In this document: one piece after another, positions 1 through 64,000 of the stretch
Layout: every line of letters starts with the position of its first letter
Position numbering within the stretch: the stretch's first letter is position 1
DNA from: an uncultured Candidatus Saccharibacteria bacterium
Lineage (GTDB): Bacteria > Patescibacteriota > Minisyncoccia > UBA6257 > JAUSGH01
DNA: 64,000 nucleotides
Assembly (NCBI GenBank): GCA_964360025.1
Contig: CAYHUD010000001.1
Location: 3,922-67,921, forward strand
Reading direction: 5' to 3'
Notes under the pieces: generated by a model
What the model was told of the DNA's origin: nothing
Databases searched by the model: none
The model's input: the letters and a program-made list of their open reading frames with translations, nothing else
Made by a program: the position numbers and the translations under genes

Positions 1-1
1 C

Positions 2-78
2 GCTATCGCCGTTGGTCTTCTTGCCAAAGGACTTCCCTTGCTTGTGGACTCCATCATCGGCACAAATATATTAGGTTA
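2..78 (+). CDS. C-terminal fragment of an upstream ORF (hydrophobic tail ...AIAVGLLAKGLPLLVDSIIGTNILG*)
   Basis: open frame from window edge to TAA at 76-78, followed by hairpin+T-run. Confidence 0.25.
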
Positions 79-96
79 ATAGATTTCGTATTTACA

Positions 97-129
97 AAAA
101 AACGCTGCGGCTTTGCCTAGCGTTTTTTT
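97..129 (+). terminator. rho-independent terminator (aaacgctgcggctttgcctagcgttttttt)
   Basis: GC hairpin followed by T7 run after stop at 78. Confidence 0.55.
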
Positions 130-144
130 GTTTTACTTGTCATT

Positions 145-176
145 GTCCCCCTGCGGGGGATCACCCGTAGGGTGAC
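145..176 (+). repeat. family C twin-hairpin motif copy 1 (gtccccctgcgggggatcacccgtagggtgac)
   Basis: near-identical motif also at 4527-4559 and 20202-20233, always directly 3' of a terminator. Confidence 0.6.
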
Positions 177-305
177 GGGGTTTGAAGTCACCGCCTCCGG
201 CGGGACCCCGCCTTCCTTATCTAAAACTTGTGGCGGGGCAATCTTACTTTATATCTATTTATATTATTCCCGCCCTCGGCGGGCGTAATTATTTTATAAA
301 AAGAA

Positions 306-356
306 AGCCCCCGCGGTTCGCGCGCGTCACCTGACGCCGCGAACCGCGGGGGTCCA
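306..356 (-). terminator. hairpin terminator for minus-strand gene 359-946 (cccccgcggttcgcg...cgcgaaccgcggggg)
   Basis: 15-bp perfect inverted repeat immediately 3' of stop on minus strand. Confidence 0.55.
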
Positions 357-358
357 AA

Positions 359-946
359 CTACTTGTGGCACCTCCGGCATGGTGGCCACGACTTGATCGT
401 GACCGTCCCACTGCCGGACACCCGAAATCTAGGCACCGCCTCGGTGAACTCTAGATCGGGCAGCCGTCCGTCCACCGCGAGAGGATTTTCCATCCCCTCA
501 AAGTGGACGGCGACTATGCTTCCCGGTGGAATGCAAACCCGGAAGCACTCCCCGGGGAACTGGAACCAGTCGCCCGGACCATCCGGACCGACTGGGAGCG
601 ATCCCAGCGCGATCGTTTCCGATCGCACCGCGGGGCACGAGTGCCCCACCTGCGGCGCCGCGCCGACTTTTTTCTCTCCGCCTCCCCAGGAGACGGAGAG
701 AATAGCGAGCGAGATGAGCGCCAGCCCCACGATGAGGCCGACACTCGCCTGTTTGCGTGTGATCCAGCGTCCCGCCGGACCACCACGGAGATCCCGAGCG
801 GGGCTTTCGCCACCACCCGCTCCGCCGCCAGATCCTCCGCTCCGCCCCTGCGGAGCCGGTTGTTGCTGGCCACCACCCTGGTGGCCCTGACCCTGACCCG
901 CATCCCCGCTCTGCTGCTGGGAACGCGGTCCGTGTTCGCGAGCCAT
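359..946 (-). CDS. hypothetical Gly/Gln-rich protein with one TM helix; GC-rich ORF
   Basis: ATG preceded by GAAGGAGG RBS on minus strand, terminator hairpin downstream; TM segment ASVGLIVGLALISLAILSV; mirror ORFs on + strand considered artefacts of high GC. Confidence 0.55.
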   Translation of the reverse strand: MAREHGPRSQQQSGDAGQGQGHQGGGQQQPAPQGRSGGSGGGAGGGESPARDLRGGPAGRWITRKQASVGLIVGLALISLAILSVSWGGGEKKVGAAPQVGHSCPAVRSETIALGSLPVGPDGPGDWFQFPGECFRVCIPPGSIVAVHFEGMENPLAVDGRLPDLEFTEAVPRFRVSGSGTVTIKSWPPCRRCHK

Positions 947-958
947 GAAACCTCCTTC

Positions 959-996
959 TGTCCACTATCTCGTCCCATCGGACGAGATAGTGGACA
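959..996. repeat. family B 38-bp palindrome (tgtccactatctcgtcccatcggacgagatagtggaca)
   Basis: near-perfect inverted repeat; copies at 2841, 3495, 26754, 42775, variant 42893. Confidence 0.8.
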
Positions 997-1005
997 CCTG
1001 AAACT

Positions 1006-2058
1006 CTAGAAGATTCTAAACAAGCCACCTTCGGGTATCCCACGAACATCGTGGGTTGTAACCACCCGAGTGGCCTGTCCTACGCTCACTTGAGCATCAA
1101 TGAGGGCATCGCCAGACGACATACCTTGTATCTTACGCTTGGCGATAATTACGTCTTTTTCCTCTTCGCGCGACTCAACGGCTTTCATTTCGCCGTCGGC
1201 GCGCTGTTTCGCCCCCAACGCTTCCTGCGTCGTTTTGCTGAAGGCGATAGAAGCAAGTGAGAACTCTTCCACATCTACGCCATACGTAGTCTCGATGCGG
1301 GAGCGGTCGGCTACATTTTCTTTCTCACGGGCGAGGAGTAACCGAATCCTCGCCGTATTTTTTTCGTAGAAGGCGAGCCGCTTTCTCGGCTTGATCTCAT
1401 TGTGATCAAGCCCGACTACCGGCGGCTCCGCCGGTAGTCCCCCATTTAGAACACCCTCGGGGTCCAGATGGGGGGCGCGAGAGAGTCGGAGCGTGCATTC
1501 AACGAGAAGGAGAATTGCCTCTCGTTTCTCAATGAATGCGCCTCCCCCGTGAGCCCCAGCGATAATCCCCAACGACTCCTTGATGGAGTCGCGGAGACCA
1601 CCGCAAATGGAAACCGCCGGAACCTGCTTGAACTTGCGGATAAGCGCAAGATCAAACCGATACTGCGCGCTCCCCTTGACCCGAATCCCGAGGCGGTCCT
1701 TTGATAAGACCTCTACCTCGAGATTTGCGTCCACAAGCTCGTTTTTCACGAGCTCGTCCACGTTTTGGAAGAATGGCACGATGAAGTGCCACCCCTCCTC
1801 GAGAAGTGGGGGCGGGTTGCCGTCATCCGGCACCCGTTTCCCCCAAGTGAGAACCTCCGTGTAGTGGTCCTTAGGGACCACGACCACCGAGGCGATGACG
1901 ATGATGGCGATGAGGGTCAGAGCCCCTACCACCGCCCACAACGCCACGCTCCCCGAGAGGAGCACAACGCTGTAAAAGGCGACCAGCGCCCACTTTTCGT
2001 ATTTTTCCATGACATACCTTTCTGGGCTTTTTGAGCCCTTGTTTAAGTATCTTGGCAA
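1006..2058 (-). CDS. SPFH/band-7 (stomatin/HflC-like) membrane protein; true start probably internal Met (MEKYEKW..., ~2010)
   Basis: N-terminal TM helix followed by SPFH-like region and C-terminal charged coiled-coil tail. Confidence 0.65.
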   Translation of the reverse strand: MPRYLNKGSKSPERYVMEKYEKWALVAFYSVVLLSGSVALWAVVGALTLIAIIVIASVVVVPKDHYTEVLTWGKRVPDDGNPPPLLEEGWHFIVPFFQNVDELVKNELVDANLEVEVLSKDRLGIRVKGSAQYRFDLALIRKFKQVPAVSICGGLRDSIKESLGIIAGAHGGGAFIEKREAILLLVECTLRLSRAPHLDPEGVLNGGLPAEPPVVGLDHNEIKPRKRLAFYEKNTARIRLLLAREKENVADRSRIETTYGVDVEEFSLASIAFSKTTQEALGAKQRADGEMKAVESREEEKDVIIAKRKIQGMSSGDALIDAQVSVGQATRVVTTHDVRGIPEGGLFRIF

Positions 2059-2112
2059 AGACCAACAATTCTGTTATAATTATACCATTCTAGAACGATA
2101 AAGTCAATAGAA

Positions 2113-2197
2113 GCCCTCGTGGCGGAACTGGCATACGCGCATGGCTTAGGACCATGTCTCGCAAGAGTTAGAGGTTCAAATCCTCTCGAGGGCACCA
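2113..2197 (+). tRNA. tRNA-Leu (anticodon UAG), CCA encoded
   Basis: acceptor GCCCTCG/CGAGGGC, anticodon arm CATGG-CTTAGGA-CCATG, long variable arm, T-arm AGAGG-TTCAAAT-CCTCT. Confidence 0.8.
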
Positions 2198-2291
2198 ATA
2201 CATTGACGTAACAAAATAATATTGTTATATTATTGTCTGTCTTTGCTGTGTGTCGCGGCATAGAAATAGCTCTTTAGGAACAGGAGGTTGT

Positions 2292-2726
2292 ATGAAAAAC
2301 GAGCAAGAAGAAAGTGTTCTCAACAGCGCATATGGTAAAGTGTGGGATAGCCTGGCCATAATAAGACTTTTGAGAAGCAGGCCGTTGGAGCCCAACACCG
2401 ATCTGGGATTCGGCCAAGAGTTCATCTTCGCGACCGAAGATGGGGGGCGCACCATCGCCGGAACAATCATGGGGATGGAGAATACGCCCGACGGACTCCT
2501 GCTCTACGTTTCTGTTCCTCGCTTTCGCGGCAGAAAACTCATCGGACTGATACGCTCCAACGGAAAGTGGGGCGCGTATGTGGACGAGGACCCCTTCGAT
2601 ATGGATACGGCAAATCTCGCGATGGCGGTCGCGCGAGGGGAAATGTCCTCAGAGCAGGCAGATAATCTTATCAAAGCCGTGATCGCATCGCGGTTCGAGG
2701 GTGGTTACCTAAGGCTACTTAAGTAA
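2292..2726 (+). CDS. hypothetical protein
   Basis: AGGAGG RBS 5 nt upstream of ATG 2292 (six-frame ORF 2250-2726). Confidence 0.55.
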   Translation: MKNEQEESVLNSAYGKVWDSLAIIRLLRSRPLEPNTDLGFGQEFIFATEDGGRTIAGTIMGMENTPDGLLLYVSVPRFRGRKLIGLIRSNGKWGAYVDEDPFDMDTANLAMAVARGEMSSEQADNLIKAVIASRFEGGYLRLLK

Positions 2727-2840
2727 CTCTCTCTTCTACCTCTGTCACATAGCGGTCGGGAAACACTCCCGGGCCGCTTTTCTTTTTCCTGGAGAATACA
2801 GAATACTACCACCATACACAGACCTCAATCCCTCCCGCTT

Positions 2841-2878
2841 TGTCCACTATCTCGTCCCATGGGACGAGATAGTGGACA
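2841..2878. repeat. family B 38-bp perfect palindrome
   Basis: tgtccactatctcgtcccatgggacgagatagtggaca; flanks gene 2916-3491 on the 5' side. Confidence 0.85.
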
Positions 2879-2915
2879 AATATCAAAAAAATAATAAGCT
2901 GTGTAATATATCAAT

Positions 2916-3491
2916 ATGCGTGGAGATTTAATTCTATTCGTATTAAAAACGCTTCAAGTTGGCGCCCTATCCGTTACTGCGATCGCAGATTTACTGGATG
3001 AACACAGCATTCGCAATACCAATGCCTCTTTTTGGGGGCATCCTATAAAATCACCTCCGAAGCGCAGGATGATTTTTGAAGATAAAATAAATTCTCTCTC
3101 GCGGCAAAGGATGTTGGCTAAAATGGTATCAAAATTAAAATCTGAGGGGCTGGTGGTAAAAGACAAACAAGATATATGTGGGATAACAAAAAACGGCATA
3201 GTAAAATTGGGAAAATTATTAAATCTTAGAAGTCAGACGCCGAATTATGTCACCGAACAATCAAACGAGGTTAAAATAATCACCTTTGATATTCCGGAAT
3301 CAAAAAGGTCATCCCGTGTTTGGTTAAGACAAGCTTTAAAAAATCTCCGATTTAACTTTTTACAAAAAAGCGTCTGGGTGGGCAAAACTATAATCCCCCA
3401 CGAGTTCTTAAGCGATCTCCGCCAAAGAGAAATCTTTGATTTTGTAGAAATACTCGCAGTCACTAAAAAAGGCACGCTCCGTCAAATATAA
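2916..3491 (+). CDS. winged-helix DNA-binding protein with C-terminal Cas2/VapD-like domain (AT-rich gene)
   Basis: N-terminal wHTH-like segment; C-terminal 'KIITFDIPESKRSSRVWLRQALKNLRFNFLQKSVWVGK' matches Cas2 signature (YDI...KRR...L...G.R.Q.SVF); no cas1 or CRISPR array nearby. Confidence 0.5.
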   Translation: MRGDLILFVLKTLQVGALSVTAIADLLDEHSIRNTNASFWGHPIKSPPKRRMIFEDKINSLSRQRMLAKMVSKLKSEGLVVKDKQDICGITKNGIVKLGKLLNLRSQTPNYVTEQSNEVKIITFDIPESKRSSRVWLRQALKNLRFNFLQKSVWVGKTIIPHEFLSDLRQREIFDFVEILAVTKKGTLRQI

Positions 3492-3494
3492 AAA

Positions 3495-3531
3495 TCCCCT
3501 ATCTCGTCCCATGGGACGAGATGGGGGACAA
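3495..3531. repeat. family B palindrome (tcccctatctcgtcccatgggacgagatgggggaca)
   Basis: flanks gene 2916-3491 on the 3' side, 4 nt after stop. Confidence 0.8.
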
Positions 3532-3696
3532 GATAATACCCGAGAGAAGTAGCGCCCGGATAAAATAGTGCGGCAAGCCCCGAGTTTTAGCCCGTGACTT
3601 GCAACCAGGTTGGATCAGAATCACAATTTTGCTTTTTTATAATAAATGCTATTATAGCCGTTAGGTCATTGAAAAACCGCTTTGCGGGGGTGAAAT

Positions 3697-4476
3697 ATGT
3701 CACTCGTGACCACAAAGAAGAATCCGCAGGAAATACAAGAGAAATCCGGAAGAGAATGTGTCAAGTGGTCGGATGTTTATACCAGTATTCAAAGAAGAAA
3801 TCTTCTCGCGAAAACGAAAAGGGCTCTGCAGGACTTTCTCGCCTTCCTGTGTCATGTACCGCGGCTGACCGAAGAGGTGGAGATCGCCGGAGCTTACGGA
3901 CTTGTCCCCGACAAGCTGGTCGTAGTAGGGCACGCAAACCTGCCGCCCAATACGATCTGCGAAAGAACCTGGTCCTATGAAGCCGACGCGGAAGCAAAAC
4001 CGCCCAAACCGCAATATCTCTACCAGCCCGTGCTCTGGCGAGACGCCGATCGGATCATCCTGAATTATTCCCTGACTCCGGAAGACATTTGGGAAGCTCG
4101 GGACAAAATCCAGAAGCTAACATCTTTGAAACAAAATGCCATAGGTCAGTCACCGGACGAAACGAGCGCAATAGTCTCCGCGCTCTTGGCTTTGGCTGGT
4201 TCTCCGGCGGCGTGGCGACTCATACGGACCATCCGACTAGCGGTATCAAAAGAACCGTACACTTCTCAGTCCGGAGTTCCCGAGTTTGCATGTCTCATAA
4301 TGGATACGAACTGGGATACAGAAGATTGTGGTGGCCTTTGTCATCTTATGATGGGGGGTCTTAGGCGTTATTACGTCAATACCAACAACCCAAAAGAACT
4401 TACCGCCATAGCGGCAACATACGAACTCTCTGCAGAAAAATTGCGCCAAATCAAAGAAATGATTGAAGCAACTTAA
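3697..4476 (+). CDS. hypothetical protein (259 aa)
   Basis: long ORF, terminator follows; no recognisable motif. Confidence 0.5.
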   Translation: MSLVTTKKNPQEIQEKSGRECVKWSDVYTSIQRRNLLAKTKRALQDFLAFLCHVPRLTEEVEIAGAYGLVPDKLVVVGHANLPPNTICERTWSYEADAEAKPPKPQYLYQPVLWRDADRIILNYSLTPEDIWEARDKIQKLTSLKQNAIGQSPDETSAIVSALLALAGSPAAWRLIRTIRLAVSKEPYTSQSGVPEFACLIMDTNWDTEDCGGLCHLMMGGLRRYYVNTNNPKELTAIAATYELSAEKLRQIKEMIEAT

Positions 4477-4483
4477 ACCATGA

Positions 4484-4510
4484 AACCCTGCCCAGGCGGG
4501 GTGTTTTTTT
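4484..4510 (+). terminator. rho-independent terminator (ccctgcccaggcggggtgttttttt)
   Basis: GC hairpin + T7. Confidence 0.6.
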
Positions 4511-4526
4511 ATATTAAAGTAAGATT

Positions 4527-4559
4527 GTGTCCCTGCGGGACATCTCCCGAAGGGATGAC
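4527..4559 (+). repeat. family C twin-hairpin motif copy 2 (gtgtccctgcgggacatctcccgaagggatgac)
   Basis: same orientation and context (just after a terminator) as copies 1 and 3. Confidence 0.6.
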
Positions 4560-4562
4560 CAC

Positions 4563-4683
4563 GCTTCGCTCTCAATGACAACAGATGGAGATTCTTCGCG
4601 CAACGCTCAGAATGACAGAAAAACCGCTCTAGCGACGGCGGCCATCGGCTCGCCAAAGCTCTAGCGACGGCGGCCGTGAAATG
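4563..4683. repeat. family A fragment (gagattcttcgcgcaacgctcagaatgaca) plus 2x direct repeat 'ctctagcgacggcggcc'; overlaps 3' end of recombinase gene
   Basis: direct sequence match to family A modules; 17-bp exact duplication 40 bp apart. Confidence 0.6.
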
Positions 4684-5620
4684 TCTTATGAATATCCTTC
4701 AGTTCCTTATTAGTGATATGAGTATAGACCTGCGTTGTCGCAATATTGCTATGCCCCAAAAGCTCCTGTACAGCACGAAGGTCGGCGCCGTTCATCAGCA
4801 AATCGGTCGCGAAAAGATGGCGTAAACTGTGCGGCGTGAGCCGCTTTCCCGCTATCCCCGCCTTCGCCCCATAAAAATGAATAAGCCGCTGAATGGTGCG
4901 CGGCACGATGCGCCCAATCATTTTGGGATTCTTTGCTTTAGTAAAACTAACGAATAAAGCCTCGTCAGCATCGGTCCTCTTGTCCAAATAATTTTTAATA
5001 CTCGTCTTGGCTTTATCCGACAAAAATACAATGCGCAGCTTGTCGCCTTTGCCGCGGATGGTGAGCTCGCCTTTTTGTAAATCAAGATAACGATTCAGCT
5101 TGCAAAGCTCCGAAATACGAAGGCCTGTGGAAAAAAGTGTTTCTAGAATCGCCCTGTCGCGCAGGGTTTTAACTTCATCTCCCGCAGGCGCGGCTAAGAG
5201 ACGCACCAGCTCGGGGTATTCAATCACCTCAATTTGTCGCGAGACGGCCTTGGGAAGCTCTATTTTGTCGGGCGATAAAACATCGTAATCACGTTTGGTG
5301 AGATACTTCAAAAAATTACGGATGGCGATGACATAGTAGCTCTGCGTGGACTTTTTGAGCGGTTCGCCACTGCGCGTGCTTTCACGCGCTAAACTGATGC
5401 GAAAAGCCCGCACCGCCTCGGGAGTAATATCGGCTATGTTCTTAACTCCGGAACTACTGACGAATCGTGTTAAATACCGCTCGTAGTTTTCCCGCGTCTT
5501 CGGTGAGCGATTTTTTTCCACCTCCAAATAATCCAAATATTCTTTTAAAAGTTTGGCGATCACACTTCTATTATATAATATTTTGCGACAGTTGCCGCCT
5601 TGCTTTGCGACAAAGACCAT
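4661..5620 (-). CDS. xerD: tyrosine site-specific recombinase, XerC/XerD family
   Basis: C-terminal catalytic signature ...HSLRHLFATDLL...LLGHSNIATTQVYTHI; start may be internal GTG. Confidence 0.85.
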   Translation of the reverse strand: MVFVAKQGGNCRKILYNRSVIAKLLKEYLDYLEVEKNRSPKTRENYERYLTRFVSSSGVKNIADITPEAVRAFRISLARESTRSGEPLKKSTQSYYVIAIRNFLKYLTKRDYDVLSPDKIELPKAVSRQIEVIEYPELVRLLAAPAGDEVKTLRDRAILETLFSTGLRISELCKLNRYLDLQKGELTIRGKGDKLRIVFLSDKAKTSIKNYLDKRTDADEALFVSFTKAKNPKMIGRIVPRTIQRLIHFYGAKAGIAGKRLTPHSLRHLFATDLLMNGADLRAVQELLGHSNIATTQVYTHITNKELKDIHKTFHGRRR

Positions 5621-5643
5621 CTATACTCTATACTTAAATTACT

Positions 5644-7479
5644 ATGGACTCTCTATACAAAAATATATTTTGGGCAGTGATAACATTGATAGTTGTCGCG
5701 GTAACGTTTTCATTTCTTGTCGGCGACGGAGAAACGACAAAAAATCTTTCCATCAACCAACTGGTCGCGGAAATAAACGCGGGGAAGGTCGCTAAAATCG
5801 CCGTCTCCGGAAACAATCTGGAAATTGAGCTTAAAGATGGGGTGAAGGCAGTGGCTAGAAAAGAAAATGAGGCGGGGCTTACCGAAACATTAAAAAACTT
5901 TGGGCTGGACAGCCGACTTTTAGAAAATGTGGACATCCAAATCAAAGACGAGTCGGGTCTGCGCTTCTGGCTGGGCATTATCATCCCGACAGTTTTGCCG
6001 ATTATCGTCATCCTCATCATCTTCTGGTCTGTTTTCCGCCAAGCGAAAAGCGGGGCATCGCAGGCATTTACTTTCGGACGCGCCAACATCCGTCTTTTCT
6101 CGTCATATAAAAATCGTGTTTCATTTAAGGATGTCGCGGGACTGAAGGAAGCCAAACAGGAACTGGAGGAAGTGGTGGATTTCCTCCGCAATCCGAAAAA
6201 GTTTATGGATATCGGGGCGCGCATACCACGCGGAGTGTTACTTATGGGCGCGCCGGGCACGGGGAAGACGCTTCTGGCTCGCGCCGTAGCAGGGGAAAGC
6301 GGCGTGCCTTTTTTTCATATTTCGGCTTCGGAGTTTGTGGAAATGTTCGTAGGCGTGGGAGCGGCGAGAACCAGAGACGCTTTTGAAACGGCAAAAAAAG
6401 CCGCGCCCTCTATACTTTTCGTTGACGAGATAGACGCCGTGGGCCGCGAGCGCGGATCCGGTATAGGCGGCGGACATGACGAAAGAGAGCAGACTTTAAA
6501 CCAGATCCTTGTGGAGATGGACGGCTTTGAACGCGATACGCGCGTCATCGTCCTTGCCGCAACGAACCGCCCCGATGTTCTGGATCCGGCATTGCTCCGT
6601 CCCGGACGCTTTGACAGGAGAGTAGTGCTTGATCTCCCCGATATTACCGACAGGGAAGCCATACTTAAAATACACGCGCTCAATAAACCGCTAGATAAAG
6701 AAGTTGATCTGCGTAAGATCGCCGTACGCACTCCGGGATTTTCCGGCGCCGATTTAGCCAATCTTGTAAACGAGGCGGCAATCTCAACCGCGAGAAAAAA
6801 TAAAAGAATCATCGGCCAAAACGAGCTGTATAATTCTATAGAAAAAGTTTTGCTTGGTCCGGAACGGCGGAACAGAGTCATTTCACAGAAAGAACGCGAC
6901 ATCACCGCCTACCATGAAGCGGGACACGCCCTTGCCGCCGCCAGTTTAAAAAATTCCGATCCGGTGCATAAAGTTTCTATTGTGAGCAGGGGACAGGCGG
7001 GGGGCTATACGCTGAAATTGCCTCTGGAAGAAACCCGCCTGCATACCCGTTCGCAATTTTTAACCGACCTCGCGATGATGCTCGGCGGCTATGCGGCGGA
7101 AGAAAAAGTTTTCGGCGAGATGTCCACTGGCGCATCAAGCGATCTGCAAAAAGCTTCGGAGCTCGCCCGCCGGCTCGTAACCCAATACGGCATGAGCGAC
7201 AAACTGGGCCCGATGACTTTCGGCAAGACACAGGAGATGATATTTCTGGGACGCGAAATGACAACCGAAAAAAATTATTCTGAAGACGTCGCCAAGGCGA
7301 TTGACGGAGAGGTCCAAAAATTTATCGCCAACGCCCATAAAACAGCGCAGAAGATTATCCAGACGCGGCGCAAAGTGCTGGATGTGATTGCTAAAGTGCT
7401 TCTGGAAAAAGAAACGATTGAACAGGACGAATTTGCCGAGCTGATGAAGCAACACAATACGAAGCCGATTATTGCTTAA
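5644..7479 (+). CDS. ftsH: ATP-dependent zinc metalloprotease FtsH
   Basis: N-terminal TM, Walker [21 protein letters not shown] region, zinc motif HEAGHAL. Confidence 0.95.
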
Positions 7480-7563
7480 GTTTTAAAATCCCCGAACTGG
7501 GGGTTTTAATTTAAATACGGATTGATATTTTACCCGAATAAAGCTATTATATAGGGTAGCAAC

Positions 7564-7636
7564 GCGCGTGTAGCTCAACGGTTAGAGCATCGAGCTTATA
7601 CCTCGGGGGTTCATGGTTCGAATCCATGCACGCGCA
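7564..7636 (+). tRNA. tRNA-Ile, apparent anticodon UAU (loop CTTATAC); no CCA encoded
   Basis: cloverleaf: acceptor GCGCGTG/CACGCGC, D GCTC/GAGC, T-arm CATGG-TTCGAAT-CCATG. Confidence 0.65.
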
Positions 7637-7652
7637 CAAAATAGCAGGTTTT

Positions 7653-7724
7653 GCGCGCTTAGCTTAGTGGTAGAGCGACCCGTTTACACCGGGTAGGTCG
7701 GGGGTCCGATTCCCTCAGCGCGCA
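7653..7724 (+). tRNA. tRNA-Val (anticodon UAC)
   Basis: acceptor GCGCGCT/AGCGCGC, anticodon arm ACCCG-TTTACAC-CGGGT; slightly atypical T-loop. Confidence 0.65.
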
Positions 7725-7804
7725 CAAATAGAATTTGTGCCGCGAAGGAATCGGATCGGGAAAAGGGATTTTAGGCTAGTAAAATAGTGACTTGGTCGGG
7801 GATA

Positions 7805-7832
7805 TTGACAAATCCTGTGTATTTGCTATAAT
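7805..7832 (+). promoter_or_regulatory. sigma70-type promoter TTGACA-N16-TATAAT
   Basis: consensus hexamers read directly; upstream of ORF 7891. Confidence 0.5.
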
Positions 7833-7890
7833 AGATGATGTAGTAAATTGACATTGTGGTTTCGGTTTTTTTTCAATTGGAGGGCATAAC

Positions 7891-8112
7891 ATGCCCAGCC
7901 AACTCAAGCGCAAGTTCACGACCGACGAGGGGCCGCACGCGCGGTTCCTCGAGTCCTGCCGGCACGGTGCCGATGTGGCGCCGCCGCCGCAGAAACCGTG
8001 TTCCCGCAACGCGCGGGAGCACAACTTCGGGGACTTCCACTCCGCGCGGCAAATCGCCGCCGCGGAGCGGATGGAGCAAGAAGACGAAGCCAATCAGGGC
8101 CTCGTCAACTAG
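7891..8112 (+). CDS. small hypothetical protein (73 aa), GC-rich
   Basis: GGAGGG RBS 8 nt upstream; high GC3. Confidence 0.45.
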   Translation: MPSQLKRKFTTDEGPHARFLESCRHGADVAPPPQKPCSRNAREHNFGDFHSARQIAAAERMEQEDEANQGLVN

Positions 8113-8220
8113 CAGAAGCCGAGGGAGGGGGAGACTCATTCTACTCCCTCCCTCGGCTGGGTGAAAATCTCTGTGGTTGTCGGTTGTTCGGGGAAAAAAC
8201 TCAAGAACAAGGAGAAAGAA

Positions 8221-8430
8221 ATGTCCGCTCCAGCAGCAGCACCGCGAAAGCACCAAGACGCTTTCCGGGTGGCGAACCGCGCCGCCCGCCACGCCCAGTC
8301 GGCAGGACCCAGCGTCCCGCCGGAGGAGAACCTCCCCGTGGGGAACACCGCCACGGAAGAGGCCTTCTATGGCGGTGTCATGCGCGCGATGCGCAACACC
8401 GCCCACGCGCCTGCTCGCGGAGGCGAGTAG
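8221..8430 (+). CDS. small hypothetical protein (~69 aa), GC-rich
   Basis: AAGGAG RBS before ATG 8221 (six-frame ORF 8161-8430). Confidence 0.4.
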   Translation: MSAPAAAPRKHQDAFRVANRAARHAQSAGPSVPPEENLPVGNTATEEAFYGGVMRAMRNTAHAPARGGE

Positions 8431-8522
8431 ACGCACCGCCACCAGGAGGTGGCGGCAACGAGAACTCTCAAACCAAGACCCAGGGGGTCAGAGGTATGAG
8501 AGTTCTTTTTTTATTTAAAGAA

Positions 8523-8692
8523 AGAGAGATTCTTCGCGGGACGCCTGCCTGCCGGCAGGCAGGCTCAGAATGACGAAGGGGTTGTTACCCTCCTGGAATT
8601 AAATTCTGTCATCCTGAGGTTTACCGAAGGATCTCAAGTGAGATTCTTCGCGGGACGCCTGCCTGCCGGCAGGCAGGCTCAGAATGACGATC
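8523..8692. repeat. family A repeat array 1 (2 long units gagattcttcgcgggacgcctgcctgccggcaggcaggctcagaatgacga + 1 mirror unit tgtcatcctgag..gaaggatctc)
   Basis: exact 51-bp unit at 8525-8575 and 8639-8690. Confidence 0.85.
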
Positions 8693-8704
8693 AACCATAG
8701 AGAA

Positions 8705-8733
8705 TTTGACAAATGGGCGTAAAACCACTATAA
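8705..8733 (+). promoter_or_regulatory. sigma70-type promoter TTGACA-N17-TATAAA
   Basis: upstream of ORF 8780. Confidence 0.45.
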
Positions 8734-8779
8734 ATACTGAAGGCAGTCGTTCATATTCCCACCTCACTGGAGGGAGAAA

Positions 8780-8971
8780 ATGCCCACACCGGTAAAAGAA
8801 CCAACTCGACGCGGACAACTGGAAGCAGAATTTGCAGAGCATCGCTGGCGGCAAAAGAAGATGAATAAGTTGGAAGATGCGGCATTCCACCCTCTGTTGC
8901 CGAATCCGGATATGGCAAAAGTCGTTTGGCAACAGATGATCCAGGATCTTCAAATCCAAAATTCGCACTAA
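8780..8971 (+). CDS. small hypothetical protein (63 aa)
   Basis: GGAGGG RBS 6 nt upstream of ATG. Confidence 0.5.
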   Translation: MPTPVKEPTRRGQLEAEFAEHRWRQKKMNKLEDAAFHPLLPNPDMAKVVWQQMIQDLQIQNSH

Positions 8972-9105
8972 AAGTTAAGACGCGGAATCTCATTACTGCC
9001 CAGAAGGGGCAGTGGTGAGAATTTTTTTATTTATAATAAAACTTGCTTTTCACGACAATTTCTTTTATCATAGGTTTTAGTTTTATTGACAACGAAGGAG
9101 GTGCG

Positions 9106-9726
9106 ATGAAAGTCTTGATCGGGCTCATCGGGAAACCGCGCGTCGGCAAAGGAACTGTTGCCGGCATCATCACAAAACTTCTGGAGGAGAAAGGGATTAC
9201 AAGTAAAAACATGCGGTTCTCTGACCCGTTGAATGACATTCTCAAAATCCTCAATATTCCAAACTCCCGCACCAATCTGCAGAATCTTGCTCTCGTCTTA
9301 AGAAATGGGATCAGCGAAGATGTGCTTGCGCGTGCAATGGAACACAAAATCCTTCAAACAAAGGGGGATGTCATCATCCTGGATGGCATCCGGTGGATAC
9401 CGGATTTCGCGATGATAAAAAAGCTGGGCGGCATCACAATTTACATCAAGGCCAGTTTAGAAACCGCTTTCCGACGGACCCTGAGAAGTCAAGAAAAGGC
9501 AGGGGAATCCGAAACTACGCTGGATCAATTCCTCGCCCAACAAAAGGCAGAATCCGAAAAGTATATTGAGGCCATCGGCGAACATGCCGATTTCGTTTTG
9601 GAAAACGACGAGGACGACGATGCCTCTCCCTCGGCGCCAAAAGTTCTGACGCCGAGAGTGGAGATGATTATCGGGAATCTCGTAATCCCGATCCTGGAAA
9701 TCCCAACGGAGGAGGGGAAAGAATGA
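9106..9726 (+). CDS. P-loop NTPase, putative nucleotide/nucleoside kinase-like
   Basis: GGAGG RBS; P-loop GLIGKPRVGKGT near N-terminus; acidic C-terminal tail. Confidence 0.55.
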   Translation: MKVLIGLIGKPRVGKGTVAGIITKLLEEKGITSKNMRFSDPLNDILKILNIPNSRTNLQNLALVLRNGISEDVLARAMEHKILQTKGDVIILDGIRWIPDFAMIKKLGGITIYIKASLETAFRRTLRSQEKAGESETTLDQFLAQQKAESEKYIEAIGEHADFVLENDEDDDASPSAPKVLTPRVEMIIGNLVIPILEIPTEEGKE

Positions 9727-10199
9727 AAAGAATGTCCGTGATCGTTTTCGTTTCGCTGATTGCGATTACCCTCACTTACGTTTGGACGGGAAGTGTCGCC
9801 GCGCAGAACAAGCCGGTGGACGATCACCACAAGGCGAAGATTTTCAACTTCACGAATGTGAACGGCAGCGGCCGCGACAAGGCCGAGGCGGAAGTGAATG
9901 CGTGGCTTGCCGACAAGAACAACAAGGCGGCGGAGCCGATGGTGCTCTTCTGTTACAACGCACCGGCAGGAACCCTGCTTGTCACCGTCATCTGGAAGAA
10001 CGACGCGGTGACAAAGCCGTATCAGGTCAGGTTTTTTCCCATCACGGCCACAAACAGAGACAGCAAGAAAGAAAAGAACAAGAAGAAGAAGTCCCTGGAG
10101 GAAGAACTGAACGAGTTTTTCGCCGGAGTGACCCTGAAGCGGGTCTGGCAGGAGACCTCCGACGGAGTTGGAATGATCTTCGTCGTTTATCAGAAGTAA
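9723..10199 (+). CDS. secreted hypothetical protein (signal peptide MKRMSVIVFVSLIAITLTYVWTGSVAA)
   Basis: ATGA start/stop overlap with upstream gene; terminator follows. Confidence 0.55.
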   Translation: MKRMSVIVFVSLIAITLTYVWTGSVAAQNKPVDDHHKAKIFNFTNVNGSGRDKAEAEVNAWLADKNNKAAEPMVLFCYNAPAGTLLVTVIWKNDAVTKPYQVRFFPITATNRDSKKEKNKKKKSLEEELNEFFAGVTLKRVWQETSDGVGMIFVVYQK

Positions 10200-10205
10200 T
10201 CTCGT

Positions 10206-10250
10206 AACCCCATAGCTACAGCGTCAGGTGACGCACGCAGCTGTGGGGTG
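10206..10250 (+). terminator. rho-independent terminator (ccccatagctacagcg...cgcagctgtggggtgttttttt)
   Basis: long hairpin + T-run. Confidence 0.6.
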
Positions 10251-10259
10251 TTTTTTTAT

Positions 10260-10990
10260 TGAAAGTAGTTGGTAGTCCATAATTCATAATTCTTGATTCA
10301 TTATTCACTCCCTACCTCCCCCGCTCTCCCCTCCTGCTTGCCGCATTGCCTTATCCGGCAAGATATGGGGCTATAGTTGCCGATTGAAGAGTAGGGAAGC
10401 GGCAATCGGCAAATGTGGCAATTGCCGTGTAAAACAATGTGTTTTACATTTGTTTTACACTAATTTTAGAGCTTTTTAGAAGCCAATCGGTAGATAAAAC
10501 CTACATTATTTGAGTGTTTCGGGGTGTTTTACATAGTGTTTTCCATGGCCTACAAGCTCGGAAGCCGATCGTGCGATGAAACCTACATTATTTGCATTTT
10601 CGTGTTTTGGAGTGTTTGACGTTTTCCTTTTTTTACACACAATGGAAAACGTTAAACATCTTTTACCGGAAAAAAACTTTTTAAATTGCCGATTGAGGCA
10701 CATCAAGACGGCAATTCAATCGGCAAATGCGGCAATTTATGCGACTAATTGCCGCATCATACGGCAAAAAATGGTTGTAGTGTTTGACGTTAAACAAACA
10801 GTTAAAGTATGGCGAGATTGCCACGGGCCGACAACTGTCGGCCCTCGTAATGACAGATCGAGGAAAACGTCAAACATCGTTTTACACAGGAATTGGACAT
10901 GGATCATGAAACACGCATCATGGATCATGTGAGAACATGCGTCCCGTACTCCGTGTTATGTGTTATGTTAAACACACACGATGTTTCACG
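10260..10990. repeat. ~700-bp repeat-dense non-coding region (duplicated ~50-bp 'gccgattga.g...ggcaat.c..tcggcaaatg.ggcaatt' unit; 'aaacctacattatttg' x2; 'gtttgacgtt'/'aacgtcaaac'; 'gtgttttaca' motifs; family E copy at 10817-10855)
   Basis: direct reading; only short spurious ORFs. Confidence 0.6.
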
Positions 10991-10996
10991 TTTTCC

Positions 10997-11365
10997 ATGA
11001 CTAACCAAATTACGGGCAAAATAGGCGAAGATCTGGCGACCGACTATCTAACATCTCGCGGATATAAGCTAATTGAAAAAAACTACCGCCAGAAGTGGGG
11101 TGAGATTGACATAATAGTCAAATCATTGTCTGGTATTCTGGTCTTCGTTGAGGTTAAAACTCTTAACGGTATCCCCGACTCCGGCCTAACTCCCGAGGAT
11201 AACATCACCGCCTTTAAAATGCGGCAACTAAAAAAATGCGCTGAGTTTTACGCTGCAAAACATCCCGAGCTGATTAACGAAAAATCGGGGTGGCGAATTG
11301 ATGTTCTTGCTATAAATATTACCGAGGACTCGCCCGCCGATATCCGCCACTATGAAAATATCTAG
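10997..11365 (+). CDS. yraN: YraN/UPF0102-family endonuclease-like protein
   Basis: GEDLA.DYL...GY.LIEKNYRQKWGEIDII....GILVFVEVK signature; start at MTNQITGK. Confidence 0.7.
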   Translation: MTNQITGKIGEDLATDYLTSRGYKLIEKNYRQKWGEIDIIVKSLSGILVFVEVKTLNGIPDSGLTPEDNITAFKMRQLKKCAEFYAAKHPELINEKSGWRIDVLAINITEDSPADIRHYENI

Positions 11366-11386
11366 CCCCGCACTTTTACAATCTTT

Positions 11387-11429
11387 GGATACGCCACTTC
11401 CAAAGTAAAACTTTGGAAGTGGCGTATCC
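11387..11429 (+). terminator. perfect 19-bp stem hairpin (ggatacgccacttccaaag-taaaa-ctttggaagtggcgtatcc)
   Basis: follows yraN stop; weak T-run, so it may instead act as a regulatory hairpin. Confidence 0.45.
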
Positions 11430-11455
11430 ACGTTTGCATATTTGGATGCGGCGAA

Positions 11456-11483
11456 TTGACTTTCTGTAGGATGTTGCTATACT
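11456..11483 (+). promoter_or_regulatory. sigma70-type promoter TTGACT-N16-TATACT upstream of nusA
   Basis: hexamers read directly. Confidence 0.4.
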
Positions 11484-11551
11484 CATAATATGGATTAAAG
11501 GTCGCTCGCGAAGCGGCCTTTATTCTTGAATTACAAAATACAAAAAATAAT

Positions 11552-12751
11552 ATGATTGATTTAAAAAGTTTATCAAAAGCGGTGTCTCAGGTTGCAGAAG
11601 AAAAAGGTATTGATGCCAATCAGGTTTTGGACGCGATTGAGTCGTCTATCGCCGCGGCCTATAAAAAGGAGTATGAAAAGCGCGGTGAAATTATTAAATC
11701 CAAATTCAGTCTCAAAACCGGAGACATGAAGTTCTGGCAGGTGAAAGTCGTCGTGGACGAAACGACGGTTGATATGACCAAGCCCGAGGAAAACACGGAA
11801 GAAATAAATTCACAAAATGAGAGATCTGCCCCCGCCGAATTTACGACTGAAGGCGAAGACAAACTGCCGCGCTATAACTCCGACCGCCATATATTAATAG
11901 AAGAGGCGAAAAAAATTAAGGAAGATGTGAAGCTCGGAGAGGAAATGGAGTTCCCTCTGGAACCGCGGGAGGATTTCGGACGCATCGCCGCACAGACGGC
12001 AAAGCAGGTTATCTTACAGAAACTTCGCGAAGCGGAAAGAGAATCAATTCTTAAAGAATTCCACAATCGCGAAGGTGAAATCGTAAGCGGACTTGTGCAG
12101 AGAATTGAGCGCAATAATATCTATATTGATCTGGGACGCACCGTCGGCGTAATGTTTTTCAACGAATCAATTCCCAACGAACACTACCGTATCGGCGAAC
12201 GCCTGCGCTTCTTAATACTCGCCGTGCAAAATGACGCGAGACTGCCGGGAATTATTTTATCCCGCGCGCATCCGAAATTTATCAACAAATTATTCTCCAT
12301 TGAGGTGCCGGAAATTGCCGATGGCAGCGTGGAGATGAAGGCTATCGCCCGCGAACCCGGAAGCCGCACCAAAATCGCCGTCCACTCTAACGTCTCCGGT
12401 ATTGATCCCGTGGGATCCTGCGTGGGACAACGCGGCACGCGCGTGATGGCGCTTTCCAATGAGCTTGGACAGGAAAAACTGGATATCATTGAGTGGTCCG
12501 ATGACGCCGCGAAATTCATCGGCAATTCCCTCTCGCCCGCCAAGGTTTCCAAAGTGGAAGCCCTGCCGCACAACGAAGCCCGGGTTTATGTCCCCGAAGA
12601 TCAGCTAAGTCTCGCTATCGGACGTGGCGGACAAAATGTCCGTCTCGCGGCCAAACTCACCGGCTGGAAAATAGACGTGCGTTCCGAAACACGCCCCACG
12701 GAAGAACAAAACGGCGGGGTGGCGGACGCGGTTTCCGGCGCTAAAGAATAA
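11552..12751 (+). CDS. nusA: transcription termination/antitermination factor NusA
   Basis: N-terminal domain, S1 and two KH regions (…GSRTKIAVHSNVSGIDPVGSCVGQRGTRV…). Confidence 0.9.
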   Translation: MIDLKSLSKAVSQVAEEKGIDANQVLDAIESSIAAAYKKEYEKRGEIIKSKFSLKTGDMKFWQVKVVVDETTVDMTKPEENTEEINSQNERSAPAEFTTEGEDKLPRYNSDRHILIEEAKKIKEDVKLGEEMEFPLEPREDFGRIAAQTAKQVILQKLREAERESILKEFHNREGEIVSGLVQRIERNNIYIDLGRTVGVMFFNESIPNEHYRIGERLRFLILAVQNDARLPGIILSRAHPKFINKLFSIEVPEIADGSVEMKAIAREPGSRTKIAVHSNVSGIDPVGSCVGQRGTRVMALSNELGQEKLDIIEWSDDAAKFIGNSLSPAKVSKVEALPHNEARVYVPEDQLSLAIGRGGQNVRLAAKLTGWKIDVRSETRPTEEQNGGVADAVSGAKE

Positions 12752-12787
12752 AGTCGGATATTAAAAAATAAAAATTAAAAAAAATAA

Positions 12788-14755
12788 ATGTCATATTATT
12801 TCATATTCGTTCCCGTAGGCGTTGCACTTCTCTGGAGCGCGTACATCATGCTTTGGTTAATGAAGCAGAATAAAGGCAATGAAAAAATGCAGGAAATTTC
12901 CCGCGCCATTCAGGAGGGTTCCAGCGCGTATCTTAACAGGCAATATAAAGCCGTCTCCGTAGTCGCATTCATACTTCTGATAGTTTTATACTTCGCTCTC
13001 GGCGCCACGGCGGCTGTCGGATTTCTTATCGGGGCGGTCGCATCAGCTGTCGCCGGATATATCGGCATGAACATCGCGGTCCGCGCCAACGCGCGCACGG
13101 CGCAAGCGGCATCAGGAGGAATGATGAGCGCGCTCTCCCTGGCTTTTAAAGCAGGGTCTGTCACGGGATATCTCGTTGTGGCTCTGGGACTACTGGCTGT
13201 CGCCGGATTTTACTTCGCAACGGGAGATGCCAAGGCGCTTGTCGGACTTAGCTTTGGAGCCAGCTTGATTTCCATTTTTGCCCGACTGGGTGGAGGAATT
13301 TTTACAAAAGCGGCGGATGTCGGAACCGACCTCGTGGGAAAAGTTGAGGCGGGCATACCCGAAGACGATCCGCGTAATCCGGGCGTAATCGCCGACAATG
13401 TGGGTGACAATGTGGGTGACTGCGCAGGAATGGCCGCCGATCTTTTTGAAACATACGCCGTCACGCTTTCCGCCGCGATGCTCCTAGGATCGCTCACTCT
13501 TGGTGAAAACGCCGTTGTTTTCCCGCTAGTCCTGGGAGGCGCCGCGATCATTGCTTCCATCGTCGGAGGAATGTTTGTGCGGCTCGGCAAATCTACGATC
13601 ATGGGCGCCCTCTATAAAGGACTTGTGGCATCCATCGTCCTTTCCGCCGGAATGTTTTACTGGTTATCTAAGATTTATTTTGCCGACACCTATCTCCCGA
13701 TATTTTTGGCATCAGCCATTGGCCTCGCTGTCACGGCGCTGATGGTTGTCGTAACCGACTACTATACGGCAAAGAAATTCCGTCCGGTTAAGTCCATCGC
13801 CGAGGCCTCTCGCTCAGGACACGGCACTAATATCATCATGGGGCTTTCTGTGGGAATGGAGTCCACCGTTTTGCCGATTGCGATCATAGTCGCGGGCATC
13901 GGCGGAGCATATGCTCTCGCCGGACTCTACGGCATAGCTATCGCCGCGACCGCCATGCTTTCCGTCGCTGGGATAGTCGTTGCTATTGATTCCTTCGGGC
14001 CTATCACAGACAACGCCGGCGGTATCGCCGAGATGACGGGCGCTCCGGAAGAAATCAGAAACATAACCGACGCGTTGGACGCTGTCGGCAATACGACCAA
14101 AGCCGTGACCAAGGGCTATGCCATCGCTTCCGCGGGACTTGCCGCGCTCGTGCTTTTTGCCGGATACACGGAGGAACTGCTTGCTCTCGGAAAGGCAACC
14201 GTATTTGAACTGCAAGACCCGACGGTTGTCATCGGGCTTTTACTCGGAGCCGCCGTCCCCTATCTTTTCGCTTCCATTGCAATGAAAGCTGTGGGTGAAA
14301 CCGCGGGCGCGGTCGTAGAAGAAGTGCGCCGCCAGTTCCGTGAAATAAAAGGTATTATGGACGGCACGGCCAAACCGGAATACGGCAAAGCGGTGGATAT
14401 TGTTACCAAAGCCGCCCTCCGCAAAATGATCGTCCCCGCTATTATCCCGATTGCAAGCGTGCTTTTTGTGGGCCTGGTTCTAGGGAGCACGGCGCTCGGA
14501 GGATTTCTAATGGGCACTATTATTTCCGGGCTGTTTGTCGCGATCTCTATGACTTCCGGCGGAGCCGCCTGGGACAACGCCAAGAAATATATTGAAAGTG
14601 GTAACTTCGGAGGCAAAGGTTCCGACGCGCATAAAGCGGCGGTAACCGGAGACACGGTCGGCGATCCCTACAAAGACACCGCCGGACCAGCCGTGAATCC
14701 CCTGATCAAAGTCATAAATATTGTAGCTCTGCTTATCGTTCCATTTCTTAAATAG
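12788..14755 (+). CDS. hppA: K+-stimulated membrane pyrophosphatase (H+/Na+-translocating PPase)
   Basis: multi-TM; diagnostic motifs [41 protein letters not shown]. Confidence 0.95.
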
Positions 14756-14857
14756 GAAGCGCGCGCAATACCACAAAACCCCGCTCTGGCAAAGAACGGG
14801 GTTTTGTGGTTAAGATAACTTAGGATAAAAGCACTTTGAAAAATGCGGAGGCGATCC

Positions 14858-15436
14858 ATGAAAGTACGGCGCTTTATGACAGCGATTGACGGAACGTGCC
14901 CCGCGACGAACTGCAAGAAATTCGCCATTTTTTTGAAGCGACTAGCTAAGGTGAAGTTTCTGGGAAGCGACTTTGACGGAGTGATGACCGACGGCTTTGC
15001 CTATATAAGCGAAGACGGCAAGCAATCAGTAAGATGCAGCGAAAAAGACGCGATGGGAATACACATTATGAAACTGATTGGCATCGTTCCTTTCGTTATT
15101 TCCGGTAAACAGAACAAAATCGTCGCCGCAAGATGCAAGACTATCGGCATTGACTGCGTTTACGGTGCCATCGGAAGTCCCCGATGCAAAGAGGAAGCAC
15201 TACTTAAAAAGCTCGCTGAACTGGGCCTCTCTCCGGATCAAGCTTTGTTCATCGGAGATGATATCAACGACAAAGGGATTTTGGATAAAGTCGGAGTGGC
15301 TTTCGCCGTTCGCGACGCTCATCCCGAAATCCTCAAAATCGTGGACTACGTCACGGCGGCCAAAGGCGGCGAACATGCCGTGCGCGAGGTCTGCGATTTG
15401 ATACTCGGCGCCCTCGGACTCCAACCCGAAGTATAG
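14858..15436 (+). CDS. HAD-IIIA hydrolase, KdsC/YrbI-like (KDO 8-phosphate phosphatase family)
   Basis: motif GSDFDGVMTDG and IGDDINDKGILDKVGVAFAV; GGAGG RBS. Confidence 0.7.
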   Translation: MKVRRFMTAIDGTCPATNCKKFAIFLKRLAKVKFLGSDFDGVMTDGFAYISEDGKQSVRCSEKDAMGIHIMKLIGIVPFVISGKQNKIVAARCKTIGIDCVYGAIGSPRCKEEALLKKLAELGLSPDQALFIGDDINDKGILDKVGVAFAVRDAHPEILKIVDYVTAAKGGEHAVREVCDLILGALGLQPEV

Positions 15437-15446
15437 GGAGGAAGAA

Positions 15447-16208
15447 ATGAGAAACCTCCTCGGAATAGCCATGGCGATAACGACGATTTTCATCGGCTGC
15501 GCCTCGCCTCCTCCAACCGTTACACAAAAGCCCGTTGTCGCGGCAAAAAACGAACCGCCCCAAAATACCAAACCGGTAAAACCTCCCACGAATCCCCCAC
15601 CCGCAAAACCCAAAATACAGGATAATAAAAACAGTCGAGCGAAGATACCTCCCGACTTTCCGATACCGATATATAATGCCACGGAAAATGACTGGGAAAT
15701 CATCCGTGACACATTTGCCGACCAGGCACCCGAGCTCATTCGCTCAATCAAAAACATCACCATTTACGCGGACAATTCCACGCATCACTTTGAGGGGTCG
15801 CACGCGGCGCACACCGAACCCAACGGAAACGTTTGTTTTCTCCGGAAGTTCATGACGCCGAGCATTATCCGCCACGAAGCCGTCCACTCTCTGGAAAATA
15901 AACTTTCAAGCGAAGATATCCGGAAATGGATAAATATTACCGGCGAAGACGAATATATCCAACTTGCAAAACTGCCGGATAACGCCTTTCCGCTCTTGGG
16001 CATCATCATCAAACGCGGGGCGGATAATTATTCAGAAGATATGGGAGAGTGGGTGGAAGCGATCGTGCGCTGCAGCCAGGGCCTCACGCATCCGTTTCTC
16101 AAAATACAGAAAGCCGATCCCCGCTACCGCGAAAAACTCCGATTTTTCCGTGATCATAAAGCCATAAATAACAAGGAGTACGAAAAAATACTTTCTTACT
16201 TCCATTAG
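15447..16208 (+). CDS. putative lipoprotein with HExxH motif (HEAVH), Pro-rich linker
   Basis: signal peptide + lipobox-like IFIGCAS; paralogous to 16289-16951. Confidence 0.55.
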   Translation: MRNLLGIAMAITTIFIGCASPPPTVTQKPVVAAKNEPPQNTKPVKPPTNPPPAKPKIQDNKNSRAKIPPDFPIPIYNATENDWEIIRDTFADQAPELIRSIKNITIYADNSTHHFEGSHAAHTEPNGNVCFLRKFMTPSIIRHEAVHSLENKLSSEDIRKWINITGEDEYIQLAKLPDNAFPLLGIIIKRGADNYSEDMGEWVEAIVRCSQGLTHPFLKIQKADPRYREKLRFFRDHKAINNKEYEKILSYFH

Positions 16209-16288
16209 CCCTCGAGGGTCTCGGGGGTGTTTTTTTTAATCATTGATATATATTAAACAATAGCTCTTATCAAACGGAGGATGGGCAG

Positions 16289-16951
16289 ATGGAAAAACTG
16301 GGCGCGTCAAACAAACTCCTCATCCTGATTTTCATCCTGGGTTGCGGCGTCAATCACGAGAATCCGCAATCCAAATCCAAATTTCTTTACAGAGAACCGG
16401 CAAATAATGTCAAAATATCCGGCGCAATAAAAAAATACAGCGAGTATTTCATACGCGAAACGTTGGGAGCAATGACGAAGGAAACACAGGAAGCAGTGGG
16501 ACAAATAATTGTCTGTCCAAGTCGCGACGACTGTAAGGATTTTACAGAAAAAGAAGTCGGACACTGCCACTATCCGGAAATCAAGATATGCATTCTAGAA
16601 AGAAAGTTGTCCCGAGGCGCAGTGTGGCATGAAGCGGAGCATGCCGCCTATCATAAGCTGGGCGAAGAAACTTGGGCGGAGTGGAAAAAAATTGCCGGCG
16701 ATGTCTACGGCAAGGTCTCAAAAAAATACCCCAGAGAAGGCGTGCTGGACGACTATGCAGCCAAAGATCATTTTGAAGACGTGGCGATGTGGGTGGAATA
16801 TTGCTATTCATATTGCGATGGCCTCTGGACGCCATTTCCAAAAATCAAAGACAAAGACGATCCCCGCTACATTCAAAAACTAAGCTTCCTCCTGCAAAAG
16901 AAAAAGATCTCCCGGGAAATTTACGATAAGATCTTGCCGCTCCTAAAGTAG
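16289..16951 (+). CDS. putative lipoprotein with HExxH motif (HEAEH), paralogue of 15447-16208
   Basis: signal peptide ILGCGV; conserved C-terminal DPRY..KL.F tail shared with neighbour. Confidence 0.55.
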   Translation: MEKLGASNKLLILIFILGCGVNHENPQSKSKFLYREPANNVKISGAIKKYSEYFIRETLGAMTKETQEAVGQIIVCPSRDDCKDFTEKEVGHCHYPEIKICILERKLSRGAVWHEAEHAAYHKLGEETWAEWKKIAGDVYGKVSKKYPREGVLDDYAAKDHFEDVAMWVEYCYSYCDGLWTPFPKIKDKDDPRYIQKLSFLLQKKKISREIYDKILPLLK

Positions 16952-17034
16952 GGGCGGTTTTTCTTGACTACACCCTAACAACCTGTTAAATTAGGCCTAG
17001 TATCCGGTTCTTTGTTATAAAAGAAGGGGGTGAA

Positions 17035-18276
17035 ATGACCGAGGCAGGAACCCTCGACGTATTTACCGATTGGTATCTGAAACAGTTTCCGCCGCAACAA
17101 GAACTTGCAGAGCGGCGCGTTGCCATAAAAAAAGAATATCCGATTGTTGATGCCCAAACGTTCCGCGCCGCGGATGTACGCCTGATTTTCCCCCACTTGA
17201 CGCAAGCGGACTGGACGCCCATCTTAGACGAAAAAGGCAAAATTAAGTCCCTGACAAAAGACGGGGTTGAAATCACAACCGGCATCGGCTGGTGCACACT
17301 CCGGATCAGTATCCCATTTTCCACCCATCTCTTCATCGCGGCTAGGATGATAGAGGAAGTAGAAAATGAAGTCGCCGACCTATGTTGGGAAAAAAAGATG
17401 CGGGTTCTGGGATACGGTATTCAACCGCTCAGCTATCCGGACAGATATTTCTCCGTGCCGGAATATGGCACATCTCTATTCCAGAACAGGAGACTGCACC
17501 CCCATGTAGATCCGCTAACTATCGCCGCGAGGGATGTGGTGCTCGTAGAAATGAACCGCGAAGAGATCTCACAAGCGATAAACATTTTGAACGCACTAAG
17601 CGGGCCGATTATCTGGCTCTTCGCCAATTCCCCGGTGTGGAGGGGCGAAATGGACCCCCTCTCCAGAATGGCAGTGCGAGCGGACGCGGGAACCGCTATG
17701 ACCGAGAGTATGTTCGGCGGAACTCCGCCTATTATCTTTGGGAATAACAAGGACTTGATTTCGTACTTAACAAGCCATTTCTCCGAACGAAAACTGCTCC
17801 GGAGATTGCAATCCAAAGAACATGATTGGCGGGAAGACTGGACGGATTACGAAGAACACATATGGCTTGATGCCCGTCCGAGAACGAAATACAAAGCGCT
17901 GGAAATCATCGTGCCCTGCTCGCAAAAAACAGGGGAAAACAGACACCTTATGGCGCTCATCCTCGGTCTCATGGAAAATCTGAACGGAGCCAGTAAGCTT
18001 TTGGATGATTTCCTCATGAGAAACAGAGTGAATCTTCGCAGATTCGCAATTTGCAATCCTCCTTCGGACGCCATGAGTGGTCTGATAGAAAAAATGCTAA
18101 GCGTCTCCCGTGAAGGACTGAAAAAAAGGGGGTATGAGGAAGAAATATTCCTCACCCATCTTCGGACACGGCTTAGAGAATGCAAAAATCCGGCAACAGA
18201 AGCATTGAAGATTTTCAAGCAGAGAAACGGCATGCCCCGACTCATTGACTCCGTTGATGTGCGAAACGTGCCCTAA
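17035..18276 (+). CDS. carboxylate-amine ligase, glutamate-cysteine ligase family 2 (YbdK-like)
   Basis: segments LFANSPVWRGEMDP and RPRTKYKALEIIVPCS parallel YbdK LSAASPYMQGTDT / RP..VEVRVMD. Confidence 0.5.
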   Translation: MTEAGTLDVFTDWYLKQFPPQQELAERRVAIKKEYPIVDAQTFRAADVRLIFPHLTQADWTPILDEKGKIKSLTKDGVEITTGIGWCTLRISIPFSTHLFIAARMIEEVENEVADLCWEKKMRVLGYGIQPLSYPDRYFSVPEYGTSLFQNRRLHPHVDPLTIAARDVVLVEMNREEISQAINILNALSGPIIWLFANSPVWRGEMDPLSRMAVRADAGTAMTESMFGGTPPIIFGNNKDLISYLTSHFSERKLLRRLQSKEHDWREDWTDYEEHIWLDARPRTKYKALEIIVPCSQKTGENRHLMALILGLMENLNGASKLLDDFLMRNRVNLRRFAICNPPSDAMSGLIEKMLSVSREGLKKRGYEEEIFLTHLRTRLRECKNPATEALKIFKQRNGMPRLIDSVDVRNVP

Positions 18277-18360
18277 CATTGGGGGACCAAATAACGGTTC
18301 CCCTCTTTTTTTATTAAAATTCTTGATTAAACATGGTATTTTTGTTATAATAAGCACACT

Positions 18361-19572
18361 ATGAAATCAACATTTAAAAAACTTAAAGGATCTAAAATCG
18401 CGCTGGAAGTGACCGTGGAACCGCAGGATTTTCAAAAATACTGGGACTCGGCCTACGAAAGGGCGGTTTCCAATGTCTCTATCAAAGGATTTCGTCCGGG
18501 CGCTGCTCCCAAGGAACTCGCCGACAATGCCATCAACAAAGCTCTGGTTATGGAAAATGCTGTAAACGACGCCGTGCGTTTCACTCTTAATAAAATTACC
18601 GATGAAAACTCCTGGACCATGATTGACAAGCCTAAAGTTGAAGTCGTCTCCGAAAACAGTCCGCTGGAAAAAAGCGGCTTCAAATACACCGCCGAGCTCG
18701 TGCTATATCCGGAAATAACTCTCCCCGATTATAAAAAGATTGCGGCGAAGATCCGCGAGGAGAAACATGAGGTTGCCGTCACTGCGGAAGAAATCAGCCA
18801 GTCTTTGGAATGGCTCCGCAAATCGCGCGCGCCCCTCGTACTCGTAGCTCGTCCCGCTCGGAAAGGCGATGTGGTGGAAGTTGATTTTGAAGCCGATGGC
18901 AAACCGGCAACGGATAAATTTGAGCTGGGTGAGGGGAAATTCATCCCGGGCTTTGAAGAAAATATAGAAAACAAAAAGGGCGGCGATGAATTTTCTTTTA
19001 CCATCAAAGCGCCAAATGATTATTGGAAAGAAGAAATGCGCGGCAAAGATATTGCCTTCAAAGTGAAGCTGAAAAGCGTCTTTGAGATGAACGCCCCTGA
19101 AGCAAATGACGAATTCGCGAAGACGCTCGGCAAATTTGAAAACTTGGAAGATCTGAAGAAGAATATCAACGAGGGGCTAAAAGCCGAGAAAGAAAATAAA
19201 GAAGCGGACCGCATCAAAGTGAAAATACTGGAGGGAATCTGCGAGGGAACCAAAGCGGATTTGCCCGAAATCTTTATAGAAAAAACGCTGGACGGACTGG
19301 TAGAGGAACTGCGGAAAACGATTGAAGGCGCGGGCAAGAAGGCCGAGGATGCGCGAGGAGACCTGCGGAAAGCTGCGGAGCGGAGAGTGCTCGCCAATAT
19401 CGTCATCCATGAGATAGCAAAGCAGGAACATCTGGAGCCGTCCAAAGAAGAAGTGGAAGAGGAGTCCAAATTTCACGCCGGAGAGACCAAAGGACTTGAC
19501 GTTTCCAGATTTTATGATTACATTTACGGTATCTTAATCAATAAAAAAGTCTTTGAATTATTGCAGAAATAA
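18361..19572 (+). CDS. tig: trigger factor
   Basis: GFRPG motif near N-terminus, size, classical position immediately upstream of clpP. Confidence 0.7.
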
Positions 19573-19573
19573 C

Positions 19574-20182
19574 ATGAAAAATAAATCCGTAACAAACGAA
19601 TATCTGATTCCCACAGTCATAGAGAAATCAATGCACGGCGAACGGGCGTATGACATCTACTCTCGCCTGCTCAAAGAACGCATCGTATTTTTAAGCGGAC
19701 AAATCAACGACGGCCTGGCGAATACCGTCATCGCCCAGCTTTTGTTTTTAGAGCACGAAGACCCGAAAAAAGATATTCAGCTCTATATCAATAGCCCTGG
19801 CGGTTCAGTTTCCGCCGGTCTCGCCATTTATGACACGATCCAATACATCAAACCCGATGTTTCCACGATCTGCGTCGGCATGGCTGCCTCTATGGGCGCG
19901 GTACTACTCGGCGCCGGGAAAAAAGGCAAAAGATTTGCCCTCCCGAATGCCGAAATAATGCTCCATCAGGTGATGGGCGGAGCGGAAGGACAAGCGGTGG
20001 ACGTGGAAATTTCCGCAAAACACATCATTAAGATAAAAGAGAAATTAAATCAGATTCTTGCCAAGCATACCGGCCAACCGATTTCTAAAATTGATAAAGA
20101 CACCGATCGCGACTACTATATGTCGGCCGGCGAGGCGAAAGAATACGGACTGATTGATGAAATGGTGAAAAATAAGAGGTAG
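19574..20182 (+). CDS. clpP: ATP-dependent Clp protease proteolytic subunit
   Basis: catalytic region ...[39 protein letters not shown]...MLHQ. Confidence 0.95.
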
Positions 20183-20201
20183 GATTGCTTCGGAAGAGCT
20201 C

Positions 20202-20233
20202 GTCCCCCTGCGGGGGATCTCCCAAAGGGAGAC
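20202..20233 (+). repeat. family C twin-hairpin motif copy 3 (gtccccctgcgggggatctcccaaagggagac)
   Basis: directly after clpP. Confidence 0.6.
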
Positions 20234-20246
20234 AATGACAAAAACC

Positions 20247-20275
20247 TTGACAATGTTGGGGTTTTTTGTTATAAT
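20247..20275 (+). promoter_or_regulatory. sigma70-type promoter TTGACA-N17-TATAAT
   Basis: perfect consensus hexamers upstream of ORF 20344. Confidence 0.5.
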
Positions 20276-20343
20276 GTACATTGTGTGTTCGTTGAGATTC
20301 GGCGCTTAAAAAGCGCCAAAACCCCAAGATAGGAGGTCCATCT

Positions 20344-21129
20344 GTGATCATCGAAAGAGCGGATTTCGTACCACTCAAAGAAGTAAGGAAACTTCTCTGG
20401 GAGAAGTTCGCGGAAAGAGATTTTGAGAATCTCCTCGCCGCGATGAAACGGCACCCGGAGATTATCAAAATCTACGGTCCCGATGGTTATCGTAAGCTAA
20501 ATAAGCTTGCGAATCTCGCCGTGAAAAAACAGATTCAAGTCGGGGAAATCCCGGCCGAGGATCTTGTCTGGCATCTCAATATTATCTTTGGGATGCCAGC
20601 TTCGACGGGGAGGATTATTGGACATAAGCACTCCCATGTCGACCGCGTTCACCTGATGAAACTCATCGGGCGAGCGCGACGCGAGCTCCTCGGTCTGGCC
20701 GAGGAGAGAGACCCCGCCGCTTCGCCGCCACAAATGGCACGGCCGGTGGCGGCGGTCGCCGCTCCATTCCAGCCGACCCAGCTCGTCCATGAAAAGCTGG
20801 GCGTGGTGCGCGTGACGCGTCACGCGTATGAACAGTTCGTGGAGAGATTTTACCAGGAACACAAGAAGTTTCTGGGTGATCTCTCTGACTTCTGGACTGT
20901 CCAGACACGGATGCAATTCGTGTTTGGACACACAGAAGAAGTTAAGCTTTCGCCCGAGGCACGGGTGATAAAGCTCATCATCCACCGGGAGCGGGCAAGC
21001 TTCTGGGACAACAAGGCGTATAACATGCGCTTTGTCGTCGCGGAGACTCCGGATGGTCCGGAGCTCCGCACGGCGGAGATCCCCGAGCCCTGGCGGCCGC
21101 GAAAGCCGCCAACCAGAGCCCGCCGCTAA
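20344..21129 (+). CDS. hypothetical protein (GTG start, AGGAGG RBS)
   Basis: ORF + RBS + downstream terminator. Confidence 0.5.
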   Translation: MIIERADFVPLKEVRKLLWEKFAERDFENLLAAMKRHPEIIKIYGPDGYRKLNKLANLAVKKQIQVGEIPAEDLVWHLNIIFGMPASTGRIIGHKHSHVDRVHLMKLIGRARRELLGLAEERDPAASPPQMARPVAAVAAPFQPTQLVHEKLGVVRVTRHAYEQFVERFYQEHKKFLGDLSDFWTVQTRMQFVFGHTEEVKLSPEARVIKLIIHRERASFWDNKAYNMRFVVAETPDGPELRTAEIPEPWRPRKPPTRARR

Positions 21130-21156
21130 CGCTAAGCGGCGAACGCGAAACTACGA

Positions 21157-21192
21157 CAGCCGCATCCGGGAGGATGCGGCTGTTTTCTTTTT
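21157..21192 (+). terminator. rho-independent terminator (cagccgcatccgggaggatgcggctgttttctttttt)
   Basis: hairpin + T-run. Confidence 0.7.
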
Positions 21193-21256
21193 TATAAAAT
21201 TATGGTAAATTAGTAGCAGTTCCTGTTTGTTGTTGTTTTCTTGAGAGGAGAAGGCT

Positions 21257-21667
21257 GTGGCAAAGACAGAATCTTCCCCGATGTTGGTTCTTGTGTGGAT
21301 CATGGCATCTGCCATCGTAATTCTCGGCGCACTGCTCGCCAACAGCTGGGCCAAAAAAGACCATGACACCCAAGAAGTAATCGGCCGACTGTATGGATTC
21401 AGCAAGACGGGCTCCGAAGACCGAGGGTGGCGGGAATTCAGGATAGACTTCTATACGGGAATAGGGACGAATCGTGAGACCTACCTAATGTTTGCCTCAA
21501 AGAAAGATTACGATCGTGCATGGGAGTGGATGGAATCCAATCGACGCCCAATAATGGTCAGGGTCCGGTTTGTGCAAAGCGTAGAAGACGTGGTCTGGAC
21601 AAATGAGGCGCCCGCTGATTACATCTTCGGTCACGCCAAAACCATTGAACTTCTGGACGAAGAATAA
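21257..21667 (+). CDS. hypothetical membrane-anchored protein (GTG start)
   Basis: GAGGAG RBS; N-terminal TM; terminator follows. Confidence 0.5.
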   Translation: MAKTESSPMLVLVWIMASAIVILGALLANSWAKKDHDTQEVIGRLYGFSKTGSEDRGWREFRIDFYTGIGTNRETYLMFASKKDYDRAWEWMESNRRPIMVRVRFVQSVEDVVWTNEAPADYIFGHAKTIELLDEE

Positions 21668-21699
21668 CTCATACCCACCCGAGCCACAAACTTAGCCCC

Positions 21700-21733
21700 A
21701 CAGGCAACCACGCGTTGCCTGTTTTCTTTTTTT
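21700..21733 (+). terminator. rho-independent terminator (caggcaaccacgcgttgcctgttttctttttt)
   Basis: hairpin + T-run. Confidence 0.7.
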
Positions 21734-21779
21734 GGAATAAGATTTATAAATATAGTAATGTAAAATTGCCGCGTCGCTG

Positions 21780-21855
21780 CGCTCCTCGCAATGACGGGGA
21801 AGACGCGACACAAGCTTGCCACGGGTCCAACAATTGTCGGACCCTCGCAATGACA
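21780..21855. repeat. family F (ctcctcgcaatgacggggaag, also at 44324-44345) + family E hairpin (ttgccacgggtccaacaattgtcggaccctcgcaatgaca, also at 10817-10855); overlaps tyrS start codon
   Basis: direct sequence matches between loci. Confidence 0.6.
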
Positions 21856-23010
21856 AAATATATGAAACCAGATATCAAAACACTACTCGGGGATGGGGTG
21901 GCCGAGGTGATCGTTAAAAAACACCTGGAGGAAGCGCTTCAGTCCGGCAAAAAATTACGGATCAAGTTTGGCGCCGATCCGACATCGTCCGATCTCCACC
22001 TGGGACACGCCGTCGCGCTCATTAAACTACGCGAGTTTCAAGACGCCGGACACCAGATCGTATTTATAATAGGCGACTATACCGCACGGATCGGCGACCC
22101 CACGGGGAGGTCAAAAGCGCGGCCGCAATTAAGCGAAAAGGAAATTGAACGAAACGCTGAAACATATTTTGCCCAAGTCAGTAAAATACTGGATGTTAAA
22201 AAAATTGAGATAAGGTACAACAGCGAGTGGTTTGGTAAAGAGCCGGAGTGGGCTCTGCAACTCACGCGGCTTTTCACCGCCCAGCGTATTCTAGAGCGAG
22301 ACGATTTCACAAAACGAATAAAAGAGGGCACGGAGGTATTTGTAAATGAGATGCTTTATCCAATAATGCAGGCCTATGATTCCGTAAAAGTTTCCGCCGA
22401 TGTGGAACTGGGCGGCACTGATCAAAAGTTTAATATGCTGACTGGACGCGATATCCAGCGCCATATGAACTTGCCGGAACAAGACGTCATCACCGTGCCG
22501 CTCTTAGTTGGTCTCGATGGTATCCATAAGATGTCTAAATCTTTAGGAAACTATATCGGCCTTACCGAGGAGCCGAACTCAATGTTTGGGAAGATAATGT
22601 CCCTGCCCGATGCTTTGATTGATTCCTACTATGAACTGCTCGTTGGCGGTAAAAGCGCGGCTAAAGACCCGCGCGATTCTAAACTGCAACTCGGCCAACT
22701 TATCGTGGATATGTTTCACGGCAAGGGATCAGGACGTAAAGCGCAGGACGAGTTTATTGGGATATTCTCCAAGAAAGAAAAGCCAAAAGATATTCCGGAG
22801 ATTGCAATAGGGAAAGACAGCTTGACGCTTAGCGAGTTATTGATAACGACAGACCTCGCTAAAAGCAAAAGCGAAGCGCGTCGGCTGATAGAGCAGGGGG
22901 GCGTGAAGGTGGACGATGAGAAGCAGAGCGATCCCGCGGCAATGATAAATCTGAAAGAATCAAAACTGCTACAGGTAGGGCCGAAAAAGTTTTTGAAAGT
23001 AGTGAAATAA
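21850..23010 (+). CDS. tyrS: tyrosyl-tRNA synthetase
   Basis: HIGH-type motif HLGHAVAL and KMSKS (KMSKSLGN); C-terminal S4-like domain. Confidence 0.9.
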   Translation: MTKYMKPDIKTLLGDGVAEVIVKKHLEEALQSGKKLRIKFGADPTSSDLHLGHAVALIKLREFQDAGHQIVFIIGDYTARIGDPTGRSKARPQLSEKEIERNAETYFAQVSKILDVKKIEIRYNSEWFGKEPEWALQLTRLFTAQRILERDDFTKRIKEGTEVFVNEMLYPIMQAYDSVKVSADVELGGTDQKFNMLTGRDIQRHMNLPEQDVITVPLLVGLDGIHKMSKSLGNYIGLTEEPNSMFGKIMSLPDALIDSYYELLVGGKSAAKDPRDSKLQLGQLIVDMFHGKGSGRKAQDEFIGIFSKKEKPKDIPEIAIGKDSLTLSELLITTDLAKSKSEARRLIEQGGVKVDDEKQSDPAAMINLKESKLLQVGPKKFLKVVK

Positions 23011-23103
23011 AATATAAAATCCCCTTTTAGGGGATTTTATATTGGAGCGGGCCGCTCATTTTAAAAAATGAGCGAGCCTCGCTCAAAATCGTGTATGATT
23101 TTG

Positions 23104-23175
23104 AGCGGGTAACGGGAGTCGAACCCGTATTTTTACCTTGGCAAGGTAATGTAATTGCCGCTATACGATACCCGC
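23104..23175 (-). tRNA. tRNA-Gly (anticodon GCC)
   Basis: rc: acceptor GCGGGTA/TACCCGC, anticodon arm TTACC-TTGCCAA-GGTAA, T-arm ACGGG-TTCGACT-CCCGT. Confidence 0.75.
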
Positions 23176-23259
23176 GACATTCATTATCTTACGGTATTTT
23201 ACCTAATAAATCAATCATTAAAAAAAACCGCGCATAAGCTATCTTGCGCGGAATAAGCT

Positions 23260-23865
23260 CTATCCTCCCCTTCCAAGCTCTTGGCTGATAGGAACTCCGG
23301 CTTTGCAGAGCGGACAATGCTTTGCCTCCCAAGATTTCAGATCCTGATTGATAAGCGAAACGAGGGGAACGCCACCCACATCTTTGGCAGTCACCTTGCC
23401 GCGGTTGAAAAGGGCTCCCACAGCCACTACTTCCCCGCCGCATTTCTGTACGGCCTTTACAACTCCCCGCGCCGATTTACCGGTCGTAAGCACATCCTCC
23501 ACGACCGCTACGCGCCCATCACGGAGATACGCGCCGAATCCGCGCTTGAAGATGAATTCCTCGCCGTCTTTTTCGGCATAGACACTTATGATGTCCGACC
23601 ATTCCTGAAAATGCCCATAATGGAAGGCAACGCGATTTCCCAAAACGATGCCACCAAGGGCCGGAGCGGCAACGACGTCACACCACCCTCCCGTATTTTC
23701 AAGAAGCAAGCGCGCAAGATTCATTGCCAATTCATCCAATCGCCACGGGTAAAGCGACAGCGCATCCTTATTGATATAGACCCGACTATGCCGCCAGGAG
23801 GTAAGGATAAAATGTCCATCAACAAAAGCTCTTACAGCAAGGGAAATAATATCCTGCTCGTTCAT
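23260..23865 (-). CDS. type I phosphoribosyltransferase (orotate phosphoribosyltransferase-like)
   Basis: PRPP-binding motif VVEDVLTTGKSA. Confidence 0.6.
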   Translation of the reverse strand: MNEQDIISLAVRAFVDGHFILTSWRHSRVYINKDALSLYPWRLDELAMNLARLLLENTGGWCDVVAAPALGGIVLGNRVAFHYGHFQEWSDIISVYAEKDGEEFIFKRGFGAYLRDGRVAVVEDVLTTGKSARGVVKAVQKCGGEVVAVGALFNRGKVTAKDVGGVPLVSLINQDLKSWEAKHCPLCKAGVPISQELGRGG

Positions 23866-23959
23866 CGTTGCACCCTCCTTAAGACAAAGAACCAGCTCAA
23901 AGCTTAACTAAAAAATTGCCGCGCGGCAAATTGGTTCCGAAGATCGAAAAATTTGATAT

Positions 23960-24043
23960 TGGTGCCCGGGGCCGGACTCGAACCGGCATGCCTCTCGGCG
24001 CATCCTCTTAAGGGATGTGCGTCTGCCATTTCGCCACCCGGGC
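23960..24043 (-). tRNA. tRNA-Leu (anticodon UAA), CCA encoded
   Basis: rc: acceptor GCCCGGG/CCCGGGC, anticodon arm CATCC-CTTAAGA-GGATG, long variable arm. Confidence 0.75.
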
Positions 24044-24139
24044 ATATTACTAATGAAAAATTCAAAAATCAAAATGGAAAATTAAAGTTTAGTTCATCGC
24101 TATTTATAATTTTGAGATTTACATTTTCAATTTACTATG

Positions 24140-24212
24140 AGGCCTGGGCGAGAATCGAACTCGCGCAATATCTCTTTTGCAGAGAGACGCCTTTCCACTT
24201 GGCTACCAGGCC
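24140..24212 (-). tRNA. tRNA-Cys (anticodon GCA)
   Basis: rc: acceptor GGCCTGG/CCAGGCC, anticodon arm TCTCT-CTGCAAA-AGAGA, T-arm GCGAG-TTCGATT-CTCGC. Confidence 0.7.
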
Positions 24213-24224
24213 GACAGCCTTATT

Positions 24225-24572
24225 TTAACTGTTTTCTTCTGTCTTTTCAATCTCCAGCAAATCCTTCTCAATCATCGCCGCCTTTTCCGGACCATGATCC
24301 AGAAAGAACAAAATACGCGGAGTGGGCCGCAAATTAAGCTTATGATTCAACTCGTGTTGAAGCCGTCCCGTAAACTTTTTTAAAACTTCCGCTACGCGCT
24401 CTTCCTTATCATGAGGGATAACGCTAAAACCGACATTGGCGTGCTCTACGTCTTTTGACACCTCTACATTAGTGATAGTGACTAGAGCGCCGTCAAACTC
24501 CAGCTCGCGAATGATTAGCTCCGCAAGAGTTTCCCTGATTAATTCACTCATTCTTTCCGGACGATGCTTCAT
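24225..24572 (-). CDS. rbfA: ribosome-binding factor A
   Basis: size/sequence pattern (R.R...L..E......TITNVEVS.D...A.V) and position directly downstream of infB. Confidence 0.75.
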   Translation of the reverse strand: MKHRPERMSELIRETLAELIIRELEFDGALVTITNVEVSKDVEHANVGFSVIPHDKEERVAEVLKKFTGRLQHELNHKLNLRPTPRILFFLDHGPEKAAMIEKDLLEIEKTEENS

Positions 24573-24580
24573 GTTAATAG

Positions 24581-26026
24581 TTATTGCCTAAAAACCAAAT
24601 GGTCGCCGACGCGGGGCTCGGTATCGGACTCAAATAACATCCCACACTCCGCGCCAGAGGCAACCACCGCCACATCTTTCTTCTGGCTTTGCAGATTGAT
24701 GATCCGGCCCTTGCCTAAAATCTCGCCGCGCCGCTCCATCTCCAAAACAAAACTATTTTTTATTTCACCTGCGACAACTTTCCCGCCCAACACCTGTTTT
24801 TTCCCGGAGCGCTTTCCAAAAAGCGCCAGAATCTCCAAATCGCCCACAATCTTCAGAGTCGTGCCTGTTTTAATCATCTCCTCCACCACCTTAACCAAAT
24901 CATAAATAATTTCCGACTGAATAATTTTCACACTACTGGCTAAAGCTAACGCCGCAGCGGCTTTTGTCGGCTTTACTCTGAAAGCAATGATCGCCGATTT
25001 ATTAGCAAGAGCCGATTTCACATCGCCGTCAGTGATTTCACCCACGCCCTCGCCGATTATTTCTACATGAACGCTTTCGGGGCGCGGCAGGCTCTTAATG
25101 ATGCCTGAGAGCGCCTCCAGTGATCCGGAAACATCACCCTTAAGAACGAAATTTAAAATCGTGAGGCCCTCTGCGGGAGCGACGGCCTTAGTTTTCGCAG
25201 TTGTCGCGGAAGCAATATCTTTTAGTTCAATATTTCCGGCAATAAATTTATCACCCACCGCCGGCAGGATTTCAAAGCCAAAAATAGAAGCGGGACTGGA
25301 CGGTATCAACATACTTTCTTTTTTACCCAGAAAATTTTCCAGCACTTTCACCCTGCCTCTCGCCGCTCCGGCTTGGATATTGTCGCCCGTTCGCAAAGTC
25401 CCATTTTTCAAAATGACATTGGCGATATTTCCCTTGCGCGTATCAAGACGGCTTTCCAGAATAAAACCCTCGGCATCTGTCTCCGGATCATAAGTCAGGC
25501 CCTCCACATCAGCGGCAAGAAGTATCAAGTCCAGAAGCTCGGGGATGCCCGCGCCTGTTTTCGCGGAGACACCTTGATAGCTAGTCGCGCCGCCGAATCC
25601 TTCCAGAAAAACTTCCTCCGAGAGAAGCTGGTTTTTAACATTTTGGATATCCGCATCGCTGGCTTTATCAATTTTATTGATCGCCACAACAAACGGTGTT
25701 TCAGTTTGTTTAAGGACCTTAATCGCTTCTTTGGTTTGATTTTGCACGCCATCAGTTGCCGCGACGAGCAAAATAGCGACGTCGGCAATGTTTGCTCCGC
25801 GGGCGCGCATCTTAGAAAATGCTTCGTGGCCCGGAGTATCAATAAAGGTAATACGCTCGCCATTATGAGCAACTTCATAGGCGCCGGTCCCCTGCGTAAT
25901 ACCGCCGGCTTCCTTCCCGGCAACATTGGCCTTCCTAATATAATCCAGCAAACTGGTTTTACCGTGGTCAACGTGGCCCATAACGACCACGACCGGCGGT
26001 CTCTTTTTCATTTCAGACATAGCCAT
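24581..26026 (-). CDS. infB: translation initiation factor IF-2 (short form); six-frame ORF extends to 26413 but N-terminal 129 codons look spurious
   Basis: G-domain [25 protein letters not shown]; start assigned at MAMSEMKK. Confidence 0.9.
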
Positions 26027-26115
26027 ATTATACGCTATTTCTATATCCCTAGTCAATTTAAGCTGTGTTTTCGTGGTTACTTTTTCACTTATTCCTATTT
26101 TGTTATAATTACAAT

Positions 26116-26610
26116 ATGCCAAAAAGAAAAATAGAAAACTTAAAAGATCCGGCGCTCGCAGAAATGAAGGAATCAACCAAGGCGCTTTTTGAAGACAGGG
26201 AGGAAGGAAAAGAAGTCGCGGGGCGGCTTTTGGAAGAAGAAAAAGAAAAGATATTAGCCGAGGAAGAGGCGGCCGAGGAAGCAACCAGGAAAGAATTCCG
26301 TGAAATGGCGGAGATGACCGAGGCGCTCCATGAAGCCAAAGAACCATTAAGAGAAGAAACCCCTCTGGATACGCTGGAGCCCAAAAGAAAAGAGGCGGTG
26401 CTCCGCTGGGCAAAAATAGCTGAAAAAAATCCGGAATTAAAGGATATGTTTAAGGCCTTTTTGTATGAGGAGGTTTTGAAAGCGCAGAAAAGAAAAAAAG
26501 AAGAAGAAACGAGGAAGGCAGAAAGGCAGAGAAAAGCGGGGACGATGCGCGCTCTTCCGCCGAAAAAACGCGGCTTTTGGGACAGGGTCAGCGGGTGGTT
26601 AAACTGGTAA
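26116..26610 (+). CDS. Lys/Glu-rich coiled-coil protein with Trp-rich C-terminal tail (…GFWDRVSGWLNW)
   Basis: paralogous in composition and tail to 28755-29423. Confidence 0.5.
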   Translation: MPKRKIENLKDPALAEMKESTKALFEDREEGKEVAGRLLEEEKEKILAEEEAAEEATRKEFREMAEMTEALHEAKEPLREETPLDTLEPKRKEAVLRWAKIAEKNPELKDMFKAFLYEEVLKAQKRKKEEETRKAERQRKAGTMRALPPKKRGFWDRVSGWLNW

Positions 26611-26753
26611 CCGGGAAGTAGAAACTCAGCTGATGAAACTAAGCGTGGGCTGAGTTTGCACTTCCTGGTAAAAATTGAGGGGTAAAAAAGCCACGCTGCC
26701 GGCGTGGCTGGGTATCATCCGAGGAAACTACTCTCCGTCTATCTTTATTCAGT

Positions 26754-26791
26754 TGTCCACTATCTCGTCCCATGGGACGAGATAGTGGACA
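26754..26791. repeat. family B 38-bp perfect palindrome
   Basis: tgtccactatctcgtcccatgggacgagatagtggaca. Confidence 0.85.
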
Positions 26792-26868
26792 ATCTACGCG
26801 GTATCAGAGGCGGGAAACTTGCCGATTAACATATAAAAGTGTATCTTATAGACAGCATCGCGCGATAT

Positions 26869-26958
26869 GGAGGCGTGGCCGAGCGGCTTAAGGCAGCATC
26901 CTGCTAAGATGTTGTCCGCGAAAGCGGACCGGAGGTTCGAATCCTCCCGCCTCCGCCA
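26869..26958 (+). tRNA. tRNA-Ser (anticodon GCU), CCA encoded
   Basis: acceptor GGAGGCG/CGCCTCC, anticodon loop CTGCTAA, long variable hairpin GTCCGC-GAAA-GCGGAC, T-loop GGTTCGAATCC. Confidence 0.8.
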
Positions 26959-27020
26959 GTAAATTTAGGCATAAATACAACAAATTTTCATCAATACCCG
27001 GAAGGGATTCGAACCAAATT

Positions 27021-27575
27021 ATGGCTATTAAGTACAAACAAAAACATCCTGAAACTTGTTTAGCAAAATGCCTTATGATTTTGTTAGAAAAGAAAGAGGG
27101 TAAAAAAATCGCTGATAAATATGAGATGGATTTACTCAATTATTCTTTTAGACATGAAAGGGAGAATATAGCTCGCGGTCACCTTGAGAAGGTCATAAAA
27201 GATTTTAGTATTTCTGTTAATTGGTTTGTTGATTCAAAAATATTTTTTGACTTTATTAAGGAAAAAAATATGAAAAAGAAAATAAAACTGGTTAACCAGA
27301 AAGTTAACTTGAAATTTATTGATAAAATTTTAGATAACCCGATTATCGTCTATTTGGATAGATTTTTTCTTTGGGATAAAAGTCACAGTTTGTATTACAA
27401 ATATCATTATCCCCATTTTATAATAATCAATAAAAAGATAGGTAATGATTATGAAATTATTGATCCAGATGACGGTAAAGTAAAAATAATTCCCAACAAA
27501 ACTTTATCAAAGGCTATTATTTCGCTAAGAAATTATTTATGGATCAGTCCACACATTATCAATATTAACCGCTAA
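27021..27575 (+). CDS. papain-like cysteine peptidase, C39-like domain (stand-alone); strongly AT-rich gene
   Basis: Q-x5-C (KQKHPETCLAKC), later HFIII and IIDPDDG resembling C39 Cys/His/Asp arrangement. Confidence 0.5.
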   Translation: MAIKYKQKHPETCLAKCLMILLEKKEGKKIADKYEMDLLNYSFRHERENIARGHLEKVIKDFSISVNWFVDSKIFFDFIKEKNMKKKIKLVNQKVNLKFIDKILDNPIIVYLDRFFLWDKSHSLYYKYHYPHFIIINKKIGNDYEIIDPDDGKVKIIPNKTLSKAIISLRNYLWISPHIININR

Positions 27576-27689
27576 TATGGATATAGCGGATTACAACAGA
27601 TTATAGCGGCAAAATTTAGTAAATCTTTTGAGCAAACTCCGGAACATCAAAATAGTTCGGACTTTCCATGTAAAGTTTCCTTAATTGTC

Positions 27690-27920
27690 GTATAATTGAA
27701 TCGATCTTCCGAATATTTAGCCGATTTATCGGTTCAAAGTTCCGGAAATCGCCACCGCCTTCGTCACGACGTAGCTTTAGCGAAGTCGGAATTCACTAAA
27801 GCTACGTCGGACTACGGCGTGATGAAATCCGCCAAGACGAGCGAAAGCGGGAAGCGGTTCGCCAAAGCGAACCTACGGCGTGATACAGTCCGCCAAGTTT
27901 TACATTCAGCGAAATCAAAT
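27690..27920. repeat. non-coding region with inverted repeat (gacgtagctttag...ctaaagctacgtc) and direct repeats (acggcgtgat.a.a.tccgccaag x2)
   Basis: direct reading. Confidence 0.5.
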
Positions 27921-27993
27921 CGACTACATCTCTTTTCTCTGTAATAATTGTTGAGGTGGTTGTATGTCACAGCCCCATTCAAGGAGGAAATCC

Positions 27994-28581
27994 ATGGCCG
28001 AGTCATATGTTCTCATGGTGTCTTTGAGGCACCAGATATCCTTGATGCGGGAGCGCATCCGGTGGCATCGCGACCAAAAAGGTGATGACCGCTGCTGGCT
28101 GGATGACTACGAAGTTTGGGCATTGCTACCCGATTCACCGCCCGAGCCCAGAACGCCACCGACCTTTGAAGAGGGAATGCGCCGTTGCCGGGAATTCTGG
28201 ACATATCGCCGCGCCGAATATCCCGATCCCGCGCCGCCAAATGCCGCGCTTGACCGCAATTGTTGGGACGACGACCTTTCGGAAATGTCCGTGGAAGAAT
28301 TGGCCCGAGAGTTCCTTCGCATCGGCGGCGCCATTCGCGCCCATCGTGGTGTGACGGGTCGTCCACGGTATCTCCCCGATGACCGCGCTCTCTACGCCGT
28401 CTTGCCGGAGAAAATTCCGGCCGACTTCCGCCTGCCGCCTAAAGAAGAATTCTTGGGCGAAGCAAAAGCTCCCAATGCCGGATGTCCCGCCTTTTGGCGA
28501 AGCCACTCCCGATGCACCGCGTGCAACCTCCACCAGTGGGGGCCGTGCCGATTGACACCCCGACTTGCTCTAAATCATTAA
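27994..28581 (+). CDS. hypothetical Cys/Trp-rich protein, GC-rich gene (C-terminal CPAFWRSHSRCTACNLHQWGPC)
   Basis: AAGGAGG RBS before ATG 27994; GC3-rich. Confidence 0.5.
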   Translation: MAESYVLMVSLRHQISLMRERIRWHRDQKGDDRCWLDDYEVWALLPDSPPEPRTPPTFEEGMRRCREFWTYRRAEYPDPAPPNAALDRNCWDDDLSEMSVEELAREFLRIGGAIRAHRGVTGRPRYLPDDRALYAVLPEKIPADFRLPPKEEFLGEAKAPNAGCPAFWRSHSRCTACNLHQWGPCRLTPRLALNH

Positions 28582-28754
28582 TTTAGATGAGCTTGAAAAG
28601 ATTTCTGTTTTTGTTTGACTAATAGCTAAATTTGTGTAAGAATCGCTGTTCGTCCGGAGCCTTGGAGTTACACTCCTCGGCCTTTTTCTTTTTTTATGAG
28701 ATATACTTTGTTATAATAAAATCTAGTTATAAACTCTTAAATTAAATTTTATTT

Positions 28755-29423
28755 ATGGCGAGAAAAAAGCTAGAAGAATTTGTCGTAGGGGGAACAGCTC
28801 CGGTTAGCGAAAAAAGATTGAAGAGTATGAAAAAGAGCCTGGGTAAAACCCTGGAAAAAGTTCTTGCTCAAAAACCGGAACCAGTGGAAGAAAAACCGGT
28901 TGATGAAAGACCCACGGCAAAGTCCGCAGCTGAAGTGATTATGGAAAAAGCGGCTAAAAAGAGAGATGAAGCGAAGGCAGAAGCTGCAAAAACAGAACAA
29001 GAACTTAATACTTATGAAAAAAGGCGGAGTGATTTAGAGGAAGCCGGCAAAGAAGCCATAGCGCAATCAATGGAGGAGAAAAAAACACGGGAAAGAAAAG
29101 CGCGGCGTGAAAACATACGCAAAGAAATGGCGGGGATAAAGGAAAAGATAAAAATAGAAGGACCGTTGTCGCCAACCACTAAAGAAAAGGAGCAAAAGGC
29201 GGAAGAACTGGCCCGCCAGCTGGCTCATAAGGGGTGGGAAGAAGCTCAAAAAAAAGACGCGGAGAAGGTGGCGATGGAACTAAGGGAGGCAGAGACCGAG
29301 AAAACCAGTATGCAGGCCGGAGAAATAGGGACAGCCCCCGCAGAGATGACATTGCCGGCTAAACTATGGGGCAAGGCCAAACAATACGGATGGAAGGCCT
29401 GGGGTTGGCTTAGAAGTTTGTAA
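28755..29423 (+). CDS. Lys/Glu-rich coiled-coil protein with Trp-rich C-terminal tail (…LWGKAKQYGWKAWGWLRSL)
   Basis: paralogue-like of 26116-26610. Confidence 0.5.
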   Translation: MARKKLEEFVVGGTAPVSEKRLKSMKKSLGKTLEKVLAQKPEPVEEKPVDERPTAKSAAEVIMEKAAKKRDEAKAEAAKTEQELNTYEKRRSDLEEAGKEAIAQSMEEKKTRERKARRENIRKEMAGIKEKIKIEGPLSPTTKEKEQKAEELARQLAHKGWEEAQKKDAEKVAMELREAETEKTSMQAGEIGTAPAEMTLPAKLWGKAKQYGWKAWGWLRSL

Positions 29424-29436
29424 CGGTTAGATTTTA

Positions 29437-30330
29437 ATGAAAAAAATACGCGTAGCAGTCCTCATGGGCGGCCCGTCCGCGGAGCACGAAATATCGCTCC
29501 GGACGGGCCGTATGGTTTTAGAACACCTTGATAAAAATAAATATCAGGCGCGAGGTATTGTTATTTCTGAATCCGGACATTGGCCGACCTCTATCGCCAG
29601 TATAAAAAGAAGCTTTGATCTGGCTTTCATCGCTATGCACGGAGAATATGGCGAGGACGGGCAGGTGCAGGAGCTATTGGAAAGGGCGGGTATTAAATTC
29701 ACGGGCTCCGGAGCCGCGGCAAGCAGACTGGGGATGGATAAAGCCGCCTCCGGCGCTTTATTTCAAAATGCGGGGCTAAAAATACCGCCACGAGCGGATA
29801 AAGTCCCTTTGGTTATCAAGCCATCCGATCGCGGATCAAGCGTAGGCGTGAGTATTGTAAAAAAGAATTACGAAATCGCTCCAGCCGTGCTTCTCGCGGC
29901 AAAATATTCCGCGAACATAATCTGTCAGAAATACATTCAGGGACGCGAGTTCACCTGTGGCATCTTGGAAACAAACAGCAAAGCAAAAGCTTTGCCGCCA
30001 ACGGAAATAATCCCTAAGACCAACTTTTTTGACTATAAAGCGAAGTATACCAGCGGAGCGTCGCGAGAAATAACGCCTCCGGAATTGTCCGTTTCTAAAA
30101 TTAAAGAAATTCAAAGAACCGCGCTTGCGGCGCATCGCGCCATCGGCGCGCGGGGACTATCACGGACCGATGTTATCATGGATAAAAAGGGCGTTTTTTA
30201 TGTATTGGAAATAAACACCCTGCCGGGACTGACAAAAACCAGCTTATTACCGCAAGAAGCGGCGGCTCTGGGCATAGAGTTCCCGCGTCTCTTGGAGATT
30301 ATTATTGAAAATGCTCTGCGTAGGGTATAG
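29437..30330 (+). CDS. ddl: D-alanine--D-alanine ligase
   Basis: N-terminal RVAVLMGGPSAEHEISL, ATP-grasp C-terminal half. Confidence 0.85.
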   Translation: MKKIRVAVLMGGPSAEHEISLRTGRMVLEHLDKNKYQARGIVISESGHWPTSIASIKRSFDLAFIAMHGEYGEDGQVQELLERAGIKFTGSGAAASRLGMDKAASGALFQNAGLKIPPRADKVPLVIKPSDRGSSVGVSIVKKNYEIAPAVLLAAKYSANIICQKYIQGREFTCGILETNSKAKALPPTEIIPKTNFFDYKAKYTSGASREITPPELSVSKIKEIQRTALAAHRAIGARGLSRTDVIMDKKGVFYVLEINTLPGLTKTSLLPQEAAALGIEFPRLLEIIIENALRRV

Positions 30331-30401
30331 AGACTAGGGTATAGCCAATAGGAAGATGCAGATACTAGCCACTAGGGTATGGGGTGTAGTAAAATAGGAG
30401 T

Positions 30402-30869
30402 ATGGAAATAAAATGGGAAGCTCCGGAGTTTGACGATCATAAAAGAGGGGCAATCTGGTACTATAGTGTCGTTGTGGTTTCTGTGGCATTAATTATGCTT
30501 TCCGCATGGCGAGGAAATTTTCTCTTTTCCATTTTTGTTATTATCGCCGCCGCGCTTATCATCGCCTGGAGTTTTGAAAAATCTCCCATCCATCTTTTCT
30601 CCGTATCTGAAAAAGAAATACACCTCGGCACGGCCAAAACATACCGCCTGTCGGAGCTGGAAAGCTTCTCTCTCGCCGGAGCTGGACAAGACGACGCAAA
30701 ATGGGGTAAATTAGTCCTGCGGCCAAAAGGACGTTTTCACATGGATATTATTCTCAATATACCGGGTGAAAACGTAGAAAGCGTGAGAAATCTGCTCGCA
30801 AAAATATTGCCGCAATTCGCGCACCAGGATTCTCTGATGGAGGAGATAATCAGGGCGTTAAGACTTTAA
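30402..30869 (+). CDS. hypothetical membrane protein (2 TM + soluble domain)
   Basis: ORF with hydrophobic N-terminus. Confidence 0.45.
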   Translation: MEIKWEAPEFDDHKRGAIWYYSVVVVSVALIMLSAWRGNFLFSIFVIIAAALIIAWSFEKSPIHLFSVSEKEIHLGTAKTYRLSELESFSLAGAGQDDAKWGKLVLRPKGRFHMDIILNIPGENVESVRNLLAKILPQFAHQDSLMEEIIRALRL

Positions 30870-30883
30870 AAAAGCCCTCATCG

Positions 30884-30955
30884 TTCAACGGATAGGACGC
30901 AAGATTGCGGATCTTGCAATTGAGGTTCGATTCCTCATGAGGGCACAATTCATAA
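30884..30955 (+). tRNA. tRNA-Arg (apparent anticodon GCG; loop TTGCGGA)
   Basis: acceptor GCCCTCA/TGAGGGC, T-arm TGAGG-TTCGATT-CCTCA; paralogous to tRNA-Arg at 42362. Confidence 0.65.
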
Positions 30956-30997
30956 CTTGGTCGGTATTTTGTTGATAAACGGGGTCCTACAGGCGCC

Positions 30998-33613
30998 ATG
31001 ATTCAGAAGAAGTTACAAAATGAAATACAAAGAAGCCCTTTTTGGGCATTATCCGTGTTCGAAGTTGTTAAGCTATTGCAAACGAACGGCCAAAACGGAA
31101 TTTCAAAGGAGGAAGCGGATGAGCGATTAAAAATTTTTGGTCTAAATGTTATAGAAAAATCGCGGCAAGCCCCTGGTTTTTTTATTCTTTTGGATCAATT
31201 TAAAAGTCCGCTGATCTTGATTTTATTGTTTGCGGGAATCGTGACGCTTTTTCTCGCTCATTACCGTGATGCATCTTTTATTTTTGCCGCTTTGATAGCC
31301 AATGCCACGCTAGGTTTTTATCAAGAATATAAGGCCGAGAGGGCTTTGGCGGAGCTTAAAACATATCTTAAACAGCGGTCACGAGTTATTCGCGGCGGTG
31401 TTGAGCGAGAAATAGATGCCGCAAATTTAGTGCCGGGAGATGTTATTCGTCTTACTCAAGGAGATCGTGTTCCTGCGGACGCACGGCTTCTCTACATCAA
31501 TGATTTCCAAATAGACGAGGCCATTCTTACCGGTGAGTCCTTGCCTGTATCAAAGCGGGTTGATCCGGTAAGTAGTGATGCCGTACTGGGTGATCAACTT
31601 TCCATGGTTTTTGCGGGGACGCTTGTCACTCAAGGTCTTGCCACTGCGCTGGTTTGCCGCACTGATTTTTCTACCGAACTGGGTAAAATTGCGTCCTTGG
31701 TCGCCGAGTCGCGCAGAGAAGAAACTCCTTTACAAGTAGCGATCAAGCGTTTCAGTATACAGGCCGGATTCTTTCTGGGGATCCTTACGTCGGCCATCTT
31801 TGTTATTGGCATTATTTTGGGATATTCGCGAGTAGAAATGTTTCTAACATCCGTGGCTATTGCCGTTGCGGCGGTTCCGGAGGGTCTGCCTATTGCGATG
31901 ACGGTGATTTTAGCAATAGGAGTCCAACGTATGGCAAAGCGCAAGGGTGTTATCAGAAAACTAGTCGCCGCCGAAGCACTCGGTAGCACCACCATAATTT
32001 TGACTGATAAAACGGGGACTTTGACGATGGCAAAAATGGAGCTAAGCAAAATTTTGCCGGCGCGAGACACAGAGGAGAATAAATTACTTGAACTGGCGCT
32101 TCTTAATACGAATGTCCTCATAGAAAACCGCGACAAAGAGCCATCAGAGTGGCGTATCAACGGTAAAGTAATTGAAGCGGCATTAGTGCGTTCTGCCGCG
32201 CTTCGGGGCGTCACGGCTGAAGAAGTAAAAAATAAGGTTTCAGTTTTGAATTCTTTACCGTTTAACGCGGTCAATAAATTTTCCGTCTCGCTCGTGCATG
32301 ATCACGGGAAACACCGGCTTATATTTCTTGGCGCGCCGGATATTTTTATCCGTCATTCCACGCTTAGTTCCGAAGAGCAAAAAGATGCCCTGGAAAGAAT
32401 TGATTCATTGGCCGAATCCGGCGAACTGGTTATTGGCGTGGCAACAAAGGAGATCAGCGTAAAAGAAGATTTTTCCTTTTCAAAAGATATGCAATTTAAT
32501 CATCTTTCTTTTGAGGGACTGATTACGCTGCATGACCCGGTACGGCCAAATATCAAGGAAGCAATTCGCAGAGTGGAATCGGCGGGAATAAAGACAGTAA
32601 TAATGACCGGCGACCATCGCGGCACGGCGACTGCTGTCGCCAGAGAAGTTGGTGTGATAATTGACGGTGGCAATGTTCTTGACGCCACAGAGCTCCGCAC
32701 ATTATCGGATGATGATTTAAAAAAACGGCTACCCGGGTTGCGCGTCATTTCACGCGTGTCTCCTCTTGATAAAATGAGGATTGTAAAGGCGTTTCAAGAG
32801 TTGGGAGAAGTGGTGGCAATGACCGGCGACGGGGTGAATGACGCGCCGAGCATCAAGCAGGCAAATATCGCCATCGCGATGGGTTCAGGAACTGAAGTTG
32901 CCCGAGATGTTGCGGACTTGGTGCTACTGGATGATAATTTTGAGACAATTGCCGCATCCGTGGAAGAGGGCCGCCAGATATTAAATAATATCCGCAAGGT
33001 GCTTGTATATCTTCTTTCTTCCGTGACAGACGAGCTCCTGTTAATCGGCGGGGCTCTCATGACCGGCTTAGCTTTGCCGCTTAACGCGCTTCAGATACTT
33101 TGGGTAAATTTTTTTACAGACAGCTTCCCAGCCGTCGCATTCGCATTTGAAAAAGACATTGACGGACTAGTCCGCCGTTCCCGAGGCGTTAAGTCCGGAC
33201 TATTTGATCCTTTGATGAAGTTCTTGATCTTGTTTGTCGGTCTTTCCACAAGCGCTCTTTTATTTATCTTATACTGGCTATTGTTGCGAACCGGTTTTCC
33301 GGAAGAAATTGTAAGAACATTTATTTTCGCCAGTTTCGGAAGTTATACGCTATTTTTAACGCTTTCCATCAGAAGTTTGGAGAAAAGTATTTTTGAATAC
33401 CCTCTATTTTCTAATCGTTACCTAGTCATGGGAATAGGTGTCGGAATTATCATGATGGGCGCGGCTATTTATATTCCCTTTTTACAAGCCTTGTTCGGTA
33501 CCGTTTCATTACCGTTCTACTGGATACTCGGCGTTGTATTGATCGGGATATTAAATATTGCCGCGGTAGAACTCGGGAAAATGATTTTTCGTCGCAGGCA
33601 GTCAATAGCTTGA
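30998..33613 (+). CDS. cation-transporting P-type ATPase (type II, Ca2+/Mg2+-like)
   Basis: TGES, DKTGTLT phosphorylation site, MTGDGVNDAPSIKQANIAIAMG hinge; 10 TM. Confidence 0.9.
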   Translation: MIQKKLQNEIQRSPFWALSVFEVVKLLQTNGQNGISKEEADERLKIFGLNVIEKSRQAPGFFILLDQFKSPLILILLFAGIVTLFLAHYRDASFIFAALIANATLGFYQEYKAERALAELKTYLKQRSRVIRGGVEREIDAANLVPGDVIRLTQGDRVPADARLLYINDFQIDEAILTGESLPVSKRVDPVSSDAVLGDQLSMVFAGTLVTQGLATALVCRTDFSTELGKIASLVAESRREETPLQVAIKRFSIQAGFFLGILTSAIFVIGIILGYSRVEMFLTSVAIAVAAVPEGLPIAMTVILAIGVQRMAKRKGVIRKLVAAEALGSTTIILTDKTGTLTMAKMELSKILPARDTEENKLLELALLNTNVLIENRDKEPSEWRINGKVIEAALVRSAALRGVTAEEVKNKVSVLNSLPFNAVNKFSVSLVHDHGKHRLIFLGAPDIFIRHSTLSSEEQKDALERIDSLAESGELVIGVATKEISVKEDFSFSKDMQFNHLSFEGLITLHDPVRPNIKEAIRRVESAGIKTVIMTGDHRGTATAVAREVGVIIDGGNVLDATELRTLSDDDLKKRLPGLRVISRVSPLDKMRIVKAFQELGEVVAMTGDGVNDAPSIKQANIAIAMGSGTEVARDVADLVLLDDNFETIAASVEEGRQILNNIRKVLVYLLSSVTDELLLIGGALMTGLALPLNALQILWVNFFTDSFPAVAFAFEKDIDGLVRRSRGVKSGLFDPLMKFLILFVGLSTSALLFILYWLLLRTGFPEEIVRTFIFASFGSYTLFLTLSIRSLEKSIFEYPLFSNRYLVMGIGVGIIMMGAAIYIPFLQALFGTVSLPFYWILGVVLIGILNIAAVELGKMIFRRRQSIA

Positions 33614-33645
33614 GGTGAATATTTAAGCTAAACTCCGAACAAAAA

Positions 33646-33672
33646 ACGGCCGAGTAGCCGTATTTTCGGTTT
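33646..33672 (+). terminator. rho-independent terminator (acggccgagtagccgtattttcggttt)
   Basis: hairpin + T-rich tail after ATPase stop. Confidence 0.55.
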
Positions 33673-33729
33673 GCAATACTTAATCCTTTATTGCTAATAT
33701 GCTTTATGTTCTTTAACGGAGGTGTGGCG

Positions 33730-34134
33730 ATGAAATACCGAGACAACTCCCGATTGGATCTGGCAAATCAAGCAAGGGCTCTTTGGCATAAAGTAATGAA
33801 TGAGTCATATACGGCAAAAGAGGTCTGTAAAATGCTTCGGATTTCCCGGAAGCGCTTGGCGTGTCTGCGGCAAAATCACTTTTTGCTTTTTGATAAAAGA
33901 AATGATGACCGAGGGTTGCGATATCCCAAATTCCAATTTGAACGCAAAATCCGACCTTACCTTTGGCGAGTCCTATACTATCTCGGCCGAAATACGCTAG
34001 ACGGGTATCTTGACACGCTTCATTATCGGAAAGCCGATGCTGTCGGCACAAGCTATATGGACTTAATTCTCGCCGGAAAAGGCGAACGGGCAATAGCCCA
34101 AGCCAGATCCGTCAGGGAATATAATAGGAAATGA
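33730..34134 (+). CDS. hypothetical small protein with putative HTH (AKEVCKMLRISRKRLACLRQ)
   Basis: GGAGG RBS before ATG 33730. Confidence 0.45.
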   Translation: MKYRDNSRLDLANQARALWHKVMNESYTAKEVCKMLRISRKRLACLRQNHFLLFDKRNDDRGLRYPKFQFERKIRPYLWRVLYYLGRNTLDGYLDTLHYRKADAVGTSYMDLILAGKGERAIAQARSVREYNRK

Positions 34135-34169
34135 AGACCGGCCCCTTTCGGGGGCACGGTCTTTTTTCT

Positions 34170-34670
34170 TTAGAGCACTACGATCTCCGCAGTGCGCTTG
34201 CCGAACTTCAAGGCAGTGGAACGGTCAGCAAACCAGATATCCATACGATCACTGAAACGCCTATTCATGCGGTCTTTTACCACAAACACCTTATCACCGA
34301 AAAGCTTCGGTATCTGGACTTTGGTGTTAAACGGCAAGAAATTCGCGGCGACAATACCATCCTCCACATGCGCTCCGGAAGCGGTGATAAACGGCGTATC
34401 GTCGGTCTGATCGGGCGTGGAAGAATAACCGGTAATTACAACTACCATTTTCTTCTTAACCCTTTCACCTCCCGAAATATCCACTAAAGATGTCTCTGCA
34501 ATAGCGGACTCCAGGTCGTGAGCCACAGCGGGAGCCGTAATAGGCATAACAGAGGCGGAGGCAATATTAAACGCCAAAAGCAAAGCAAAGCCATTGAAAT
34601 AGTGATTTTTAGCGTATTCCCGCAAAGCTTTGATAGCGCGGAAAACCAGGTTTTTAGCTTGTTTTTTCAT
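34170..34670 (-). CDS. secreted 3D-domain (MltA-like) protein
   Basis: signal peptide; C-terminal 3D-like region DDTPFITASG...DRMDIWF. Confidence 0.5.
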   Translation of the reverse strand: MKKQAKNLVFRAIKALREYAKNHYFNGFALLLAFNIASASVMPITAPAVAHDLESAIAETSLVDISGGERVKKKMVVVITGYSSTPDQTDDTPFITASGAHVEDGIVAANFLPFNTKVQIPKLFGDKVFVVKDRMNRRFSDRMDIWFADRSTALKFGKRTAEIVVL

Positions 34671-34719
34671 ATTATTGGCAATATTAAAACCCCTTACGGG
34701 GTCTTAACATTGTTAGGTG

Positions 34720-34748
34720 TTATTATAGCACACTATCTACCCGCTTGT
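34720..34748 (-). promoter_or_regulatory. sigma70-type promoter on minus strand (TTGACA-N17-TATAAT) for 34170-34670; spacer contains family B half-site 'cactatct'
   Basis: reverse complement of 34715-34752 reads ttgacaagcgggtagatagtgtgctataat. Confidence 0.45.
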
Positions 34749-34769
34749 CAAGCTAGCCGATTCGTGGCT

Positions 34770-35477
34770 TTATAGGGTCTTCGTCGGGGGCTCGGTATCG
34801 TATTTTTTCAATATTTCAAAGTCGTTAAGCAGGAAAAAGGCGGCTGCCACAAGCAGGGCAGTGGCCACAAGCGACTCCGGACCGTAGACGATAATAAGAT
34901 GGTTGAAGATGGCATGGAGAAGCGTAGCAACTCCAATGCCCTCAATGATCATCAGTTTAAAACCGCTCTTTTGAAGCATTGCCAGACCCCAATAATAGCC
35001 GACGAAGGCGGAGCTGACGCTGTGAAGCAGGGTGGCGCCGATAAATCTTAAAGAAAGCAAAGAGATACCCATAGCCGAAATCGTGCTTCCGTTTTCACCG
35101 TTTAAAATAGACGCGACATTCTCCACAGCGGCGAAACCCAGGGCAACGACGATCATATAGATCATGGCATCCAGCGGCTCATCAAAATCACGGGTGCGTG
35201 AGACCAGAAAATAAACAGCTAAGAATTTAAAGACTTCTTCCACTAAACTTAAGACAAAAAGCGGAACAAAACCATACTGCGTAGTGCCAAAGTCGGCAAA
35301 AAAATTACTAAGAAACATTTGCGGCCCCAAAACAAAAAAAGTAACCAGCGCTCCGGCGATGAAAGTATAGATAATCAGACTTTTCGGCTCCGGGTGCGCC
35401 TCATCTTCACGGATAAAAAAGTATAGCCAGATGAAGCTGGGAATGAAACCTAACAAAAGGGCGGGGATTAATGACAT
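34770..35477 (-). CDS. PrsW-family intramembrane protease-like protein
   Basis: multi-TM; EExxK (VEEVFKF) and His-containing TM motifs. Confidence 0.45.
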   Translation of the reverse strand: MSLIPALLLGFIPSFIWLYFFIREDEAHPEPKSLIIYTFIAGALVTFFVLGPQMFLSNFFADFGTTQYGFVPLFVLSLVEEVFKFLAVYFLVSRTRDFDEPLDAMIYMIVVALGFAAVENVASILNGENGSTISAMGISLLSLRFIGATLLHSVSSAFVGYYWGLAMLQKSGFKLMIIEGIGVATLLHAIFNHLIIVYGPESLVATALLVAAAFFLLNDFEILKKYDTEPPTKTL

Positions 35478-35532
35478 CTGACTTAATTATAGACCTGGTG
35501 ATAAAACACGGCAAACAAATATCTGGCGCGCA

Positions 35533-35671
35533 GATAAACTATCTTTCGGACACGGCGTTCTTCGCCCCGGCCGGCGAAGCCGCCTCGCTCTCGGCGAACT
35601 ATCGCTCGAAACTAAAACGAGCGAACCGTGCTAGCTCGCCTTCGAGATGTTCCTTAAGATAGTTTATCCTC
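35533..35671. repeat. inverted-repeat-bounded element (gataaactatct ... agatagtttatc, ~115 bp internal with nested hairpins)
   Basis: 12-bp perfect terminal inverted repeats; shares ACTATCT/AGATAGT core with family B. Confidence 0.5.
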
Positions 35672-35697
35672 GCGCTCGTGGTTCACCCCCACACAAA

Positions 35698-37920
35698 CTA
35701 CCACTTCTCAACAATCAGCCAGGACTTATTTTCCACGGGAAGTTTCTGATAAATTTCTTCGGTCAAATGAGGCATAAAGAGGTGTAGGATCTTTAATGAC
35801 TCAAGGAGAATATAGCCCAGAACGGCATTCGTATTTTCATCAATCTGCTTTTTGGACTCCTCAAGATAGATATCGCAGAAATCATGCCAGAAAAAATCAT
35901 AAACCTCATGGAGCGCCGCACCCATATTATATTTTTTAATGCCGGCCTCCACGGATTTTTTGACTGATTTGAGTCGCGCGATGATTTTTTTATCAGCGGC
36001 GGTTTTTGGCTTTACGCTTTGCTCTTTGCCCTTTGCGCTTCGCGCCAGAACAAACCGCGCCGCATTCCAAATTTTATTGGCGAACTTTTTACCGGCCATA
36101 ACTGCCGCCTCATCCCAACGGACGTCCTGTCCGCCCATCGCCTGCCAGATGATGCCAAACCTAGTGGCATCGGCGCCGTATTTTGAAACGAGCTCAAGAG
36201 GATCCACGCCCGTGCCCAGTGACTTAGACATTCTCCGGCCATCTTTTGCGAGCACGGTCGCGTGAATGAGCGCCGTCTTAAAAGGCGTTTTCCCACCCAT
36301 AAATTCCAGGCCGGAAAAAATCATGCGACCAACCCAGAGATTGATAATATCACGGGCGGTAATCAGGACATCTGAGGGATAAAATAATTGCAAATCGGTT
36401 TGAGAAAGTCCTGCAAACGGCCACAAAGCTGAAGAGAACCATGTATCCAGGACATCCTCTGACTGAACAAACTCCGCATCGCAAAATTCGCACCCAGGTT
36501 TTGCAAGAGATACAATCATATCTTTGCACTTTACTATTTCGTCTTCGTGGCCGGACTTGGGCACGCACTTCGGCTCGTGGAACCAAACAGGAAGACGATG
36601 CCCCCACCAAATCTGGCGGGAAATGCACCAGTCCTTAATATTTTTTAGCCAGTCAAAAAACGGTTTTTCAAAATTTTTGGGAACAATCTTTGTTTTACCG
36701 GATTTAACAGTTTTTGCCGTCGCTTTTGCCAGTTTATCCATATCCATAAACCATTGATTGGAAAGAATAGGTTCCAGAGTGCTGTCACAACGGTAGCACT
36801 TTGCCACATTGTGTTTGTAGTCCTCTATTTTTTCCATTAAGTTTTGGCTCTCCAGCTCCGCTATGACTTTCTCGCGACATTCGGAAATTTTCAAGCCATC
36901 GCACACCGCTCCGACATTTTTCATACGGCCGCGTTCGCTGATAATTTCATAACTCGGCAAATCATGGCGTCCGGCAATTTCGTTATCCAGCAAATCATGC
37001 GCCGGAGTTACTTTTACCATTCCGGTGCCAAAGGTTATATCAATAGCATCGTCGCCAATTATGGGAATCTCCCGATTAACTATCGGCAAGACAGCTTTTT
37101 TTCCGATCAAATTTTTATACCGCTTATCTTTTGGGTTCACTGCCACAGCCGCATCGCCCAACATTGTTTCCGGGCGGGTAGTCGCGACAACGATAAAATC
37201 TTTAGTATTGTCATTCTGAGGCGAAGCCGAAGAATCTTTTTGAGATCCTTCGGGTGCACTCAGGATGACAGAATCTGGAGTAGTACTTAAGAGGGGATAT
37301 TTAATAAAATAAAGCTTGCCCGTCTCTTCTTTGTGTTCAATTTCCAGATCGGAAAGAGAAGTGCCGCAACGAACGCACCACGAAACCATTCTTTTGCCGC
37401 GATAAATGAAACCTTTTTCGTAATAATGCACGAATACCTTAAGCACTTCCTCGCTATAAGACGGGTCCATGGTAAAACGCGTACGGCTCCAGTCGGCAGA
37501 AGCCCCGAGGCGTTTTAGCTGGTCAAGAATGATATTGCCGTATTTGGCTTTCCATTCCCAAACTTTTTCCACAAACTTCTCGCGGCCGAGATCAAAGCGA
37601 CTGATATTTTCTTTACGCAAGTTTTTTTCCACCACATTTTGCGCGGCGATACCGGCATGGTCTATGCCCGGGAGCCAGGCGGTTTTAAAACCCTTCATCC
37701 GATGATAACGAATCAAAATATCCGTCGTTGTGGCATTTAAGGCGTGACCCATGTGCAATGACCCTGTTATATTCGGCGGCGGAAGGAGGACGGTGTAGGA
37801 TTTTTTACCTTTTCCCGGAGCAAAAAAACCGCGCGAGAGCCACTCTCCGTAAATGCGGGTTTCCACTGACTTGGGATCGTAAGCTGATGACGCTTCCTGC
37901 TTTTTATTTAGGTCTTCCAT
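35698..37920 (-). CDS. valS: valyl-tRNA synthetase (compact form)
   Basis: HIGH (PPNITGSLHMGHAL), TTRPETMLGD, KMSKS (RMSKSLGT). Confidence 0.9.
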   Translation of the reverse strand: MEDLNKKQEASSAYDPKSVETRIYGEWLSRGFFAPGKGKKSYTVLLPPPNITGSLHMGHALNATTTDILIRYHRMKGFKTAWLPGIDHAGIAAQNVVEKNLRKENISRFDLGREKFVEKVWEWKAKYGNIILDQLKRLGASADWSRTRFTMDPSYSEEVLKVFVHYYEKGFIYRGKRMVSWCVRCGTSLSDLEIEHKEETGKLYFIKYPLLSTTPDSVILSAPEGSQKDSSASPQNDNTKDFIVVATTRPETMLGDAAVAVNPKDKRYKNLIGKKAVLPIVNREIPIIGDDAIDITFGTGMVKVTPAHDLLDNEIAGRHDLPSYEIISERGRMKNVGAVCDGLKISECREKVIAELESQNLMEKIEDYKHNVAKCYRCDSTLEPILSNQWFMDMDKLAKATAKTVKSGKTKIVPKNFEKPFFDWLKNIKDWCISRQIWWGHRLPVWFHEPKCVPKSGHEDEIVKCKDMIVSLAKPGCEFCDAEFVQSEDVLDTWFSSALWPFAGLSQTDLQLFYPSDVLITARDIINLWVGRMIFSGLEFMGGKTPFKTALIHATVLAKDGRRMSKSLGTGVDPLELVSKYGADATRFGIIWQAMGGQDVRWDEAAVMAGKKFANKIWNAARFVLARSAKGKEQSVKPKTAADKKIIARLKSVKKSVEAGIKKYNMGAALHEVYDFFWHDFCDIYLEESKKQIDENTNAVLGYILLESLKILHLFMPHLTEEIYQKLPVENKSWLIVEKW
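37208..37270. repeat. family A palindromic element inserted in frame within valS (tgtcattctgaggcgaagccgaagaatctttttgagatccttcgggtgcactcaggatgaca)
   Basis: encodes ValRS segment ...ILSAPEGSQKDSSASPQNDNT... Confidence 0.75.
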
Positions 37921-37957
37921 GGGATTATTTAATCATAAAAACTGGCTTTTTTATAGA

Positions 37958-37986
37958 TTGACAGGAGTCTTTCTGTATGGTATAAT
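37958..37986 (+). promoter_or_regulatory. sigma70-type promoter TTGACA-N17-TATAAT
   Basis: perfect hexamers upstream of ORF 38057. Confidence 0.5.
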
Positions 37987-38056
37987 GTTGAGGTTCTTTG
38001 CTGGGGAAGATAAAAATCGTGGGGTTGAATGGTAGATACAAGAATAAGGAGGCGAA

Positions 38057-38332
38057 ATGATACCAGGAATGAAGCTGACGGCGGCGGAAGAAGACCAACT
38101 TCTTTGCGCCTTTGCGAGTCTGGGACAGGAACTCGCGGAAAGATGCGAAGAGGAAATACTCCGCGAGTTGGAACAAACGAAAGAGGAGCTGGAGGCACAA
38201 GAAGGTGTCCTCTTCGCGCAAAGGTGCGCGAGCCAGATCATCGAGGGAGTTTTATGCGCGCAAAAGTGCGCGGACGAAATCGTCGAAAAGGCACCCGCGC
38301 CGCGCGGGGAAGCAACTGAACATGGGGTATAG
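38057..38332 (+). CDS. small acidic Cys-containing hypothetical protein (91 aa)
   Basis: AGGAGG RBS; perfect promoter upstream. Confidence 0.5.
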   Translation: MIPGMKLTAAEEDQLLCAFASLGQELAERCEEEILRELEQTKEELEAQEGVLFAQRCASQIIEGVLCAQKCADEIVEKAPAPRGEATEHGV

Positions 38333-38385
38333 TCACGGAGCGGATCAGGGATGACCCGCTCTTTCTTTTTTTAAAGCGTCAAATT

Positions 38386-39630
38386 TTAAAGCGTCAAACC
38401 GGAGTCCGCAACAAGCGGATATTTTTTTCTGCGGGACTTTTGTTGTAGATAAGCGGCAACGGCAATCATTGCGGCGTTATCAGTGTTGTATTCAAAATCC
38501 GGAGCGAAGAACTCCGCCCCCGCCGCATTCGCGGCTTTTTTCAATTCTTTACGCAAAGTTTTGTTAGCCGCCACGCCGCCGCATAAAAATACCGACTTCG
38601 CGCCGAACTCGCGCACGGCGCGAATAGTTTTTGCAGTTAAAACATCAATCACGGCGAACTGGAAACTCGCCGAGACATCGGACAGCTGCTCTGCCGTCAT
38701 TCTGAAGTCCGACAATTGCCGGACTGAAGAATCTACTGAAGATTCTTCACGAGATCCTTCGCTCCGCTCAGGATGACTTACTAAACTTTTCAAGTAATAC
38801 AAAACCGATGTTTTGAGGCCGGAGAAACTGAATTCGTAATTTTTCTCCCGCATCATCGGGCGCGGGAAGGCGATCGCCTTGCCATTTCCCTTTTTTGCCA
38901 GCTTTTCAATCAGAGGACCGCCGGGGTAGGGCAGGCTCATCATTTTTGCGACTTTATCATACGCCTCGCCGGCGGCATCGTCGCGCGTTTCGCCTATTTT
39001 TTTCCATGTCTTCAAATTTTTCATCACTACAAGAATCGTGTGGCCGCCGGAGACAAGCAGCGCTACTGCCGGAAATTCCAATTTCCAATTTCCAATTTCC
39101 AATTTTGGTAACTCCTCGACAAGCTTGAGGGGTAATTTTTTATTTTTGGGTATTAGATATTGGATATTGGTAATTACAGTTTTTTGCGGCAGTAAAAAAC
39201 TGTACAGATGCCCCTCCAGGTGATTTACGCCTACGAGCGGGATTTTTAATTCTGCAGAAAGTTTTTTTGCGAACTCCACGCCGGTCCAGAGAGAGGGCTC
39301 AAGACCGGGGCCGACGGTGACGGCGAGCAGATCGGGAATAACGAATTTTGAATTATGAATCATGGACTTTTTATTCTTTATTCTTAATTCTTTATTCATA
39401 ATTCGTTTCCAAAGAATCGGCAGATTCTTCAAGTGCTCACGCTTGGCAAGGTTGGGCACCACTCCGCCCCAATGGCTATGGATTTTTGTCTGCGAGGAAA
39501 CCAGATTTTTTAGAACTTTAAAATGCGGGACTAAAACGCTTGGCGTTCGCCCAAGATTCTTCGGCTCCGTAACCTCCACAATGGCCATGGAAGTATCGTC
39601 GCAACTGGTTTCAATAGAGAGAATGCGCAT
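38386..39630 (-). CDS. tsaD: tRNA N6-adenosine threonylcarbamoyltransferase TsaD (Kae1/Gcp family)
   Basis: N-terminal MRILSIETSCDDTSMAIV; contains in-frame family A insertion and a 7-nt x4 tandem repeat. Confidence 0.85.
   Translation of the reverse strand: MRILSIETSCDDTSMAIVEVTEPKNLGRTPSVLVPHFKVLKNLVSSQTKIHSHWGGVVPNLAKREHLKNLPILWKRIMNKELRIKNKKSMIHNSKFVIPDLLAVTVGPGLEPSLWTGVEFAKKLSAELKIPLVGVNHLEGHLYSFLLPQKTVITNIQYLIPKNKKLPLKLVEELPKLEIGNWKLEFPAVALLVSGGHTILVVMKNLKTWKKIGETRDDAAGEAYDKVAKMMSLPYPGGPLIEKLAKKGNGKAIAFPRPMMREKNYEFSFSGLKTSVLYYLKSLVSHPERSEGSREESSVDSSVRQLSDFRMTAEQLSDVSASFQFAVIDVLTAKTIRAVREFGAKSVFLCGGVAANKTLRKELKKAANAAGAEFFAPDFEYNTDNAAMIAVAAYLQQKSRRKKYPLVADSGLTL
38695..38778. repeat. family A palindromic element inserted in frame within tsaD (gtcattctgaag...gaagattcttcacgagatccttcgctccgctcaggatgac)
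   Basis: encodes extra segment SHPERSEGSREESSVDSSVRQLSDFRMTAE. Confidence 0.7.
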
Positions 39631-39632
39631 TG

Positions 39633-39707
39633 TAGTCCCAACGAGATTCGAACTCGTGTTTCTTCCGTGAAAGGGAAGCGTCCTAGACCAGGCTAGACGA
39701 TAGGACC
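39633..39707 (-). tRNA. tRNA-Glu (anticodon UUC)
   Basis: rc: anticodon arm CTTCC-CTTTCAC-GGAAG, T-arm ACGAG-TTCGAAT-CTCGT. Confidence 0.7.
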
Positions 39708-39816
39708 GTCTTTCTCACTATATTAAACTATTTTCCGATATTTTTCAAATAAATCCGTCGTGATCTGATATAATAAAATTATGTTAACTAATCTATATTT
39801 ATACGGGGGGATAGCG

Positions 39817-40173
39817 ATGCTGGCTTTGCGTTTGGTGATGGGGCTGATTTTCATCGTGCACGGCGCGCCGAAATTACGAAATCTGAAGGAAACCGGTATC
39901 TGGCTGGGGAGCGAGGGATTCCGCCCGGGAATTTTCTGGGCGCTAATGCTGGGACTCCTGGAGGTTTTCGGCGGACTGGCTCTGATCATCGGGTTTACCA
40001 CCGAACTTTTCGGACTGCTATTTACCGTGGAGATGATTATCGCCGCCCTCTGGAAAATGAAAAAGAAAATGGGGCTCGTCATGGGCTATGAACTGGATCT
40101 AGCGCTCGCCGCCGCCGCTTTCGTTATCGCCACGCTCGGTCCGGGCATCTACAGTGTTGCCGCTTATCTCTAA
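39817..40173 (+). CDS. DoxX-family membrane protein
   Basis: MLALRLVMGLIFIVHGAPKL N-terminus; 4 TM. Confidence 0.6.
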   Translation: MLALRLVMGLIFIVHGAPKLRNLKETGIWLGSEGFRPGIFWALMLGLLEVFGGLALIIGFTTELFGLLFTVEMIIAALWKMKKKMGLVMGYELDLALAAAAFVIATLGPGIYSVAAYL

Positions 40174-40231
40174 ATTTGTTTTCTGTAAAAAATCTCCGAG
40201 CGCAAAGCCGGAGATTTTTTATTTATAAGAT

Positions 40232-42352
40232 TTATTCCAAATGAATCTTCTTCTGGAAAAGATCAAAACGGTTTTTGAGGGCCGGGAAAGCGCCAAGGGT
40301 CAGATCACGCTTCACAATCATCGCTGCCGCATCGCGGGCGGATTTCACAAGTTCCAGATTATTTAGCCCCTGCATCGCCGCATCGGGAATACCTGTCTGG
40401 CTCTGTCCTAAAAACTCACCCGGTCCGCGAATGGCTAAATCTTTTTCGGCAAGCTCAAAACCATTACGCGCGTCAATCAAGGACTTTAGACGCCGCTCCA
40501 CGCCATCGCTTCCGGAATCGGTGAAAAGCAAACAATATGACTGATGCTCCCTGCGGCCCACGCGCCCGCGAAACTGGTAAAGCTGGGCGAGACCGAAACG
40601 GTCCGCGCCTTCAATCAGCATAATCGTCGCGTTCGGCACATCCACGCCGACCTCAATTACAGAGGTGGAAACAAGAATGTCGGTATTTTTTGCGGCGAAT
40701 TCCGTCATCACCGCCGATTTTTCCTTCGGCTTCATACGGCCGTGAAGCATCGCTAACTTAAACTCGGGGAAGATCTTAATGGAAAGTTTTTCAAACTCTT
40801 CTTTCAACGCCTTGGCCTCGTTCCACTTAAGATGAAGCTCTGTTGTAGAGCCTTCTTTTTCTTCGGCTTTTTCAATTCGCGGATAAATCACAAATGCCTG
40901 CCGGCCTTTTTTAATTTCTGCGCGGATAAAGTCATACGCCTTGGCGCGATTCTCCGGAGCGACGACTTTAGTAATCACGGATTTGCGCCCCTTGGGAAGC
41001 TCCGTAATCGTAGAAAGATCTAGGTCGCCGAAAATGGTGAGTGTCAGCGTGCGCGGGATGGGCGTGGCGCTCATAGAAAGAAAATGGGGGATAAACGACT
41101 GCTTATTTTTTAAAAGCGCGGCGCGCTGAGCGACGCCGAAACGGTGCTGTTCGTCCACGATCGCCAGAGCCAACGACTTCCAATCCACCGATTTTTGGAT
41201 AATGGAGTGCGTGCCGATGACGATTTTAATTTCACCGCTTTTCACCTTTGCCAAAAAATCGGATTTTTTTATTTCGCTTTCCAAACCCTCTTCAAAGAAA
41301 ACTTTGGCTCCGGCTCCGGTCAGGATACCGATCGGTGTTTTCAAATGTCCGAAGGTTCTGATCAAAGTTTTATAATGCTGGCCGGCCAGAACTTCCGTCG
41401 GGGCCATAAACGCCGCCTGGTAACCGGCGCGGGCCGCGACAAAAGCCGCCATGGCGGCGATAACCGTTTTTCCCGAACCGACATCACCCTGAAGCAAGCG
41501 GTTCATCGGGCGCGCTCTCCCGATATCTTCCAGGATTTCCCGCAGACTTTGTTTCTGGGAGGCGGTAAGTTCAAAAGGCAGGCGGCCGACGGTCGCGTCA
41601 ATAAACGCGGCGTCGGCAAGAAGCGCCGGCGCTTTTTCTTTAGCCAATGCCAAACGGAGCTTGATGTTATTTAACTGGAGCAAAAACAAATCTTCAAAGG
41701 CGAATCTTTTCCTCGCCGCGGCGGCGTCTTCGAGACGCTTCGGAAAGTGAATCTCCTGAATGGCGGCGTTGATTTCAGGAAAATCATTTTTTTCCAGAAC
41801 TTCGCGCGGAAGAAAATCGGCGAGCGGCTCAATGTTAGCAAGAATCGGCTTAATCAAATAACGCAGACCTTTGGATGTAAGGCCTTTCGTCTCGGGGTAA
41901 ATAGGGATAAGACCGGCGGTGTGCTTGGTTTCCGAAGAAAAACTGCCGATGACTTCGTAAGAGGGGTTAGAGAGATACATGCCGTCATCGCCGAAAGAAA
42001 CTTTTCCGGCAAAGCTCGCCATGCGTCCCGGGCGGAGAGTTTTTGCGATATACGGCTGGTTAAACCAGACGGCATTCATCGCGCCCGTCTCGTCCTCTAT
42101 CGTCGCCTCCACAATAACCATATGCTTTCTGAAAGTGCGGCGGATACCCACGTGCCTCACGGCGCCCTGAATTGTGGCGTTTTCATTACCCTCCAGATCG
42201 GCGATTTTCGCGACAGTCGTGAAGTCCTCGTAACGCGAGGGAAAGTGCCATAAAAGATCGCGGACGGTTTTGATGCCCAGTTTGCCGATTTTTTGCAAAA
42301 ATCTCGGGGGGAGCCCTTTGATTTTCGCGATTTCAGTGTTGATGGATAACAT
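40232..42352 (-). CDS. recG: ATP-dependent DNA helicase RecG
   Basis: Walker A GDVGSGKT, DEQHRFG, helicase C motifs, N-terminal wedge domain. Confidence 0.9.
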   Translation of the reverse strand: MLSINTEIAKIKGLPPRFLQKIGKLGIKTVRDLLWHFPSRYEDFTTVAKIADLEGNENATIQGAVRHVGIRRTFRKHMVIVEATIEDETGAMNAVWFNQPYIAKTLRPGRMASFAGKVSFGDDGMYLSNPSYEVIGSFSSETKHTAGLIPIYPETKGLTSKGLRYLIKPILANIEPLADFLPREVLEKNDFPEINAAIQEIHFPKRLEDAAAARKRFAFEDLFLLQLNNIKLRLALAKEKAPALLADAAFIDATVGRLPFELTASQKQSLREILEDIGRARPMNRLLQGDVGSGKTVIAAMAAFVAARAGYQAAFMAPTEVLAGQHYKTLIRTFGHLKTPIGILTGAGAKVFFEEGLESEIKKSDFLAKVKSGEIKIVIGTHSIIQKSVDWKSLALAIVDEQHRFGVAQRAALLKNKQSFIPHFLSMSATPIPRTLTLTIFGDLDLSTITELPKGRKSVITKVVAPENRAKAYDFIRAEIKKGRQAFVIYPRIEKAEEKEGSTTELHLKWNEAKALKEEFEKLSIKIFPEFKLAMLHGRMKPKEKSAVMTEFAAKNTDILVSTSVIEVGVDVPNATIMLIEGADRFGLAQLYQFRGRVGRREHQSYCLLFTDSGSDGVERRLKSLIDARNGFELAEKDLAIRGPGEFLGQSQTGIPDAAMQGLNNLELVKSARDAAAMIVKRDLTLGAFPALKNRFDLFQKKIHLE

Positions 42353-42361
42353 TTTAAATAG

Positions 42362-42433
42362 TGCCCTCGTGAGGAATCGAACCTCAATCTGCTGGTTCGA
42401 AGCCAGCCATTCTATCCGTTGAACTACGAGGGC
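42362..42433 (-). tRNA. tRNA-Arg (anticodon UCG)
   Basis: rc: acceptor GCCCTCG/CGAGGGC, anticodon arm GCTGG-CTTCGAA-CCAGC. Confidence 0.7.
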
Positions 42434-42671
42434 AAATGAGGAGAATGTGAAAATGTCTTCATTTATATAAACTCCCTATGCCGCACCCGCAAGCTATGCT
42501 TACGAGGGCAATTTTTACTCCTATATTTTACCACATTTATAATTTGTCTCAAAATTCGGTGCGCAATCATCAAATATGCCCAAAATTATATTTTATTTTT
42601 AGATTAAAAGCAATACTTCACAAATAAGCTTTTTTGTATTATTGTTTGGAGGAAAGAAAATAAGATGGCAA

Positions 42672-42742
42672 GCCCCCATAGCTTAGTGGTAAAGCAGTTG
42701 ACTCTTAATCAATTGACCTTGGTTCGATTCCAAGTGGGGGCA
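42672..42742 (+). tRNA. tRNA-Lys (anticodon CUU)
   Basis: acceptor GCCCCCA/TGGGGGC, anticodon loop CTCTTAA, T-arm CTTGG-TTCGATT-CCAAG. Confidence 0.75.
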
Positions 42743-42774
42743 CAAAAATAATTTAGTTTTACGATAAATGATTT

Positions 42775-42812
42775 TGTCCCCTATCTCGTCCCATGGGACG
42801 AGATAGGGGACA
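42775..42812. repeat. family B palindrome (tgtcccctatctcgtcccatgggacgagataggggaca)
   Basis: direct reading. Confidence 0.85.
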
Positions 42813-42892
42813 AAATAAAAAACACCTCGGCTACAAAGACACTCTTAACAGGAGTGGTTTTGTTTTGAACGTCTTTGTTCCTGAATCCGAAA

Positions 42893-42930
42893 TGTCTACT
42901 ATCTCAAACGATCGTTTGAGATAGTAGACA
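42893..42930. repeat. family B variant palindrome with different centre (tgtctactatctcaaacgatcgtttgagatagtagaca)
   Basis: conserved outer arms ACTATCTC/GAGATAGT, centre replaced by aaacgatcgttt. Confidence 0.8.
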
Positions 42931-42988
42931 TTTGAAAATTAAAATTATCTGATGATTGGAACCGGCAAACGGGCTTGCTTTTTGTCTA

Positions 42989-43017
42989 TTGACATTTTGG
43001 GGATATGGTGCTATAAT
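42989..43017 (+). promoter_or_regulatory. sigma70-type promoter TTGACA-N17-TATAAT (distal of two tandem perfect promoters)
   Basis: direct reading. Confidence 0.5.
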
Positions 43018-43153
43018 ATATATAGCTTTATGACAACAGCGGTTGTGCCGCGCTTCTAGGGGAAGCGTAAGAACTGGCAAAAATTGAGTGTACTTTCAAT
43101 ATTCCTCACTTGCCTGCACCTTATCATCCCCTAAAAGCGCGGATTACGGAGTC

Positions 43154-43182
43154 TTGACACATAACCGCGCGTTTGCTATAAT
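43154..43182 (+). promoter_or_regulatory. sigma70-type promoter TTGACA-N17-TATAAT (proximal; ~100-nt leader to ATG 43292)
   Basis: direct reading. Confidence 0.5.
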
Positions 43183-43291
43183 GGGTAAAGTTTAACTAGT
43201 CGTACTTTGAACTATCAATCTTGGGTTTTTACGGGGCGTGCGCTCCGGAATCTAAGATTGTGAACATAGAAGTGGTTTCGAGGGTACAAAG

Positions 43292-44248
43292 ATGAACCAG
43301 CAGGACGAGACCTTTTTCTGGGGTCGCTTCATCAAGCTGGTGAAGGCGGCCTACGAGCACTTCGTCATCTCGATGACCGCCAAGGAGGCGGTCAGCAAGA
43401 TGGCGGACGAGGCCAAGAAGAGCCTCGATGCGGCCTACCGCCTCAGCGATGACGACCCCACGAGAGGGGAAGCCATCGCCGCGGGGCGGGAGCTCCGCTC
43501 CGCCGCATTCTCCGGGAAGGCGGAGGCGGAAAAGAGCCGCGCTCTGGCGCAGAAGTGCCAGAAGGAAGCGGCGAAAGAAATGCAGAGCGTCATCGCGGAC
43601 GCTCTGCACACCGATTCTGCTCTGCAGGACGCGGAGCGGGGGGCTTGCAACGGCGCGCTCGGCACCCTACAGGCGGCGGTGGCGGGGGGTTCGCTCCCGC
43701 CCGGCGGTCTCAAGACCGCAGAGCTCGTGACCCGACAGGCAGGATATCCCCGCCTCGCCGGGAACATCGCGAAGACCATGGCGGTCTTCGCGATGATCGC
43801 CACCAGAGAAAGCGATCTAGCGGCTGTCTTCCCCGGGTGGTCTGCCGGGTATTACCGGGGAGTCAGGGGGCTCCTCGGTGCTCTCCGGGACCTGGACTGG
43901 AAAATCAAGGTCACGGATCAGCGGGTCCAGGACCTGCGTAAGCAGGACCCGCGGGAAGAACTTCTGGCTGCCGAACGGCGGCTGAAGGAGCTCCAGCGGG
44001 CCGCGTCCGTGAAGGATGCGGTGCTCGCGGAGCTCCGGGTCTCCGTCCCGGAGACCTGGTTCGCCGAGGGCCCCCGGAAGCAGGGCGCTTCCGAGGCCTC
44101 CGCCCCGATCCTCCTCCACCCCGCCACGGAGGTCATCCAGATGGAGACCTCGGTGGCGAAGGATGCCGAGCGCGACGCCCGTAAGGGCAAGCGCGACGCC
44201 GAAAAGGCAGCGAAGGCGGCCAAGCGGACCAACGTCCGCGAGGCCTAG
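43292..44248 (+). CDS. hypothetical alpha-helical protein (318 aa), strongly GC-rich gene
   Basis: long ORF with GC3-rich codons; no recognisable motif. Confidence 0.55.
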   Translation: MNQQDETFFWGRFIKLVKAAYEHFVISMTAKEAVSKMADEAKKSLDAAYRLSDDDPTRGEAIAAGRELRSAAFSGKAEAEKSRALAQKCQKEAAKEMQSVIADALHTDSALQDAERGACNGALGTLQAAVAGGSLPPGGLKTAELVTRQAGYPRLAGNIAKTMAVFAMIATRESDLAAVFPGWSAGYYRGVRGLLGALRDLDWKIKVTDQRVQDLRKQDPREELLAAERRLKELQRAASVKDAVLAELRVSVPETWFAEGPRKQGASEASAPILLHPATEVIQMETSVAKDAERDARKGKRDAEKAAKAAKRTNVREA

Positions 44249-44398
44249 CCACCGACCCGTTATTGCGAGGAACTTCTTCAAGGCAATCACTCAGAAAATC
44301 AACGAGATTGCTTTGTCGAGGACTCCTCGCAATGACGGGGAAGGAAACCGCCGACCCGGGCAAGTCCACTCGACGAGCCCGGGGAACCACACCAGTAA

Positions 44399-44456
44399 CG
44401 AGCCCACCCACACACGAACGAAAACGCGTTCTGTGAGTGGGTGGGCTCAATTTTTT
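44399..44456 (+). terminator. rho-independent terminator (gagcccacccacacacgaacgaaaacgcgttctgtgagtgggtgggctc + T6)
   Basis: long hairpin + T-run. Confidence 0.65.
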
Positions 44457-44477
44457 AAGGATACATATTTGGGGATT

Positions 44478-44610
44478 AGAGATCCTTCGCAAAGCTCAGA
44501 ATGACAAAAATTGTCATCCTGAGTGTTGCACGAAGGATCTCGAAAAAGAGATTCTTCGCAAAGCTCAGAATGACAGAGCTCTGCGTTCAGAATGACGAAA
44601 TAAATAATCT
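44478..44610. repeat. family A repeat array 2
   Basis: units agagatccttcgcaaagctcagaatgaca / tgtcatcctgag..gaaggatctc / gagattcttcgcaaagctcagaatgaca / ttcagaatgacga. Confidence 0.8.
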
Positions 44611-44663
44611 TCAAATATGTGCTCTTAAACAACAAAAAATGGCCCCGGTAAAAGAGGTGAGTT

Positions 44664-45398
44664 ATGGACATCAAGGGAATCCTCAACCAGGCGTTGGAAG
44701 TCGCTGACGTGGTCTATGTCGGCGATGATCGTGAAGTTTCGGTTTTCGCTTTTTTGGAGGAACAAAAGCGACAAGTAGGCCCGGCCTACCAGGCCGCAAA
44801 TGATGTGCGTCATCACTCCAAAATCGGAATGGTGGCGCTGAAGGAGAGTAACTACGCCCTGCTCGCCCTGTGCGCTCAGCGCATCGGAGAGAACATGGCC
44901 ACTCTCCGAAGATTGAACCTCCCCGCCGATCTGCTGTGGCAGCATATCGGCGAGGCTGGGCAGGAAGCCGGGGAGTTCATGCTGGTGCGTGAGCTCCACG
45001 AACTTCTCTTCCCCCGAGGCATGGTGCCCTCGGGATCCGAGCCGTTTGAGGGGGGGATGAATATCCCCTCAGCGACCGATCTCTGCCTCGAGCCGCAGGC
45101 GTGGCTCGCGGCATTGATCGACGCCACGAGCGAGCTGGGCAAGCTCGCCGTGGAACGGATGTGCCGCGGGGACATGACCCGCGCACAACATGTGGCGACG
45201 CTCCGGAGAATGCTGGAGATTGCCCGTACGGTGTACGGCTACCTTCAGAAATTTGAAGGGGCGGTTCCCATGATCATCAACAACAGCCGTCGCAGGGGGT
45301 ATGGAAATACCTTCCGCGGCGCGATGTACCGCATCGAGCGGCTGATTGAGAACAACGAGCTCGCCCTGCTCCGGATGGTGCAGGACGACTCCAAGTAA
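44664..45398 (+). CDS. hypothetical protein (244 aa), strongly GC-rich gene
   Basis: GAGGTG RBS; terminator follows. Confidence 0.55.
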   Translation: MDIKGILNQALEVADVVYVGDDREVSVFAFLEEQKRQVGPAYQAANDVRHHSKIGMVALKESNYALLALCAQRIGENMATLRRLNLPADLLWQHIGEAGQEAGEFMLVRELHELLFPRGMVPSGSEPFEGGMNIPSATDLCLEPQAWLAALIDATSELGKLAVERMCRGDMTRAQHVATLRRMLEIARTVYGYLQKFEGAVPMIINNSRRRGYGNTFRGAMYRIERLIENNELALLRMVQDDSK

Positions 45399-45423
45399 TA
45401 ATCGCCTGCTCGCAGTTTCAGGA

Positions 45424-45452
45424 CCCCCCACGGGATGTGGGGGGTTTTCATT
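45424..45452 (+). terminator. rho-independent terminator (ccccccacgggatgtggggggttttcattttt)
   Basis: hairpin + T-run. Confidence 0.7.
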
Positions 45453-45472
45453 TTTATGGGGAGAGGATCAAG

Positions 45473-45730
45473 TAGAGATTCTTCGCGCGACGCCTGCCTG
45501 CCGGCAGGCAGGCTCAGAATGACAAGGTGTAAAGCTCAGAAAGACAGGAGGAAAACGCGAATCAGGATGACCAAATGCGACGTTTAAGATGACAGAGGGG
45601 AACCGTGTCATCCTGAGGTCTACCGAAGGATCTCGGGATTGAGATTCTTCGCAAGGCCTGCCGGCAGGCAGGCAGGCTCAGAATGACAACGTGTTGCGCT
45701 TAGAACGACAGGGCTCTGCGCTCAGAATGA
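45473..45730. repeat. family A repeat array 3
   Basis: multiple gagattcttcgc..ctcagaatgaca, tgtcatcctgag..gaaggatctc and gcctgcctgccggcaggcaggc modules. Confidence 0.85.
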
Positions 45731-45752
45731 CGAAAAAGTAATAAGATAATTA

Positions 45753-46040
45753 TCAAAGATCCAATGATAAGTCCCTGAAATCAGGATTGTTTTCTTTAAT
45801 AAGAACTTCCTTTTTAATACGCGTCCAGCCTTTTATTTTCTTCTCCGCTAGAATAGCAAACTCTGGAGAATTAAATACTTCGTAGAATATCAGCTTGTTA
45901 AGATTGTATCTCTTTGTAAACCCATCAACTAATTTTTCTTTATGTTCCTGCATCCGACGACGAAGATTGTTGGTCATACCTGTGTATAAAACAGTGTGTA
46001 TTTTATTCGTAATTATATAGACAAAATAATTTTGGTTCAT
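45753..46040 (-). CDS. GIY-YIG nuclease family protein (small, ~96 aa)
   Basis: YFVYIITNKIHTVLYTGMTNNLRRRMQEH; six-frame N-terminal extension is repeat-derived. Confidence 0.75.
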   Translation of the reverse strand: MNQNYFVYIITNKIHTVLYTGMTNNLRRRMQEHKEKLVDGFTKRYNLNKLIFYEVFNSPEFAILAEKKIKGWTRIKKEVLIKENNPDFRDLSLDL

Positions 46041-46047
46041 AAAATTT

Positions 46048-46332
46048 AGAGATTCTTCGCGCGACGCCTGCCTGCCGGCAGGCAGGCTCAGAATGACGGA
46101 GAGTGGTGTCGGCGTCCTGGAATTAAATTCTGTCATCCTGAGCGAAGCGAAGGATCTCGGAATTGAGATTCTTCGCGAAGCTCAGAATGACTAGTGAATG
46201 TTTGTCATCCTGAGACTAGTTTCTGTCATCCTGAGGTTTGACGAAGGATCTCGGAAAAGAGATTCTTCGCGAAGCTCAGAATGACAAGGTGCAAAGCTCA
46301 GAATGACAAAGTGTTGCGCTCAGAATGACAAA
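46048..46332. repeat. family A repeat array 4
   Basis: five or more modules, begins 8 nt upstream of GIY-YIG start. Confidence 0.85.
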
Positions 46333-46340
46333 AATAAAAA

Positions 46341-47396
46341 TTACTTAGCAAAAGGATTCCTTGCACCAATCACTTCAAAGTGCAAATGGCAGCCCGTCGG
46401 GCCGTGGACATTGCCGGTGTTGCCGATATAGGCGATGGTGTCGCCTTGTAAAACATAGTCGCCTACCGAAACGACATTTTTAGAATTATGCGAGTAGCGG
46501 GTTTTCGTATTATTGGGGTGTTCAATCACAATGTAACCGCCATAGCCTTCGTTCCAGCCTCCGCTTTTTGACTCCGCGACCAGCCCCTCCGCCGCCGCGT
46601 AAATAGCCGTGCCGCAGGCGTTCGCGATATCCACGGCATTAAAATTATGCAGCTTGCCCCAGTTCCAGCCGGTAGTCGGAATGGCGTAATACCCCGGAAA
46701 GTTGGGTAACTTAGATGCTGTGGCTACAGTTGCCGGCGGTTTGACATCGGGAATAATTAAATTAACCCCTGCGTAAAGACCCTGGCTCAAAACTCTGGGA
46801 TTATATTTTAAAATACGCGACTCCGGTATGGAAAAAGACGCCGCAATGCTATCCAGCGTCTCACCGCTAGCCACTTGGTAAATAATGCCGGACACGGGCA
46901 AAATAGTAATCTCCTGGCCGATTTTAAGCGACGAACCTTTTACGCTTTTATTCGCCCAATAAATAGTATTTAAAGAGATGCCAAAGTTAGCGGCGATCTT
47001 AGAAAGGGTGTCGCCTTTCTGGATTTTATAAATAATAAGCCCATCGCGATGCACCAGCACGCTACTTTGCGGATTGCCGGTATTCAGGAAAGCCGAGTCG
47101 TCAATAATAAAAGAGCCGGGATCGTCATCGTCGCTCAAAATCATAATGCTATCATCGTCGGGCGCGCCGGATGCGCCCAGAGTGGCATCACTGCCCACAA
47201 AACCCAGCGAAGTTCCGTCACCCGGCCCTCCGCCGTTTCCGCCTTCCGCCGAAAAGGCCGTGCTGACCTCGTTCTGTAAAGAAATATTGATAAAAACGGT
47301 GATAATAAGCAAAACAACCGGTATGGCGACGGTTGCTCGGTGAATATGCTCCCGCAAGTGCTTTATTAACTTAGAAAACTTGTGTATATTTCCCAT
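46341..47396 (-). CDS. LysM-domain M23 family metallopeptidase
   Basis: two LysM-like segments (DTLSKIAANFGI, ETLDSIAASFSI) and M23 C-terminus (…IAYIGNTGNVHGPTGCHLHFEV). Confidence 0.8.
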   Translation of the reverse strand: MGNIHKFSKLIKHLREHIHRATVAIPVVLLIITVFINISLQNEVSTAFSAEGGNGGGPGDGTSLGFVGSDATLGASGAPDDDSIMILSDDDDPGSFIIDDSAFLNTGNPQSSVLVHRDGLIIYKIQKGDTLSKIAANFGISLNTIYWANKSVKGSSLKIGQEITILPVSGIIYQVASGETLDSIAASFSIPESRILKYNPRVLSQGLYAGVNLIIPDVKPPATVATASKLPNFPGYYAIPTTGWNWGKLHNFNAVDIANACGTAIYAAAEGLVAESKSGGWNEGYGGYIVIEHPNNTKTRYSHNSKNVVSVGDYVLQGDTIAYIGNTGNVHGPTGCHLHFEVIGARNPFAK

Positions 47397-47488
47397 TAGG
47401 CGTGATACTTATTTAAAGAAAAATCTACGGAAACGCAGGGTTCACGCTTTCTAAATATAGCATTTATGCGCCTTTTATTCAACCCCGT

Positions 47489-47540
47489 TAGAAGCCGCGA
47501 GGGCACACAGCGCGCCCCCTGCTTCTAACGGGGTCAACCC
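47489..47540. repeat. family D palindrome (ccccgttagaagccgcgagggcacacagcgcgccccctgcttctaacgggg)
   Basis: 12-bp terminal inverted repeats; second copy inside rsmA. Confidence 0.75.
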
Positions 47541-47563
47541 AACACTACCGAGACTCTAAAATA

Positions 47564-49432
47564 ATGGACGACCTTAATCCTCAGCAAAAACTAGCCGTCA
47601 ACCACCCCGGAGGACCGCTTTTAATCATCGCCGGAGCCGGATCGGGGAAAACAAAAACCCTGACTTCGCGTATCGTCCGCCTCGTAGAGTCCGGCGTCCC
47701 CGCCGCGGCTATTTTAGCCATCACCTTCACCAACAAAGCGGCTGAAGAAATGCGAAACAGAATAATGCGACAAGGGACAGGAGACAAACAAATCACCGCG
47801 GCGTTCATCGGCACATTCCACTCCTGGGGCGCGCGGGTTTTGAAACAGGAGGCGCGATTTTTCGGACGGACGGAAAACTTTTCCATCTTTGACGAGGACG
47901 ACAGCCTGCGGACGGTAAAAGCAATCGTCAAAGAAATGAATTTGGATAAAGAAAAATTTAATCCGGCGGGATTTCGCGCCAAAATCGGCGATATAAAAAA
48001 CGAACTTTTGTCTTCAGAGGATCTGCACGCTGAAGGAAGCGTCCGCGAAAAACTTGCCGCCGACATTTACGAAAAATATGAAGAGGCGCTCAAAAAAAAT
48101 AATGCTTTTGACTTTGACGACCTCATCACAAAAGTCGTTGTCCTTTTTATGCGGCATCCGGAGGTTCTGGAAAAATATAGAAATAAATATCAACAAATAC
48201 TCGTCGACGAGTATCAGGATGTGAACACCTCGCAATACCGATTGGTAAAACTTCTCGCGGAAAAACATAAAAACATAACCGTGGTCGGAGACGACGCGCA
48301 GGCGATTTACGCTTTCCGCGGATCGGACTTCCGCATCTTTTTAAACTTTGACCGCGACTGGCCAGATGCCACAATCATCAAGCTGGAAGAAAACTACCGC
48401 TCTACGGCGAACATCATTTCCGCCGCTTCAAACCTCATCAAAAATAATGTCCTGCAGAAACCGAAGTCGCTCTGGACGCAAAACGAAAACGGAGAAAAAA
48501 TCTCTATTGACGGCTTCGCGACCGAAGACGATGAGTCGTATTTTTTAACGACGCGCATTTTGGAAATAGTCCGCCGGACAAAAAATAATTCTTTACTAAG
48601 GATGGATCGCGATCCCCAGATCGCGATACTCTATCGGACGAATGCCCAATCACGCGCGATAGAACAAGCGCTCCTCCAAAACGGAATTCCTTACCGTATT
48701 TACGGCGGACTGAAATTTTATGACCGCATGGAAATCAAAGATATTGTTTCCGCGCTCGTCTCTGCTTCCAATCCCGAAAACGAGATGGCCCAAGAACGCA
48801 TCAGAAAAAATTTCGGGAAAAAAGAAGCTGCGCGTCTCATGGGTGAGATGCCGCGCCTCGCCCAAAAGTTACAACCCGCGGAACTCATCGGTTTTTTTCT
48901 GGAAGAAACAAGATATCTGGAATATTTGGAAAATAATTATAAAAATTATGCCGAACGGATTGAAAACGTCAACGAACTCATTTCTTTCGCCGGAACTTTT
49001 TCTCCAGATAATAAAACCCCCTCCGAAAAAGGAACAGGGCTTGCCGCTTTTTTGGAACAGATCAGCCTTGTGTCTTCGCTTGACACCCCAAACGGCAAAA
49101 TCAATAGCTGCTCCGGAAGGACGACGATCACCCTCATGACGATTCACGCTTCAAAGGGACTGGAGTTCAGTCATGTTTTTGTGGCGGGAGCGGCGGAGGG
49201 ATTTTTACCCCATGAAAGATCAATCACTGAAGAAAACGGACTGGAAGAAGAAAGGCGGCTGATGTATGTGGCAATGACGCGCGCCAAAGAACGGTTATTC
49301 CTCACTTTTTACGGCATTCCTTCGCGATTTCTCTACGAAATACCGCAAGAATTGACCGATTTTAAGGATCATGTAGCGACAAAACGGCGCCTAGCGTCGT
49401 TTGAGGACGAGGATTATATAAGTTATGATTAA
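47564..49432 (+). CDS. UvrD/PcrA/Rep-family ATP-dependent DNA helicase
   Basis: Walker A AGAGSGKTKTLTSRI, motif II VDEYQD, later helicase motifs. Confidence 0.9.
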   Translation: MDDLNPQQKLAVNHPGGPLLIIAGAGSGKTKTLTSRIVRLVESGVPAAAILAITFTNKAAEEMRNRIMRQGTGDKQITAAFIGTFHSWGARVLKQEARFFGRTENFSIFDEDDSLRTVKAIVKEMNLDKEKFNPAGFRAKIGDIKNELLSSEDLHAEGSVREKLAADIYEKYEEALKKNNAFDFDDLITKVVVLFMRHPEVLEKYRNKYQQILVDEYQDVNTSQYRLVKLLAEKHKNITVVGDDAQAIYAFRGSDFRIFLNFDRDWPDATIIKLEENYRSTANIISAASNLIKNNVLQKPKSLWTQNENGEKISIDGFATEDDESYFLTTRILEIVRRTKNNSLLRMDRDPQIAILYRTNAQSRAIEQALLQNGIPYRIYGGLKFYDRMEIKDIVSALVSASNPENEMAQERIRKNFGKKEAARLMGEMPRLAQKLQPAELIGFFLEETRYLEYLENNYKNYAERIENVNELISFAGTFSPDNKTPSEKGTGLAAFLEQISLVSSLDTPNGKINSCSGRTTITLMTIHASKGLEFSHVFVAGAAEGFLPHERSITEENGLEEERRLMYVAMTRAKERLFLTFYGIPSRFLYEIPQELTDFKDHVATKRRLASFEDEDYISYD

Positions 49433-49509
49433 ACATCGTTCAAAGAACGATGTTTAATGTGTGGGGGTGGGCGTGAAACACGGGGATTTAGAGACTAAGT
49501 ACAAATTCT

Positions 49510-50391
49510 ATGCACCAACGACTCGGACAACACTTTTTAATCAATAAATCGGCTATTGCGGAAACAATTGCCGCATTGACATTGGAGGAAAATGATTTAG
49601 TTGTGGAGATCGGGCCCGGGCATGGAGCTCTTACGCTACCCCTAGCTCAAAAATGTGTAGGTTTTAACTGCAAAATCATGGCTATTGAGAAAGACGCCGC
49701 GCTTGTGGATAACCTGTCAGAAACGATGCGGAAATACGGCAATATGGTGCAAATTATTGCCGGGGATGCGCTCGAAGAACTGCCTAAACTCGCAAAGCGC
49801 GAATCGCTGGGCGATGAAGACGGAAAAGGGTGGAAACTGGTGGGAAATATACCCTATTACATCACCGGAAAATTGCTAAGAATCATCGGGGAGCTAGAAA
49901 ATAAGCCCCACATTACGGTTTTGATGGTCCAAAAAGAAGTCGCGGAAAGGATAACAGCCACTCCAAAAGGGGGAATGAATCCCGTTAGAAGTAGCCCGCC
50001 CATAGGCCCTTCGGGCGCGCTTCGCGCGGGCGCGACTTCTAACGGGATGAATCTGCTTGCCGCCGCAACTCAATTCTGGAGCGATATTTCCATCATAAAA
50101 CGCTTAAAACCTAGCGATTTTGATCCGCCGCCAGAGGTGGACTCGGCAATAATTAAATTAAAGATCAAAGATCAAAGATCAAAAAGACGGGAGGCTGAGG
50201 GTTATTATAAATTGATCAAAATTGCCTTTAAACAACCAAGAAAGACGCTTTTGAATAACCTTGTAGATGGTCTTGATGATAAAAAAGAGGTGATTTTACA
50301 GAAAATCGCCGATTTGGGCTTTAACGAAAAAACTCGGGGGCAAGAATTGAGCGTGGAACAGCTTTTGGTTTTGGCGAGATCCTTCGGCTAA
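49510..50391 (+). CDS. rsmA: 16S rRNA (adenine1518/1519-N6)-dimethyltransferase RsmA/KsgA
   Basis: LGQHFL, VEIGPGHGALT, GNIPYYITGKLL; contains in-frame family D insertion; 3' end lies in repeat. Confidence 0.85.
   Translation: MHQRLGQHFLINKSAIAETIAALTLEENDLVVEIGPGHGALTLPLAQKCVGFNCKIMAIEKDAALVDNLSETMRKYGNMVQIIAGDALEELPKLAKRESLGDEDGKGWKLVGNIPYYITGKLLRIIGELENKPHITVLMVQKEVAERITATPKGGMNPVRSSPPIGPSGALRAGATSNGMNLLAAATQFWSDISIIKRLKPSDFDPPPEVDSAIIKLKIKDQRSKRREAEGYYKLIKIAFKQPRKTLLNNLVDGLDDKKEVILQKIADLGFNEKTRGQELSVEQLLVLARSFG
49979..50048. repeat. family D palindromic element inserted in frame in rsmA, flanked by ATGAAT direct duplication
   Basis: cccgttagaagt...acttctaacggg; encodes extra NPVRSSPPIGPSGALRAGATSNG between duplicated GMN codons. 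Confidence 0.7.
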
Positions 50392-50745
50392 CACCTCAGG
50401 ATGATAAAGAATAACCTCGGGACAACAAACACAACCCTGTCATTCTGAGCCTGCCTGCCCGCTTCGCCCGCCTAGACTCGGCGAGGCCTGGCCGTGGCTT
50501 CAGCGAGGCGAGCCGGCAGGCAGGCGTTGCGCGAAGAATCTCGAGATCCTTCGCTTCGCTCAGGATGACAAAAATTAGCCTCGGGATGGTCAACTAAGTA
50601 ACGAGATCCTTCGGCTAACACCTCGGGATGATAAAGAATAACCTCGGGACAACAAACACAACCCTGTCATTCTGAGCGTTGCGCGAAGAATCTCGAGATC
50701 CTTCGCTTCGCTCAGGATGACAAAAATTGGTTTCGGGATGGTTCG
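50380..50745. repeat. family A repeat array 5, includes ~225-bp tandem duplication (50386-50610 / 50611-50745) and nested long palindrome 50449-50526
   Basis: 'gagatccttcggctaacacctc.ggatgataaagaataacctcgggacaacaaacacaaccctgtcattctgagc' present twice. Confidence 0.85.
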
Positions 50746-50806
50746 CTAAGTGGTGCGAACCACTTATTCACATCTTGTTCACATCGGAGAATGATATAAT
50801 AAAGTA

Positions 50807-51583
50807 ATGCGAAAGCTTTTAACGCTCGGTTTCGTCGCAGTAATTTTGATTTTCTCCGCGCTTATAACTCTCGGCAACTGGAGTTTGAATGACGACAAAA
50901 AACAGGCGGCTGACGACTCTGCCAAAAATCCCGGCGTCTCTATTTCTTTTCCTCAGATTGAAGAGCAAAAAATAGCCGAGGCGTTGCTCCAAAAAACCCT
51001 CTCGCAGACCACAAAAATTCTGGGTGAAAATGCCACGAAAAAATTAGCCGACGATCTCTCCAAAGAAATAGTTGAAAAAAATCCTAACGGACCGGGACCT
51101 CTGGGAAGCCAAAAAATCAGCGTGCCGCAAGCAGAGGAAATAGTCGCCGATTTTTTGCAAAAGGGCGTGGATAATTTTAATTATGAAGAACTGAAGCCCG
51201 CGATTGCCGACTCCGATTTGAATATTGTTGGCGATGATCCCGCCGCGCTTGCCCGATATTATAAAAACTTTTTTGAAATCCTGAGCGGAAATTTTAATCT
51301 CGGCCCCGCCGAATCCGATCCGCAGAATTCTTTGGACATTCTGGTTTCCGTCTATGAGAACTACATTAAGAAATTTTATTTGTTGGAAACTCCTGAGAAA
51401 TTCGCCGACATACAGAAACAACAGATCTCGCTTCTCGCCGCTCAGAGAAATATTTACCGCCTGATGAGGGACTATGAAAATGATCCGCTTAAAGCCGTGC
51501 TGGCGATGAAGGCGCTTGACACGGTAAAACAAGAAACCGCCGATCTCTATACCAAGCTGGCGAAGACGGTGGCGAAAATTTAA
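50807..51583 (+). CDS. hypothetical membrane-anchored protein (first gene of T4SS-like cluster)
   Basis: N-terminal TM; co-directional cluster. Confidence 0.5.
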   Translation: MRKLLTLGFVAVILIFSALITLGNWSLNDDKKQAADDSAKNPGVSISFPQIEEQKIAEALLQKTLSQTTKILGENATKKLADDLSKEIVEKNPNGPGPLGSQKISVPQAEEIVADFLQKGVDNFNYEELKPAIADSDLNIVGDDPAALARYYKNFFEILSGNFNLGPAESDPQNSLDILVSVYENYIKKFYLLETPEKFADIQKQQISLLAAQRNIYRLMRDYENDPLKAVLAMKALDTVKQETADLYTKLAKTVAKI

Positions 51584-51625
51584 TAAGCGGTAATCAACAC
51601 GCAGAAAAGAAGAGCGAAAACTTAA

Positions 51626-53272
51626 ATGAAATTTTTAAAAAAAATAATTTTGGCGGGACTGCTGGCGGCGATGATTCTGCCGTATATGGGCGCGCCCCTC
51701 AAAGCGCAGGCGCAAGATGCCGCTTCAATATCCCGCGCCGCCACAAGAGCCGCCAGAATAGTAGCGGCGGAAGCGTGGGTCGCGGCGGCGACCGCAAGAT
51801 TTGAAGCGGCAACCTTGGCAGCCAGTTTCGTGCCTCCGTTTAATCCCTATTTGATAGTCCCCGGGGGACCTCTGATCGTGGCCGATTTCGGAGTCAGAAC
51901 CCAAGAGGCGGCGGCGGCGGCCGAAGAACTCGCCCGCGCCAGTAAAGCTCTGGCCGATGCCATAGCTGAAACGGAGGACAGTATTTTAGATATCTTGGAA
52001 AAAGTTCTTTTTGAAAGTTTGAAGAAAAAGATTTTGGATATGATGGTGGACCAGATCATCGGCTATATTCAGGGAGAGGGTGCGCCGCGTTTCATCACCG
52101 ACTGGGAGGGATTTTTCGGAGAAATCGCCCAGGGCGCCGTGGGCGATCTCGCGCAGGCACTCGGGGCCGGATTTCTCTGCTCGCCATTTAGTTTAAAAAT
52201 AAAATTAAGCTTACTCTTGCCGCCTGTTGAGAGATTTAAAACAAACTTCACTTGCACGCTGGACCAAATCGTCGGCAACATAGAAAATTTTTATACTGAT
52301 TTCCGAAACGGCGGGTGGATCGCCTATGAGGCGGCGTGGTCCCCGCAAAATAATTACTATGGCGCGGTCTGGCTCGCCTGGGACGCGAAACAGAACACGA
52401 TCGCCAGCAAACTTTTTGCCTCGGCAAATGAAGCGGTCGCGAACGCCGGATTTCTGGGTGTAAAACAATGCGATGAAAATGGCGAGAATTGCCGCACGGT
52501 CACTCCCGGAAAAGTTTTGGGTGATCTTGTCGGCAAAGCTGTCGGCTCCGACATTGACTTCCTCGTGAACGCCGAGGACTTGAGCACTTATGTCGCCGCT
52601 ATCGCGAACGCGCTCATCAATCGTATCGTCCGCGAAGGCGTGGGACTCGCCGGGGTATCGCTCCCCTCGCAACCGCAAAAAGTGCGGACGCGCCAGGAAA
52701 TTAATGGCGTGGTTTATGGTCCCGCGAATATCGCTCCCGACATAAGAAACACAATCAACCAATACACAACTTCAATCAACGACCAGACGGGACAAAGCTC
52801 CGGCGGAGCTCAAATCGCGGCGACTTCAAAAACGGATTTTATAGAGCAGTTAAGTGTAATCCGCGACATCAGGACGGAAGCTCAATCATTCCTCACACAA
52901 CGGCTGGATTTGGAAAAAATACTCTTAACCAAGATCCAAGCCCTGGCGGCTTGCCTGAAAAATAAAGAGGGTCTTGCCAATGCGGCGGCGGAAGCAAAAG
53001 TTGCGGCGCAGCAAAAGATTGTTAATGATGCCAGTAAGCAAGTAGGCGACAATCTAGCTGTTATCAATAACCTTAATAATGTAATCAATCAAATTTCTCA
53101 GTTAACCGAAGCTCAATTTGCAGGGCTGGGGTCTACACTGTCCATTTCCGCGGTTGCCGAAGCTATCTCGTTTAGAACTAACGCCAAAAATCAGAGGGAC
53201 ACGGCTCTGGCGAATGTTCCGGCCCAAGTCACGAACGCAGACAACGATCTCGTGGCATGTAACGCACTTTAA
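51626..53272 (+). CDS. secreted Ala-rich hypothetical protein (548 aa)
   Basis: signal peptide MKFLKKIILAGLLAAMILPYMGAPLKA. Confidence 0.5.
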   Translation: MKFLKKIILAGLLAAMILPYMGAPLKAQAQDAASISRAATRAARIVAAEAWVAAATARFEAATLAASFVPPFNPYLIVPGGPLIVADFGVRTQEAAAAAEELARASKALADAIAETEDSILDILEKVLFESLKKKILDMMVDQIIGYIQGEGAPRFITDWEGFFGEIAQGAVGDLAQALGAGFLCSPFSLKIKLSLLLPPVERFKTNFTCTLDQIVGNIENFYTDFRNGGWIAYEAAWSPQNNYYGAVWLAWDAKQNTIASKLFASANEAVANAGFLGVKQCDENGENCRTVTPGKVLGDLVGKAVGSDIDFLVNAEDLSTYVAAIANALINRIVREGVGLAGVSLPSQPQKVRTRQEINGVVYGPANIAPDIRNTINQYTTSINDQTGQSSGGAQIAATSKTDFIEQLSVIRDIRTEAQSFLTQRLDLEKILLTKIQALAACLKNKEGLANAAAEAKVAAQQKIVNDASKQVGDNLAVINNLNNVINQISQLTEAQFAGLGSTLSISAVAEAISFRTNAKNQRDTALANVPAQVTNADNDLVACNAL

Positions 53273-53344
53273 GGATTCGTCTCGGCTTGCCGGAAGAGCG
53301 CGGTAGTAATAACGCTCTCCTCAGGCAAGCGGAGAAAACAAAAA

Positions 53345-55366
53345 ATGTCCGGATTTATTAAAAAACACTATAAGACAATTATTTTGGCATCGCTTTTCGC
53401 GGTTCTAGTTTTGGGCGGCTTGGGAATAGGCACCGAAAATACCTTTGCCGCAGGAGATGACGCCGCTAAAGGAGGCGAGTCTCAAAAGGAAAGCGGGTGG
53501 ACAGCCGGATTCAAAGCCGCGATCGGCGCCCTCGTTATACCGATAATTTATAAAATACTTTACATTATCAGCTATATAGCCGCGATTATTTTCAAATTCG
53601 GCGGCTACCTCATAGACGCCGTCATCTCTCTCAATACGCAGATTCTGGGAAGCTCTATGGTAACCACCGGCTGGACGATCACGCGCGATTTTGCGAACCT
53701 TGGCTTCGTTCTCGCCATCATTTATATCGCCTTCGCCACGATGCTCCGCGTATCGTCTTTTGAGTTAAAAAAGTTCCTGCTCCGCCTCGTGATTATGGCT
53801 CTGCTTATCAACTTCAGCCTGACAATAGCGGGTGTGTTTATCAAGGCCTCCGATAAAGTCTCCGCTTTCTTTATTGAAAAAATAAGCGGCGAGGGCAGTC
53901 TTGCCGATTTCGCGCAAGTTCTTGCGGGACCCACCATTAAAGAAATTGCCGCTGGAGAGAAAACAGAAAAAGAGGAAGAATCCGGAATTATCTCTGCCGT
54001 AAAAACCGGCGCCCGCGTCGGGCTTGGAGTAACGACCTTTGGAATGTCTGAAATAGTCGGGGAGGCTCTTGATGCTTATAAATTATTAAGCGCCAAGAAT
54101 ACGGACGGCAATCTGGATCTTGGGGAATCGGCGCTCGTTATGGTAGGCAAGGTATTCTTCCTTACGGCGTTTACGGTGATGTCGGCGATTATCTTCTTTG
54201 CCATTGGCGTCATGGTTCTCGTCCGCTGGCTGTGGCTGGTCGTACTTCTGATTCTCGCGCCTTTCGCCTGGCTAGCCTTTGCCGTCCCGCAACTCACTAA
54301 ATACTTTGAACTCTGGTGGGATAAATTCTGGAAATGGACGCTCTATCTTCCTGTGGTTTTATTCTTTTTATACCTTGCCATGACGGCCACTCTCTCACCC
54401 AATATCAATTCCCCAACCACACCGTTCTTTTCCACCGCCAATCTCCCCGGATACCAAACAACGCCTATCGGCAATGATTTCGGTTCTTACGGTAAAATCA
54501 TCATCGCCATCGGCCTCATGGTCGCCGGACTGATCGTCGGAGAGAAAATGAGCATTGCCGGAGCGAAGACAGGACTTGCCGCGGCAAAAACCACGAGAGA
54601 CTGGGCGATAGGCAAAGTGAAGGGCGTTGCCACGGGTGTCGCCATGGGTGCTGCCGGATATGCTTTGAGAAATACCCTTGCGGGACACCAGGATAAAGAA
54701 GGAAGGACCCTGGGACAGCGCATCGCCGCCGGAATTTCCACCGTGCCTCTCCTTGGCACTGCGGCCGCGCGCGGACTGGACAGTATCTCCACGCGCCGCC
54801 CGCAGGAAGTTGATAATTCGCAGAAACAATATGCTAATATGAGCGACGCTCTCCTCATGTCCAGCGCTGAACAGGGCCTGTGGAGGTTCAGTGATCCGGA
54901 GACCGCTGCCGTTGTGCGGGAACTTGCTAAACGCAAAAAACTCGGTAAGCTGCCAACCGACCGACTAATGGAACTTGCCAAGAAAGGAAAAACCTATGGC
55001 GCGGAAAAGGAGGTTTATAAAGCCAGACCGGATCTCGCTGATAATCCGCTGGAGATATTCAAAGGCCTTAGCCCCGGACAAAAAGCCGAGCTGGCTCCGG
55101 ACGTTTACTATGAATCTAAGAAATCCAATGATCCTAAGAAGCGGGCGTTGGTACTTAGCTTGAAAGAAAAAGATTTGAGAGAAATCGCGGCCAAAGGATC
55201 GGACGAGGTTATTGATGCCATCACCGCAACCCTTAAAGAAGCCATAACGATGCATGCCGCCGGAGTAGGCGCGGGCGCGTTTACCCCGGCCGAAGAAGCC
55301 TCTTTAAAGGGGGTGCTGAAAGCTATAGATGACAATATCGGACTAAAATCAACGTTTATTTTCTAA
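53345..55366 (+). CDS. polytopic membrane protein, VirB6/TrbL-like candidate
   Basis: many TM helices, size and cluster context with VirB4. Confidence 0.4.
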   Translation: MSGFIKKHYKTIILASLFAVLVLGGLGIGTENTFAAGDDAAKGGESQKESGWTAGFKAAIGALVIPIIYKILYIISYIAAIIFKFGGYLIDAVISLNTQILGSSMVTTGWTITRDFANLGFVLAIIYIAFATMLRVSSFELKKFLLRLVIMALLINFSLTIAGVFIKASDKVSAFFIEKISGEGSLADFAQVLAGPTIKEIAAGEKTEKEEESGIISAVKTGARVGLGVTTFGMSEIVGEALDAYKLLSAKNTDGNLDLGESALVMVGKVFFLTAFTVMSAIIFFAIGVMVLVRWLWLVVLLILAPFAWLAFAVPQLTKYFELWWDKFWKWTLYLPVVLFFLYLAMTATLSPNINSPTTPFFSTANLPGYQTTPIGNDFGSYGKIIIAIGLMVAGLIVGEKMSIAGAKTGLAAAKTTRDWAIGKVKGVATGVAMGAAGYALRNTLAGHQDKEGRTLGQRIAAGISTVPLLGTAAARGLDSISTRRPQEVDNSQKQYANMSDALLMSSAEQGLWRFSDPETAAVVRELAKRKKLGKLPTDRLMELAKKGKTYGAEKEVYKARPDLADNPLEIFKGLSPGQKAELAPDVYYESKKSNDPKKRALVLSLKEKDLREIAAKGSDEVIDAITATLKEAITMHAAGVGAGAFTPAEEASLKGVLKAIDDNIGLKSTFIF

Positions 55367-55378
55367 CTTGTAAAAACG

Positions 55379-56515
55379 ATGGACAACAAAACCCTACGCA
55401 CAACTTTCCGTGCACTGCCAAGCGACATCAAAGACTGGCTTTTTTCCGAAAAAGTAACCTATTCGGTAGCAGAGTTAAATACCCGCCTTAATATAAAAGG
55501 CGAGCGTGCAGGTGTTGTTGCTAAACTGGTAGCGCGGCTTGTCGTCCAGGATTTGGATACTCGCGATTTCGTGAACGAATTGGCGATAGAGTTAAATGTC
55601 AGCAATTCCGCCGCTAAGGCCATCACTAAAGAAGTTGAGGAAAAGGTTCTACACCCGATAGAAGCATCGCTTCGCGCCAATCTGGGAATTGATGTGGCTA
55701 TGCTCCATATGGGAAACGAGGTTTCCCTGTCATCGATTACGCCCCTACCGGATGAAGCCGAAAAAACTCCGGCGCCGCGTACGCCTTTTTCCGTGCCTGA
55801 CGCCGCTAAAAGCGAAGCCACCCCACATATCTTCGCTCCGATGGCGCCTAAAGTTTCCGACACAAAAACCCCCTCCGGTCCTTTTATACTACACACCGAA
55901 CAAGAACCGGCGAAACCCATCGCGCCGCCCATAAACGCCCCGCAAAGACCCACTTTCTCTATAAAAATTCCTCTGGCGCAAAAGAAATACGGCGCTCCTC
56001 CCGTAACAGCTCGCATTGAAACCGGCGCACCCGAAACCAGAACTCCCGAGACGCAAAAGACATCCGAATTCCAGGGCTCACGGATCATTCCGGTACCGCC
56101 CTTGCGCCAGAGCCTCACCATACAGCCCCCGCGCCGTCCGGTTTCATTTGAACCAATACAACCAAGTACAGCCAATCAGGCTCCCTTGAAAATAACACCT
56201 CCGCCACTCCGCCGCCTGCCCCCACTTCCGCCTCTTATAAAACCACAAAACCAACAAATCACTACCGCGCCGTCAGCGGCTCCCAAACAAGAGATTTCCA
56301 TTCTACCCATAAATCCCGCCCTTCCTGTAAAACCAAGCGTCCCCGCTCCGATTCCGGCCAGACCGGCGGCGCCGCCTTTAACATTGCCGCCCAAAGTTTC
56401 TTCGCCCGCCGCGCCGAAACCACCCATGCCCCAGATTCCGCTAAAAACACCGACAAATACGGTGAACATCCAAAAAGTAGTCCACTATTCCGACTTTTTC
56501 ACAAAGTTACAATAA
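55379..56515 (+). CDS. Pro-rich hypothetical protein
   Basis: PPxP-rich low-complexity C-terminal half. Confidence 0.45.
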   Translation: MDNKTLRTTFRALPSDIKDWLFSEKVTYSVAELNTRLNIKGERAGVVAKLVARLVVQDLDTRDFVNELAIELNVSNSAAKAITKEVEEKVLHPIEASLRANLGIDVAMLHMGNEVSLSSITPLPDEAEKTPAPRTPFSVPDAAKSEATPHIFAPMAPKVSDTKTPSGPFILHTEQEPAKPIAPPINAPQRPTFSIKIPLAQKKYGAPPVTARIETGAPETRTPETQKTSEFQGSRIIPVPPLRQSLTIQPPRRPVSFEPIQPSTANQAPLKITPPPLRRLPPLPPLIKPQNQQITTAPSAAPKQEISILPINPALPVKPSVPAPIPARPAAPPLTLPPKVSSPAAPKPPMPQIPLKTPTNTVNIQKVVHYSDFFTKLQ

Positions 56516-56516
56516 A

Positions 56517-56990
56517 ATGCAATTTCAAGTCCCACAATTTATAGAAACGGAGGACACCATCATCGGCTCCATTACGATCAGGCAATTTGTCTATATGGGC
56601 ATTGCCGGACTCATCAGTTTCGTGTCTTTCTTTTTTTTAAACACTACTTTGTGGCTGATATTTACCGGCTTTGTAGGCACGATCGCCGGAGCTCTGGCTT
56701 TCATTAAATATAACGGCAGGCCGTTATCTAAAATCATCCTCGCCATGTTCAACTATCTCTGGAAGCCGAAAATGTTTTTATGGAGGAGAAAAGAAGAGTT
56801 GGAAGCCCTGCGCGCCGAGGAGGCAGCCAAAAGAGGATCTCTGCTCCAGAACTTGTGGCTGCGCGTCACTGCCGGGAAAGAAGCCATACCCAAACGCGCT
56901 GATGCGCCCAAGTCTCTTGAAGAACGCTATCAAGTGGTGGAGAAGATTAGTGGGGAGAGGGATATGGCAAAGAGGGTGGACTATCGGTAA
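56517..56990 (+). CDS. PrgI/VirB3-like small membrane protein
   Basis: MQFQVPQFIETEDTIIGSITIRQFVYMGIAG... typical PrgI-type N-terminus + 2 TM. Confidence 0.5.
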   Translation: MQFQVPQFIETEDTIIGSITIRQFVYMGIAGLISFVSFFFLNTTLWLIFTGFVGTIAGALAFIKYNGRPLSKIILAMFNYLWKPKMFLWRRKEELEALRAEEAAKRGSLLQNLWLRVTAGKEAIPKRADAPKSLEERYQVVEKISGERDMAKRVDYR

Positions 56991-57206
56991 ATCATGAATC
57001 GACTTAAATCCCTCCCTCAACCCGCTGCGCTCGCCCAGCCGCTCGCTTGCTTGTCCTCGCCGCTCGCCCGCCGTGCGCTACGCGCCTAAAACGGCGGACC
57101 GTGCTCTCACGGCTCCGGGGGTTTCGGAGAGGAATTTAAGCCGATTCATTAATAGTCAATCCCCGCGCAATTCCTGAATTAAGAATTTGTTTGTATAATA
57201 AAGTAT

Positions 57207-57866
57207 ATGCCACAACAAAAAGAAGCTCGGCCGACGCAAGAATTTGTAGAAATTGATCGCGCGGAACAAGGTGTGCTTGTTTTAAAAAACGGCTCTTTGC
57301 GCCAAATACTTTTAGTATCCGGGGTTAATTTTGATCTGAAATCCGAGGAAGAACAGCAGATGATTATTTCCTCGTATCAGGCGATGCTTAATTCCCTGCG
57401 CTTTTCCCTGCAAATTTTCGTCCATTCCCGAAAAATCAACATAGAATCGTATTTGGCAAAATTGGAAGCGCGCCTCGCGGAAGAAACGAGCGAGCTTCTA
57501 AAAAACCAGATTACGGAATATATGGAGTTTATCCGCTCTTTCGTAGGACAAAATCCCATCATGACGAAGTCGTTTTTCGTAGTTGTGCCCTTTGATCCCA
57601 TCGTCATACCTGGATCAGAAACAAAAACCGGAAAAAGATTATTTGGTCTTTTTAGAAAATCCTCCGCAGAGGGAAATACCGAAGCAAAACAGCATGAACT
57701 CCAGGAAAATATGCGCCAGCTTTCGCAAAGAGTGTCGCAAGTCGTTGCCGCGATATCGCAAATCGGCCTGCGGGCCGTCCCCCTGCAGAACGAAGAGGTG
57801 ATTGAGCTGTTTTATAATCTTTACAATCCCGAAGCGCAGGAGAAAAAAAGTCTGCCAACCGCATAA
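57207..57866 (+). CDS. VirB4-family N-terminal domain encoded as a separate ORF
   Basis: LVLKNGSLRQILLVSGVNFDLKSEEEQQMIISSYQAMLNSLRFSLQIFV parallels VirB4 N-termini. Confidence 0.5.
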   Translation: MPQQKEARPTQEFVEIDRAEQGVLVLKNGSLRQILLVSGVNFDLKSEEEQQMIISSYQAMLNSLRFSLQIFVHSRKINIESYLAKLEARLAEETSELLKNQITEYMEFIRSFVGQNPIMTKSFFVVVPFDPIVIPGSETKTGKRLFGLFRKSSAEGNTEAKQHELQENMRQLSQRVSQVVAAISQIGLRAVPLQNEEVIELFYNLYNPEAQEKKSLPTA

Positions 57867-57873
57867 TAATAAA

Positions 57874-59589
57874 ATGGAAAAAGAACTGGAAAATTTAATA
57901 GCGCCTCCGGCCGTAGAAATCAATTCTGACTATTTGAAAGTCGGTAATAAATTTACGCGTTCTTTATTCCTTTTCACCTATCCGCGCTATCTTTCAACCG
58001 GCTGGTTTTCTCCCGTGATCAATATGCCCGAGCTTTTGGATATCTCCATCTTTATCCACCCCGTTGATACCGCTCTGGCGCTTAAGAATTTGAGAAAGAA
58101 GGTAACGCAACTGCAGTCGCAGATCAATGAATCCGCTGAAAAGGGTCTGGTCCGGAATCCCGTTTTAGAAACCGCCTTTCAGGACATTGAAAAACTCCGC
58201 GATGATCTCCAAAGATCGCAGGAAAACCTTTTCAATGTTGGTGTCTACATGACCCTTTACGCCGACTCCGTGGACGAACTGAATAAACTTGCCTCCAAGA
58301 TTACAAACTTTCTTGAAGGACGCCTTGTCTATACGAAACCGGCGGCTTTCCAACAGGTAGAGGGTTGGTCTTCCACGCTCCCTATCGGTACGGACAAGCT
58401 TACCATCCAGACTCCGCTCAATACTTCCCCCATCTCCTCGTTTTTCCCGTTCATTTCAGCAAATCTTACCTCGGAAGAAGGTATTCTATACGGCATCAAT
58501 ACGGCTAATAACACCTTAATCATTTTTGACCGCTTCTCGCTGGAGAATGCCAATATGGTCGTTTTCGCTAAATCCGGCGCGGGAAAATCATATTTTACCA
58601 AGCTGGAGGCCCTGCGACTTTTAATGTTGGGGACTGATGTGATGATTATTGACCCGGAAAACGAATATGAGAATCTTGCGAATACTGTGGGCGGCAGTTT
58701 CTTTAAGATCTCTCTGGCATCAGAGCATCGCATCAACCCGATGGATATTCCGGTTATTCCCCAAGACGAAGACCCGTCTGATGCCTTAAAATCGCATTTC
58801 GCTAATCTTTCCGGACTGCTGAAGCTGATGATGGGCGGATCTGACCCGCAGAAAGGCGGGATCACACCGGAAGAAGACGCTATTCTAGACCGAGCCATCT
58901 CGGAAACATACGCCGCGCGCGACATTTTGCCCGGCAAAGACTTCTCGGGCATAGAAGCGCCTCTACTTGAAGATTTGGAAGTGGTTCTGCGGGGGATTGA
59001 AGGGGGAACAGGACTTGCGGAACGGCTCTACAAATTTACTAAAGGCAACTATTCCGGTTTTACCAACCAGAAGACAAACGTAGATGTTAAAAATCGTCTT
59101 TTGGTTTTCTCTATCCGCGATCTGGAAGAAGAACTGCGCCCGATAGCCATTTATATAATTTTAAACTTCATCTGGAACATTATCAGGGCGGAGTTAAAAC
59201 GGCGCGTCGTGATGATTGACGAGGCCTGGTGGATGATGAAAAATCCCGACAGCGCCCTTTTCCTTTTCGGACTTGTCAAACGCGCCCGCAAATACTATCT
59301 GGGAGTTACAACCATCACACAGGACGTAGAGGACTTCCTGCTCTCGCCCTACGGACGACCGATTATTACCAATTCGTCCCTGCAACTACTCCTAAAACAA
59401 GCTCCGGCAATGATTGACCTCATCACCAAAACCTTTAACCTCTCCGAAGGCGAGAAAAATTATCTTCTGGAGGTTCCTGTGGGGCAAGGACTTTTCATTG
59501 CCGGCCTCCAACATGCCGCTATTCAAATAGTAGCTTCATATCTTGAGGATCAGATTGTGACCACGAAGCCGCAGGAGATAGCAGGATAG
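57874..59589 (+). CDS. VirB4/TrbE-family type IV secretion ATPase (ATPase portion)
   Basis: Walker A AKSGAGKSYF, Walker B VVMIDEAWWMM. Confidence 0.8.
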   Translation: MEKELENLIAPPAVEINSDYLKVGNKFTRSLFLFTYPRYLSTGWFSPVINMPELLDISIFIHPVDTALALKNLRKKVTQLQSQINESAEKGLVRNPVLETAFQDIEKLRDDLQRSQENLFNVGVYMTLYADSVDELNKLASKITNFLEGRLVYTKPAAFQQVEGWSSTLPIGTDKLTIQTPLNTSPISSFFPFISANLTSEEGILYGINTANNTLIIFDRFSLENANMVVFAKSGAGKSYFTKLEALRLLMLGTDVMIIDPENEYENLANTVGGSFFKISLASEHRINPMDIPVIPQDEDPSDALKSHFANLSGLLKLMMGGSDPQKGGITPEEDAILDRAISETYAARDILPGKDFSGIEAPLLEDLEVVLRGIEGGTGLAERLYKFTKGNYSGFTNQKTNVDVKNRLLVFSIRDLEEELRPIAIYIILNFIWNIIRAELKRRVVMIDEAWWMMKNPDSALFLFGLVKRARKYYLGVTTITQDVEDFLLSPYGRPIITNSSLQLLLKQAPAMIDLITKTFNLSEGEKNYLLEVPVGQGLFIAGLQHAAIQIVASYLEDQIVTTKPQEIAG

Positions 59590-59618
59590 GGTTTAGAAGA
59601 TAGGTTATCATCTTATTT

Positions 59619-60026
59619 ATGGAAAATGGGCCGAAAATTACTGGCGTAGAGGCGTTTCTGCTCCTCGTTTTTGTGGGTTTTTTGGATTTAATAGGAGTTT
59701 TGTTATTGCTTATAGGTCTGGACGACTTCTTTCTTCTGGATTCCGGAACAGCCGCGACTCAGTTTTATCTCCGCCGCAAGGGGGTAAAAGCGACCTATGA
59801 CCTCGCCATGGGGCTCGTAGAAATGATTCCCTATGTCGGCGCGCTTCCGCTTAAAACTATTGGTGTTATTATGGTTATATGGGCCGATTGGCGGGGGAGT
59901 GAATCGCGGGCTGAATCAGCCGCGGAAGAACTGCAATACATAACGAAGCCGGAGACGGCACTGACATCGTTTGAATATACGCCACGTGGGTCCGGGAAGA
60001 TTGATAACAGCAAAAAAGCGGCTTAA
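59619..60026 (+). CDS. small membrane protein (2 TM)
   Basis: ORF in cluster. Confidence 0.45.
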   Translation: MENGPKITGVEAFLLLVFVGFLDLIGVLLLLIGLDDFFLLDSGTAATQFYLRRKGVKATYDLAMGLVEMIPYVGALPLKTIGVIMVIWADWRGSESRAESAAEELQYITKPETALTSFEYTPRGSGKIDNSKKAA

Positions 60027-60031
60027 GCTAT

Positions 60032-60715
60032 ATGAAAAATTATTTTTTAAAATTAAGTTTGTTTATAACGCTTTTTTCGCTTTTGACAACCGTCGTCGTC
60101 CACGCCCAGGCAAACGGGGCCAAATTCTTTGTTTCCTGGCGTTCAGAAAACTATGTTCCCGGATGGTATGCCGGGAAAATACTGCCATCTCCGGGCAGTT
60201 CGGTGATAATCGGTTTTGAATTGATTGAGGGGGACAAGGCGGTAAATATCACACAAAACGAGATACGATGGTTCGCAAACGATGTCCTATTCCAGAAAGG
60301 GTTCGGTCTAAAAACAGTGAAATACGCCATCCCCACCACGCGCACATCTAACTCCCAAAAGATAAAGATAGTCGTCGGCGGCTATAAGGGCGCTGATATT
60401 TCCAAATTTATTGATATTCCGGTTGCCAGTGCGGAGGTAGTCGTGCCGGTTCCCTATGTGGGCGGCGCCCTCTCTCCCGGAAAACACACCCTGAGTTCAC
60501 TGCTCTACTTCTGGAATATAAGGGAGTTATTCGCAACTTTGCTAGAATGGTCTTATAACGGCACAGAAATCTCTTCCGCGGGAAATAATAATTCTCTGGA
60601 AATAGAAGTTCCTGCCACGGCGAGCGGTGGCACCCTGCGATTAAGCGTCCAAGCGACAAAAATAGGGGACGAAGCAACTTTTGCCAAAAATAACGCGGTG
60701 TTATTGATTAAATAA
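60032..60715 (+). CDS. secreted hypothetical protein
   Basis: signal peptide MKNYFLKLSLFITLFSLLTTVVVHA. Confidence 0.5.
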   Translation: MKNYFLKLSLFITLFSLLTTVVVHAQANGAKFFVSWRSENYVPGWYAGKILPSPGSSVIIGFELIEGDKAVNITQNEIRWFANDVLFQKGFGLKTVKYAIPTTRTSNSQKIKIVVGGYKGADISKFIDIPVASAEVVVPVPYVGGALSPGKHTLSSLLYFWNIRELFATLLEWSYNGTEISSAGNNNSLEIEVPATASGGTLRLSVQATKIGDEATFAKNNAVLLIK

Positions 60716-60717
60716 TT

Positions 60718-61341
60718 ATGCAGAATTTATTTTCTAACATACTACCTATAGCGCGCGCTCAAGTCTCTACCGAGCTGGTCCGGGGGGTAAATACTTTTTA
60801 TGAATGGAGTATTATGATCGCGGGAATCCTCGCCTTCGGGCTAATTGTCGTCGGCGGAATACAATATATCGTAAGCGCCGGTAATCCCGGATCGCAATCT
60901 GATGCCAAAGACCGCATTATCCAAGCTGTTACCGGCCTCGTCCTGCTCCTATCCGGAGTTTTTATACTTTCCACGGTTAACCCGCGGCTGACTAATATTC
61001 CCACCATCAGTTCATCTCCGCAACAAGAACCCCAAAAAATATTAAACCCTCTGGATGCTAATCAAGAAGAAAGGGAGGCGTTTTATAGAGAAAAAATTAA
61101 AAACAATGAGACCTACAGAGCCAGTTTAAGATTTACCATCAAAGATAAAATCATGAAGCTTGCGCCAAGCGAGAAAACCGCCGTTTTAAACGCCTATCAG
61201 ACGCTTGTGGAGGATGCAATCAGCGATACACAGATAAAATCTTTTTTAATGAGATCTCCTCTTAATTTCAGAGAGGATGAGGTGGTTTATTTTATGGGTT
61301 TATCGTCTAAAGAAAGATTTGAATTATTACAAGGAAAATGA
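60718..61341 (+). CDS. VirB2/TrbC pilin-like membrane protein candidate
   Basis: N-terminal leader, two hydrophobic helices separated by short polar loop. Confidence 0.35.
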   Translation: MQNLFSNILPIARAQVSTELVRGVNTFYEWSIMIAGILAFGLIVVGGIQYIVSAGNPGSQSDAKDRIIQAVTGLVLLLSGVFILSTVNPRLTNIPTISSSPQQEPQKILNPLDANQEEREAFYREKIKNNETYRASLRFTIKDKIMKLAPSEKTAVLNAYQTLVEDAISDTQIKSFLMRSPLNFREDEVVYFMGLSSKERFELLQGK

Positions 61342-62441
61342 AAAGTATCTTGAAAATTTTAGGCGTCCTATCGGTCTTAGCTATTATAGGCGCGAGCGGT
61401 TATTTTATCTACAAGGCATTTTTTACAGCTCCGGCGACTACTACCATAGCAAAACCCGAAACCATAGACCAAAAAAAAGCTGAGTTGGGGGTTAGATCGC
61501 CCGATCTAAACGTCTTCAGTAAAAACAAAGCCCTATCCTACTGGATTGACGAAAAGACGGGCGCCATTTACTACGCCGATCCTACGGGAACAATCTTTAA
61601 ACTATTCGGCGCCGAAAGAGAAGAGGAGATTAGCACGCAAAGCCTGCCCGACTTCCACTCCCTGACACCTTCGCCTGACGGCACTAAGGCGCTTGCCGAA
61701 TTTGGTTATCCTTTTGAACCGGTTTTTGCCGTATTTAACACTGAAAATAATAGCTGGGAAAGATTGCCGCAGGGGACGATTGCTGCCGATTTTGACCCAA
61801 CATCAAAACAAATAGCTTTTGTCACGAACGGAACGTCAGGATCACTCAAAATATTAAACCTTGCTGATAAAAAATCAGTAACTATCACCGCCGTCCCCGC
61901 GGGAGATCTGATTCTATCTTGGATAAAGAGCGATAAAATATACCTGCAGTCAAAACCGACATCTGCCTCCTCTCTAGAGACGTGGTCCGCTGACCCTGTC
62001 AAAAAAACTTTAAAGAAATTGGATATTTTGGGGTCTGCTTTGGATACGATTATGCTTAGGTGGTTCAAAAAATCGGGATTAGGATTAAGATTAAGCGCGC
62101 CTACGGTCAACACAACCAATCTTTCCCTGGTTCATGTGGCTGGAGCAGAGCTCTTAGGCCTCCCATTTAAAACACTCCCCGATAAATGCGCTTTCGCCAA
62201 TGCTGATCTGCTTTATTGCGCCGTTCCCAACAATCTCCCTGCGCGCGCCAACCTGCCCGACGATTATTTCCAGAAAAAGATTTTTACCACCGACTCCATA
62301 ATTTCATATAATTTGGAGACTCTGGAAGAAAGGGTGTTGTTTAGCGGAGAAGTGGACGCCACAGAGCTTAATATTCTCGGCAATCAGTTATTTTTCATCA
62401 ATAGATATGATGAAAAAATATATTCGCTAAAAATAAATTAG
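61338..62441 (+). CDS. membrane-anchored hypothetical protein with periplasmic beta-rich domain
   Basis: ATGA overlap with upstream gene; N-terminal TM. Confidence 0.5.
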   Translation: MKSILKILGVLSVLAIIGASGYFIYKAFFTAPATTTIAKPETIDQKKAELGVRSPDLNVFSKNKALSYWIDEKTGAIYYADPTGTIFKLFGAEREEEISTQSLPDFHSLTPSPDGTKALAEFGYPFEPVFAVFNTENNSWERLPQGTIAADFDPTSKQIAFVTNGTSGSLKILNLADKKSVTITAVPAGDLILSWIKSDKIYLQSKPTSASSLETWSADPVKKTLKKLDILGSALDTIMLRWFKKSGLGLRLSAPTVNTTNLSLVHVAGAELLGLPFKTLPDKCAFANADLLYCAVPNNLPARANLPDDYFQKKIFTTDSIISYNLETLEERVLFSGEVDATELNILGNQLFFINRYDEKIYSLKIN

Positions 62442-62454
62442 TGAGATGGGGATA

Positions 62455-62490
62455 AAAAAATCACTCCGATGACTGTCGGAGTGGTTTTTT
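62455..62490 (+). terminator. bidirectional rho-independent terminator (cactccgatgactgtcggagtggttttttt)
   Basis: hairpin + T-run between convergent genes. Confidence 0.7.
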
Positions 62491-62495
62491 TATGT

Positions 62496-62975
62496 TTAAA
62501 TGGGCTTTACGATGACGTAACGCGTGGGTCCTGATCCAACACTCTCCGTCTTAACATCGGGCCGCGTAGAGAGTTCTGTGTGCACCAAACGCCTTTCATA
62601 AGCATTCATCGCCGGCAAAGACACCTCTGCTTTACTTAAAAGCGCTTTTTTAGCGGCGGCTTTGGCGATTTCCACAATAAGGCGCTCTCTTTCTTTCCGA
62701 TAATTGTTAACATCAACAAAAATGTATTCGGCGCCCTCTTTTCTGGACGATAAGCGTAAAATTACCTCTAGATCAGAAACGATTTTGGGCACCCAGGGCT
62801 TAATCCATTCGTCTTCGTTGATGAAAATCCTAATCCGACGGCCTTCGGGCTCGGCCTCAACACTCACGTCGGAAAAACCCATCAATTCCAGCATTTTTTT
62901 AGTTGTTTCAATGATTTTCTCCATCCCGTTAGAGATGTCTGCCGCATTAATAGTTTGCTTTGCTATGTTTTCCAT
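62496..62975 (-). CDS. jag: Jag/KhpB-like RNA-binding protein (KH + R3H)
   Basis: C-terminal R3H (ERRLVHTELS) and position downstream of yidC. Confidence 0.7.
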   Translation of the reverse strand: MENIAKQTINAADISNGMEKIIETTKKMLELMGFSDVSVEAEPEGRRIRIFINEDEWIKPWVPKIVSDLEVILRLSSRKEGAEYIFVDVNNYRKERERLIVEIAKAAAKKALLSKAEVSLPAMNAYERRLVHTELSTRPDVKTESVGSGPTRYVIVKPI

Positions 62976-63010
62976 ATTTTTAATATTTAGAATTTGTTTG
63001 ATAGATATCT

Positions 63011-63718
63011 CTAACGGGATCCATTAGTGTTGGGTAAATTTAACTGCTTATTAATAATCCTCTGCTGTAATACGGAAAACGCAGACGATGTCATCCAATA
63101 AACACCTACCGCCGCCGGCAAACTCCATAAAATAACCAGGGTAAGGACGGGGCCGATATAAGACATCTTCTTTGCGATACGGGACTGATCTGTCTCCTCG
63201 CCGGGAAGCGTATGCGGAAGACTTAAGACGCTTTGATAGTACTGAAAAAGGGCTGCTAAAACCACAATCACTATACTCTTTTCCTGGAGATCAATCAAGC
63301 CCAGGGAGATTGTATTTAAATGTCCCGGATTGGAGATAAATGAATAAAGAACGTCCAGAGTGCCATCCGTAAATCCGCTCATAAATACTTTATAGAGGGC
63401 GATAAGTATCGGCAATTGGACCAGAATCAATAAAAATCCGGAAAACGGATTAACTTTATGGTTTTTATAGAGCTCCATCAAAGCGTGGGCCTGTTTTTCT
63501 TTGTCATCTTTATGAACATGTTGGATTCTTGCCACCTCCGGCTGTATTTTTTGCATAATGGTCTGCTGTTTGAAGCTTTTATAGAAAAGCGGGTAAAAAA
63601 TCAGACGAATAACTATGGTCAATAAAACAATGGCGATGCCGAGGTCGCTAAAAGTAACCGTGTTATATAAAGAGATAAGGATATTGAATAAGGGAATATA
63701 AAGCAGTGTTTGGAACAT
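63011..63718 (-). CDS. yidC: YidC/Oxa1-family membrane protein insertase (short form)
   Basis: 5 TM pattern, rnpA-yidC-jag order. Confidence 0.8.
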   Translation of the reverse strand: MFQTLLYIPLFNILISLYNTVTFSDLGIAIVLLTIVIRLIFYPLFYKSFKQQTIMQKIQPEVARIQHVHKDDKEKQAHALMELYKNHKVNPFSGFLLILVQLPILIALYKVFMSGFTDGTLDVLYSFISNPGHLNTISLGLIDLQEKSIVIVVLAALFQYYQSVLSLPHTLPGEETDQSRIAKKMSYIGPVLTLVILWSLPAAVGVYWMTSSAFSVLQQRIINKQLNLPNTNGSR

Positions 63719-63727
63719 AAATGGGGT

Positions 63728-63970
63728 TTAAGGTTTGGGGTTTAAAAAGGTAATTTCAAGCTCGCGCAGTAACTGCTCCTTGTCGATTTTGGCAGCAGCG
63801 GGATAAACAATAAAAATATAATCATAAAGGGGTATTTCCGTCAGTTTTGCGCTTAAAAATCCAAAAATGATCCTTTTTATGTGATTTCTGACCACAGAAC
63901 GCTTATCTACTTTTGTAGATACTATAACACTAAAACGAGGATTGGTCCCTGTGGATGTGAAAATTTTCAA
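63728..63970 (-). CDS. rnpA: ribonuclease P protein component (may extend beyond listed start)
   Basis: FSVIVSTKVDKRSVVRNHIKRI motif; adjacent to yidC. Confidence 0.7.
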   Translation of the reverse strand: MKIFTSTGTNPRFSVIVSTKVDKRSVVRNHIKRIIFGFLSAKLTEIPLYDYIFIVYPAAAKIDKEQLLRELEITFLNPKP

Positions 63971-64000
63971 GGAAAAATAAGCGTTTTTAACGTTTTTAAC

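Follow-up and report, generated by a model that had tools for sequence, protein, structure and literature searches.

In a small bacterium from Hainich groundwater that belongs to the Candidate Phyla Radiation (CPR), several open reading frames (ORFs) are much richer in G+C than the genes around them, which raises the question of whether they came from a high-GC donor and, if so, from which one. The whole stretch of DNA analysed, hereafter the window, comprises 64,000 nucleotides with a GC content of 48.3%. The first-pass annotation had ascribed elevated GC, G/C-ending codons, and their own promoters and terminators to the ORFs that we call A, B1, B2, C, D and E, and had proposed a high-GC host such as an actinobacterium as the obvious donor. 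The genes of unusual composition at these sites are as follows (z refers to GC3 unless stated otherwise).

359–946, minus strand: ORF A, 195 aa, 66.8% GC, GC3 0.70 (z=4.0; tetranucleotide z=3.1)
1006–2058, minus strand: SPFH/Band 7 membrane protein gene, 55.7% GC (Pfam Band_7 E=1.3e-10)
7891–8112, plus strand: ORF B1, 73 aa, 67.1% GC, GC3 0.86 (z=5.8; periodicity p=1e-6)
8221–8430, plus strand: ORF B2, 69 aa, 70.5% GC, GC3 0.77 (z=3.2; periodicity p=0.059)
27021–27575, plus strand: very low-GC ORF, 184 aa, 27% GC (z=-5.3; tetranucleotide z about 5)
27994–28581 (alternative start 27964), plus strand: ORF C, 195 aa from the ATG (205 aa from 27964), 58.7% GC, GC3 0.62
43292–44248, plus strand: ORF D, 318 aa, 67.2% GC, GC3 0.85 (z=11.3; periodicity p=5e-22)
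44664–45398, plus strand: ORF E, 244 aa, helical, 59.6% GC, GC3 0.75 (z=6.7; periodicity p=5e-16)

The compositional claim holds for five of the six ORFs but fails for C. ORFs A, B1, B2, D and E have approximately 60–70% GC, whereas the comparison set of 54 other ORFs has a mean GC of 47.4% (sd 4.8) and a GC3 of 0.516 (sd 0.073). The z-score compares the observed GC3 with the value that each protein sequence would give if it were encoded with the codon usage of the window; the excess is greatest in D and declines through E, B1 and A to B2. GC-normalised tetranucleotide distance picks out D/E (z 3–3.5) and A, but not C. The proteins of the GC-rich ORFs have an amino-acid composition of high-GC type, with a G+A+R+P fraction of 0.30–0.52 against 0.26 ± 0.03 in 19 long window genes, and an F+Y+M+I+N+K fraction of 0.11–0.23 against 0.28 ± 0.02. 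D, E and B1 are coding, as shown by a strong period-3 pattern of GC by codon position; the periodicity is weak in A (p=0.011) and C (p=0.033), and it confirms the reading frames given previously. B2 is doubtful as a gene because its periodicity is not significant, and an ORF of its length is expected by chance at its GC (P=0.27). Translational selection does not account for the GC3 bias, since trigger factor, ClpP, NusA and IF-2, which we assumed to be highly expressed, have a GC3 of only 0.47–0.55. Further compositional outliers had been passed over, including the SPFH gene (z=5.0), an ORF of 55.8% GC at 38057–38332, and two GC3-rich ORFs at 9723–10199 (GC3 0.76, z=6.4) and 20344–21129 (z=4.1). 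ORF 2916–3491 is strongly low in GC (38%, z=-4.1).

The GC content of C comes from an Arg/Pro/Ala/Gly-rich protein, with no GC3 bias beyond its amino-acid content (z=1.4; total GC 0.592 observed, 0.572 expected from the protein). C belongs to a conserved Cys/His-rich family with no established name, whose patchy distribution takes in CPR, DPANN archaea, small-genome Proteobacteria, Melainabacteria and large phages. Relatives occur at 27 genome loci, in four viral contigs and in one huge phage; the relatives P0001 and P0002 share 54–55% identity with C. The 27 relatives in species-representative genomes lie in other CPR, DPANN archaea, Gamma- and Alphaproteobacteria, Melainabacteria and a Bacteriovoracaceae genome, and none in Actinobacteria. 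Since the GC3 of C is not significantly deviant and the GC of its relatives tracks that of the resident genome, from 0.38 to 0.70, the foreign high-GC origin proposed for it falls away. The 27% GC ORF between tRNA-Ser and C is a second, AT-rich and foreign-looking gene at the same spot, so that genes of opposite GC extremes form a mosaic there. Its protein has a G+A+R+P fraction of 0.11 and an F+Y+M+I+N+K fraction of 0.51, and its only family match is a weak one to Peptidase_C39 (Pfam, E=0.0086).

Regarding the genomic setting, the tRNA genes (ARAGORN and Rfam), promoters and repeats at the four sites are listed below.

2113–2197, plus strand: tRNA-Leu(UAG), 55 nt from the SPFH/A islet
7564–7725, plus strand: tRNA-Ile(UAU) and tRNA-Val(UAC) pair, 166 nt upstream of B1
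7805–7832, plus strand: perfect extended -10 sigma-70-type promoter of B1 (12/12 match, TG before the -10 hexamer)
8522–8690, unstranded: repeat cluster (GAGATTCTTCGCG...CCTGCCGGCAGGCAGGCTCAGAATGAC) closing islet B, repeat family D1 and related families
26869–26958, plus strand: tRNA-Ser(GCU), left edge of the mosaic spot with the 27% GC ORF and C
42672–42743, plus strand: tRNA-Lys(CUU), 549 nt upstream of D
42774–42813 and 42892–42931, unstranded: 40-nt palindrome, two copies between tRNA-Lys and D, repeat family D2
42989–43017 and 43154–43182, plus strand: two tandem perfect sigma-70-type promoters of D (12/12 matches)
44456–44606, unstranded: repeat cluster between D and E, repeat families D3–D8
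45471–46339, unstranded: repeat clusters flanking the GIY-YIG gene and closing the D/E islet before the M23 peptidase gene
45753–46136, minus strand: small GIY-YIG nuclease gene, 37.5% GC (Pfam GIY-YIG E=2.9e-16)

All four sites are rich in repeats and lie 55–1006 nt from a tRNA gene (random placement P=0.018, in a test made after the data were seen); the position of B1 and B2 downstream of a tRNA pair had been noted correctly. All six copies of the perfect 40-nt palindrome, which the scan scored as a bidirectional terminator-like hairpin, fall in the islet regions. The islets are very small (0.6 to 3.6 kb each). At tRNA-Leu, the SPFH gene lies upstream of A on the same strand, divergent from the tRNA, and the two probably belong to one islet. 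In the nearest RecG-bearing relatives, which are distant (at most 53% identity), gene order is kept on the RecG–TsaD–tRNA-synthetase side but not on the D/E side. The islets are free of integrase, transposase and phage genes, and we found no flanking direct repeats of a tRNA 3' end (at least 11 nt). The only tyrosine recombinase of the window (4661–5620) has host-like GC and looks like XerC/D. The window also encodes type IV secretion-like proteins.

The GC-rich ORFs carry expression signals to varying degrees. Perfect promoters of the form TTGACA-N16/17-TGnTATAAT precede B1 and D, and the window as a whole has only six of them, against 0.03 expected by chance; the SPFH gene has an 11/12 match (2107–2079, minus strand), whereas C has only a 9/12 match. 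Ribosome-binding sites read in the sequence are AAGGAGG before A (5 nt ahead of the ATG), GGAGGG before B1 and AAGGAG before B2, and the ATG of C at 27994 follows AAGGAGG. The scan scored a terminator after E (45420–45448) but none after C. Hairpins followed by T-runs were read in the sequence itself after A (about 309–354) and D (about 44402–44456), and an 11-bp hairpin follows the B1 stop (about 8120–8160). The attribution of own promoters and terminators is thus confirmed in part.

The GC-rich ORFs are not an assembly artefact. In three replicate assemblies from well H52, contigs span A, B and C together with normal-GC neighbour genes at 99.6–100% identity and uniform 3–4x coverage, and contig L006 shows the same junctions at A. 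For D/E the contigs extend no further than the low-GC spacer to the left and the zone of repeats and GIY-YIG to the right, so that junctions are reproduced at three of the four sites.

Homology provides no candidate donor. Across 5.8 billion cluster representatives, which stand for about 15 billion proteins and cover these same groundwater metagenomes, a word-indexed search turned up no homologue of B1, B2, D or E, four of the five deviant ORFs, and for A it returned A itself and nothing else. Likewise, an exhaustive HMMER search of 1.84 billion representatives gave no homologue of D. Neither D nor E matched any of 50,697 phage genomes, IMG/VR contigs contained no match to D, E or A, and searches of Pfam, PHROGs, NCBIfam and PADLOC gave no match to A. 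Recent capture from a cellular host that has been sampled ought to leave relatives of the gene in a collection covering this groundwater, and the proposal of an Actinobacteria-like donor is therefore unsupported. In aquifer Patescibacteria, where genomic islands and horizontal transfer account for up to 13% of genome length, most detectable transfers occur between Patescibacteria, and Actinomycetota were the donor in one of about 130 events (PMC12455944).

Acquisition from a higher-GC source is nevertheless the best explanation for A, B1, D, E and, with doubt, B2, because of their deviant composition, their siting at tRNA genes and repeats, and the unconserved gene order on the island side; with no donor or homologue found, we infer transfer from composition and context alone. 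On balance it is likely that these orphans were acquired horizontally from at least one higher-GC source and that short accessory genes of foreign composition occupy variable, repeat-bounded spots next to tRNA genes. There would be four such spots: A and the SPFH gene at tRNA-Leu, B1/B2 at tRNA-Ile/Val, the low-GC ORF and C at tRNA-Ser, and D/E at tRNA-Lys. General codon-position trends would put the donor at roughly 58–68% GC, a rough estimate rather than a computed value. The genes probably came from a mobile element that has not been sampled, from a phage or from another bacterium of high GC, possibly a high-GC Patescibacterium; a sequenced cellular host is unlikely as the source. Horizontally acquired "alien" genes are classically pictured as drifting slowly towards the resident composition, and the present ones would not yet have reached the resident 48% GC. 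A, B1, D and E would now each be transcribed as a unit of their own, with consensus promoters and ribosome-binding sites of host type, and with such signals they are probably expressed.

The main alternative, which we consider unlikely, is that these are native, lineage-specific and fast-evolving genes, whose GC reflects Gly/Ala/Arg/Pro-rich, partly low-complexity proteins and pressure on synonymous sites, with no transfer. Such pressure could arise if the structure or stability of the mRNA were under selection in single-gene units that are strongly expressed, or if repair at recombination-prone repeats were biased towards GC. The perfectly host-like promoters and ribosome-binding sites speak against transfer and for native genes, as do the islets' lack of mobility genes and att repeats, and the lack of homologues anywhere is what rapidly diverging CPR-specific genes would show. 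As C demonstrates, a rise in GC of about 0.09 can result from amino-acid composition alone. Moreover, ORFs 9723–10199, which overlaps the last part of a kinase-like gene of normal GC as though coupled to it in translation, and 20344–21129 are GC3-high in native-looking contexts, so that GC3 heterogeneity is not confined to obvious insertions. Against this, the GC3 excess given the protein reaches z=11, the tetranucleotide signature is deviant too, the window genes assumed to be highly expressed are not GC3-rich, and the presence of low-GC outliers at the same spots fits mixed foreign origins better than a single local bias.

It is quite improbable that the ORFs are not real genes but spurious frames in GC-rich non-coding DNA (decayed pseudogenes or structured RNA) or products of chimeric assembly. 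GC-rich DNA is poor in stops, chance alone is expected to produce ORFs of the lengths of B1 and B2 (P=0.18 and 0.27), and B2 has no significant periodicity. NCBI is absent from the sources that list the B1 and B2 proteins, five frames of region A carry ORFs of at least 150 aa, and a sub-threshold Rfam match to gyrA RNA lies inside D. However, the period-3 signal of D, E and B1 is very strong, chance is unlikely to give ORFs that match D, E and A in length (P=0.0003 to 0.011), ribosome-binding sites are visible, no Rfam family reaches threshold, and the three replicate assemblies have identical junctions at the same coverage.

It is very improbable that an episymbiotic lifestyle led to direct capture from a cellular host of high GC such as Actinobacteria: the donor GC and the Ala/Arg/Gly/Pro-rich proteins would fit this group but equally many others of high GC, and the type IV secretion-like proteins might mediate DNA exchange, but no organism in a collection covering the same groundwater has a homologue, the relatives of C lie outside Actinobacteria, and Actinomycetota are rare donors in aquifer Patescibacteria (PMC12455944).

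Read as acquired DNA, the islets are a fresh instance of an already known type of feature, for which no donor can be named. They share with tRNA-side islets of atypical composition their base and codon composition, tRNA siting, repeat borders, gene-order breaks and accessory genes without assigned function, but differ in their small size and in lacking an integrase, att direct repeats and mobility genes. Foreign or orphan genes are usually richer in AT; here the inserts are GC-richer than the resident genome, and the 27% GC ORF fits the usual pattern. The islands of aquifer Patescibacteria involve the same kind of organism and habitat, with common islands and single transferred genes whose donors are often unrecovered, but for every single-gene event that study needed a donor among its data, and most of the transfers it found were between Patescibacteria and of annotated function, unlike the present orphans with no recognisable function (PMC12455944). 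Integron-like cassette arrays also have short ORFs spaced by palindromic repeat copies, as with the two that bracket ORF 2916–3491, and the window has a tyrosine recombinase gene nearby. In contrast to such arrays, this recombinase is XerC/D-like and oriented the wrong way relative to the ORFs, the ORFs have their own promoters, and the palindromes are perfect 40-nt hairpins with A-/T-tracts that resemble bidirectional terminators, not attC sites.

Clues to function are few. The protein of D is Ala/Glu/Lys-rich and, judged by eye, probably helical. Residues 131–211 of E weakly resemble Translin/TRAX (Pfam Translin E=0.014; NCBIfam PRK14562 models E=0.0012), and all four of its matches among PDB sequences are TRAX or translin (E=0.084 to 1.4). 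Although these matches agree on one family and one region, and LIDATSELGKLAVERMCRGD of E aligns with FADAVGELRRYALTKLIEGD of Archaeoglobus TRAX, every score lies under the curated threshold, and the GEL..R segment of that TRAX reads SEL..K in E, with Gly and Arg replaced. A best guess from the sequence is that E may bind nucleic acids as a very distant Translin/TRAX-like protein. The protein of A combines an N-terminus rich in Gly and Gln with one predicted membrane helix and a C-terminal domain with Cys, and may be a membrane partner of the adjacent SPFH protein.

The G+C content of the window is 48.3%. The ORFs that the first-pass annotation had singled out as GC-rich have 59-70% GC, compared with 47.4 +/- 4.8% in 54 other ORFs, and the reading frames proposed for them are correct. 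The expected GC3 of each protein was computed under the window's own codon usage, which separates codon choice from amino-acid content, and the deviation from this expectation is given as z in the following list of atypical features.

43292-44248 (+), ORF D, z = 11.3
44664-45398 (+), ORF E, z = 6.7
7891-8112 (+), ORF B1, z = 5.8
359-946 (-), ORF A, z = 4.0
8221-8430 (+), ORF B2, z = 3.2
27964-28581 (+; alternative start at 27994), ORF C, z = 1.4
1006-2058 (-), Band 7 (SPFH) membrane protein gene adjoining A, z = 5.0
20344-21129, ORF, z = 4.1
38057-38332, ORF of 55.8% GC
2916-3491, PaaX-like ORF, strongly low in GC (38%), z = -4.1
27021-27575, ORF of 184 aa, strongly low in GC (27%), with an F+Y+M+I+N+K fraction of 0.51, z = -5.3

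The SPFH gene, the ORFs at 20344-21129 and 38057-38332, the two low-GC ORFs and a further GC3-high ORF at 9723-10199 (z = 6.4) had gone unmentioned in the first-pass annotation. Its proposal that the GC-rich ORFs prefer G/C-ending codons holds for A, B1, B2, D and E (z 3.2-11.3) but not for C (1.4). The latter is not a codon outlier, because its high GC (0.592 observed, 0.572 predicted from the protein) is almost wholly accounted for by the protein sequence. Regarding tetranucleotides, a GC-normalised distance sets apart A and D/E (z of about 3 to 3.5), while C is not flagged. The six proteins have a G+A+R+P fraction of 0.30-0.52, against 0.26 +/- 0.03 in 19 long genes, and an F+Y+M+I+N+K fraction of 0.11-0.23, against 0.28 +/- 0.02. 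Ribosome-binding sites are seen ahead of all six ORFs, the best one for C preceding the ATG at 27994. No paralogy was found among the GC-rich ORFs, the sole match being A's own Gly-rich low-complexity stretch.

The window also carries housekeeping genes, among them those for FtsH, NusA, a proton-pumping pyrophosphatase, trigger factor, ClpP, TyrRS, IF-2, D-Ala-D-Ala ligase, a P-type ATPase, a class I tRNA synthetase, TsaD, RecG, UvrD and KsgA, together with 11 tRNA genes. A gene run at 51626-62441 includes type IV secretion-like components, and many of its large neighbouring ORFs have no family match. The components are:

56517-56990, PrgI
57802-59589, VirB4/TraG-like ATPase
60718-61341, T4SS pilin

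The GC-rich ORFs are not an assembly artefact. Exact protein look-ups trace the window to groundwater metagenomes of the Hainich observatory (well H52, 0.1-µm filter). The filter size and the gene content, rather than a taxonomic assignment, suggest an ultra-small groundwater member of the Candidate Phyla Radiation (CPR; Patescibacteria). Three replicate assemblies of the well yield short contigs that join A, B and C to neighbours of normal GC. Around D/E these contigs extend no further than the low-GC spacer (left) and the zone of repeats and GIY-YIG (right). The replicate contigs are 99.6-100% identical, and coverage is 3-4x throughout. The islets (A with the SPFH gene, B1/B2, the 27% GC ORF with C, and D/E) are 99.9-100% identical between replicate assemblies, with too few differences for a selection test. 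In replicate assembly R3, a strain variant (L119; 6651-6882) carries 19 substitutions in 230 nt of ftsH, and the adjoining islet B carries none, a pattern suggestive of recombination over a short tract.

Atypical-GC islets at tRNA genes are a textbook phenomenon. Here, SPFH/A lies 55 nt from tRNA-Leu, B1 166 nt after tRNA-Ile/tRNA-Val, D 549 nt after tRNA-Lys, and C 1006 nt after tRNA-Ser, with the 27% GC ORF between. Under random placement, the probability that all four sites fall within 1006 nt of a tRNA gene is 0.018 in this post hoc test. Two repeat families mark the sites as well. Their copies, and the perfect promoters (TTGACA-N16-18-TATAAT) of the window, are:

958-997, 2840-2879, 3492-3531, 26753-26792, 42774-42813 and 42892-42931, copies of a perfect 40-nt palindrome, TTGTCCACTATCTCGTCCCATGGGACGAGATAGTGGACAA, with A- and T-tracts
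4588-4621, 8522-8690, 44456-44606, 45471-45741, 46045-46339 and 50375-50751, clusters of a second repeat family of the form GAGATTCTTCGCG...GCTCAGAATGACA, with a CCTGCCGGCAGGCAGG core in some copies
7805, 20247, 34751(-), 37958, 42989 and 43154, perfect promoters, each with a TG ahead of the -10 hexamer

All six palindromes are in islet or variable regions, where one pair flanks the low-GC ORF at 2916-3491. They resemble bidirectional terminators. The palindrome is absent from IMG/VR, and among the fetched loci it occurs only in contigs of the same organism. Clusters of the second family close islets B and D/E, and a small GIY-YIG nuclease gene (45753-46136) lies among them. Six perfect promoters compare with 0.03 expected by chance; five of them precede GC-enriched hypothetical ORFs, three being ahead of B1 and D and two ahead of 20344-21129 and 38057-38332. 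At the 3' ends, a terminator was scored by the scan after E, and hairpins with T-runs were read from the sequence after A and D.

Homology searches returned almost nothing for these genes. For B1, B2, D and E, no homologue came out of a word-indexed search of 5.8 billion cluster representatives, in which A recovered itself alone; D likewise had no relative among 1.84 billion representatives searched exhaustively with HMMER. The missing self-hit of D is explained by its 90% identity cluster, in which it is filed (P0008, P0009) under a sequence-unrelated representative of 53 aa found on 401 contigs. PHROGs and NCBIfam gave no match for A to E apart from weak NCBIfam matches of E. These belong to a consistent sub-threshold Translin/TRAX signal over residues 131-211 of E: Pfam PF01997 matches with an E-value of 0.014 (15.8 bits, cutoff 25.9), the NCBIfam PRK14562 models with 0.0012, and the only four matches in a PDB sequence search are one TRAX and three translins, at 0.084 or worse. 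No family profile scored above its curated threshold. The single-sequence AlphaFold2 model of E (mean pLDDT 50.8) is too poor to test the fold, and a Foldseek search of the PDB placed translin third, which is not significant (E-value 0.19, TM-score 0.23). The closest RecG in the metagenome collection, where the best matches are metagenome contigs, is at most 53% identical, too distant for a presence/absence test, and comparison with RecG-bearing relatives was limited to the conserved RecG-TsaD-tRNA-synthetase side.

ORF C is a member of a conserved, unnamed family whose proteins are about 180 aa long and share invariant motifs containing Cys, His and Trp, HRDxxGDDRCWLDD ... ADFRLP ... GCPxFWRSHxxC ... 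HxWGPC (loci L007-L033, L114-L117). Relatives occur at 27 loci among 185,579 species-representative genomes. CPR genomes account for at least four of them (Uhrbacteria, Magasanikiibacteriota, Saccharibacteria and others), genomes labelled as DPANN archaea for three and a genome labelled as Methanosarcinales for one; the remainder includes small-genome Gammaproteobacteria (uncultured) and Alphaproteobacteria (one labelled Micavibrio), Melainabacteria and a Bacteriovoracaceae genome. Distant copies are carried by four IMG/VR contigs and a 595-kb phage. Identity between C and its relatives is flat, 49-59%, across bacteria and archaea, and taxa are intermixed in the neighbour-joining tree. Four Alphaproteobacteria and an unclassified bacterium share the order TsaD-GpsA-x-C-acetyl-CoA synthetase. 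Across a range of 0.38 to 0.70, the GC of the family's genes tracks that of the resident genome, with a usual excess of about +0.03 to +0.05; the excess in the window, +0.10, is at the top of the family range. C is thus a real gene prone to transfer, and it gives no evidence for a recent high-GC donor. Its AlphaFold2 model, built from three sequences, is too poor for use (pLDDT 59.3), and Foldseek found nothing significant in the PDB. One family copy is fused to an AAA_28 ATPase.

We consider it probable that A (with the SPFH gene), B1 (with B2), D and E form small islets of accessory genes that reached the genome by horizontal transfer, from one source or several with a higher GC. The genes would have settled in variable spots that adjoin tRNA genes and are bounded by repeats, and promoters of host type would now drive them. 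That homologues are almost wholly missing speaks against a cellular donor that has been sampled and is compatible with a mobile element not yet sampled, a phage or a lineage that diverges rapidly. Patescibacteria can themselves be rich in GC, as in an Uhrbacteria locus (L009) and a Patescibacteria locus (L024) of about 61-62% GC, and in an aquifer survey the detectable transfers into Patescibacteria came mostly from other Patescibacteria (PMC12455944).

Fast divergence could also characterize native genes under a gene-specific GC pressure, an explanation that accommodates the dearth of homologues and that we regard as unlikely. Translational selection is an unlikely cause of the GC3 bias, since the genes for trigger factor, ClpP, NusA and IF-2, which are assumed to be highly expressed, have a GC3 of only 0.47-0.55. 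That the ORFs are spurious or non-coding DNA is very improbable, and concerns mainly B2, whose periodicity is not significant (p = 0.059) and whose length is expected by chance at its GC. GC periodicity by codon position is strong in D (p = 5e-22), E (5e-16) and B1 (1e-6), and weak in A and C. Structured noncoding RNA was rejected, as only tRNAs reach the Rfam thresholds and D, E and B1 are strongly period-3; a match to the gyrA RNA motif inside D (43725-43815) stays below threshold, at 33.5 bits against a gathering score of 45, and probably reflects a GC-rich hairpin that arose by chance. That the genes were captured directly from an actinobacterial host, an example of a donor that the first-pass annotation had put forward in case the organism is an episymbiont, is extremely improbable: the searches turned up no homologue of A, B1, B2, D or E in any other organism, and none of the relatives found for C is actinobacterial.

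The proposed islets of acquired genes were also compared with known mobile elements. Atypical composition is seen in A, B1, B2, D and E but not in C, and tRNA adjacency at four sites. In contrast to classical tRNA-integrated islands, integrase and att hallmarks are lacking: no integrase, transposase or phage gene was found inside the islets with Pfam and PHROGs, and no exact repeat of at least 11 nt of the 3' end of the adjacent tRNA bounds any of them. The only tyrosine recombinase, 4661-5620(-), has host-like GC and lies 2.4 kb from tRNA-Leu. Compared with textbook atypical islets, these are unusual only in having a GC above that of the resident genome. An integron cassette array was rejected, as the recombinase would face FtsH rather than the ORFs, which have their own promoters. 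Prophages or their remnants were not recognised either. PHROGs showed no phage hallmark for A to E, and tblastn against 50,697 phage genomes gave no match for D, E or the SPFH protein. These three and A also lack matches in IMG/VR, so that distant phage copies are known for the C family alone. PADLOC, which covers anti-phage defence, gave no match for ten ORFs including A to E.

If the islets are recent acquisitions, a streamlined CPR genome keeps small tRNA-side slots for foreign genes of 27% to 70% GC and puts these genes behind strong promoters. The composition of the orphan genes is then a weak clue to the GC of a DNA-exchange partner, one that cannot become a host assignment because there are no homologues. 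A bolder proposal, with separate parts for the orphan genes and for the C family, is very unlikely. The GC-rich orphans could be strongly expressed, recently captured genes whose proteins act at the interface with a high-GC partner or with its viruses. Uptake would run through the type IV secretion-like machinery, the genes would have come to rest in slots next to tRNA genes that palindromes bound, and their composition would point to the host. Separately, the C family could be a shared gene of host-dependent and predatory microbes (CPR, DPANN, Micavibrio-like bacteria, Bacteriovoracaceae and huge phages) and could have a new metal-binding function. More reusable by-products of the analysis are the cross-domain C family itself and the palindromes tied to variable slots.

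Some further features of the window deserve mention. The ORF at 27021-27575 is directly 3' of tRNA-Ser, next to C; the one family it matches, weakly, is Peptidase_C39, and it has the look of a foreign, AT-rich gene sharing the slot of C. The small acidic 91-aa ORF at 38057-38332 sits on the opposite strand between a tRNA synthetase gene and TsaD; its promoter is perfect, its ribosome-binding site reads AAGGAGG, and it has a terminator. The ORF at 9723-10199 (158 aa) has a GC3 of 0.76 (z = 6.4) with low GC1 and GC2, and its N-terminus resembles a signal peptide. The ORF begins within the last part of an AAA_18 kinase-like gene of normal GC, as if the two were coupled in translation, a context indicating that high GC3 is not limited to obvious insertions. 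The noncoding region 10260-11000, the strongest tetranucleotide outlier of the window (z = 6.2), contains the iterated short motifs GTTTTACA, GTTAAACA and CGGCAAT/ATTGCCG and could be origin-like or iteron-like. The tRNA-Ile at 7564-7637 has the anticodon UAU, an uncommon bacterial means of reading AUA codons.

Follow-up and report, generated by a model that had tools for sequence, protein, structure and literature searches.

Comparison of a 64,000-nucleotide stretch of DNA (the window), which comes from an uncultured groundwater bacterium of the candidate phyla radiation (CPR), with homologous loci in other genomes leads us to propose, with a probability of roughly 0.7, that the gene at 2916–3491 encodes a minimal, autoregulated repressor of the PaaX type and that the long palindromes on either side of the gene are its paired operators. 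A reading made from the sequence only had already suggested that the palindromes are operators of an autoregulated regulator, and this suggestion is well supported by the layout found in the homologous loci and by the geometry of the PaaX operator, both of which concern predicted sites.

The 191-residue protein is made of an N-terminal winged helix (approximately residues 1–110) and a C-terminal PaaX_M domain of Cas2 fold (approximately residues 115–190). The Pfam entry PF20803 (PaaX_M, 'PaaX protein central Cas2-like domain') matches residues 121–186 with an E-value of 4.8e-11, its score of 43 bits exceeding the cutoff of 24, and the same entry is annotated, from precomputed assignments, in 11 out of 11 close homologues. 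In the AlphaFold2 model (pLDDT 84) a helical winged-helix N-domain is followed by a C-domain of β-α-β-β-α-β topology, corresponding to the ferredoxin-like fold of Cas2, and a Foldseek search returns E. coli PaaX as the best structural match and Cas2 as the next. The domain match, the model and its structural neighbours thus bear out the fusion of a winged helix-turn-helix region to a Cas2-like segment that had been read from the sequence. The AT-richness of the gene is confirmed as well (GC content of 0.38, versus 0.48 for the window). The motif FDIPE is invariant, and its Asp falls where Cas2 has the catalytic one.

On the other hand, the models built for Cas2 itself (PF09827, TIGR01573 and the PADLOC Cas2 model) match residues 121–158 only, all below their cutoffs (18.7 bits against 23.8 for PF09827, 18.8 bits against 24.5 for TIGR01573), and the match is confined to profile positions of approximately 4 to 40, that is to say to the first half of the profile. 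A single-sequence search of the C-domain against the sequences of the PDB gave no match. Since PaaX_M scores above its cutoff and the Cas2 models remain below theirs, 'PaaX-type regulator', with the N and M domains present and the ligand domain missing, is a more accurate description of the protein than 'Cas2'. It is not a PaaX in the full sense either, because the ligand domain is lacking: no match to PaaX_C was obtained and the chain ends right after PaaX_M. Nor is the protein, its Cas2 fold aside, a Cas2 by the thresholds of the models or by its genomic context. Scans with TRF and for direct repeats over the 64 kb were negative, in agreement with the earlier statement that the window holds no CRISPR array, and no Cas1 was seen among the genes called beside the homologues.

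When 1.84 billion representatives were searched with a profile, family size being expressed in clusters at 50% identity, 4391 relatives were recovered at E < 1e-3 and at least 557 clusters of full-length relatives, of about 190 residues, at E < 1e-30. Among the best 150 relatives, lengths range from 151 to 214 residues and nearly all align across most of the profile. This is a large, unstudied family of regulators. All of the 34 matches in GTDB representative genomes belong to MAGs of Patescibacteria (CPR), some of which contain two paralogues, and the exact 191-residue protein is present in Hainich groundwater metagenomes. Patescibacteria cannot be grown alone and, to our knowledge, the regulation of transcription in this group is almost unexplored. 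Within the family the C-domain is highly conserved, with FDIPE, QKSVW and VTKxGTLRQ invariant, and the N-domain is variable; this pattern fits a DNA specificity that would change upon a constant dimer core. The 38-bp palindrome of the window gave no match in the GTDB representative genomes, and full-text searches of the searchable literature revealed no description of a module of the palindrome-gene-palindrome type.

The gene and the copies of the palindrome within the window are listed in Table 1.

Table 1. The gene for the PaaX-type protein and the palindromic sites of the window (38-mer reference palindrome: TGTCCACTATCTCGTCCCATGGGACGAGATAGTGGACA)
Feature	Position	Strand	Description
Gene, minimal PaaX-type protein, 191 aa	2916–3491	+	ORF; PaaX_M match
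Upstream site (U)	2841–2878	.	Perfect 38-bp palindrome; 42 bp counting the TTT/AAA flanks
Downstream site (D)	3493–3531	.	Degenerate copy; begins 2–4 nt past the stop codon
Extra copy	959–996	.	One central mismatch relative to the 38-mer
Extra copy	26754–26791	.	Perfect match to the 38-mer; 78 nt 5' of tRNA-Ser(GCU)
Extra copy	42775–42812	.	Two mutually compensating changes, A6>C with T33>G
Variant palindrome TGTCTACTATCTCAAACGATCGTTTGAGATAGTAGACA	42893–42930	.	Perfect palindrome in itself

No match to the 38-mer arose in 100 shuffles. Once flanks are counted the perfect dyads reach 40–46 bp, the window copies having T before the stem and A after it. The dyad of the U site, a probable autoregulatory operator of the form TGTCCA-N26-TGGACA, lies 56 nt 5' of the ATG, and that of the D site 20 nt 3' of the stop codon. 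D differs from the consensus at five positions, with its own arms complementary at 16 of 17, and a strain variant of the locus (L002) has an A instead of a G at 3523, by which the symmetry is restored. As D is degenerate, only the U flank carries the perfect palindrome that the sequence-only reading had assigned to both. The further 38-bp copies that it reported are likewise present, only one of the three being perfect, and the centre-swapped variant proved to be real. This last palindrome has kept the outer arms, which are similar to those of the homologues L013 and L031, its inner arms are different, and it bears the core CGATCG that is typical of the family. A perfect consensus promoter, whose first hexamer starts at 42989, follows 59 nt 3' of it, and a second paralogue encoded elsewhere in the genome may be the protein to which this site belongs. 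Concerning the surroundings of the other copies, the one at 959 separates a Band_7 gene, with its stop codon at 1006, from the RBS and ATG (946) of a gene for a 195-residue Gly/Pro-rich protein, both genes on the minus strand, and the one at 42775 is found 32 nt 3' of tRNA-Lys, in the trailer, ahead of a terminator-like hairpin (42840–42866).

Two further elements had been connected with the palindrome. The half-site at 34729–34736 is a weak case, a single 7/8-mer that does not exceed chance, inside the spacer of what resembles a promoter on visual inspection. The split repeats at 35533/35671 do form a real inverted repeat (35526–35675; 20 bp with two mismatches, enclosing approximately 100 nt of GC-rich sequence) that has only ACTATCT in common with the palindrome. 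This heptamer occurs 16 times in the window against 3.6 expected, and eight of the 16 occurrences are inside the palindromes.

The layout seen in the window recurs throughout the family. In a comparison set of 45 distinct homologous loci, all from Patescibacteria, approximately 40 carry a lineage-specific palindrome of 36–42 bp on each side of the gene, for example TCCAGTATCTTTCCGATCGGAAAGATACTGGA at locus L011, AATCTACCAACTCCGACGATCGTTGGAGTTGGTAGATT at L008, TTCCTTTCCTAACTACACCGATCGTTGTAGTTAGGAAAGGAA at L010 and CTCCTTTTACTCACGATCGTGAGTAAAAGGAG at L036. Median distances are 47 nt from the dyad to the ATG, 40 nt from the stop codon to the dyad and 674 bp between the U and D dyads. The core surrounding the dyad is nearly invariant, CGATCG or less often CGGCCG, the CCATGG of the window being an outlier. 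Elsewhere within 10 kb on either side of the genes there are almost no long palindromes with a zero loop. Those that remain have centres of 2–6 nt or centres other than CG(A/G)(T/C)CG, and several of them (e.g. at L059–L062) resemble terminator hairpins flanked by A/T; a 'far' palindrome at L037 flanks a second paralogue. Palindromes of the paralogues L040 and L042, which share a genome, differ from each other. Where the sites are asymmetric (L035 and L047), U and D are direct repeats of one another, and palindromic sites are absent altogether from L046 and from the truncated L048.

Across loci the D site is held within 0–60 nt of the stop codon. It is also kept where the next gene is convergent, a situation that concerns 10 of 38 downstream neighbours, six of which have a D site in front of them (L010, L011, L034, L040, L044 and L064); this retention argues against D being an operator of the next gene. 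Other associations of the module were considered and rejected. A conserved partner gene is not found, the 259-residue neighbours in the window and in L003 being unrelated, and the neighbour genes gave no match in Pfam, PADLOC or PHROG. A general association with tRNA genes is not found either, as tRNA-Ser(GCU) alone recurs, in two cases. A genomic island, comprising tRNA-Leu (2113–2197) and an integrase-like gene (4661–5620), was dismissed since the Xer-like recombinase beside FtsH is syntenic in L007.

The geometry of the sites matches that of a characterized operator. The operator of E. coli PaaX is TGATTC(N27)GAATCA, and PaaX autorepresses Px through steric hindrance (PMC9493321); the site of the window, TGTCCA(N26)TGGACA, has the same architecture and length. 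A comparison of U with D within a genome shows positions 1–4 and 13–17 from the dyad to be conserved and positions 5–12 to be variable, and the species of the window's own clade have the outer arm TGTCCAnTATC in common but differ in the inner arm. Moreover, when the C-domain is controlled for, the identity of the winged helix is correlated with the similarity of the outer box (partial Mantel r = 0.24, p = 0.0005) but not with that of the spacer (r = 0.04, p = 0.22); shared ancestry can inflate this test, yet the contrast between outer box and spacer is still informative. A U dyad at about −47 from the ATG would put one half-site on or beside the core promoter. Hexamers resembling a −10 element are found a few nucleotides 5' of the ATG in several loci. 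In the window, a consensus scan detects no canonical sigma-70 promoter between U and the ATG, only TAATAT 6 nt before the ATG, and for this reason the overlap of U with the promoter is one that we infer.

A plain operator does not account for two features, namely the palindromic nature of the N26 spacer and the presence of D before a convergent gene. In addition, the differences between U and D within a genome include 29 that are compensated on both arms, against approximately 1.3 expected, and 83 that affect a single arm (L054 excluded). Template switching at quasipalindromes can yield compensated changes neutrally, so that the observed ones reflect either such a neutral correction or selection for intrastrand pairing in a hairpin or cruciform. 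It is tempting to speculate about the GATC, GGCC and CATG at the dyads, which may be methyltransferase sites, being typical of these.

We propose the following mechanism. A homodimer would bind the long palindrome, its two winged helices reading the outer boxes TGTCCAnTATC at approximately 12–19 from the dyad and its dimerised Cas2-fold core being placed over the dyad. At the U site, beside or over the gene's own promoter, binding would result in negative autoregulation, in the manner of PaaX at Px. D, conserved near the stop codon, is a part of the module too: most likely it would cooperate with U through a loop of approximately 670 bp, or would act as a roadblock, the bound protein shielding the gene against transcription of its neighbours. 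As to the four copies elsewhere in the window, they would be either additional targets or sequences that have spread passively.

The second possibility for these four copies deserves attention, as it touches the idea that they mark a regulon, for which support is weak. The extra copies, all intergenic, number four in the 64 kb of the window, whereas the 356 kb of the other loci contain approximately one solitary copy (at L045); the dispersal therefore is peculiar to the genome of the window, and no overlap of an extra copy with an obvious promoter was seen in the window. It is conceivable, at odds somewhat short of even, that the flanking sites are real operators and that the four extra copies are non-functional, having been spread passively in a genome prone to dispersing hairpins. 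Indeed, the window contains several further families of dispersed GC-rich hairpin repeats, and the rarity of extra copies in the other 40 loci and their position off evident promoters point in the same direction. Passive spread is less easily reconciled with the fact that all the extra copies are intergenic and nearly perfect whereas the flanking copy D has decayed, and with the copy 5' of tRNA-Ser(GCU), which matches the placement of the upstream site of L032.

A more radical alternative, which we hold to be improbable, sees in the gene and its palindromes a DNA-processing or selfish unit akin to REP/RAYT or to IS200-type elements. The Cas2 fold would be an active nuclease by virtue of the invariant Asp/Glu, the protein would recognise the hairpin or cruciform form of the palindromes and act on the bracketing sites as ends, by excision, copying or dispersal, and in the solitary copies one would see its products or scars. 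REPs bracket RAYT genes in the same way as the lineage-specific palindrome is found on both sides of the present gene, and U and D are direct repeats at the loci with asymmetric sites. Preservation of dyad symmetry by compensated changes within a genome points to intrastrand pairing, although the neutral route mentioned above could give the same changes; the invariant FDIPE, with an Asp where Cas2 has its catalytic one, lies in a segment that the Cas2 models match weakly, but under their cutoffs; and the dispersed copies of the window have hardly any counterpart in the 356 kb of the other loci. Several observations speak against such a unit. The gene is present once in the 64 kb, neither target-site duplications nor a transposase were seen, and viral contigs searched with the protein and with the palindrome gave no matches. 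It adjoins the same Xer-FtsH block as in L007, and within subclades the synteny is conserved, with a TrxB-like oxidoreductase as neighbour in L027, L045 and L050 and RsmA in L008 and L016 (at L053 the upstream ORF, which was not domain-scanned, matches the TrxB-like neighbour in size only); the palindromes diverge in place while the housekeeping neighbour stays. The small mobile cassette that had been offered as a second explanation of the sequence is not supported, given the single gene copy, the conserved synteny and the lack of viral relatives. In a variant that we consider slightly less probable, the protein would be more than a repressor: it would handle DNA in a structure-specific way, possibly as a nuclease or nickase using the acidic residues of FDIPE, with the palindromes in hairpin or cruciform form as its targets. 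If this were true, the bracketing and solitary sites would be substrates or products of an undescribed, Cas2-related and palindrome-centred DNA transaction reminiscent of REP/RAYT, and such structure-specific recognition would bear on the origin of the partnership of Cas2 with palindromic repeats.

Equally unlikely is an action of the palindromes as RNA hairpins, on both sides of the gene and beside tRNA genes, in the termination, processing or stabilisation of transcripts, with or without the protein: every copy folds into a hairpin of 15–21 bp (−29 to −38 kcal/mol, z-score −7 to −10), the downstream copy begins immediately past the stop codon and the 42775 copy occupies the tRNA-Lys 3' trailer ahead of a terminator-like site, but a T-run of at least 4 comes after only 3 of 32 downstream sites, unlike in intrinsic terminators made of a GC-rich hairpin and a U-tract, the mismatches show no strand-specific G:U preference (G:T 39, A:C 32, other 76), the sites are specific to gene and lineage, unlike general terminators, and the outer boxes covary with the DNA-binding domain.

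Returning to the reading as a PaaX-type autorepressor with paired operators, its main consequence is that the sequence alone gives a probable cognate operator for each member of a family of at least 557 clusters, because each member has its own site on both flanks of the gene and the half-site geometry agrees with that of E. coli PaaX. This constitutes a ready set of putative protein-DNA specificity pairs, of use for the evolution of recognition by winged helices and for finding regulons in CPR. The D site, the palindromic spacer and the CGATCG core go beyond the precedent of PaaX and hint at an additional layer, which may be looping, insulation, cruciform formation or sensitivity to methylation. 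Finally, the family is nearer to Cas2 in sequence than classical PaaX is, and is thereby relevant to the recruitment of the Cas2 fold. Strand β1 of the 191-residue protein keeps the Cas2-like FDIPE, a motif that we take to be absent from E. coli PaaX.

Four known systems may be compared with the module. In REP/RAYT, whose genes encode REP-associated tyrosine transposases, lineage-specific palindromic repeats stand on both sides of a single-copy gene and recur between other genes of the genome; here the window has four such further copies. The differences are that no HUH or IS200-type transposase is encoded (Pfam gives PaaX_M and a weak Cas2 only, PHROGs nothing), that most genomes have very few copies beyond the flanks, and that each site consists of one long, perfect palindrome in the geometry of a PaaX operator. 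Cas2/VapD, the CRISPR adaptation subunit and ferredoxin-fold nuclease, is resembled by the protein in the β1 motif with its Asp and in QxSVW; the present domain comes as a fusion with a winged helix, its scores are below the cutoffs, the window has no CRISPR array and cas1 was not seen. The looping repressors (lambda CI with OL/OR, GalR, LacI) offer a likeness in arrangement, with a gene between cognate operators at distances from a few hundred bp up to a few kb, and the paired sites could similarly give cooperative autoregulation. Unlike in those systems, there is one site on each side, and the protein, for which nothing points to higher-order oligomerisation, belongs to an unrelated fold family. 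The closest relative is PaaX itself (Pfam PaaX, PaaX_M and PaaX_C; PDB 8A39 and 3L09), the phenylacetyl-CoA-responsive repressor of E. coli and Pseudomonas, whose operator of two outer inverted hexamers about 27 bp apart the predicted sites resemble. Compared with PaaX, whose chain in 8A39 has 305 residues, the present proteins have approximately 190 and lack PaaX_C, the domain that binds phenylacetyl-CoA, they have no paa genes nearby, and among genome matches they are confined to Patescibacteria; what they have in addition is a half-site spacer that forms a palindrome in its own right around a conserved CGATCG core, and a second conserved site just past the stop codon.

Upstream of the homologue of the PaaX-type regulator in locus L003 (7900–7990), the palindrome has a decayed right arm and is apparently interrupted at its GATC core by approximately 28 nt (CTCCTTCGCTAAAGCTACGGCGGACAAG). 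The palindromes of locus L043 are nested (7562–8669): the outer pair consists of two identical palindromes, CCATTAGAACTTTCGTGACGATCGTCACGAAAGTTCTAATGG, at 7562 and 8628, and a short way upstream of the gene, at 7782, there is another one, centred on CGATCG and unlike the outer pair. As for locus L007, the public contig (ERZ978523 contig k127_1191050) is a perfect fold-back of 15.4 kb with its dyad at approximately 7702, and the centre of this fold-back coincides exactly with the upstream palindrome of the homologue. Almost certainly, the fold-back is artificial and arose when the palindrome seeded a misassembly; because the contig folds back at this point, the homologue was shortened to 125 aa by the gene caller (protein record P0005).

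Analysis of the surroundings of palindrome copies reveals that a tRNA-Ser(GCU) gene adjoins the family palindrome in two genomes (window 26754–26958 and L032 1806–2012). The palindrome lies 78 nt upstream of this gene in the window, and between the regulator gene and the divergent tRNA gene in L032. With n = 2, the pairing could reflect a conserved target or a coincidence. As a separate observation, the side-by-side arrangement of tRNA-Ile(UAU) and tRNA-Val(UAC) downstream of FtsH is kept in the relative L007; isoleucine tRNAs with a UAU anticodon are uncommon in bacteria.

Two low-complexity genes of high GC content (0.57–0.60), at 359–946 and 43292–44248, each adjoin a palindrome copy (959–996 and 42893–42930, respectively). 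Their composition is unlike that of the remainder of the window, and neither has a Pfam match. The product of the former is rich in Gly and Pro, and the latter is located downstream of two perfect consensus promoters, the first of which is followed only by very short ORFs.

Positions of promoters, tRNA-Ile genes and repeats (window coordinates unless L007 is named)
Feature	Position	Description
Perfect consensus promoters	42989–43017; 43154–43182	TTGACA-17-TATAAT with TG; 165 bp apart
tRNA-Ile, anticodon UAU (tat)	7564–7637; L007 816–890	Beside tRNA-Val(UAC), downstream of FtsH
20-bp inverted repeat	35526–35675	Arms GCGCG(CA)GATAAACTATCTT / AAGATAGTTTATC(CT)CGCGC
Perfect inverted repeat	11386–11430	21-bp arms, 3-nt loop: TGGATACGCCACTTCCAAAGT aaa ACTTTGGAAGTGGCGTATCCA
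Hairpin modules	8520–8690; 44450–44600; 45470–45740; 46045–46340; 50375–50750	GC-rich
Further hairpin modules	145–176; 4527–4621; 20202–20233	

The 20-bp inverted repeat, which encloses a GC-rich interior of approximately 100 nt and has a minus-strand gene on each side (34770–35477 and 35698–37920), could represent a small structured element or a palindrome whose arms have been separated by inserted sequence. The perfect inverted repeat at 11386–11430 is an unrelated element.

The window also contains several other families of dispersed hairpin modules, short and GC-rich, which are distinct from the family palindrome (for example CCTGCCTGCCGGCAGGCAGG, GCTCAGAATGAC/GTCATTCTGAGC and GAGATCCTTCGC/GCGAAGGATCTC). 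They cluster in intergenic regions, similar modules occur in L007, and they look like REP/MITE-like elements of candidate phyla radiation genomes.

What the first reader, a model, noticed from the sequence alone, without database searches (positions are those of the whole stretch)
8523..50745. Modular palindromic repeat family A forming multi-copy arrays at five loci, with a wobble pattern hinting at RNA-level structure
Units 'gagattcttcgcg(N)gctcagaatgaca' and the mirror 'tgtcatcctgag(N)gaaggatctc' form long interrupted palindromes. They often carry the nested palindrome 'gcctgcctgccggcaggcaggc' (expanded to ~78 bp at 50449-50526). Arrays lie at 8523-8692, 44478-44610, 45473-45730, 46048-46332 and 50380-50745; a fragment is at 4563-4618. 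They are not CRISPR: spacing is irregular and units are mutually complementary modules rather than repeat-spacer. The recurrent t/c difference between arms (tgtcatTctgag vs tgtcatCctgag) pairs as G-U on only one strand, which would fit selection on a transcribed hairpin. Spurious ORFs with 'ILSEAKDL'-type peptides arise from them.
Basis: seen in the sequence. Interest (0 to 1): 0.75.

Follow-up and report, generated by a model that had tools for sequence, protein, structure and literature searches.

The report
Hairpin repeats of an Ssn nuclease
The repeats are real and are the DNA-hairpin partner sequences of a small single-strand-specific nuclease gene (Ssn family, described in 2025) that sits in the middle of them; this is a new example in an ultra-small groundwater bacterium, notable because copies are also inserted in frame into two essential genes.

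Summary
The window holds about 25 complete units and at least 9 solitary half-units at 8 loci, far above chance. In its informative orientation the unit is T-GTC-AT-NNN-GA-NN[loop]NN-GA-NNN-AT-C-TC. It comes in two stem subtypes (TCT/AGA and CCT/AGG) that always face each other as heterotypic dimers. A 95-aa single-domain GIY-YIG gene (45753-46040, minus strand) lies between two arrays. It is 41% identical to Neisseria SsnA, the ssDNA-specific nuclease that binds and cuts next to the hairpin repeat NTS (Chenal et al. 2025). Half of its 80 closest homologues, across many phyla, are flanked by the same unit type. The stem covaries strongly, while GTC, the trailing C and a tandem G.A loop are sequence-conserved. 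The T/C difference is compensated within each unit, and in the long inter-unit hairpin each strand carries one G.T and one C.A. The published SRM search motif does not match this class, so this is a new member, arguably a variant, of a known kind. How the repeats spread, and their role in this organism, remain inferred.

The parts
45753..46040 (-). ssn homologue: a 95-aa single-domain GIY-YIG nuclease gene flanked by arrays on both sides
   Evidence: Pfam GIY-YIG E 1.3e-16. 41% identical, without gaps, to the NTS-flanked N. gonorrhoeae ssnA locus: BLASTP 3e-25, hhalign 99.7%. Y8, Y19 and E66 are invariant in the homologue alignment and align with SsnA Y6/Y17/E64.
46048..46332 (.). Array directly upstream of ssn: 5 complete units (A-, B+, A-, B+, A-) plus 3 solitary 5' half-units. 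The first A unit carries the nested GC palindrome.
45473..45731 (.). Array directly downstream of ssn: 3 complete units (A-, B+, A-) plus 4 half-units. It begins just after the terminator at 45420-45448.
44478..44610 (.). Array with 3 complete units (one an A/B hybrid at 44479-44505) and 1 half-unit
8523..8692 (.). Array A(-) B(+) A(-); both A units carry the nested palindrome GCCTGCCTGCCGGCAGGCAGGC
50376..50745 (.). Array of 6 complete units, in the opposite overall orientation (A+, B-), plus divergent half-units. The A unit at 50439-50542 carries the 78-bp nested palindrome. The stop codon of the rsmA/ksgA-like ORF (49510-50391) lies in the first unit.
37210..37269 (.). A(+).B(-) dimer of exactly 60 bp (20 codons, VILSAPEGSQKDSSASPQND), read through in frame inside valS (35698-37920, minus strand)
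   Evidence: The closest orthologues lack the segment. Strong hairpin on both strands, z about -6.
38696..38777 (.). A(+).B(-) dimer with an extended A stem, read through in frame inside tsaD (38386-39630, minus strand), giving a 31-aa insert
   Evidence: Minimal orthologues lack any insert, and relatives carry other unit types at the same loop.
4563..4618 (-). One complete A unit (4588-4617) and one degenerate half-unit
44303..44338 (-). Third unit type, GTCATTGCGAGGAG...GCAATCTC
   Evidence: The same type flanks ssn homologues in L008 and L012-L014.
21768..21855 (-). Two fragments of the GTCATTGCGAG type, upstream of tyrS

Best explanation
The repeats are Ssn-related hairpin motifs. These are short DNA hairpins recognised, as single-stranded DNA and on one strand only, by the small GIY-YIG nuclease encoded at 45753-46040. 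Read 5'-GTCAT..., each unit folds as a 5-bp stem (AT plus three variable pairs), a tandem G.A/A.G internal loop, two or more further pairs and a variable loop. That loop can host a second, GC-rich palindrome. An unpaired GTC lies before the stem and an unpaired C after it. By analogy with Neisseria SsnA, the enzyme would bind the folded unit when DNA is single-stranded (during replication, repair or DNA uptake) and nick a few bases upstream of GTC. The ssn gene with its flanking inverted units looks like the autonomous copy. The dispersed heterotypic A.B dimers (56-116 bp, GTCAT at both outer ends) and the arrays look like non-autonomous, MITE-like derivatives that expanded in this lineage and occasionally landed in frame in tolerant loops of genes. 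Shown here: the anatomy, the covariation, the conserved flanks, the gene-repeat association, the protein homology, the insertions relative to orthologues, and the sparse, differently placed copies in relatives. Taken from the literature: ssDNA-only, strand-specific binding and upstream cleavage by SsnA homologues. Inferred: that this particular enzyme cuts these particular units, that it drives their spread, and what the host gains or loses.
For: Protein: Pfam GIY-YIG. 41% gapless identity to the NTS-flanked Neisseria ssnA, with tblastn E 4e-17, BLASTP 3e-25 and hhalign 99.7%. That passes the paper's own homology criterion of E<1e-10, and the catalytic residues are conserved. Association: arrays abut both ends of the gene, and the Wolfebacteria homologue has the same layout. 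In 80 species-representative loci, GTC-hairpin-C units number 241 vs 56 in shuffles; 40/80 loci have one within 250 nt upstream, 42/80 downstream and 31/80 both. Motif: 118/132 gene-proximal units begin GTCAT and end ATC, and 103/132 have the GA/GA loop, none of which the search imposed. Structure: 88% Watson-Crick at the five free pair positions vs 54% (max 57%) when partners are re-dealt, with at least 9 complementary stem-triplet types. Mobility: syntenic relatives have 1-2 units per 21 kb at other positions. The A.B junction occurs in at least 120 metagenome stretches; 60/80 fetched carry full dimers and only 2/80 have ssn nearby. Literature: SsnA binds NTS as ssDNA only and on one strand; the C after the palindrome is critical for binding and the 3 nt before it for cleavage; the gene is flanked by NTS.
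Against: The published degenerate SRM motif does not match these units: 1 chance hit in the window, and 0/80 homologue loci have a hit within 250 nt of the gene, although it does match NTS. Isolated minimal units are weak hairpins by nearest-neighbour DNA energies (-1.9 to -2.7 kcal/mol, z about +0.3). The thermodynamically dominant fold of a dimer is the long inter-unit hairpin, not two unit hairpins. No biochemistry exists for this enzyme or this unit class. GIY-YIG nucleases are not known transposases, and no mechanism of repeat spread has been shown even for Neisseria. No empty-site allele was found. Only 64 kb of the genome was available.
Confidence: 0.8

Rival explanations
1. The units are selected at the RNA level: transcribed hairpins acting as terminators, stabilisers, RNase targets or small RNAs.
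For: A.B dimers are very strong hairpins on either strand (z about -6). Arrays lie at gene ends. The in-gene copies must be transcribed within the valS and tsaD mRNAs. MITE-type repeats such as Correia and ERIC are known RNase substrates.
Against: The wobble pattern is not strand-consistent. The T/C change is compensated within each unit. Both orientations occur in each array. One array begins just after an intrinsic terminator. Rfam has no match even at E<=1. The conserved unpaired GTC and C correspond to the determinants of an ssDNA nuclease that does not bind RNA. Covariation itself cannot tell ssDNA from RNA.
Confidence: 0.07
2. The units are REP/BIME-type elements mobilised by a RAYT (IS200/IS605-like Y1 transposase) or MITEs of a conventional IS encoded elsewhere in the genome, and the GIY-YIG gene is a bystander.
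For: The clusters of alternately oriented hairpin units of two subtypes resemble BIMEs. The Ssn authors draw the same parallel. Only 64 kb of the genome was seen.
Against: A Pfam scan of all 60 window ORFs finds no Y1/RAYT or IS transposase. The same unit type flanks ssn homologues in about half of 80 loci from many phyla, which a bystander would not explain. The units begin GTCAT rather than the GTAG typical of REPs (the GTAG point is from my own knowledge). The in-gene dimers show no evident target-site duplication.
Confidence: 0.06
3. The repeats are host-domesticated sites with no current mobility. They would be binding or cleavage sites that modulate recombination of incoming ssDNA, as proposed for Neisseria, and the arrays would have grown by local duplication only.
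For: In Neisseria the NTS/SsnA pair lowers integration of transforming DNA. The window encodes a type-IV-secretion-like cluster and RecG and UvrD helicases. The tandem half-unit ladders look like local duplication.
Against: Dispersed solo dimers occur far from ssn in many genomes. Different unit types occupy the same tsaD loop in three relatives. In-frame copies occur in unrelated genes. All of these need insertion events, not only local duplication. This rival also overlaps with the best explanation, since domestication and mobility are not exclusive.
Confidence: 0.07

Closest known systems
NTS / Ssn-related motifs (SRM) with SsnA, Neisseria meningitidis and other bacteria (Chenal et al., Nat Commun 2025, PMC11893778)
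   Same: The protein is a ~95-aa single-domain GIY-YIG, 41% identical to Neisseria SsnA. The gene is flanked by oriented hairpin repeats. The unit begins (Y)GTCAT, has a palindromic stem and ends AT-C. There are many dispersed copies, clustered and mostly intergenic.
   Different: The stem is interrupted by a sequence-conserved tandem G.A/A.G loop and is AT-richer, so the published degenerate motif does not match. Two stem subtypes are paired as heterotypic dimers. There are ladders of 5' half-units and a nested GC palindrome in the loops. The host is a Patescibacteria MAG. There are in-frame copies in valS and tsaD. No biochemistry has been done.
REP/BIME elements with RAYT transposases (E. 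coli, Pseudomonas)
   Same: Short imperfect hairpins of two subtypes in alternating orientation form mosaic clusters in intergenic DNA. The associated gene is flanked by its own repeats. ssDNA hairpin recognition is proposed.
   Different: The associated enzyme is a GIY-YIG nuclease, not an HUH/Y1 transposase, and no RAYT is in the window. The conserved 5' motif is different.
Rickettsia palindromic elements (RPE)
   Same: Palindromic repeats are inserted in frame into housekeeping genes, adding peptide segments without destroying the ORF.
   Different: RPEs are ~100-150 bp, whereas here the inserts are 60-82 bp dimers of 25-40-nt units. Sequence relatedness was not tested. The Ssn paper lists Rickettsia among SRM-rich genera but does not link SRMs to RPEs.
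Bacterial MITEs such as Correia (CREE) elements
   Same: They are short, lack a coding gene, have inverted-repeat termini, and occur as many dispersed copies away from any enzyme gene.
   Different: No target-site duplication is evident, and no DDE transposase parent is known. Each terminus is itself a complete hairpin unit.

Membership tests
Ssn nuclease / SRM repeat system | Small single-domain GIY-YIG protein homologous to N. meningitidis SsnA (the paper's criterion is E<1e-10) | tested here: met
   95 aa. tblastn against the N. gonorrhoeae chromosome gives E 4e-17. BLASTP gives 3e-25, 41% identity with no gaps. hhalign gives 99.7%. The comparison used the N. gonorrhoeae orthologue, not the N. 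meningitidis sequence itself. CDD cd10448 could not be run.
Ssn nuclease / SRM repeat system | Catalytic residues shown by mutagenesis (SsnA Y6, Y17, E64) are conserved | tested here: met
   Y8, Y19 and E66 are invariant in the 31-sequence alignment and align with the Neisseria residues. The numbering offset is inferred from the alignment.
Ssn nuclease / SRM repeat system | The gene is flanked on both sides by its hairpin repeat | tested here: met
   Arrays 45473-45731 and 46048-46332 abut the gene. 31/80 homologues are flanked on both sides.
Ssn nuclease / SRM repeat system | The repeat is an oriented hairpin with a conserved 5' GTC before the palindrome and a C immediately after it | tested here: met
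   All complete window units meet this. 118/132 gene-proximal units in other genomes do as well. Covariation supports the stem.
Ssn nuclease / SRM repeat system | The repeat matches the published degenerate SRM search sequence HGTCWYN(0-2)YYVSBRHN(0-5)WNVSBRGN(0-2)RNCYNB | tested here: not met
   One unrelated hit in the window vs 0.26 expected. 0/80 homologue loci have a hit within 250 nt of the gene. The regex does match NTS. This is a search heuristic built from 29 genomes, not a definition.
Ssn nuclease / SRM repeat system | Binds and cleaves only ssDNA, on one strand, a few nucleotides upstream of the hairpin | not testable with these tools
   This needs purified protein and oligonucleotide assays.
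REP/BIME with RAYT | A RAYT (Y1/HUH transposase) gene associated with and flanked by the repeats | tested here: not met
   No such domain is found in any of the 60 window ORFs. The rest of the genome was not seen.
REP/BIME with RAYT | Clusters of two hairpin subtypes in alternating orientation | tested here: met
   A and B units always lie in opposite orientation.
MITE | Terminal inverted repeats plus a target-site duplication | tested here: inconclusive
   Dimers have inverted GTCAT termini. No duplication is visible at the valS or tsaD copies, and no empty site was available to fix the boundaries.
Rickettsia palindromic elements | In-frame insertion of a palindromic repeat into protein-coding genes | tested here: met
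   valS and tsaD carry read-through copies, as do IleRS, GT9 and Sua5-methyltransferase genes in metagenomes. Sequence relatedness to RPE families was not tested.
CRISPR array | Regular repeat-spacer periodicity with unique spacers | tested here: not met
   Spacing is irregular and the units are mutually complementary.
Known structured RNA (Rfam 15) | A match to a curated covariance model | tested here: not met
   Only tRNAs reach gathering score. At E<=1 there are only two chance miRNA hits.

The most novel reading that the evidence does not exclude
In Patescibacteria, Ssn-associated hairpin dimers act as a recurrent source of in-frame peptide insertions in essential proteins. The same permissive loops would be hit repeatedly and independently by different unit subtypes: the start of the CP1 region of class I tRNA synthetases and one loop of TsaD. 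If so, a selfish ssDNA-hairpin element contributes measurably to the many lineage-specific protein insertions of these reduced genomes. The GA-loop unit class found here would also be a major, phylum-spanning Ssn recognition class that the published motif misses.
Probability: 0.4. Interest if true: 0.6.

Novelty: new member of a known kind. Interest (0 to 1): 0.42.

Why it matters
It gives a dense, previously anonymous repeat family a name and a testable mechanism, and it corrects an attractive but wrong RNA reading. It extends the 2025 Ssn/repeat system to ultra-small groundwater bacteria. It also shows that the published search motif misses a widespread unit class with a conserved G.A loop, so genome surveys based on that motif undercount these systems. 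The heterotypic dimers, half-unit ladders and nested palindromes are concrete anatomy that any model of repeat spread must explain. The in-frame copies in valS, tsaD and IleRS offer natural test cases for how selfish hairpins reshape essential proteins. For biotechnology, each new enzyme-motif pair is a candidate sequence-specific ssDNA cutter.

Tried and rejected
- CRISPR was rejected on irregular spacing and the mutual complementarity of units.
- Known RNA families were rejected: Rfam finds nothing at gathering score or at E<=1.
- The one-strand G-U wobble argument was rejected by explicit pairing and folding of both strands.
- RAYT, IS transposases and Nop-domain (TIGR-Tas) proteins are absent from the Pfam scan of all 60 ORFs.
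- The published SRM regex was tried and does not match.
- The PDB has no Ssn structure; the nearest chain is UPF0213 at E 3.6e-4. NCBIfam has no specific model.
- Population polymorphism: the three Hainich contigs are the same clone as the window.
- An empty-site valS allele was not found in JGI metagenomes.
- A literature search for the unit sequence returned only primers and vectors.
- The source contig could not be retrieved by name, because exact look-ups of the ValRS and of P0001 failed.
- Most 'units inside long ORFs' in other phyla turned out to be arrays creating spurious open frames, not genes.
- The paper's supplements, where the N. meningitidis SsnA sequence might be listed, were not held. 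I used the N. gonorrhoeae locus instead.


Full report
**1. Observation**

- GCTCAGAATGAC with up to 2 mismatches occurs 33 times against 4.3 expected.
- GAGATTCTTCGC occurs 37 times against 8.9.
- The nested palindrome occurs 5 times against 0.

A half-site map gives 25 complete units and at least 9 solitary 5' half-units at 8 loci, about 1.4 kb in total.
- two loci inside long ORFs (37210-37269 and 38696-38777);
- the small gene lying between two of the arrays;
- a third, more divergent unit type (GTCATTGCGAG) at 21785, 21844 and 44326.

ENA contigs from Hainich groundwater metagenomes are 99.95-100% identical to the window across the arrays and the tsaD insert. An independent ENA ValRS (P0124) carries the same valS insert. 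The features are therefore not artefacts of one assembly. The organism is a Patescibacteria (CPR) bacterium; its closest named ValRS and TsaD relatives are Harrisonbacteria, Paceibacterota and Patescibacteria MAGs.

**2. Anatomy**

Read on the strand that begins GTCAT, a unit is (T/C)GTC-AT-YCT-GA-GC-[loop]-GC-GA-AGR-AT-C-TC.
- There are two subtypes: A (TCT/AGA) and B (CCT/AGG). The change is compensated within the unit.
- A and B always lie in opposite orientation. Where they meet at their ATCTC ends (spacer 0-6 nt) they form a heterotypic dimer with GTCAT at both outer ends.
- The GC-rich palindrome GCCTGCCTGCC/GGCAGGCAGGC occurs only inside loops of A units. At 50449-50526 it is itself split by a further palindrome, giving a -31 kcal/mol hairpin.
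- One to three 5' half-units (GTCATYCTGAGC plus a ~10-nt pyrimidine-rich tail, period 21-24 nt) often precede a complete unit in the same orientation. The same ladder occurs in an Anaerolineae genome (L038). I have no explanation for it.

**3. The gene**

ORF 45753-46040 (minus strand, 95 aa) is a single GIY-YIG domain (Pfam E 1.3e-16). A literature search led to Chenal et al. 2025 (PMC11893778). That paper reports the following for SsnA, a 94-aa single-domain GIY-YIG protein of N. meningitidis:
- It binds the hairpin repeat NTS (CGTCATTCCCGCGMAVGCGGGAATCYRG) only as ssDNA and only on one strand.
- It cuts a few nucleotides upstream.
- It ignores dsDNA and RNA.
- Its gene is flanked by NTS.
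- Homologues from three other species each cut near their own flanking motif.

The 'plasmids' collection happens to hold N. gonorrhoeae chromosomes, and the window's protein hits one locus there (E 4e-17). That locus is bracketed by canonical NTS copies. The proteins are 41% identical over 87 residues without a gap (BLASTP 3e-25, hhalign 99.7%). By contrast, the best PDB relative, a UPF0213 protein, scores only E 3.6e-4. Y8, Y19 and E66 are invariant among 31 homologues and align with the residues whose mutation abolished SsnA activity.

**4. Association beyond this window**

- A Wolfebacteria homologue (71% identical) has one unit ending just before its ATG and an inverted one just after its stop.
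I analysed the best 80, which span many phyla.
- In those 80, units defined only as GTC + stem + loop + stem' + C number 241 against 56 in shuffles. 40/80 loci have one within 250 nt upstream, 42/80 downstream and 31/80 both, typically as (+)-gene-(-).
- Of 132 gene-proximal units, 118 begin GTCAT and end ATC, and 103 have GA/GA at stem positions 6-7. The search required none of these.
- Many loci carry two stem subtypes in opposite orientation, as the window does.

**5. Structure test**

To avoid circularity I anchored units only on the unpaired conserved bases (GTCAT-NNN-GA-NN...NN-GA-NNN-ATC). In 233 units from 54 loci, 1023 of 1165 free pair positions (88%) are Watson-Crick and 34 are G.T. 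When 3' halves are re-dealt among units the figure is 54% (maximum 57%). At least nine complementary stem-triplet types occur. The hairpin is therefore under selection.

The G.A/A.G tandem mismatch is conserved in sequence. It exists only on the GTCAT strand; the complement has T.C/C.T. Covariation alone cannot separate ssDNA from RNA.

Thermodynamically, a minimal unit alone is weak (-1.9 to -2.7 kcal/mol, z about +0.3). Units with the nested palindrome reach about -11 kcal/mol. An A.B dimer folds as one long hairpin at -18.2 or -15.7 kcal/mol (z about -6). The nearest-neighbour parameters may not credit tandem G.A pairs properly. That last point is my inference.

**6.

In the dimer hairpin the outer helix (GTCATCCTGAG / CTCAGAATGAC) has C.A on one strand and G.T on the other. 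The inner helix (GAAGGATCTC / GAGATTCTTC) has the reverse. Each strand therefore carries one wobble and one mismatch, which the folds show directly. Further points against the RNA reading:
- Both orientations occur in each array.
- The array at 45473 starts 25 nt after a 13-bp terminator.
- Rfam has no match.
- SsnA does not bind RNA.

**7. Copies inside genes**

*valS.* The dimer is exactly 60 bp and reads VILSAPEGSQKDSSASPQND. The closest orthologues (68-73% identical) lack it, and it lies in a variable loop between KLYFIKYPL and IVVATTRPET.

*tsaD.* The window has a 31-aa insert where minimal orthologues have none. Two syntenic relatives have other states at the same loop:
- L086 has a single TCT-type unit in the same frame (SHSERSEES, against SHPERSEGS in the window).
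- L087 has a GTCATTGCGAG-type unit there.

*Metagenomes.* The A.B junction occurs in at least 120 stretches. 60 of the 80 fetched have the full dimer, and only 2 of 80 have ssn nearby. Three of 64 dimers lie in frame in Pfam-confirmed genes: an IleRS-type synthetase (within the catalytic domain, about residue 257-280), a GT9 glycosyltransferase, and the linker of a Sua5-methyltransferase frame. This recalls Rickettsia palindromic elements. For comparison, the Ssn paper reports 2% of NTS inside genes in N. meningitidis.

**8. Mobility**

The syntenic regions of two relatives (recG-tsaD-valS-prsW-hsp20) contain only 1-2 units per 21 kb, at other positions. The family is therefore present in relatives but not positionally fixed, and it has expanded in this lineage. 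I found no filled/empty polymorphism. Ssn homologues are very rare in viral contigs, with 2 loci.

**9. Rivals**

The window has no RAYT, IS transposase or Nop-domain protein. A RAYT elsewhere in the genome cannot be excluded, but it would not explain the cross-phylum association with ssn.

**10. Classification**

Every qualitative feature of the Ssn/SRM system that I could test is met. The one failure is the published degenerate search motif, which does not match this unit class or the units beside the 80 closest homologues. That motif is a heuristic built from 29 genomes, so I file this as a new member of a known kind, with variant features:
- the G.A internal loop;
- heterotypic dimers;
- half-unit ladders;
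- a nested palindrome;
- in-frame genic copies.

What the enzyme does in this organism, and how the repeats multiply, remain inferred.

Noticed in passing
window 46275-46329, 45677-45731, 45513-45600, 44564-44596 (all minus strand), 46204-46235 (plus strand); L038 2759-3835: Ladders of 1-3 solitary 5' half-units (GTCATYCTGAGC plus a ~10-nt pyrimidine-rich tail, period 21-24 nt) lie directly upstream of a complete unit in the same orientation. The same ladder occurs in a distant Anaerolineae genome. Each half can pair alternatively with the single 3' arm. Their origin is unexplained.
   Followed up: partly
window 8543-8564, 8657-8678, 45492-45513, 45656-45677, 46066-46087, 50449-50526; L087 19029-19125: A GC-rich palindrome (GCCTGCCTGCC/GGCAGGCAGGC) occurs only inside loops of A-type units and never in B units. 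Once it is itself split by a further palindrome. A similar one sits in the loop of a GTCATTGCGAG-type unit in a relative. It may be a second mini-element that targets hairpin loops.
   Followed up: partly
window 51626-62441: A type-IV-secretion-like cluster (PrgI-family protein, TraG/VirB4-like ATPase, T4SS pilin) lies among several large ORFs with no Pfam match. It may be relevant to DNA traffic, given that SsnA acts on incoming ssDNA in Neisseria.
   Followed up: no
window 49510-50391: The stop codon of the rRNA adenine dimethylase (RsmA/KsgA-like) ORF lies inside the first repeat unit, so its last residues are repeat-encoded.
   Followed up: no
window 45753-46136: The public annotation calls the ssn gene as 127 aa (P0001), starting inside the upstream repeat. 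Homologues of 92-97 aa support the ATG at 46040.
   Followed up: yes
ValRS orthologues P0128, P0133, P0142, P0145, P0157, P0158; TsaD orthologues P0252, P0256, P0263, P0268 and others: Many Patescibacteria orthologues carry different insertions at the same two loops. Some have peptide signatures typical of translated hairpin repeats (for example SHLERSKES and RLRNDS). The underlying DNA was not examined except for L086 and L087.
   Followed up: partly
L116 4922-6316: An A.B dimer forms the in-frame linker between a Sua5/YrdC domain and a TrmB-like methyltransferase domain in one open frame. This may be a repeat-mediated fusion of two adjacent genes.
   Followed up: no
L082 1495-1773 (N. gonorrhoeae NZ_CP119142.1): The record is a 2.17-Mb chromosome filed as a plasmid in PLSDB. 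In this strain the ssnA reading frame is out of register with the upstream ATG, and the longest ORF starts at an internal TTG (71 aa). It may be a frameshifted allele.
   Followed up: no
window 44664-45398 and 43292-44248: Two ORFs of 244 and 318 aa with no Pfam match lie between or beside the arrays near ssn. Their function is unknown.
   Followed up: no
window 4661-5620: A XerC/D-type tyrosine recombinase gene lies immediately next to the repeat fragment at 4563-4618. It is probably the housekeeping dimer-resolution enzyme.
   Followed up: no

Follow-up and report, generated by a model that had tools for sequence, protein, structure and literature searches.

A conserved composite repeat element with parS-like sites beside yraN in Paceibacteria

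Introduction

What does a long intergenic gap do when it encodes no credible protein and is packed with direct and inverted repeats? Such a gap, about 740 bp long and free of ORFs, lies between two operons at positions 10260-10996 of the window, the 64,000-nucleotide stretch of a Paceibacteria genome that was analysed as a whole. A preliminary description of this DNA had offered three options for it: a replication origin, a partition site or a multi-operator regulatory region. To our knowledge, nothing has been established experimentally about how CPR bacteria organise or segregate their tiny chromosomes, and a full-text literature search on Patescibacteria, Parcubacteria and CPR returned no paper addressing oriC, the DnaA box, parS or ParB.

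Results

Extent and surroundings of the gap

The gap is bordered on the left by the terminator of the upstream operon, a hairpin that a simple terminator scan missed because of its long loop, and on the right by the yraN start codon (Table 1). The earlier finding that no credible ORF spans the gap held up, and a protein-coding function was rejected: the sole long ORF (10576-10932) would give a low-complexity, Cys/Phe-rich product, and public contigs identical to the window, which are short and come from Hainich groundwater sample H52, carry no gene calls within the gap. The upstream side holds ftsH, tRNA-Ile, tRNA-Val, a repeat-rich stretch, a kinase-like P-loop gene, the gene for a signal-peptide protein and the terminator; on the other side, yraN and nusA are followed by an H+-pyrophosphatase gene. 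An ORF at 7998-8573 was discarded as a spurious Arg/Gly/Pro frame. The gene pair upstream of the gap was considered as a parA/parB operon and rejected, as the 227-aa ORF is a kinase-like P-loop protein (AAA_18) and the 158-aa protein has a signal peptide. The genome also carries another dispersed repeat family.

Three families of repeat words

The gap contains 22 direct and 23 inverted pairs of exact 10-mers. Dinucleotide shuffles (500) gave on average 0.49 and 1.71 such pairs, and at most 6 and 8; the repeats of the gap exceed chance. The words were sorted into three families: A, CGGCAA(T); B, of the parS-half-site type; and C, a 34-nt unit. A word search found them essentially absent from the other 63 kb of the window.

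Family A comprises about 15 CGGCAAT words across two arrays, and CGGCAA occurs 12 times in 10001-11000, where the mean is 1.2 per 500 bp; CGGCAAT is itself frequent for a 7-mer in this genome, with 47 copies where chance predicts about 8. The family B half-site TGTTTNAC is found 21 times in the window, where 6.6 copies are expected, with 11 of the 21 falling within the 560 bp from 10429 to 10989. All four copies of the 15-mer TGTTTNACGTTTTCC (0.03 expected) lie inside the gap. Family B also takes in tandem TGTTTTACA words spaced 11-12 bp and one 16-mer, TGTTTGACGTTAAACA, and a canonical half-site, TGTTTCAC, is present at 10982. In family C, GATRAAACCTACAT occurs twice; the 34-nt unit of the family, likewise present twice, ends in GATRAAACCTACATTATTTG.

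The repeats listed in the preliminary description are all present, with coordinates shifted by 1-6 bases. The duplication of a module of about 50 bp was borne out, as was its internal palindrome GGCAATTGCC, and its borders were corrected to 10377-10423 and 10686-10737 (30 nt at 70% plus 21 nt at 95%). The word AAACCTACATTATTTG does occur twice, starting at 10497 and 10579 instead of 10496 and 10578, and forms the end of the 34-nt repeat, whose two copies are 85% identical. GTTTGACGTT was found at 10782, with its inverted form AACGTCAAAC at 10866, as reported; its other copy starts at 10614, not 10608. Words of the GTGTTTTACA type are indeed multiple (exact at 10439 and 10524; variants at 10428 on the minus strand, 10450 and 10536), and a GC hairpin lies within the interval given for one (10817-10855). 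With two A arrays and two C motifs, the window copy resembles a partial internal duplication.

Table 1. Features of the gap and of its surroundings. Positions are those of the window, or of the sequence extended by 2.8 kb where indicated.
Feature	Position	Strand	Basis or remarks
Kinase-like P-loop gene, 227 aa (AAA_18)	9043-9726		Pfam
Signal-peptide protein gene, 158 aa	9723-10199		Sequence analysis
Intrinsic-terminator-like hairpin CCCCATAGCT...AGCTGTGGGG plus T-run	10208-10257	+	Read from sequence; ends the upstream operon, left border of the element
A-array 1: about 9 CGGCAA(T)/(A)TTGCCG words in both orientations, including palindrome GGCAATTGCC (10416-10425)	10338-10429	.	Word counts; homologous arrays in relatives
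B triad: TGTTTTACA half-sites ordered (-),(+),(+); the two (+) copies 11 bp start-to-start	10428-10460	.	Word search; triad also in L086, L092
C motif copy 1 (GAAGCCAATCGGTAGATAAAACCTACATTATTTG)	10479-10512	+	Repeat search; conserved in L011, L104, L086, L092, L008, L170, L098
Three tandem B-type words (GTGTTTCGG, GTGTTTTACA, GTGTTTTCCA), 11-12 bp spacing	10513-10546	+	Sequence, repeat search
C motif copy 2 (GAAGCCGATCGTGCGATGAAACCTACATTATTTG)	10561-10594	+	Repeat search; 33 nt 91% identical to L011 5374-5406
46-bp inverted repeat of two TGTTTNACGTTTTCC 15-mers: 10613-10627 (+), 10644-10658 (-)	10613-10658	.	Repeat search
A-array 2: about 8 CGGCAAT/ATTGCCG words; two perfect 11-nt inverted repeats, 10686-10696/10716-10726 and 10727-10737/10747-10757	10684-10770	.	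Repeat search
parS-like 16-mer TGTTTGACGTTAAACA, 2 mismatches to canonical parS TGTTTCACGTGAAACA	10781-10796	.	Pattern search; the window's only TGTTTNNCGNNAAACA match
GC-rich hairpin GGGCCGACA-AC-TGTCGGCCC between B sites	10825-10844	.	Sequence; different hairpin at the analogous position in distant relatives
15-mer TGTTTGACGTTTTCC (-), then TCGTTTTACAC	10862-10887	.	Repeat search
CATGGATCATG twice, 21 bp apart	10898-10929	+	Repeat search; specific to the window
GTGTTATGTGTTATGTTAAACACACA (contains TGTTTAAC on the - strand), then 15-mer TGTTTCACGTTTTCC (+) abutting the yraN ATG	10954-10996	.	Sequence, word search
yraN (UPF0102 PD-(D/E)XK nuclease), the gene flanking the element most consistently	10997-11365	+	Pfam PF02021, E = 9e-22
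nusA	11552-12751		Own promoter 11456-11483, downstream of yraN
dnaA	64472-65833 (extended sequence)		Contig extension
dnaA-dnaN spacer origin module, 292 bp	65834-66125 (extended sequence)		Contig extension

The origin module lies in the dnaA-dnaN spacer

The gap's iteron-like architecture would suit a replication origin. The window's YidC led to a contig (L163) that adds 2.8 kb to the sequence and carries rnpA, a perfect DnaA box, dnaA and dnaN, so that dnaA does lie just beyond the rnpA end of the window, as had been predicted. The dnaA-dnaN spacer is 69% AT and holds the densest TCCACA cluster of the 66.8 kb. Upstream of dnaN it reads ATATCCACA-ATTCCACA-GGCT-CTACTACTCCTACTG-ATTTATTTATTAATTAAA: a pair of tandem DnaA boxes is followed by a short GC spacer, by DnaA-trios of the TAG type on the opposite strand and by an AT-rich stretch. 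Such an arrangement is known as the basal unwinding system of Bacillus subtilis and many other bacteria. The block is conserved in the relative L174, which has a DnaA 91% identical. Both YraN and DnaA have their records on a single NCBI contig of 82,364 bp; the element therefore lies 54-55 kb from dnaA and oriC, an origin-proximal position. Among the relatives' loci checked, no DnaA match shared a contig with a yraN locus.

In the gap itself, the search for DnaA-box-like words suggested in the preliminary description gave no box within one mismatch of TTATCCACA and no TCCACA core. DnaA-trios and an AT-rich unwinding module are likewise absent from the gap, and its AT content is only 58%. GC skew had been proposed as a further check. 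Because raw sliding-window skew follows the coding strand, it was uninformative and was replaced by a strand decomposition at four-fold sites. The strand component r_TA4 is negative on both sides of the element (left, -0.11, interval -0.17 to -0.04; right, -0.14, interval -0.19 to -0.10), as is the G-over-C term r_GC4, with intervals that include zero. There is no switch of strand polarity at the element by this measure, which is moderate evidence given the few genes on the left. The gap is not oriC; the origin module is the dnaA-dnaN spacer.

A broader form of the origin reading would make the gap a second or auxiliary origin, or a control site linked to oriC. Most window genes point rightwards, away from the element, genes of relatives tend to diverge from it, and L082 has TGTCCACA repeats between two parS sites. 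The gap and oriC are also alike in their dense direct and inverted repeats within a long intergenic region and in their CGGCAAT words: three A-type words (aatgCGGCAATccttCGGCAAg...atcaatCGGCAAt) stand at the left, dnaA-proximal edge of the oriC spacer and form its best-conserved block in L174. Their presence suggests a factor common to oriC and the element, though the statistical weight of these words is modest because CGGCAAT is common in the genome. DnaA boxes, trios and an unwinding element, however, belong to oriC and not to the gap. With a complete canonical module 55 kb away and no polarity switch at the gap, we consider an origin function of any of these kinds very unlikely.

The gap is one copy of an element conserved in Paceibacteria

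Relatives were collected by nusA-anchored scans (one genome per species, and metagenome contigs) and from contigs encoding YraN homologues; anchoring on nusA or yraN biases where elements turn up. Judged by NusA, whose identity reaches 71% at most, the nearest relatives belong to Candidatus Wolfebacteria and other Paceibacteria. The collections searched contained no closer relatives for fine footprinting (best YraN homologue 57%, best NusA 71% identical), and the contigs identical to the window give no further information.

Comparison across these relatives, also suggested in the preliminary description, revealed an ordered motif layout that is conserved at a syntenic site throughout a radiation of family level. 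An A array, motif C, tandem B half-sites and 16-bp palindromes TGTTTnnCGnnAAACA adjoin yraN and/or nusA in over 16 related loci of Paceibacteria, and the matching order of parts stands upstream of yraN in L086, L092, L008, L091, L006, L011, L098, L104, L167, L170 and L172. The first part is an array of CCGGCAAT words, often including CCGGCAATTGCCGG, with homologous arrays in L008, L091, L086, L092, L170 and L172. The second is motif C, with the consensus AACCCGATAAGCCCGTAAAACCTAC; the third consists of two or three half-sites TGTTTnnCA, in tandem or inverted; and the fourth, of two to six of the 16-bp palindromes, spaced 30-104 bp. The palindromes recur with periods of 37-59 bp: the period is 37 bp in L091, and L006 carries identical 59-bp tandem units, interrupted by an assembly gap. 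In the distant loci L130, L127, L159, L040 and L133, a module TTGTTTCACAC-TT-TGTTTCACAC-AA-TGTTTCATGTGAAACA is present twice, usually with a conserved hairpin, GGCTTAACC...GGTTAAGCC, between the copies. The gap is one instance, in this genome, of a non-coding element that many Paceibacteria (CPR) conserve.

The element does not follow any one gene. In L040, L159 and L133 yraN is inverted, placing the element at its 3' end; L130 and L127 have the element without yraN; and L167 and L170 carry rpsO-pnp or gyrA downstream in place of nusA. Because yraN can be inverted and the downstream genes differ, the element is not simply the promoter or leader of one gene. It is a chromosomal landmark that holds its place while the surrounding genes change.

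These comparisons bear on the proposal that the gap is functionless repeat DNA, made of decayed duplications or the remnant of a mobile element. The look of an internal duplication in the window copy and the other dispersed repeat family in the genome would agree with it. The ordered layout, however, persists at a syntenic site in lineages with NusA identities of only 50-70%, the words are essentially not found elsewhere in the 64 kb, and the plasmid and phage collections gave no match. Functionless DNA is thus extremely improbable and, on the sequence evidence, appears already largely refuted by conservation. Taken together, the gap is a real, conserved, composite cis-element.

parS-like palindromes and half-sites

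The pattern TGTTTNNCGNNAAACA, which fixes the outer arms by construction, gave 38 matches in 16 independent loci, every one of them within the homologous gap. Sites no more than two mismatches from canonical parS numbered 23 in 1.5 Mb, against about 0.5 in shuffles, and the exact canonical sequence TGTTTCACGTGAAACA is present in the homologous element of L040 and L082. The palindromes keep the outer TGTTT/AAACA arms and the central CG, and the inner arm dinucleotide is lineage-specific (CA, TA/TC, AG, GT, GC or CG). Arm identity is 0.50 within a locus versus 0.10 between loci, a difference reached in 0 of 2000 permutations; this uniformity within loci could reflect recent duplication instead of co-evolution.

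In the window, the parS-type content is one near-complete 16-mer with two mismatches (10781-10796), the other sites being half-sites or the non-palindromic 15-mer TGTTTNACGTTTTCC. The family B words are nevertheless parS half-sites that grade into exact canonical parS in relatives, and ParB is favoured as the binder because of these exact sites. The sequence TGTTTCACGTGAAACA is the chromosomal ParB-binding centromere (PMC5450999). Since it is a ParB centromere, and since the Bsr group offers the closest documented analogue (see Discussion), we favour reading the gap as a parS-derived, centromere-like protein-binding array with putative accessory sites, close to the origin. We place the probability of this reading at roughly 45%. 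Of the three options originally put forward, the partition site is the best supported, with parS half-sites and parS-like 16-mers dominating the element and exact canonical parS in relatives; both the identity of the binding protein and a function in segregation are what we infer from these sequence relationships.

In such an array, dimers of a ParB-family helix-turn-helix protein would nucleate on TGTTT..CG..AAACA-type sites and on half-sites. As happens at the parS clusters of other bacteria, the ParB-type protein might then assemble a complex for partition or SMC loading. One or more putative accessory factors would bind GATRAAACCTACAT and the CGGCAAT arrays, which have counterparts at oriC. 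Several observations sit less easily with a canonical system. Neither a ParB nor a ParA gene turned up in the 66.8 kb or in the roughly 170 loci collected, positions 6-7 of the palindrome, conserved in canonical parS, vary in these elements, and we know of no canonical ParB that loads on half-sites or on non-palindromic 15-mers.

An operator array for yraN as the main rival

It is also possible that the gap is a multi-operator region, in which one or two DNA-binding regulators, dimeric or binding in tandem, would act on the B and A words and control yraN and perhaps nusA. Both in the window and in 10 or more relatives, yraN directly follows the element, and the last B site, a 15-mer abutting the start codon, plausibly also fits an operator. 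The tandem TTTACA-N5-TTTACA words, spaced 11 bp, would fit sites of the OmpR/PhoB/WalR type, which are direct repeats. YraN, moreover, is part of the machinery for transformation, which as a rule is under tight control (bioRxiv 10.1101/2024.02.06.579203).

The relatives, however, speak against control of yraN. The element lies 3' of the inverted yraN in L040, L159 and L133, and is found where yraN is missing in L130 and L127. No regulator gene is adjacent in any locus, and arrays of 4-8 sites and 59-bp tandem units far exceed what is usual for operators. The exact canonical parS sites of relatives indicate ParB, and nusA has its own promoter downstream of yraN. An operator array is the main rival to the centromere reading; the contact between the last B site and the yraN ATG lends it some plausibility, but we regard it as unlikely. 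YraN itself is an unlikely site-specific binder, being reported as a structure-specific D-loop nuclease, and L130 and L127 have the element without yraN.

Folding reflects DNA palindromes

For the region 10590-11000, both strands have a predicted folding energy of -142.5 kcal/mol (z = -8.0 and -9.3). Because both strands fold equally, the pairings are Watson-Crick palindromes without strand preference. Rfam 15 covariance models, run at gathering and permissive thresholds, gave no match in the gap beyond an unrelated eukaryotic family (best E = 0.015); at gathering score, the only matches in the window were tRNAs. What is conserved across lineages is primary sequence (the TGTTT/AAACA arms, the central CG, motif C and CCGGCAAT), and the stems do not covary. 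The symmetry of folding and the lack of an Rfam match fit DNA palindromes, with no sign of a strand-specific RNA.

The stability of the fold (z = -8) might still be taken to mean that the gap acts as RNA, either as a structured ncRNA or through weak terminator or attenuator hairpins in a yraN/nusA leader, for example in NusA-dependent autoregulation. Bacillus nusA operons are subject to NusA-dependent attenuation, and in L008, L086 and L092 ATTTTAATT comes after every palindrome on the strand of yraN. These T-rich tails, however, are absent from L091, L006 and the window. The promoter of nusA after yraN and the position of the element on the other side of yraN in some lineages likewise argue against a leader. 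Together with the equal folding of the opposite strand, the absence of an Rfam match and of covarying stems makes a function as RNA highly improbable.

Discussion

Among known systems, chromosomal parS with its ParB (Spo0J) shares with the element an origin-proximal position, probable action at the DNA level and, as judged from the exact sites of relatives and the one near-complete site of the window, a 16-bp dyad with TGTTT...AAACA arms and a central CG. The element differs in that its sites are mostly half-sites, tandem half-sites (11-12 bp) and a non-palindromic 15-mer, and in that all of them are packed into one intergenic gap of 0.3-0.7 kb together with two other motif families. Chromosomal parS is, furthermore, regarded as nearly invariant (PMC5450999), whereas the inner bases of the element differ between lineages.

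The closest documented analogue is the Bsr parS group of Burkholderiales, whose sites are 16-bp palindromes with a T-rich 5' end, a central CG and family-specific cores (PMC5450999); kept arms and central CG combined with family-specific cores are also seen in the element. Non-symmetric Bsr sites with two arm types (parS-12J) and weak binding to single arms have been described (PMC5450999). Bsr systems, on the other hand, adjoin their own parAB on secondary replicons or plasmids, whereas the element is chromosomal, is not beside par genes and occurs in an unrelated phylum.

Plasmid and phage centromeres offer a more distant likeness. Tandem units each bearing a 16-bp inverted repeat are found both in such arrays and in L006 (59 bp). 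F sopC consists of 43-bp tandem units, and P1 parS consists of box A, box B and an IHF site, so that P1 parS is like the element a composite of two word types and a third conserved site. The element nevertheless has no sequence match among 72,556 plasmids and 50,697 phages and no adjacent rep gene or partition operon; the neighbours are genes for a kinase-like P-loop protein and a secreted protein, yraN and nusA; a plasmid or phage origin, an iteron replicon and a partition cassette were rejected on these grounds.

TIGR arrays also occur in CPR bacteria and have short repeats and palindromic units, with a period near the 37 bp seen in L091 (PMC12045711). They differ in having a Tas (Nop-domain) gene, a regular dual-repeat 36-nt unit and box C/D, none of which the element has, and the element keeps a conserved chromosomal position. 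A TIGR- or CRISPR-like array was rejected, since the neighbours gave no Nop-domain Pfam match and the repeat spacing is irregular. A dif/Xer site was rejected after comparison by eye with the E. coli dif consensus: only an XerD-arm-like TTATGTTAAAC (10963-10973) fits, the left arm agrees at 3/11, and motif C conserves the would-be spacer.

A more far-reaching version of the centromere reading, which we regard as speculative and unlikely, would make the element a composite chromosome-organising centre of Paceibacteria. In such a centre, the otherwise nearly universal parS would have diversified by lineage, expanded into arrays of full and half-sites and become coupled via CGGCAAT to oriC 55 kb away, giving a two-factor centromere that links initiation and segregation in these ultra-small bacteria. 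Lineage-wise diversification of parS would then imply that the specificity of ParB has drifted or that another protein has taken over.

Should the element be a centromere of the ParB type, it would provide a concrete, testable cis-site for chromosome segregation in Paceibacteria, and the 'universal' chromosomal parS could diversify inside a single class of bacteria, something seen elsewhere only among secondary replicons. Conservation of motifs A and C suggests one or more additional putative DNA-binding factors, motif A being shared with oriC. For annotation, such repeat-rich gaps in CPR genomes should not be labelled as origins.

YraN, the nuclease encoded beside the element, is reported to act on transformation D-loops as a partner of the ComM helicase (bioRxiv 10.1101/2024.02.06.579203). 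In L167 and L172, comM is located near the element.

Origin module beyond the end of the window

Just past the end of the window, the dnaA–dnaN spacer harbours a textbook origin module. It is contained in L163, the contig found through the window's YidC, and comprises, in order, TTATCCATA, GTTTCCACA, a tandem ATATCCACA-ATTCCACA, CTACTACTCCTACTG and an AT-rich stretch. When read on the opposite strand, CTACTACTCCTACTG corresponds to TAG-type DnaA-trios. Upstream of dnaA there is also a perfect TTATCCACA. The spacer has, at its dnaA-proximal edge, a block in which three CGGCAAT-type words precede tandem TGTT(N)AAAA words with 11-bp spacing; comparison with L174, a relative with 91% identity in DnaA, revealed that this block is the best-kept part of the spacer. 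The CGGCAAT-type words are the same A-type words as those filling the studied gap, the repeat-packed region upstream of yraN.

Approximately three-quarters of the genes between 5644 and 62441 lie on the + strand; with oriC situated beyond the right-hand end of the window, they would run head-on to replication, an orientation bias that is unusual. At four-fold sites the bottom strand is T-richer and slightly G-richer, consistent with replication arriving from the dnaA side. A type IV secretion or conjugation-like cluster directly adjoins jag-yidC-rnpA-dnaA.

Hairpins and repeats in related loci

A conserved hairpin of about 60 nucleotides, GGCTTAACC...GGTTAAGCC, was detected in five related loci, usually between both parS-like modules of these distant relatives. 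Its interior is variable and partly covarying, with T-runs on either side; it may act as a small RNA or a bidirectional terminator, or form a cruciform. Several lineages have another conserved hairpin, a short one with the sequence GAAGATCGCCCAAAGGCGATCTT or a variant of it, immediately 5' of the nusA start codon; this may represent a nusA leader element.

In L006, identical 59-bp tandem units each contain TGTTTGCCGGCAAACA; a run of N breaks the array, and the real copy number is probably higher than that seen. In L082, at 1.6 kb upstream of nusA, two exact parS sites enclose four DnaA-box-like TGTCCACA repeats together with a tRNA; the homologous locus in this lineage could be nearer to, or part of, an origin.

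Dispersed repeats and an uncommon tRNA

An intergenic GC-rich repeat family is dispersed through the window, with a repeat density above that of the studied gap. Its units consist of AGATTCTTCGCG..GCCTGCCTGCCGGCAGGCAGGC..CTCAGAATGAC together with TGTCATCCTGAG...GGATCTC hairpins, and it looks like a REP/MITE-type element. Pieces similar to these repeats flank yraN in the related locus L167. ARAGORN also called a tRNA-Ile with anticodon TAT (UAU), which is uncommon in bacteria, AUA usually being decoded by a lysidine-modified CAU tRNA.

Positions of the features described
Feature	Locus	Position	Remark
dnaA–dnaN spacer	L163	640-980, - strand	about 65834-66125 in window numbering
TTATCCACA	window numbering	~64262
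CGGCAAT-type/TGTT(N)AAAA block	L163	about 900-960, - strand
	L174	1550-1620
Secretion/conjugation-like cluster	window	50807-62441	TrbL-like, PrgI, VirB4/TraC-like, TraG P-loop, several T4SS pilin genes
GGCTTAACC...GGTTAAGCC hairpin	L159	140-215
	L040	5285-5350
	L127	4545-4620
	L130	1800-1860, 1940-2000
	L133	1075-1140
GAAGATCGCCCAAAGGCGATCTT hairpin and variants	L127	4945-4975
	L130	2295-2325
	L133	1825-1850
	L011	5925-5955
59-bp array	L006	3485-3800
TGTCCACA repeats	L082	4255-4340
GC-rich repeat family	window	8119-9225, 45388-46862, 50185-50921	also 37228-37274
tRNA-Ile(UAU)	window	7564-7637
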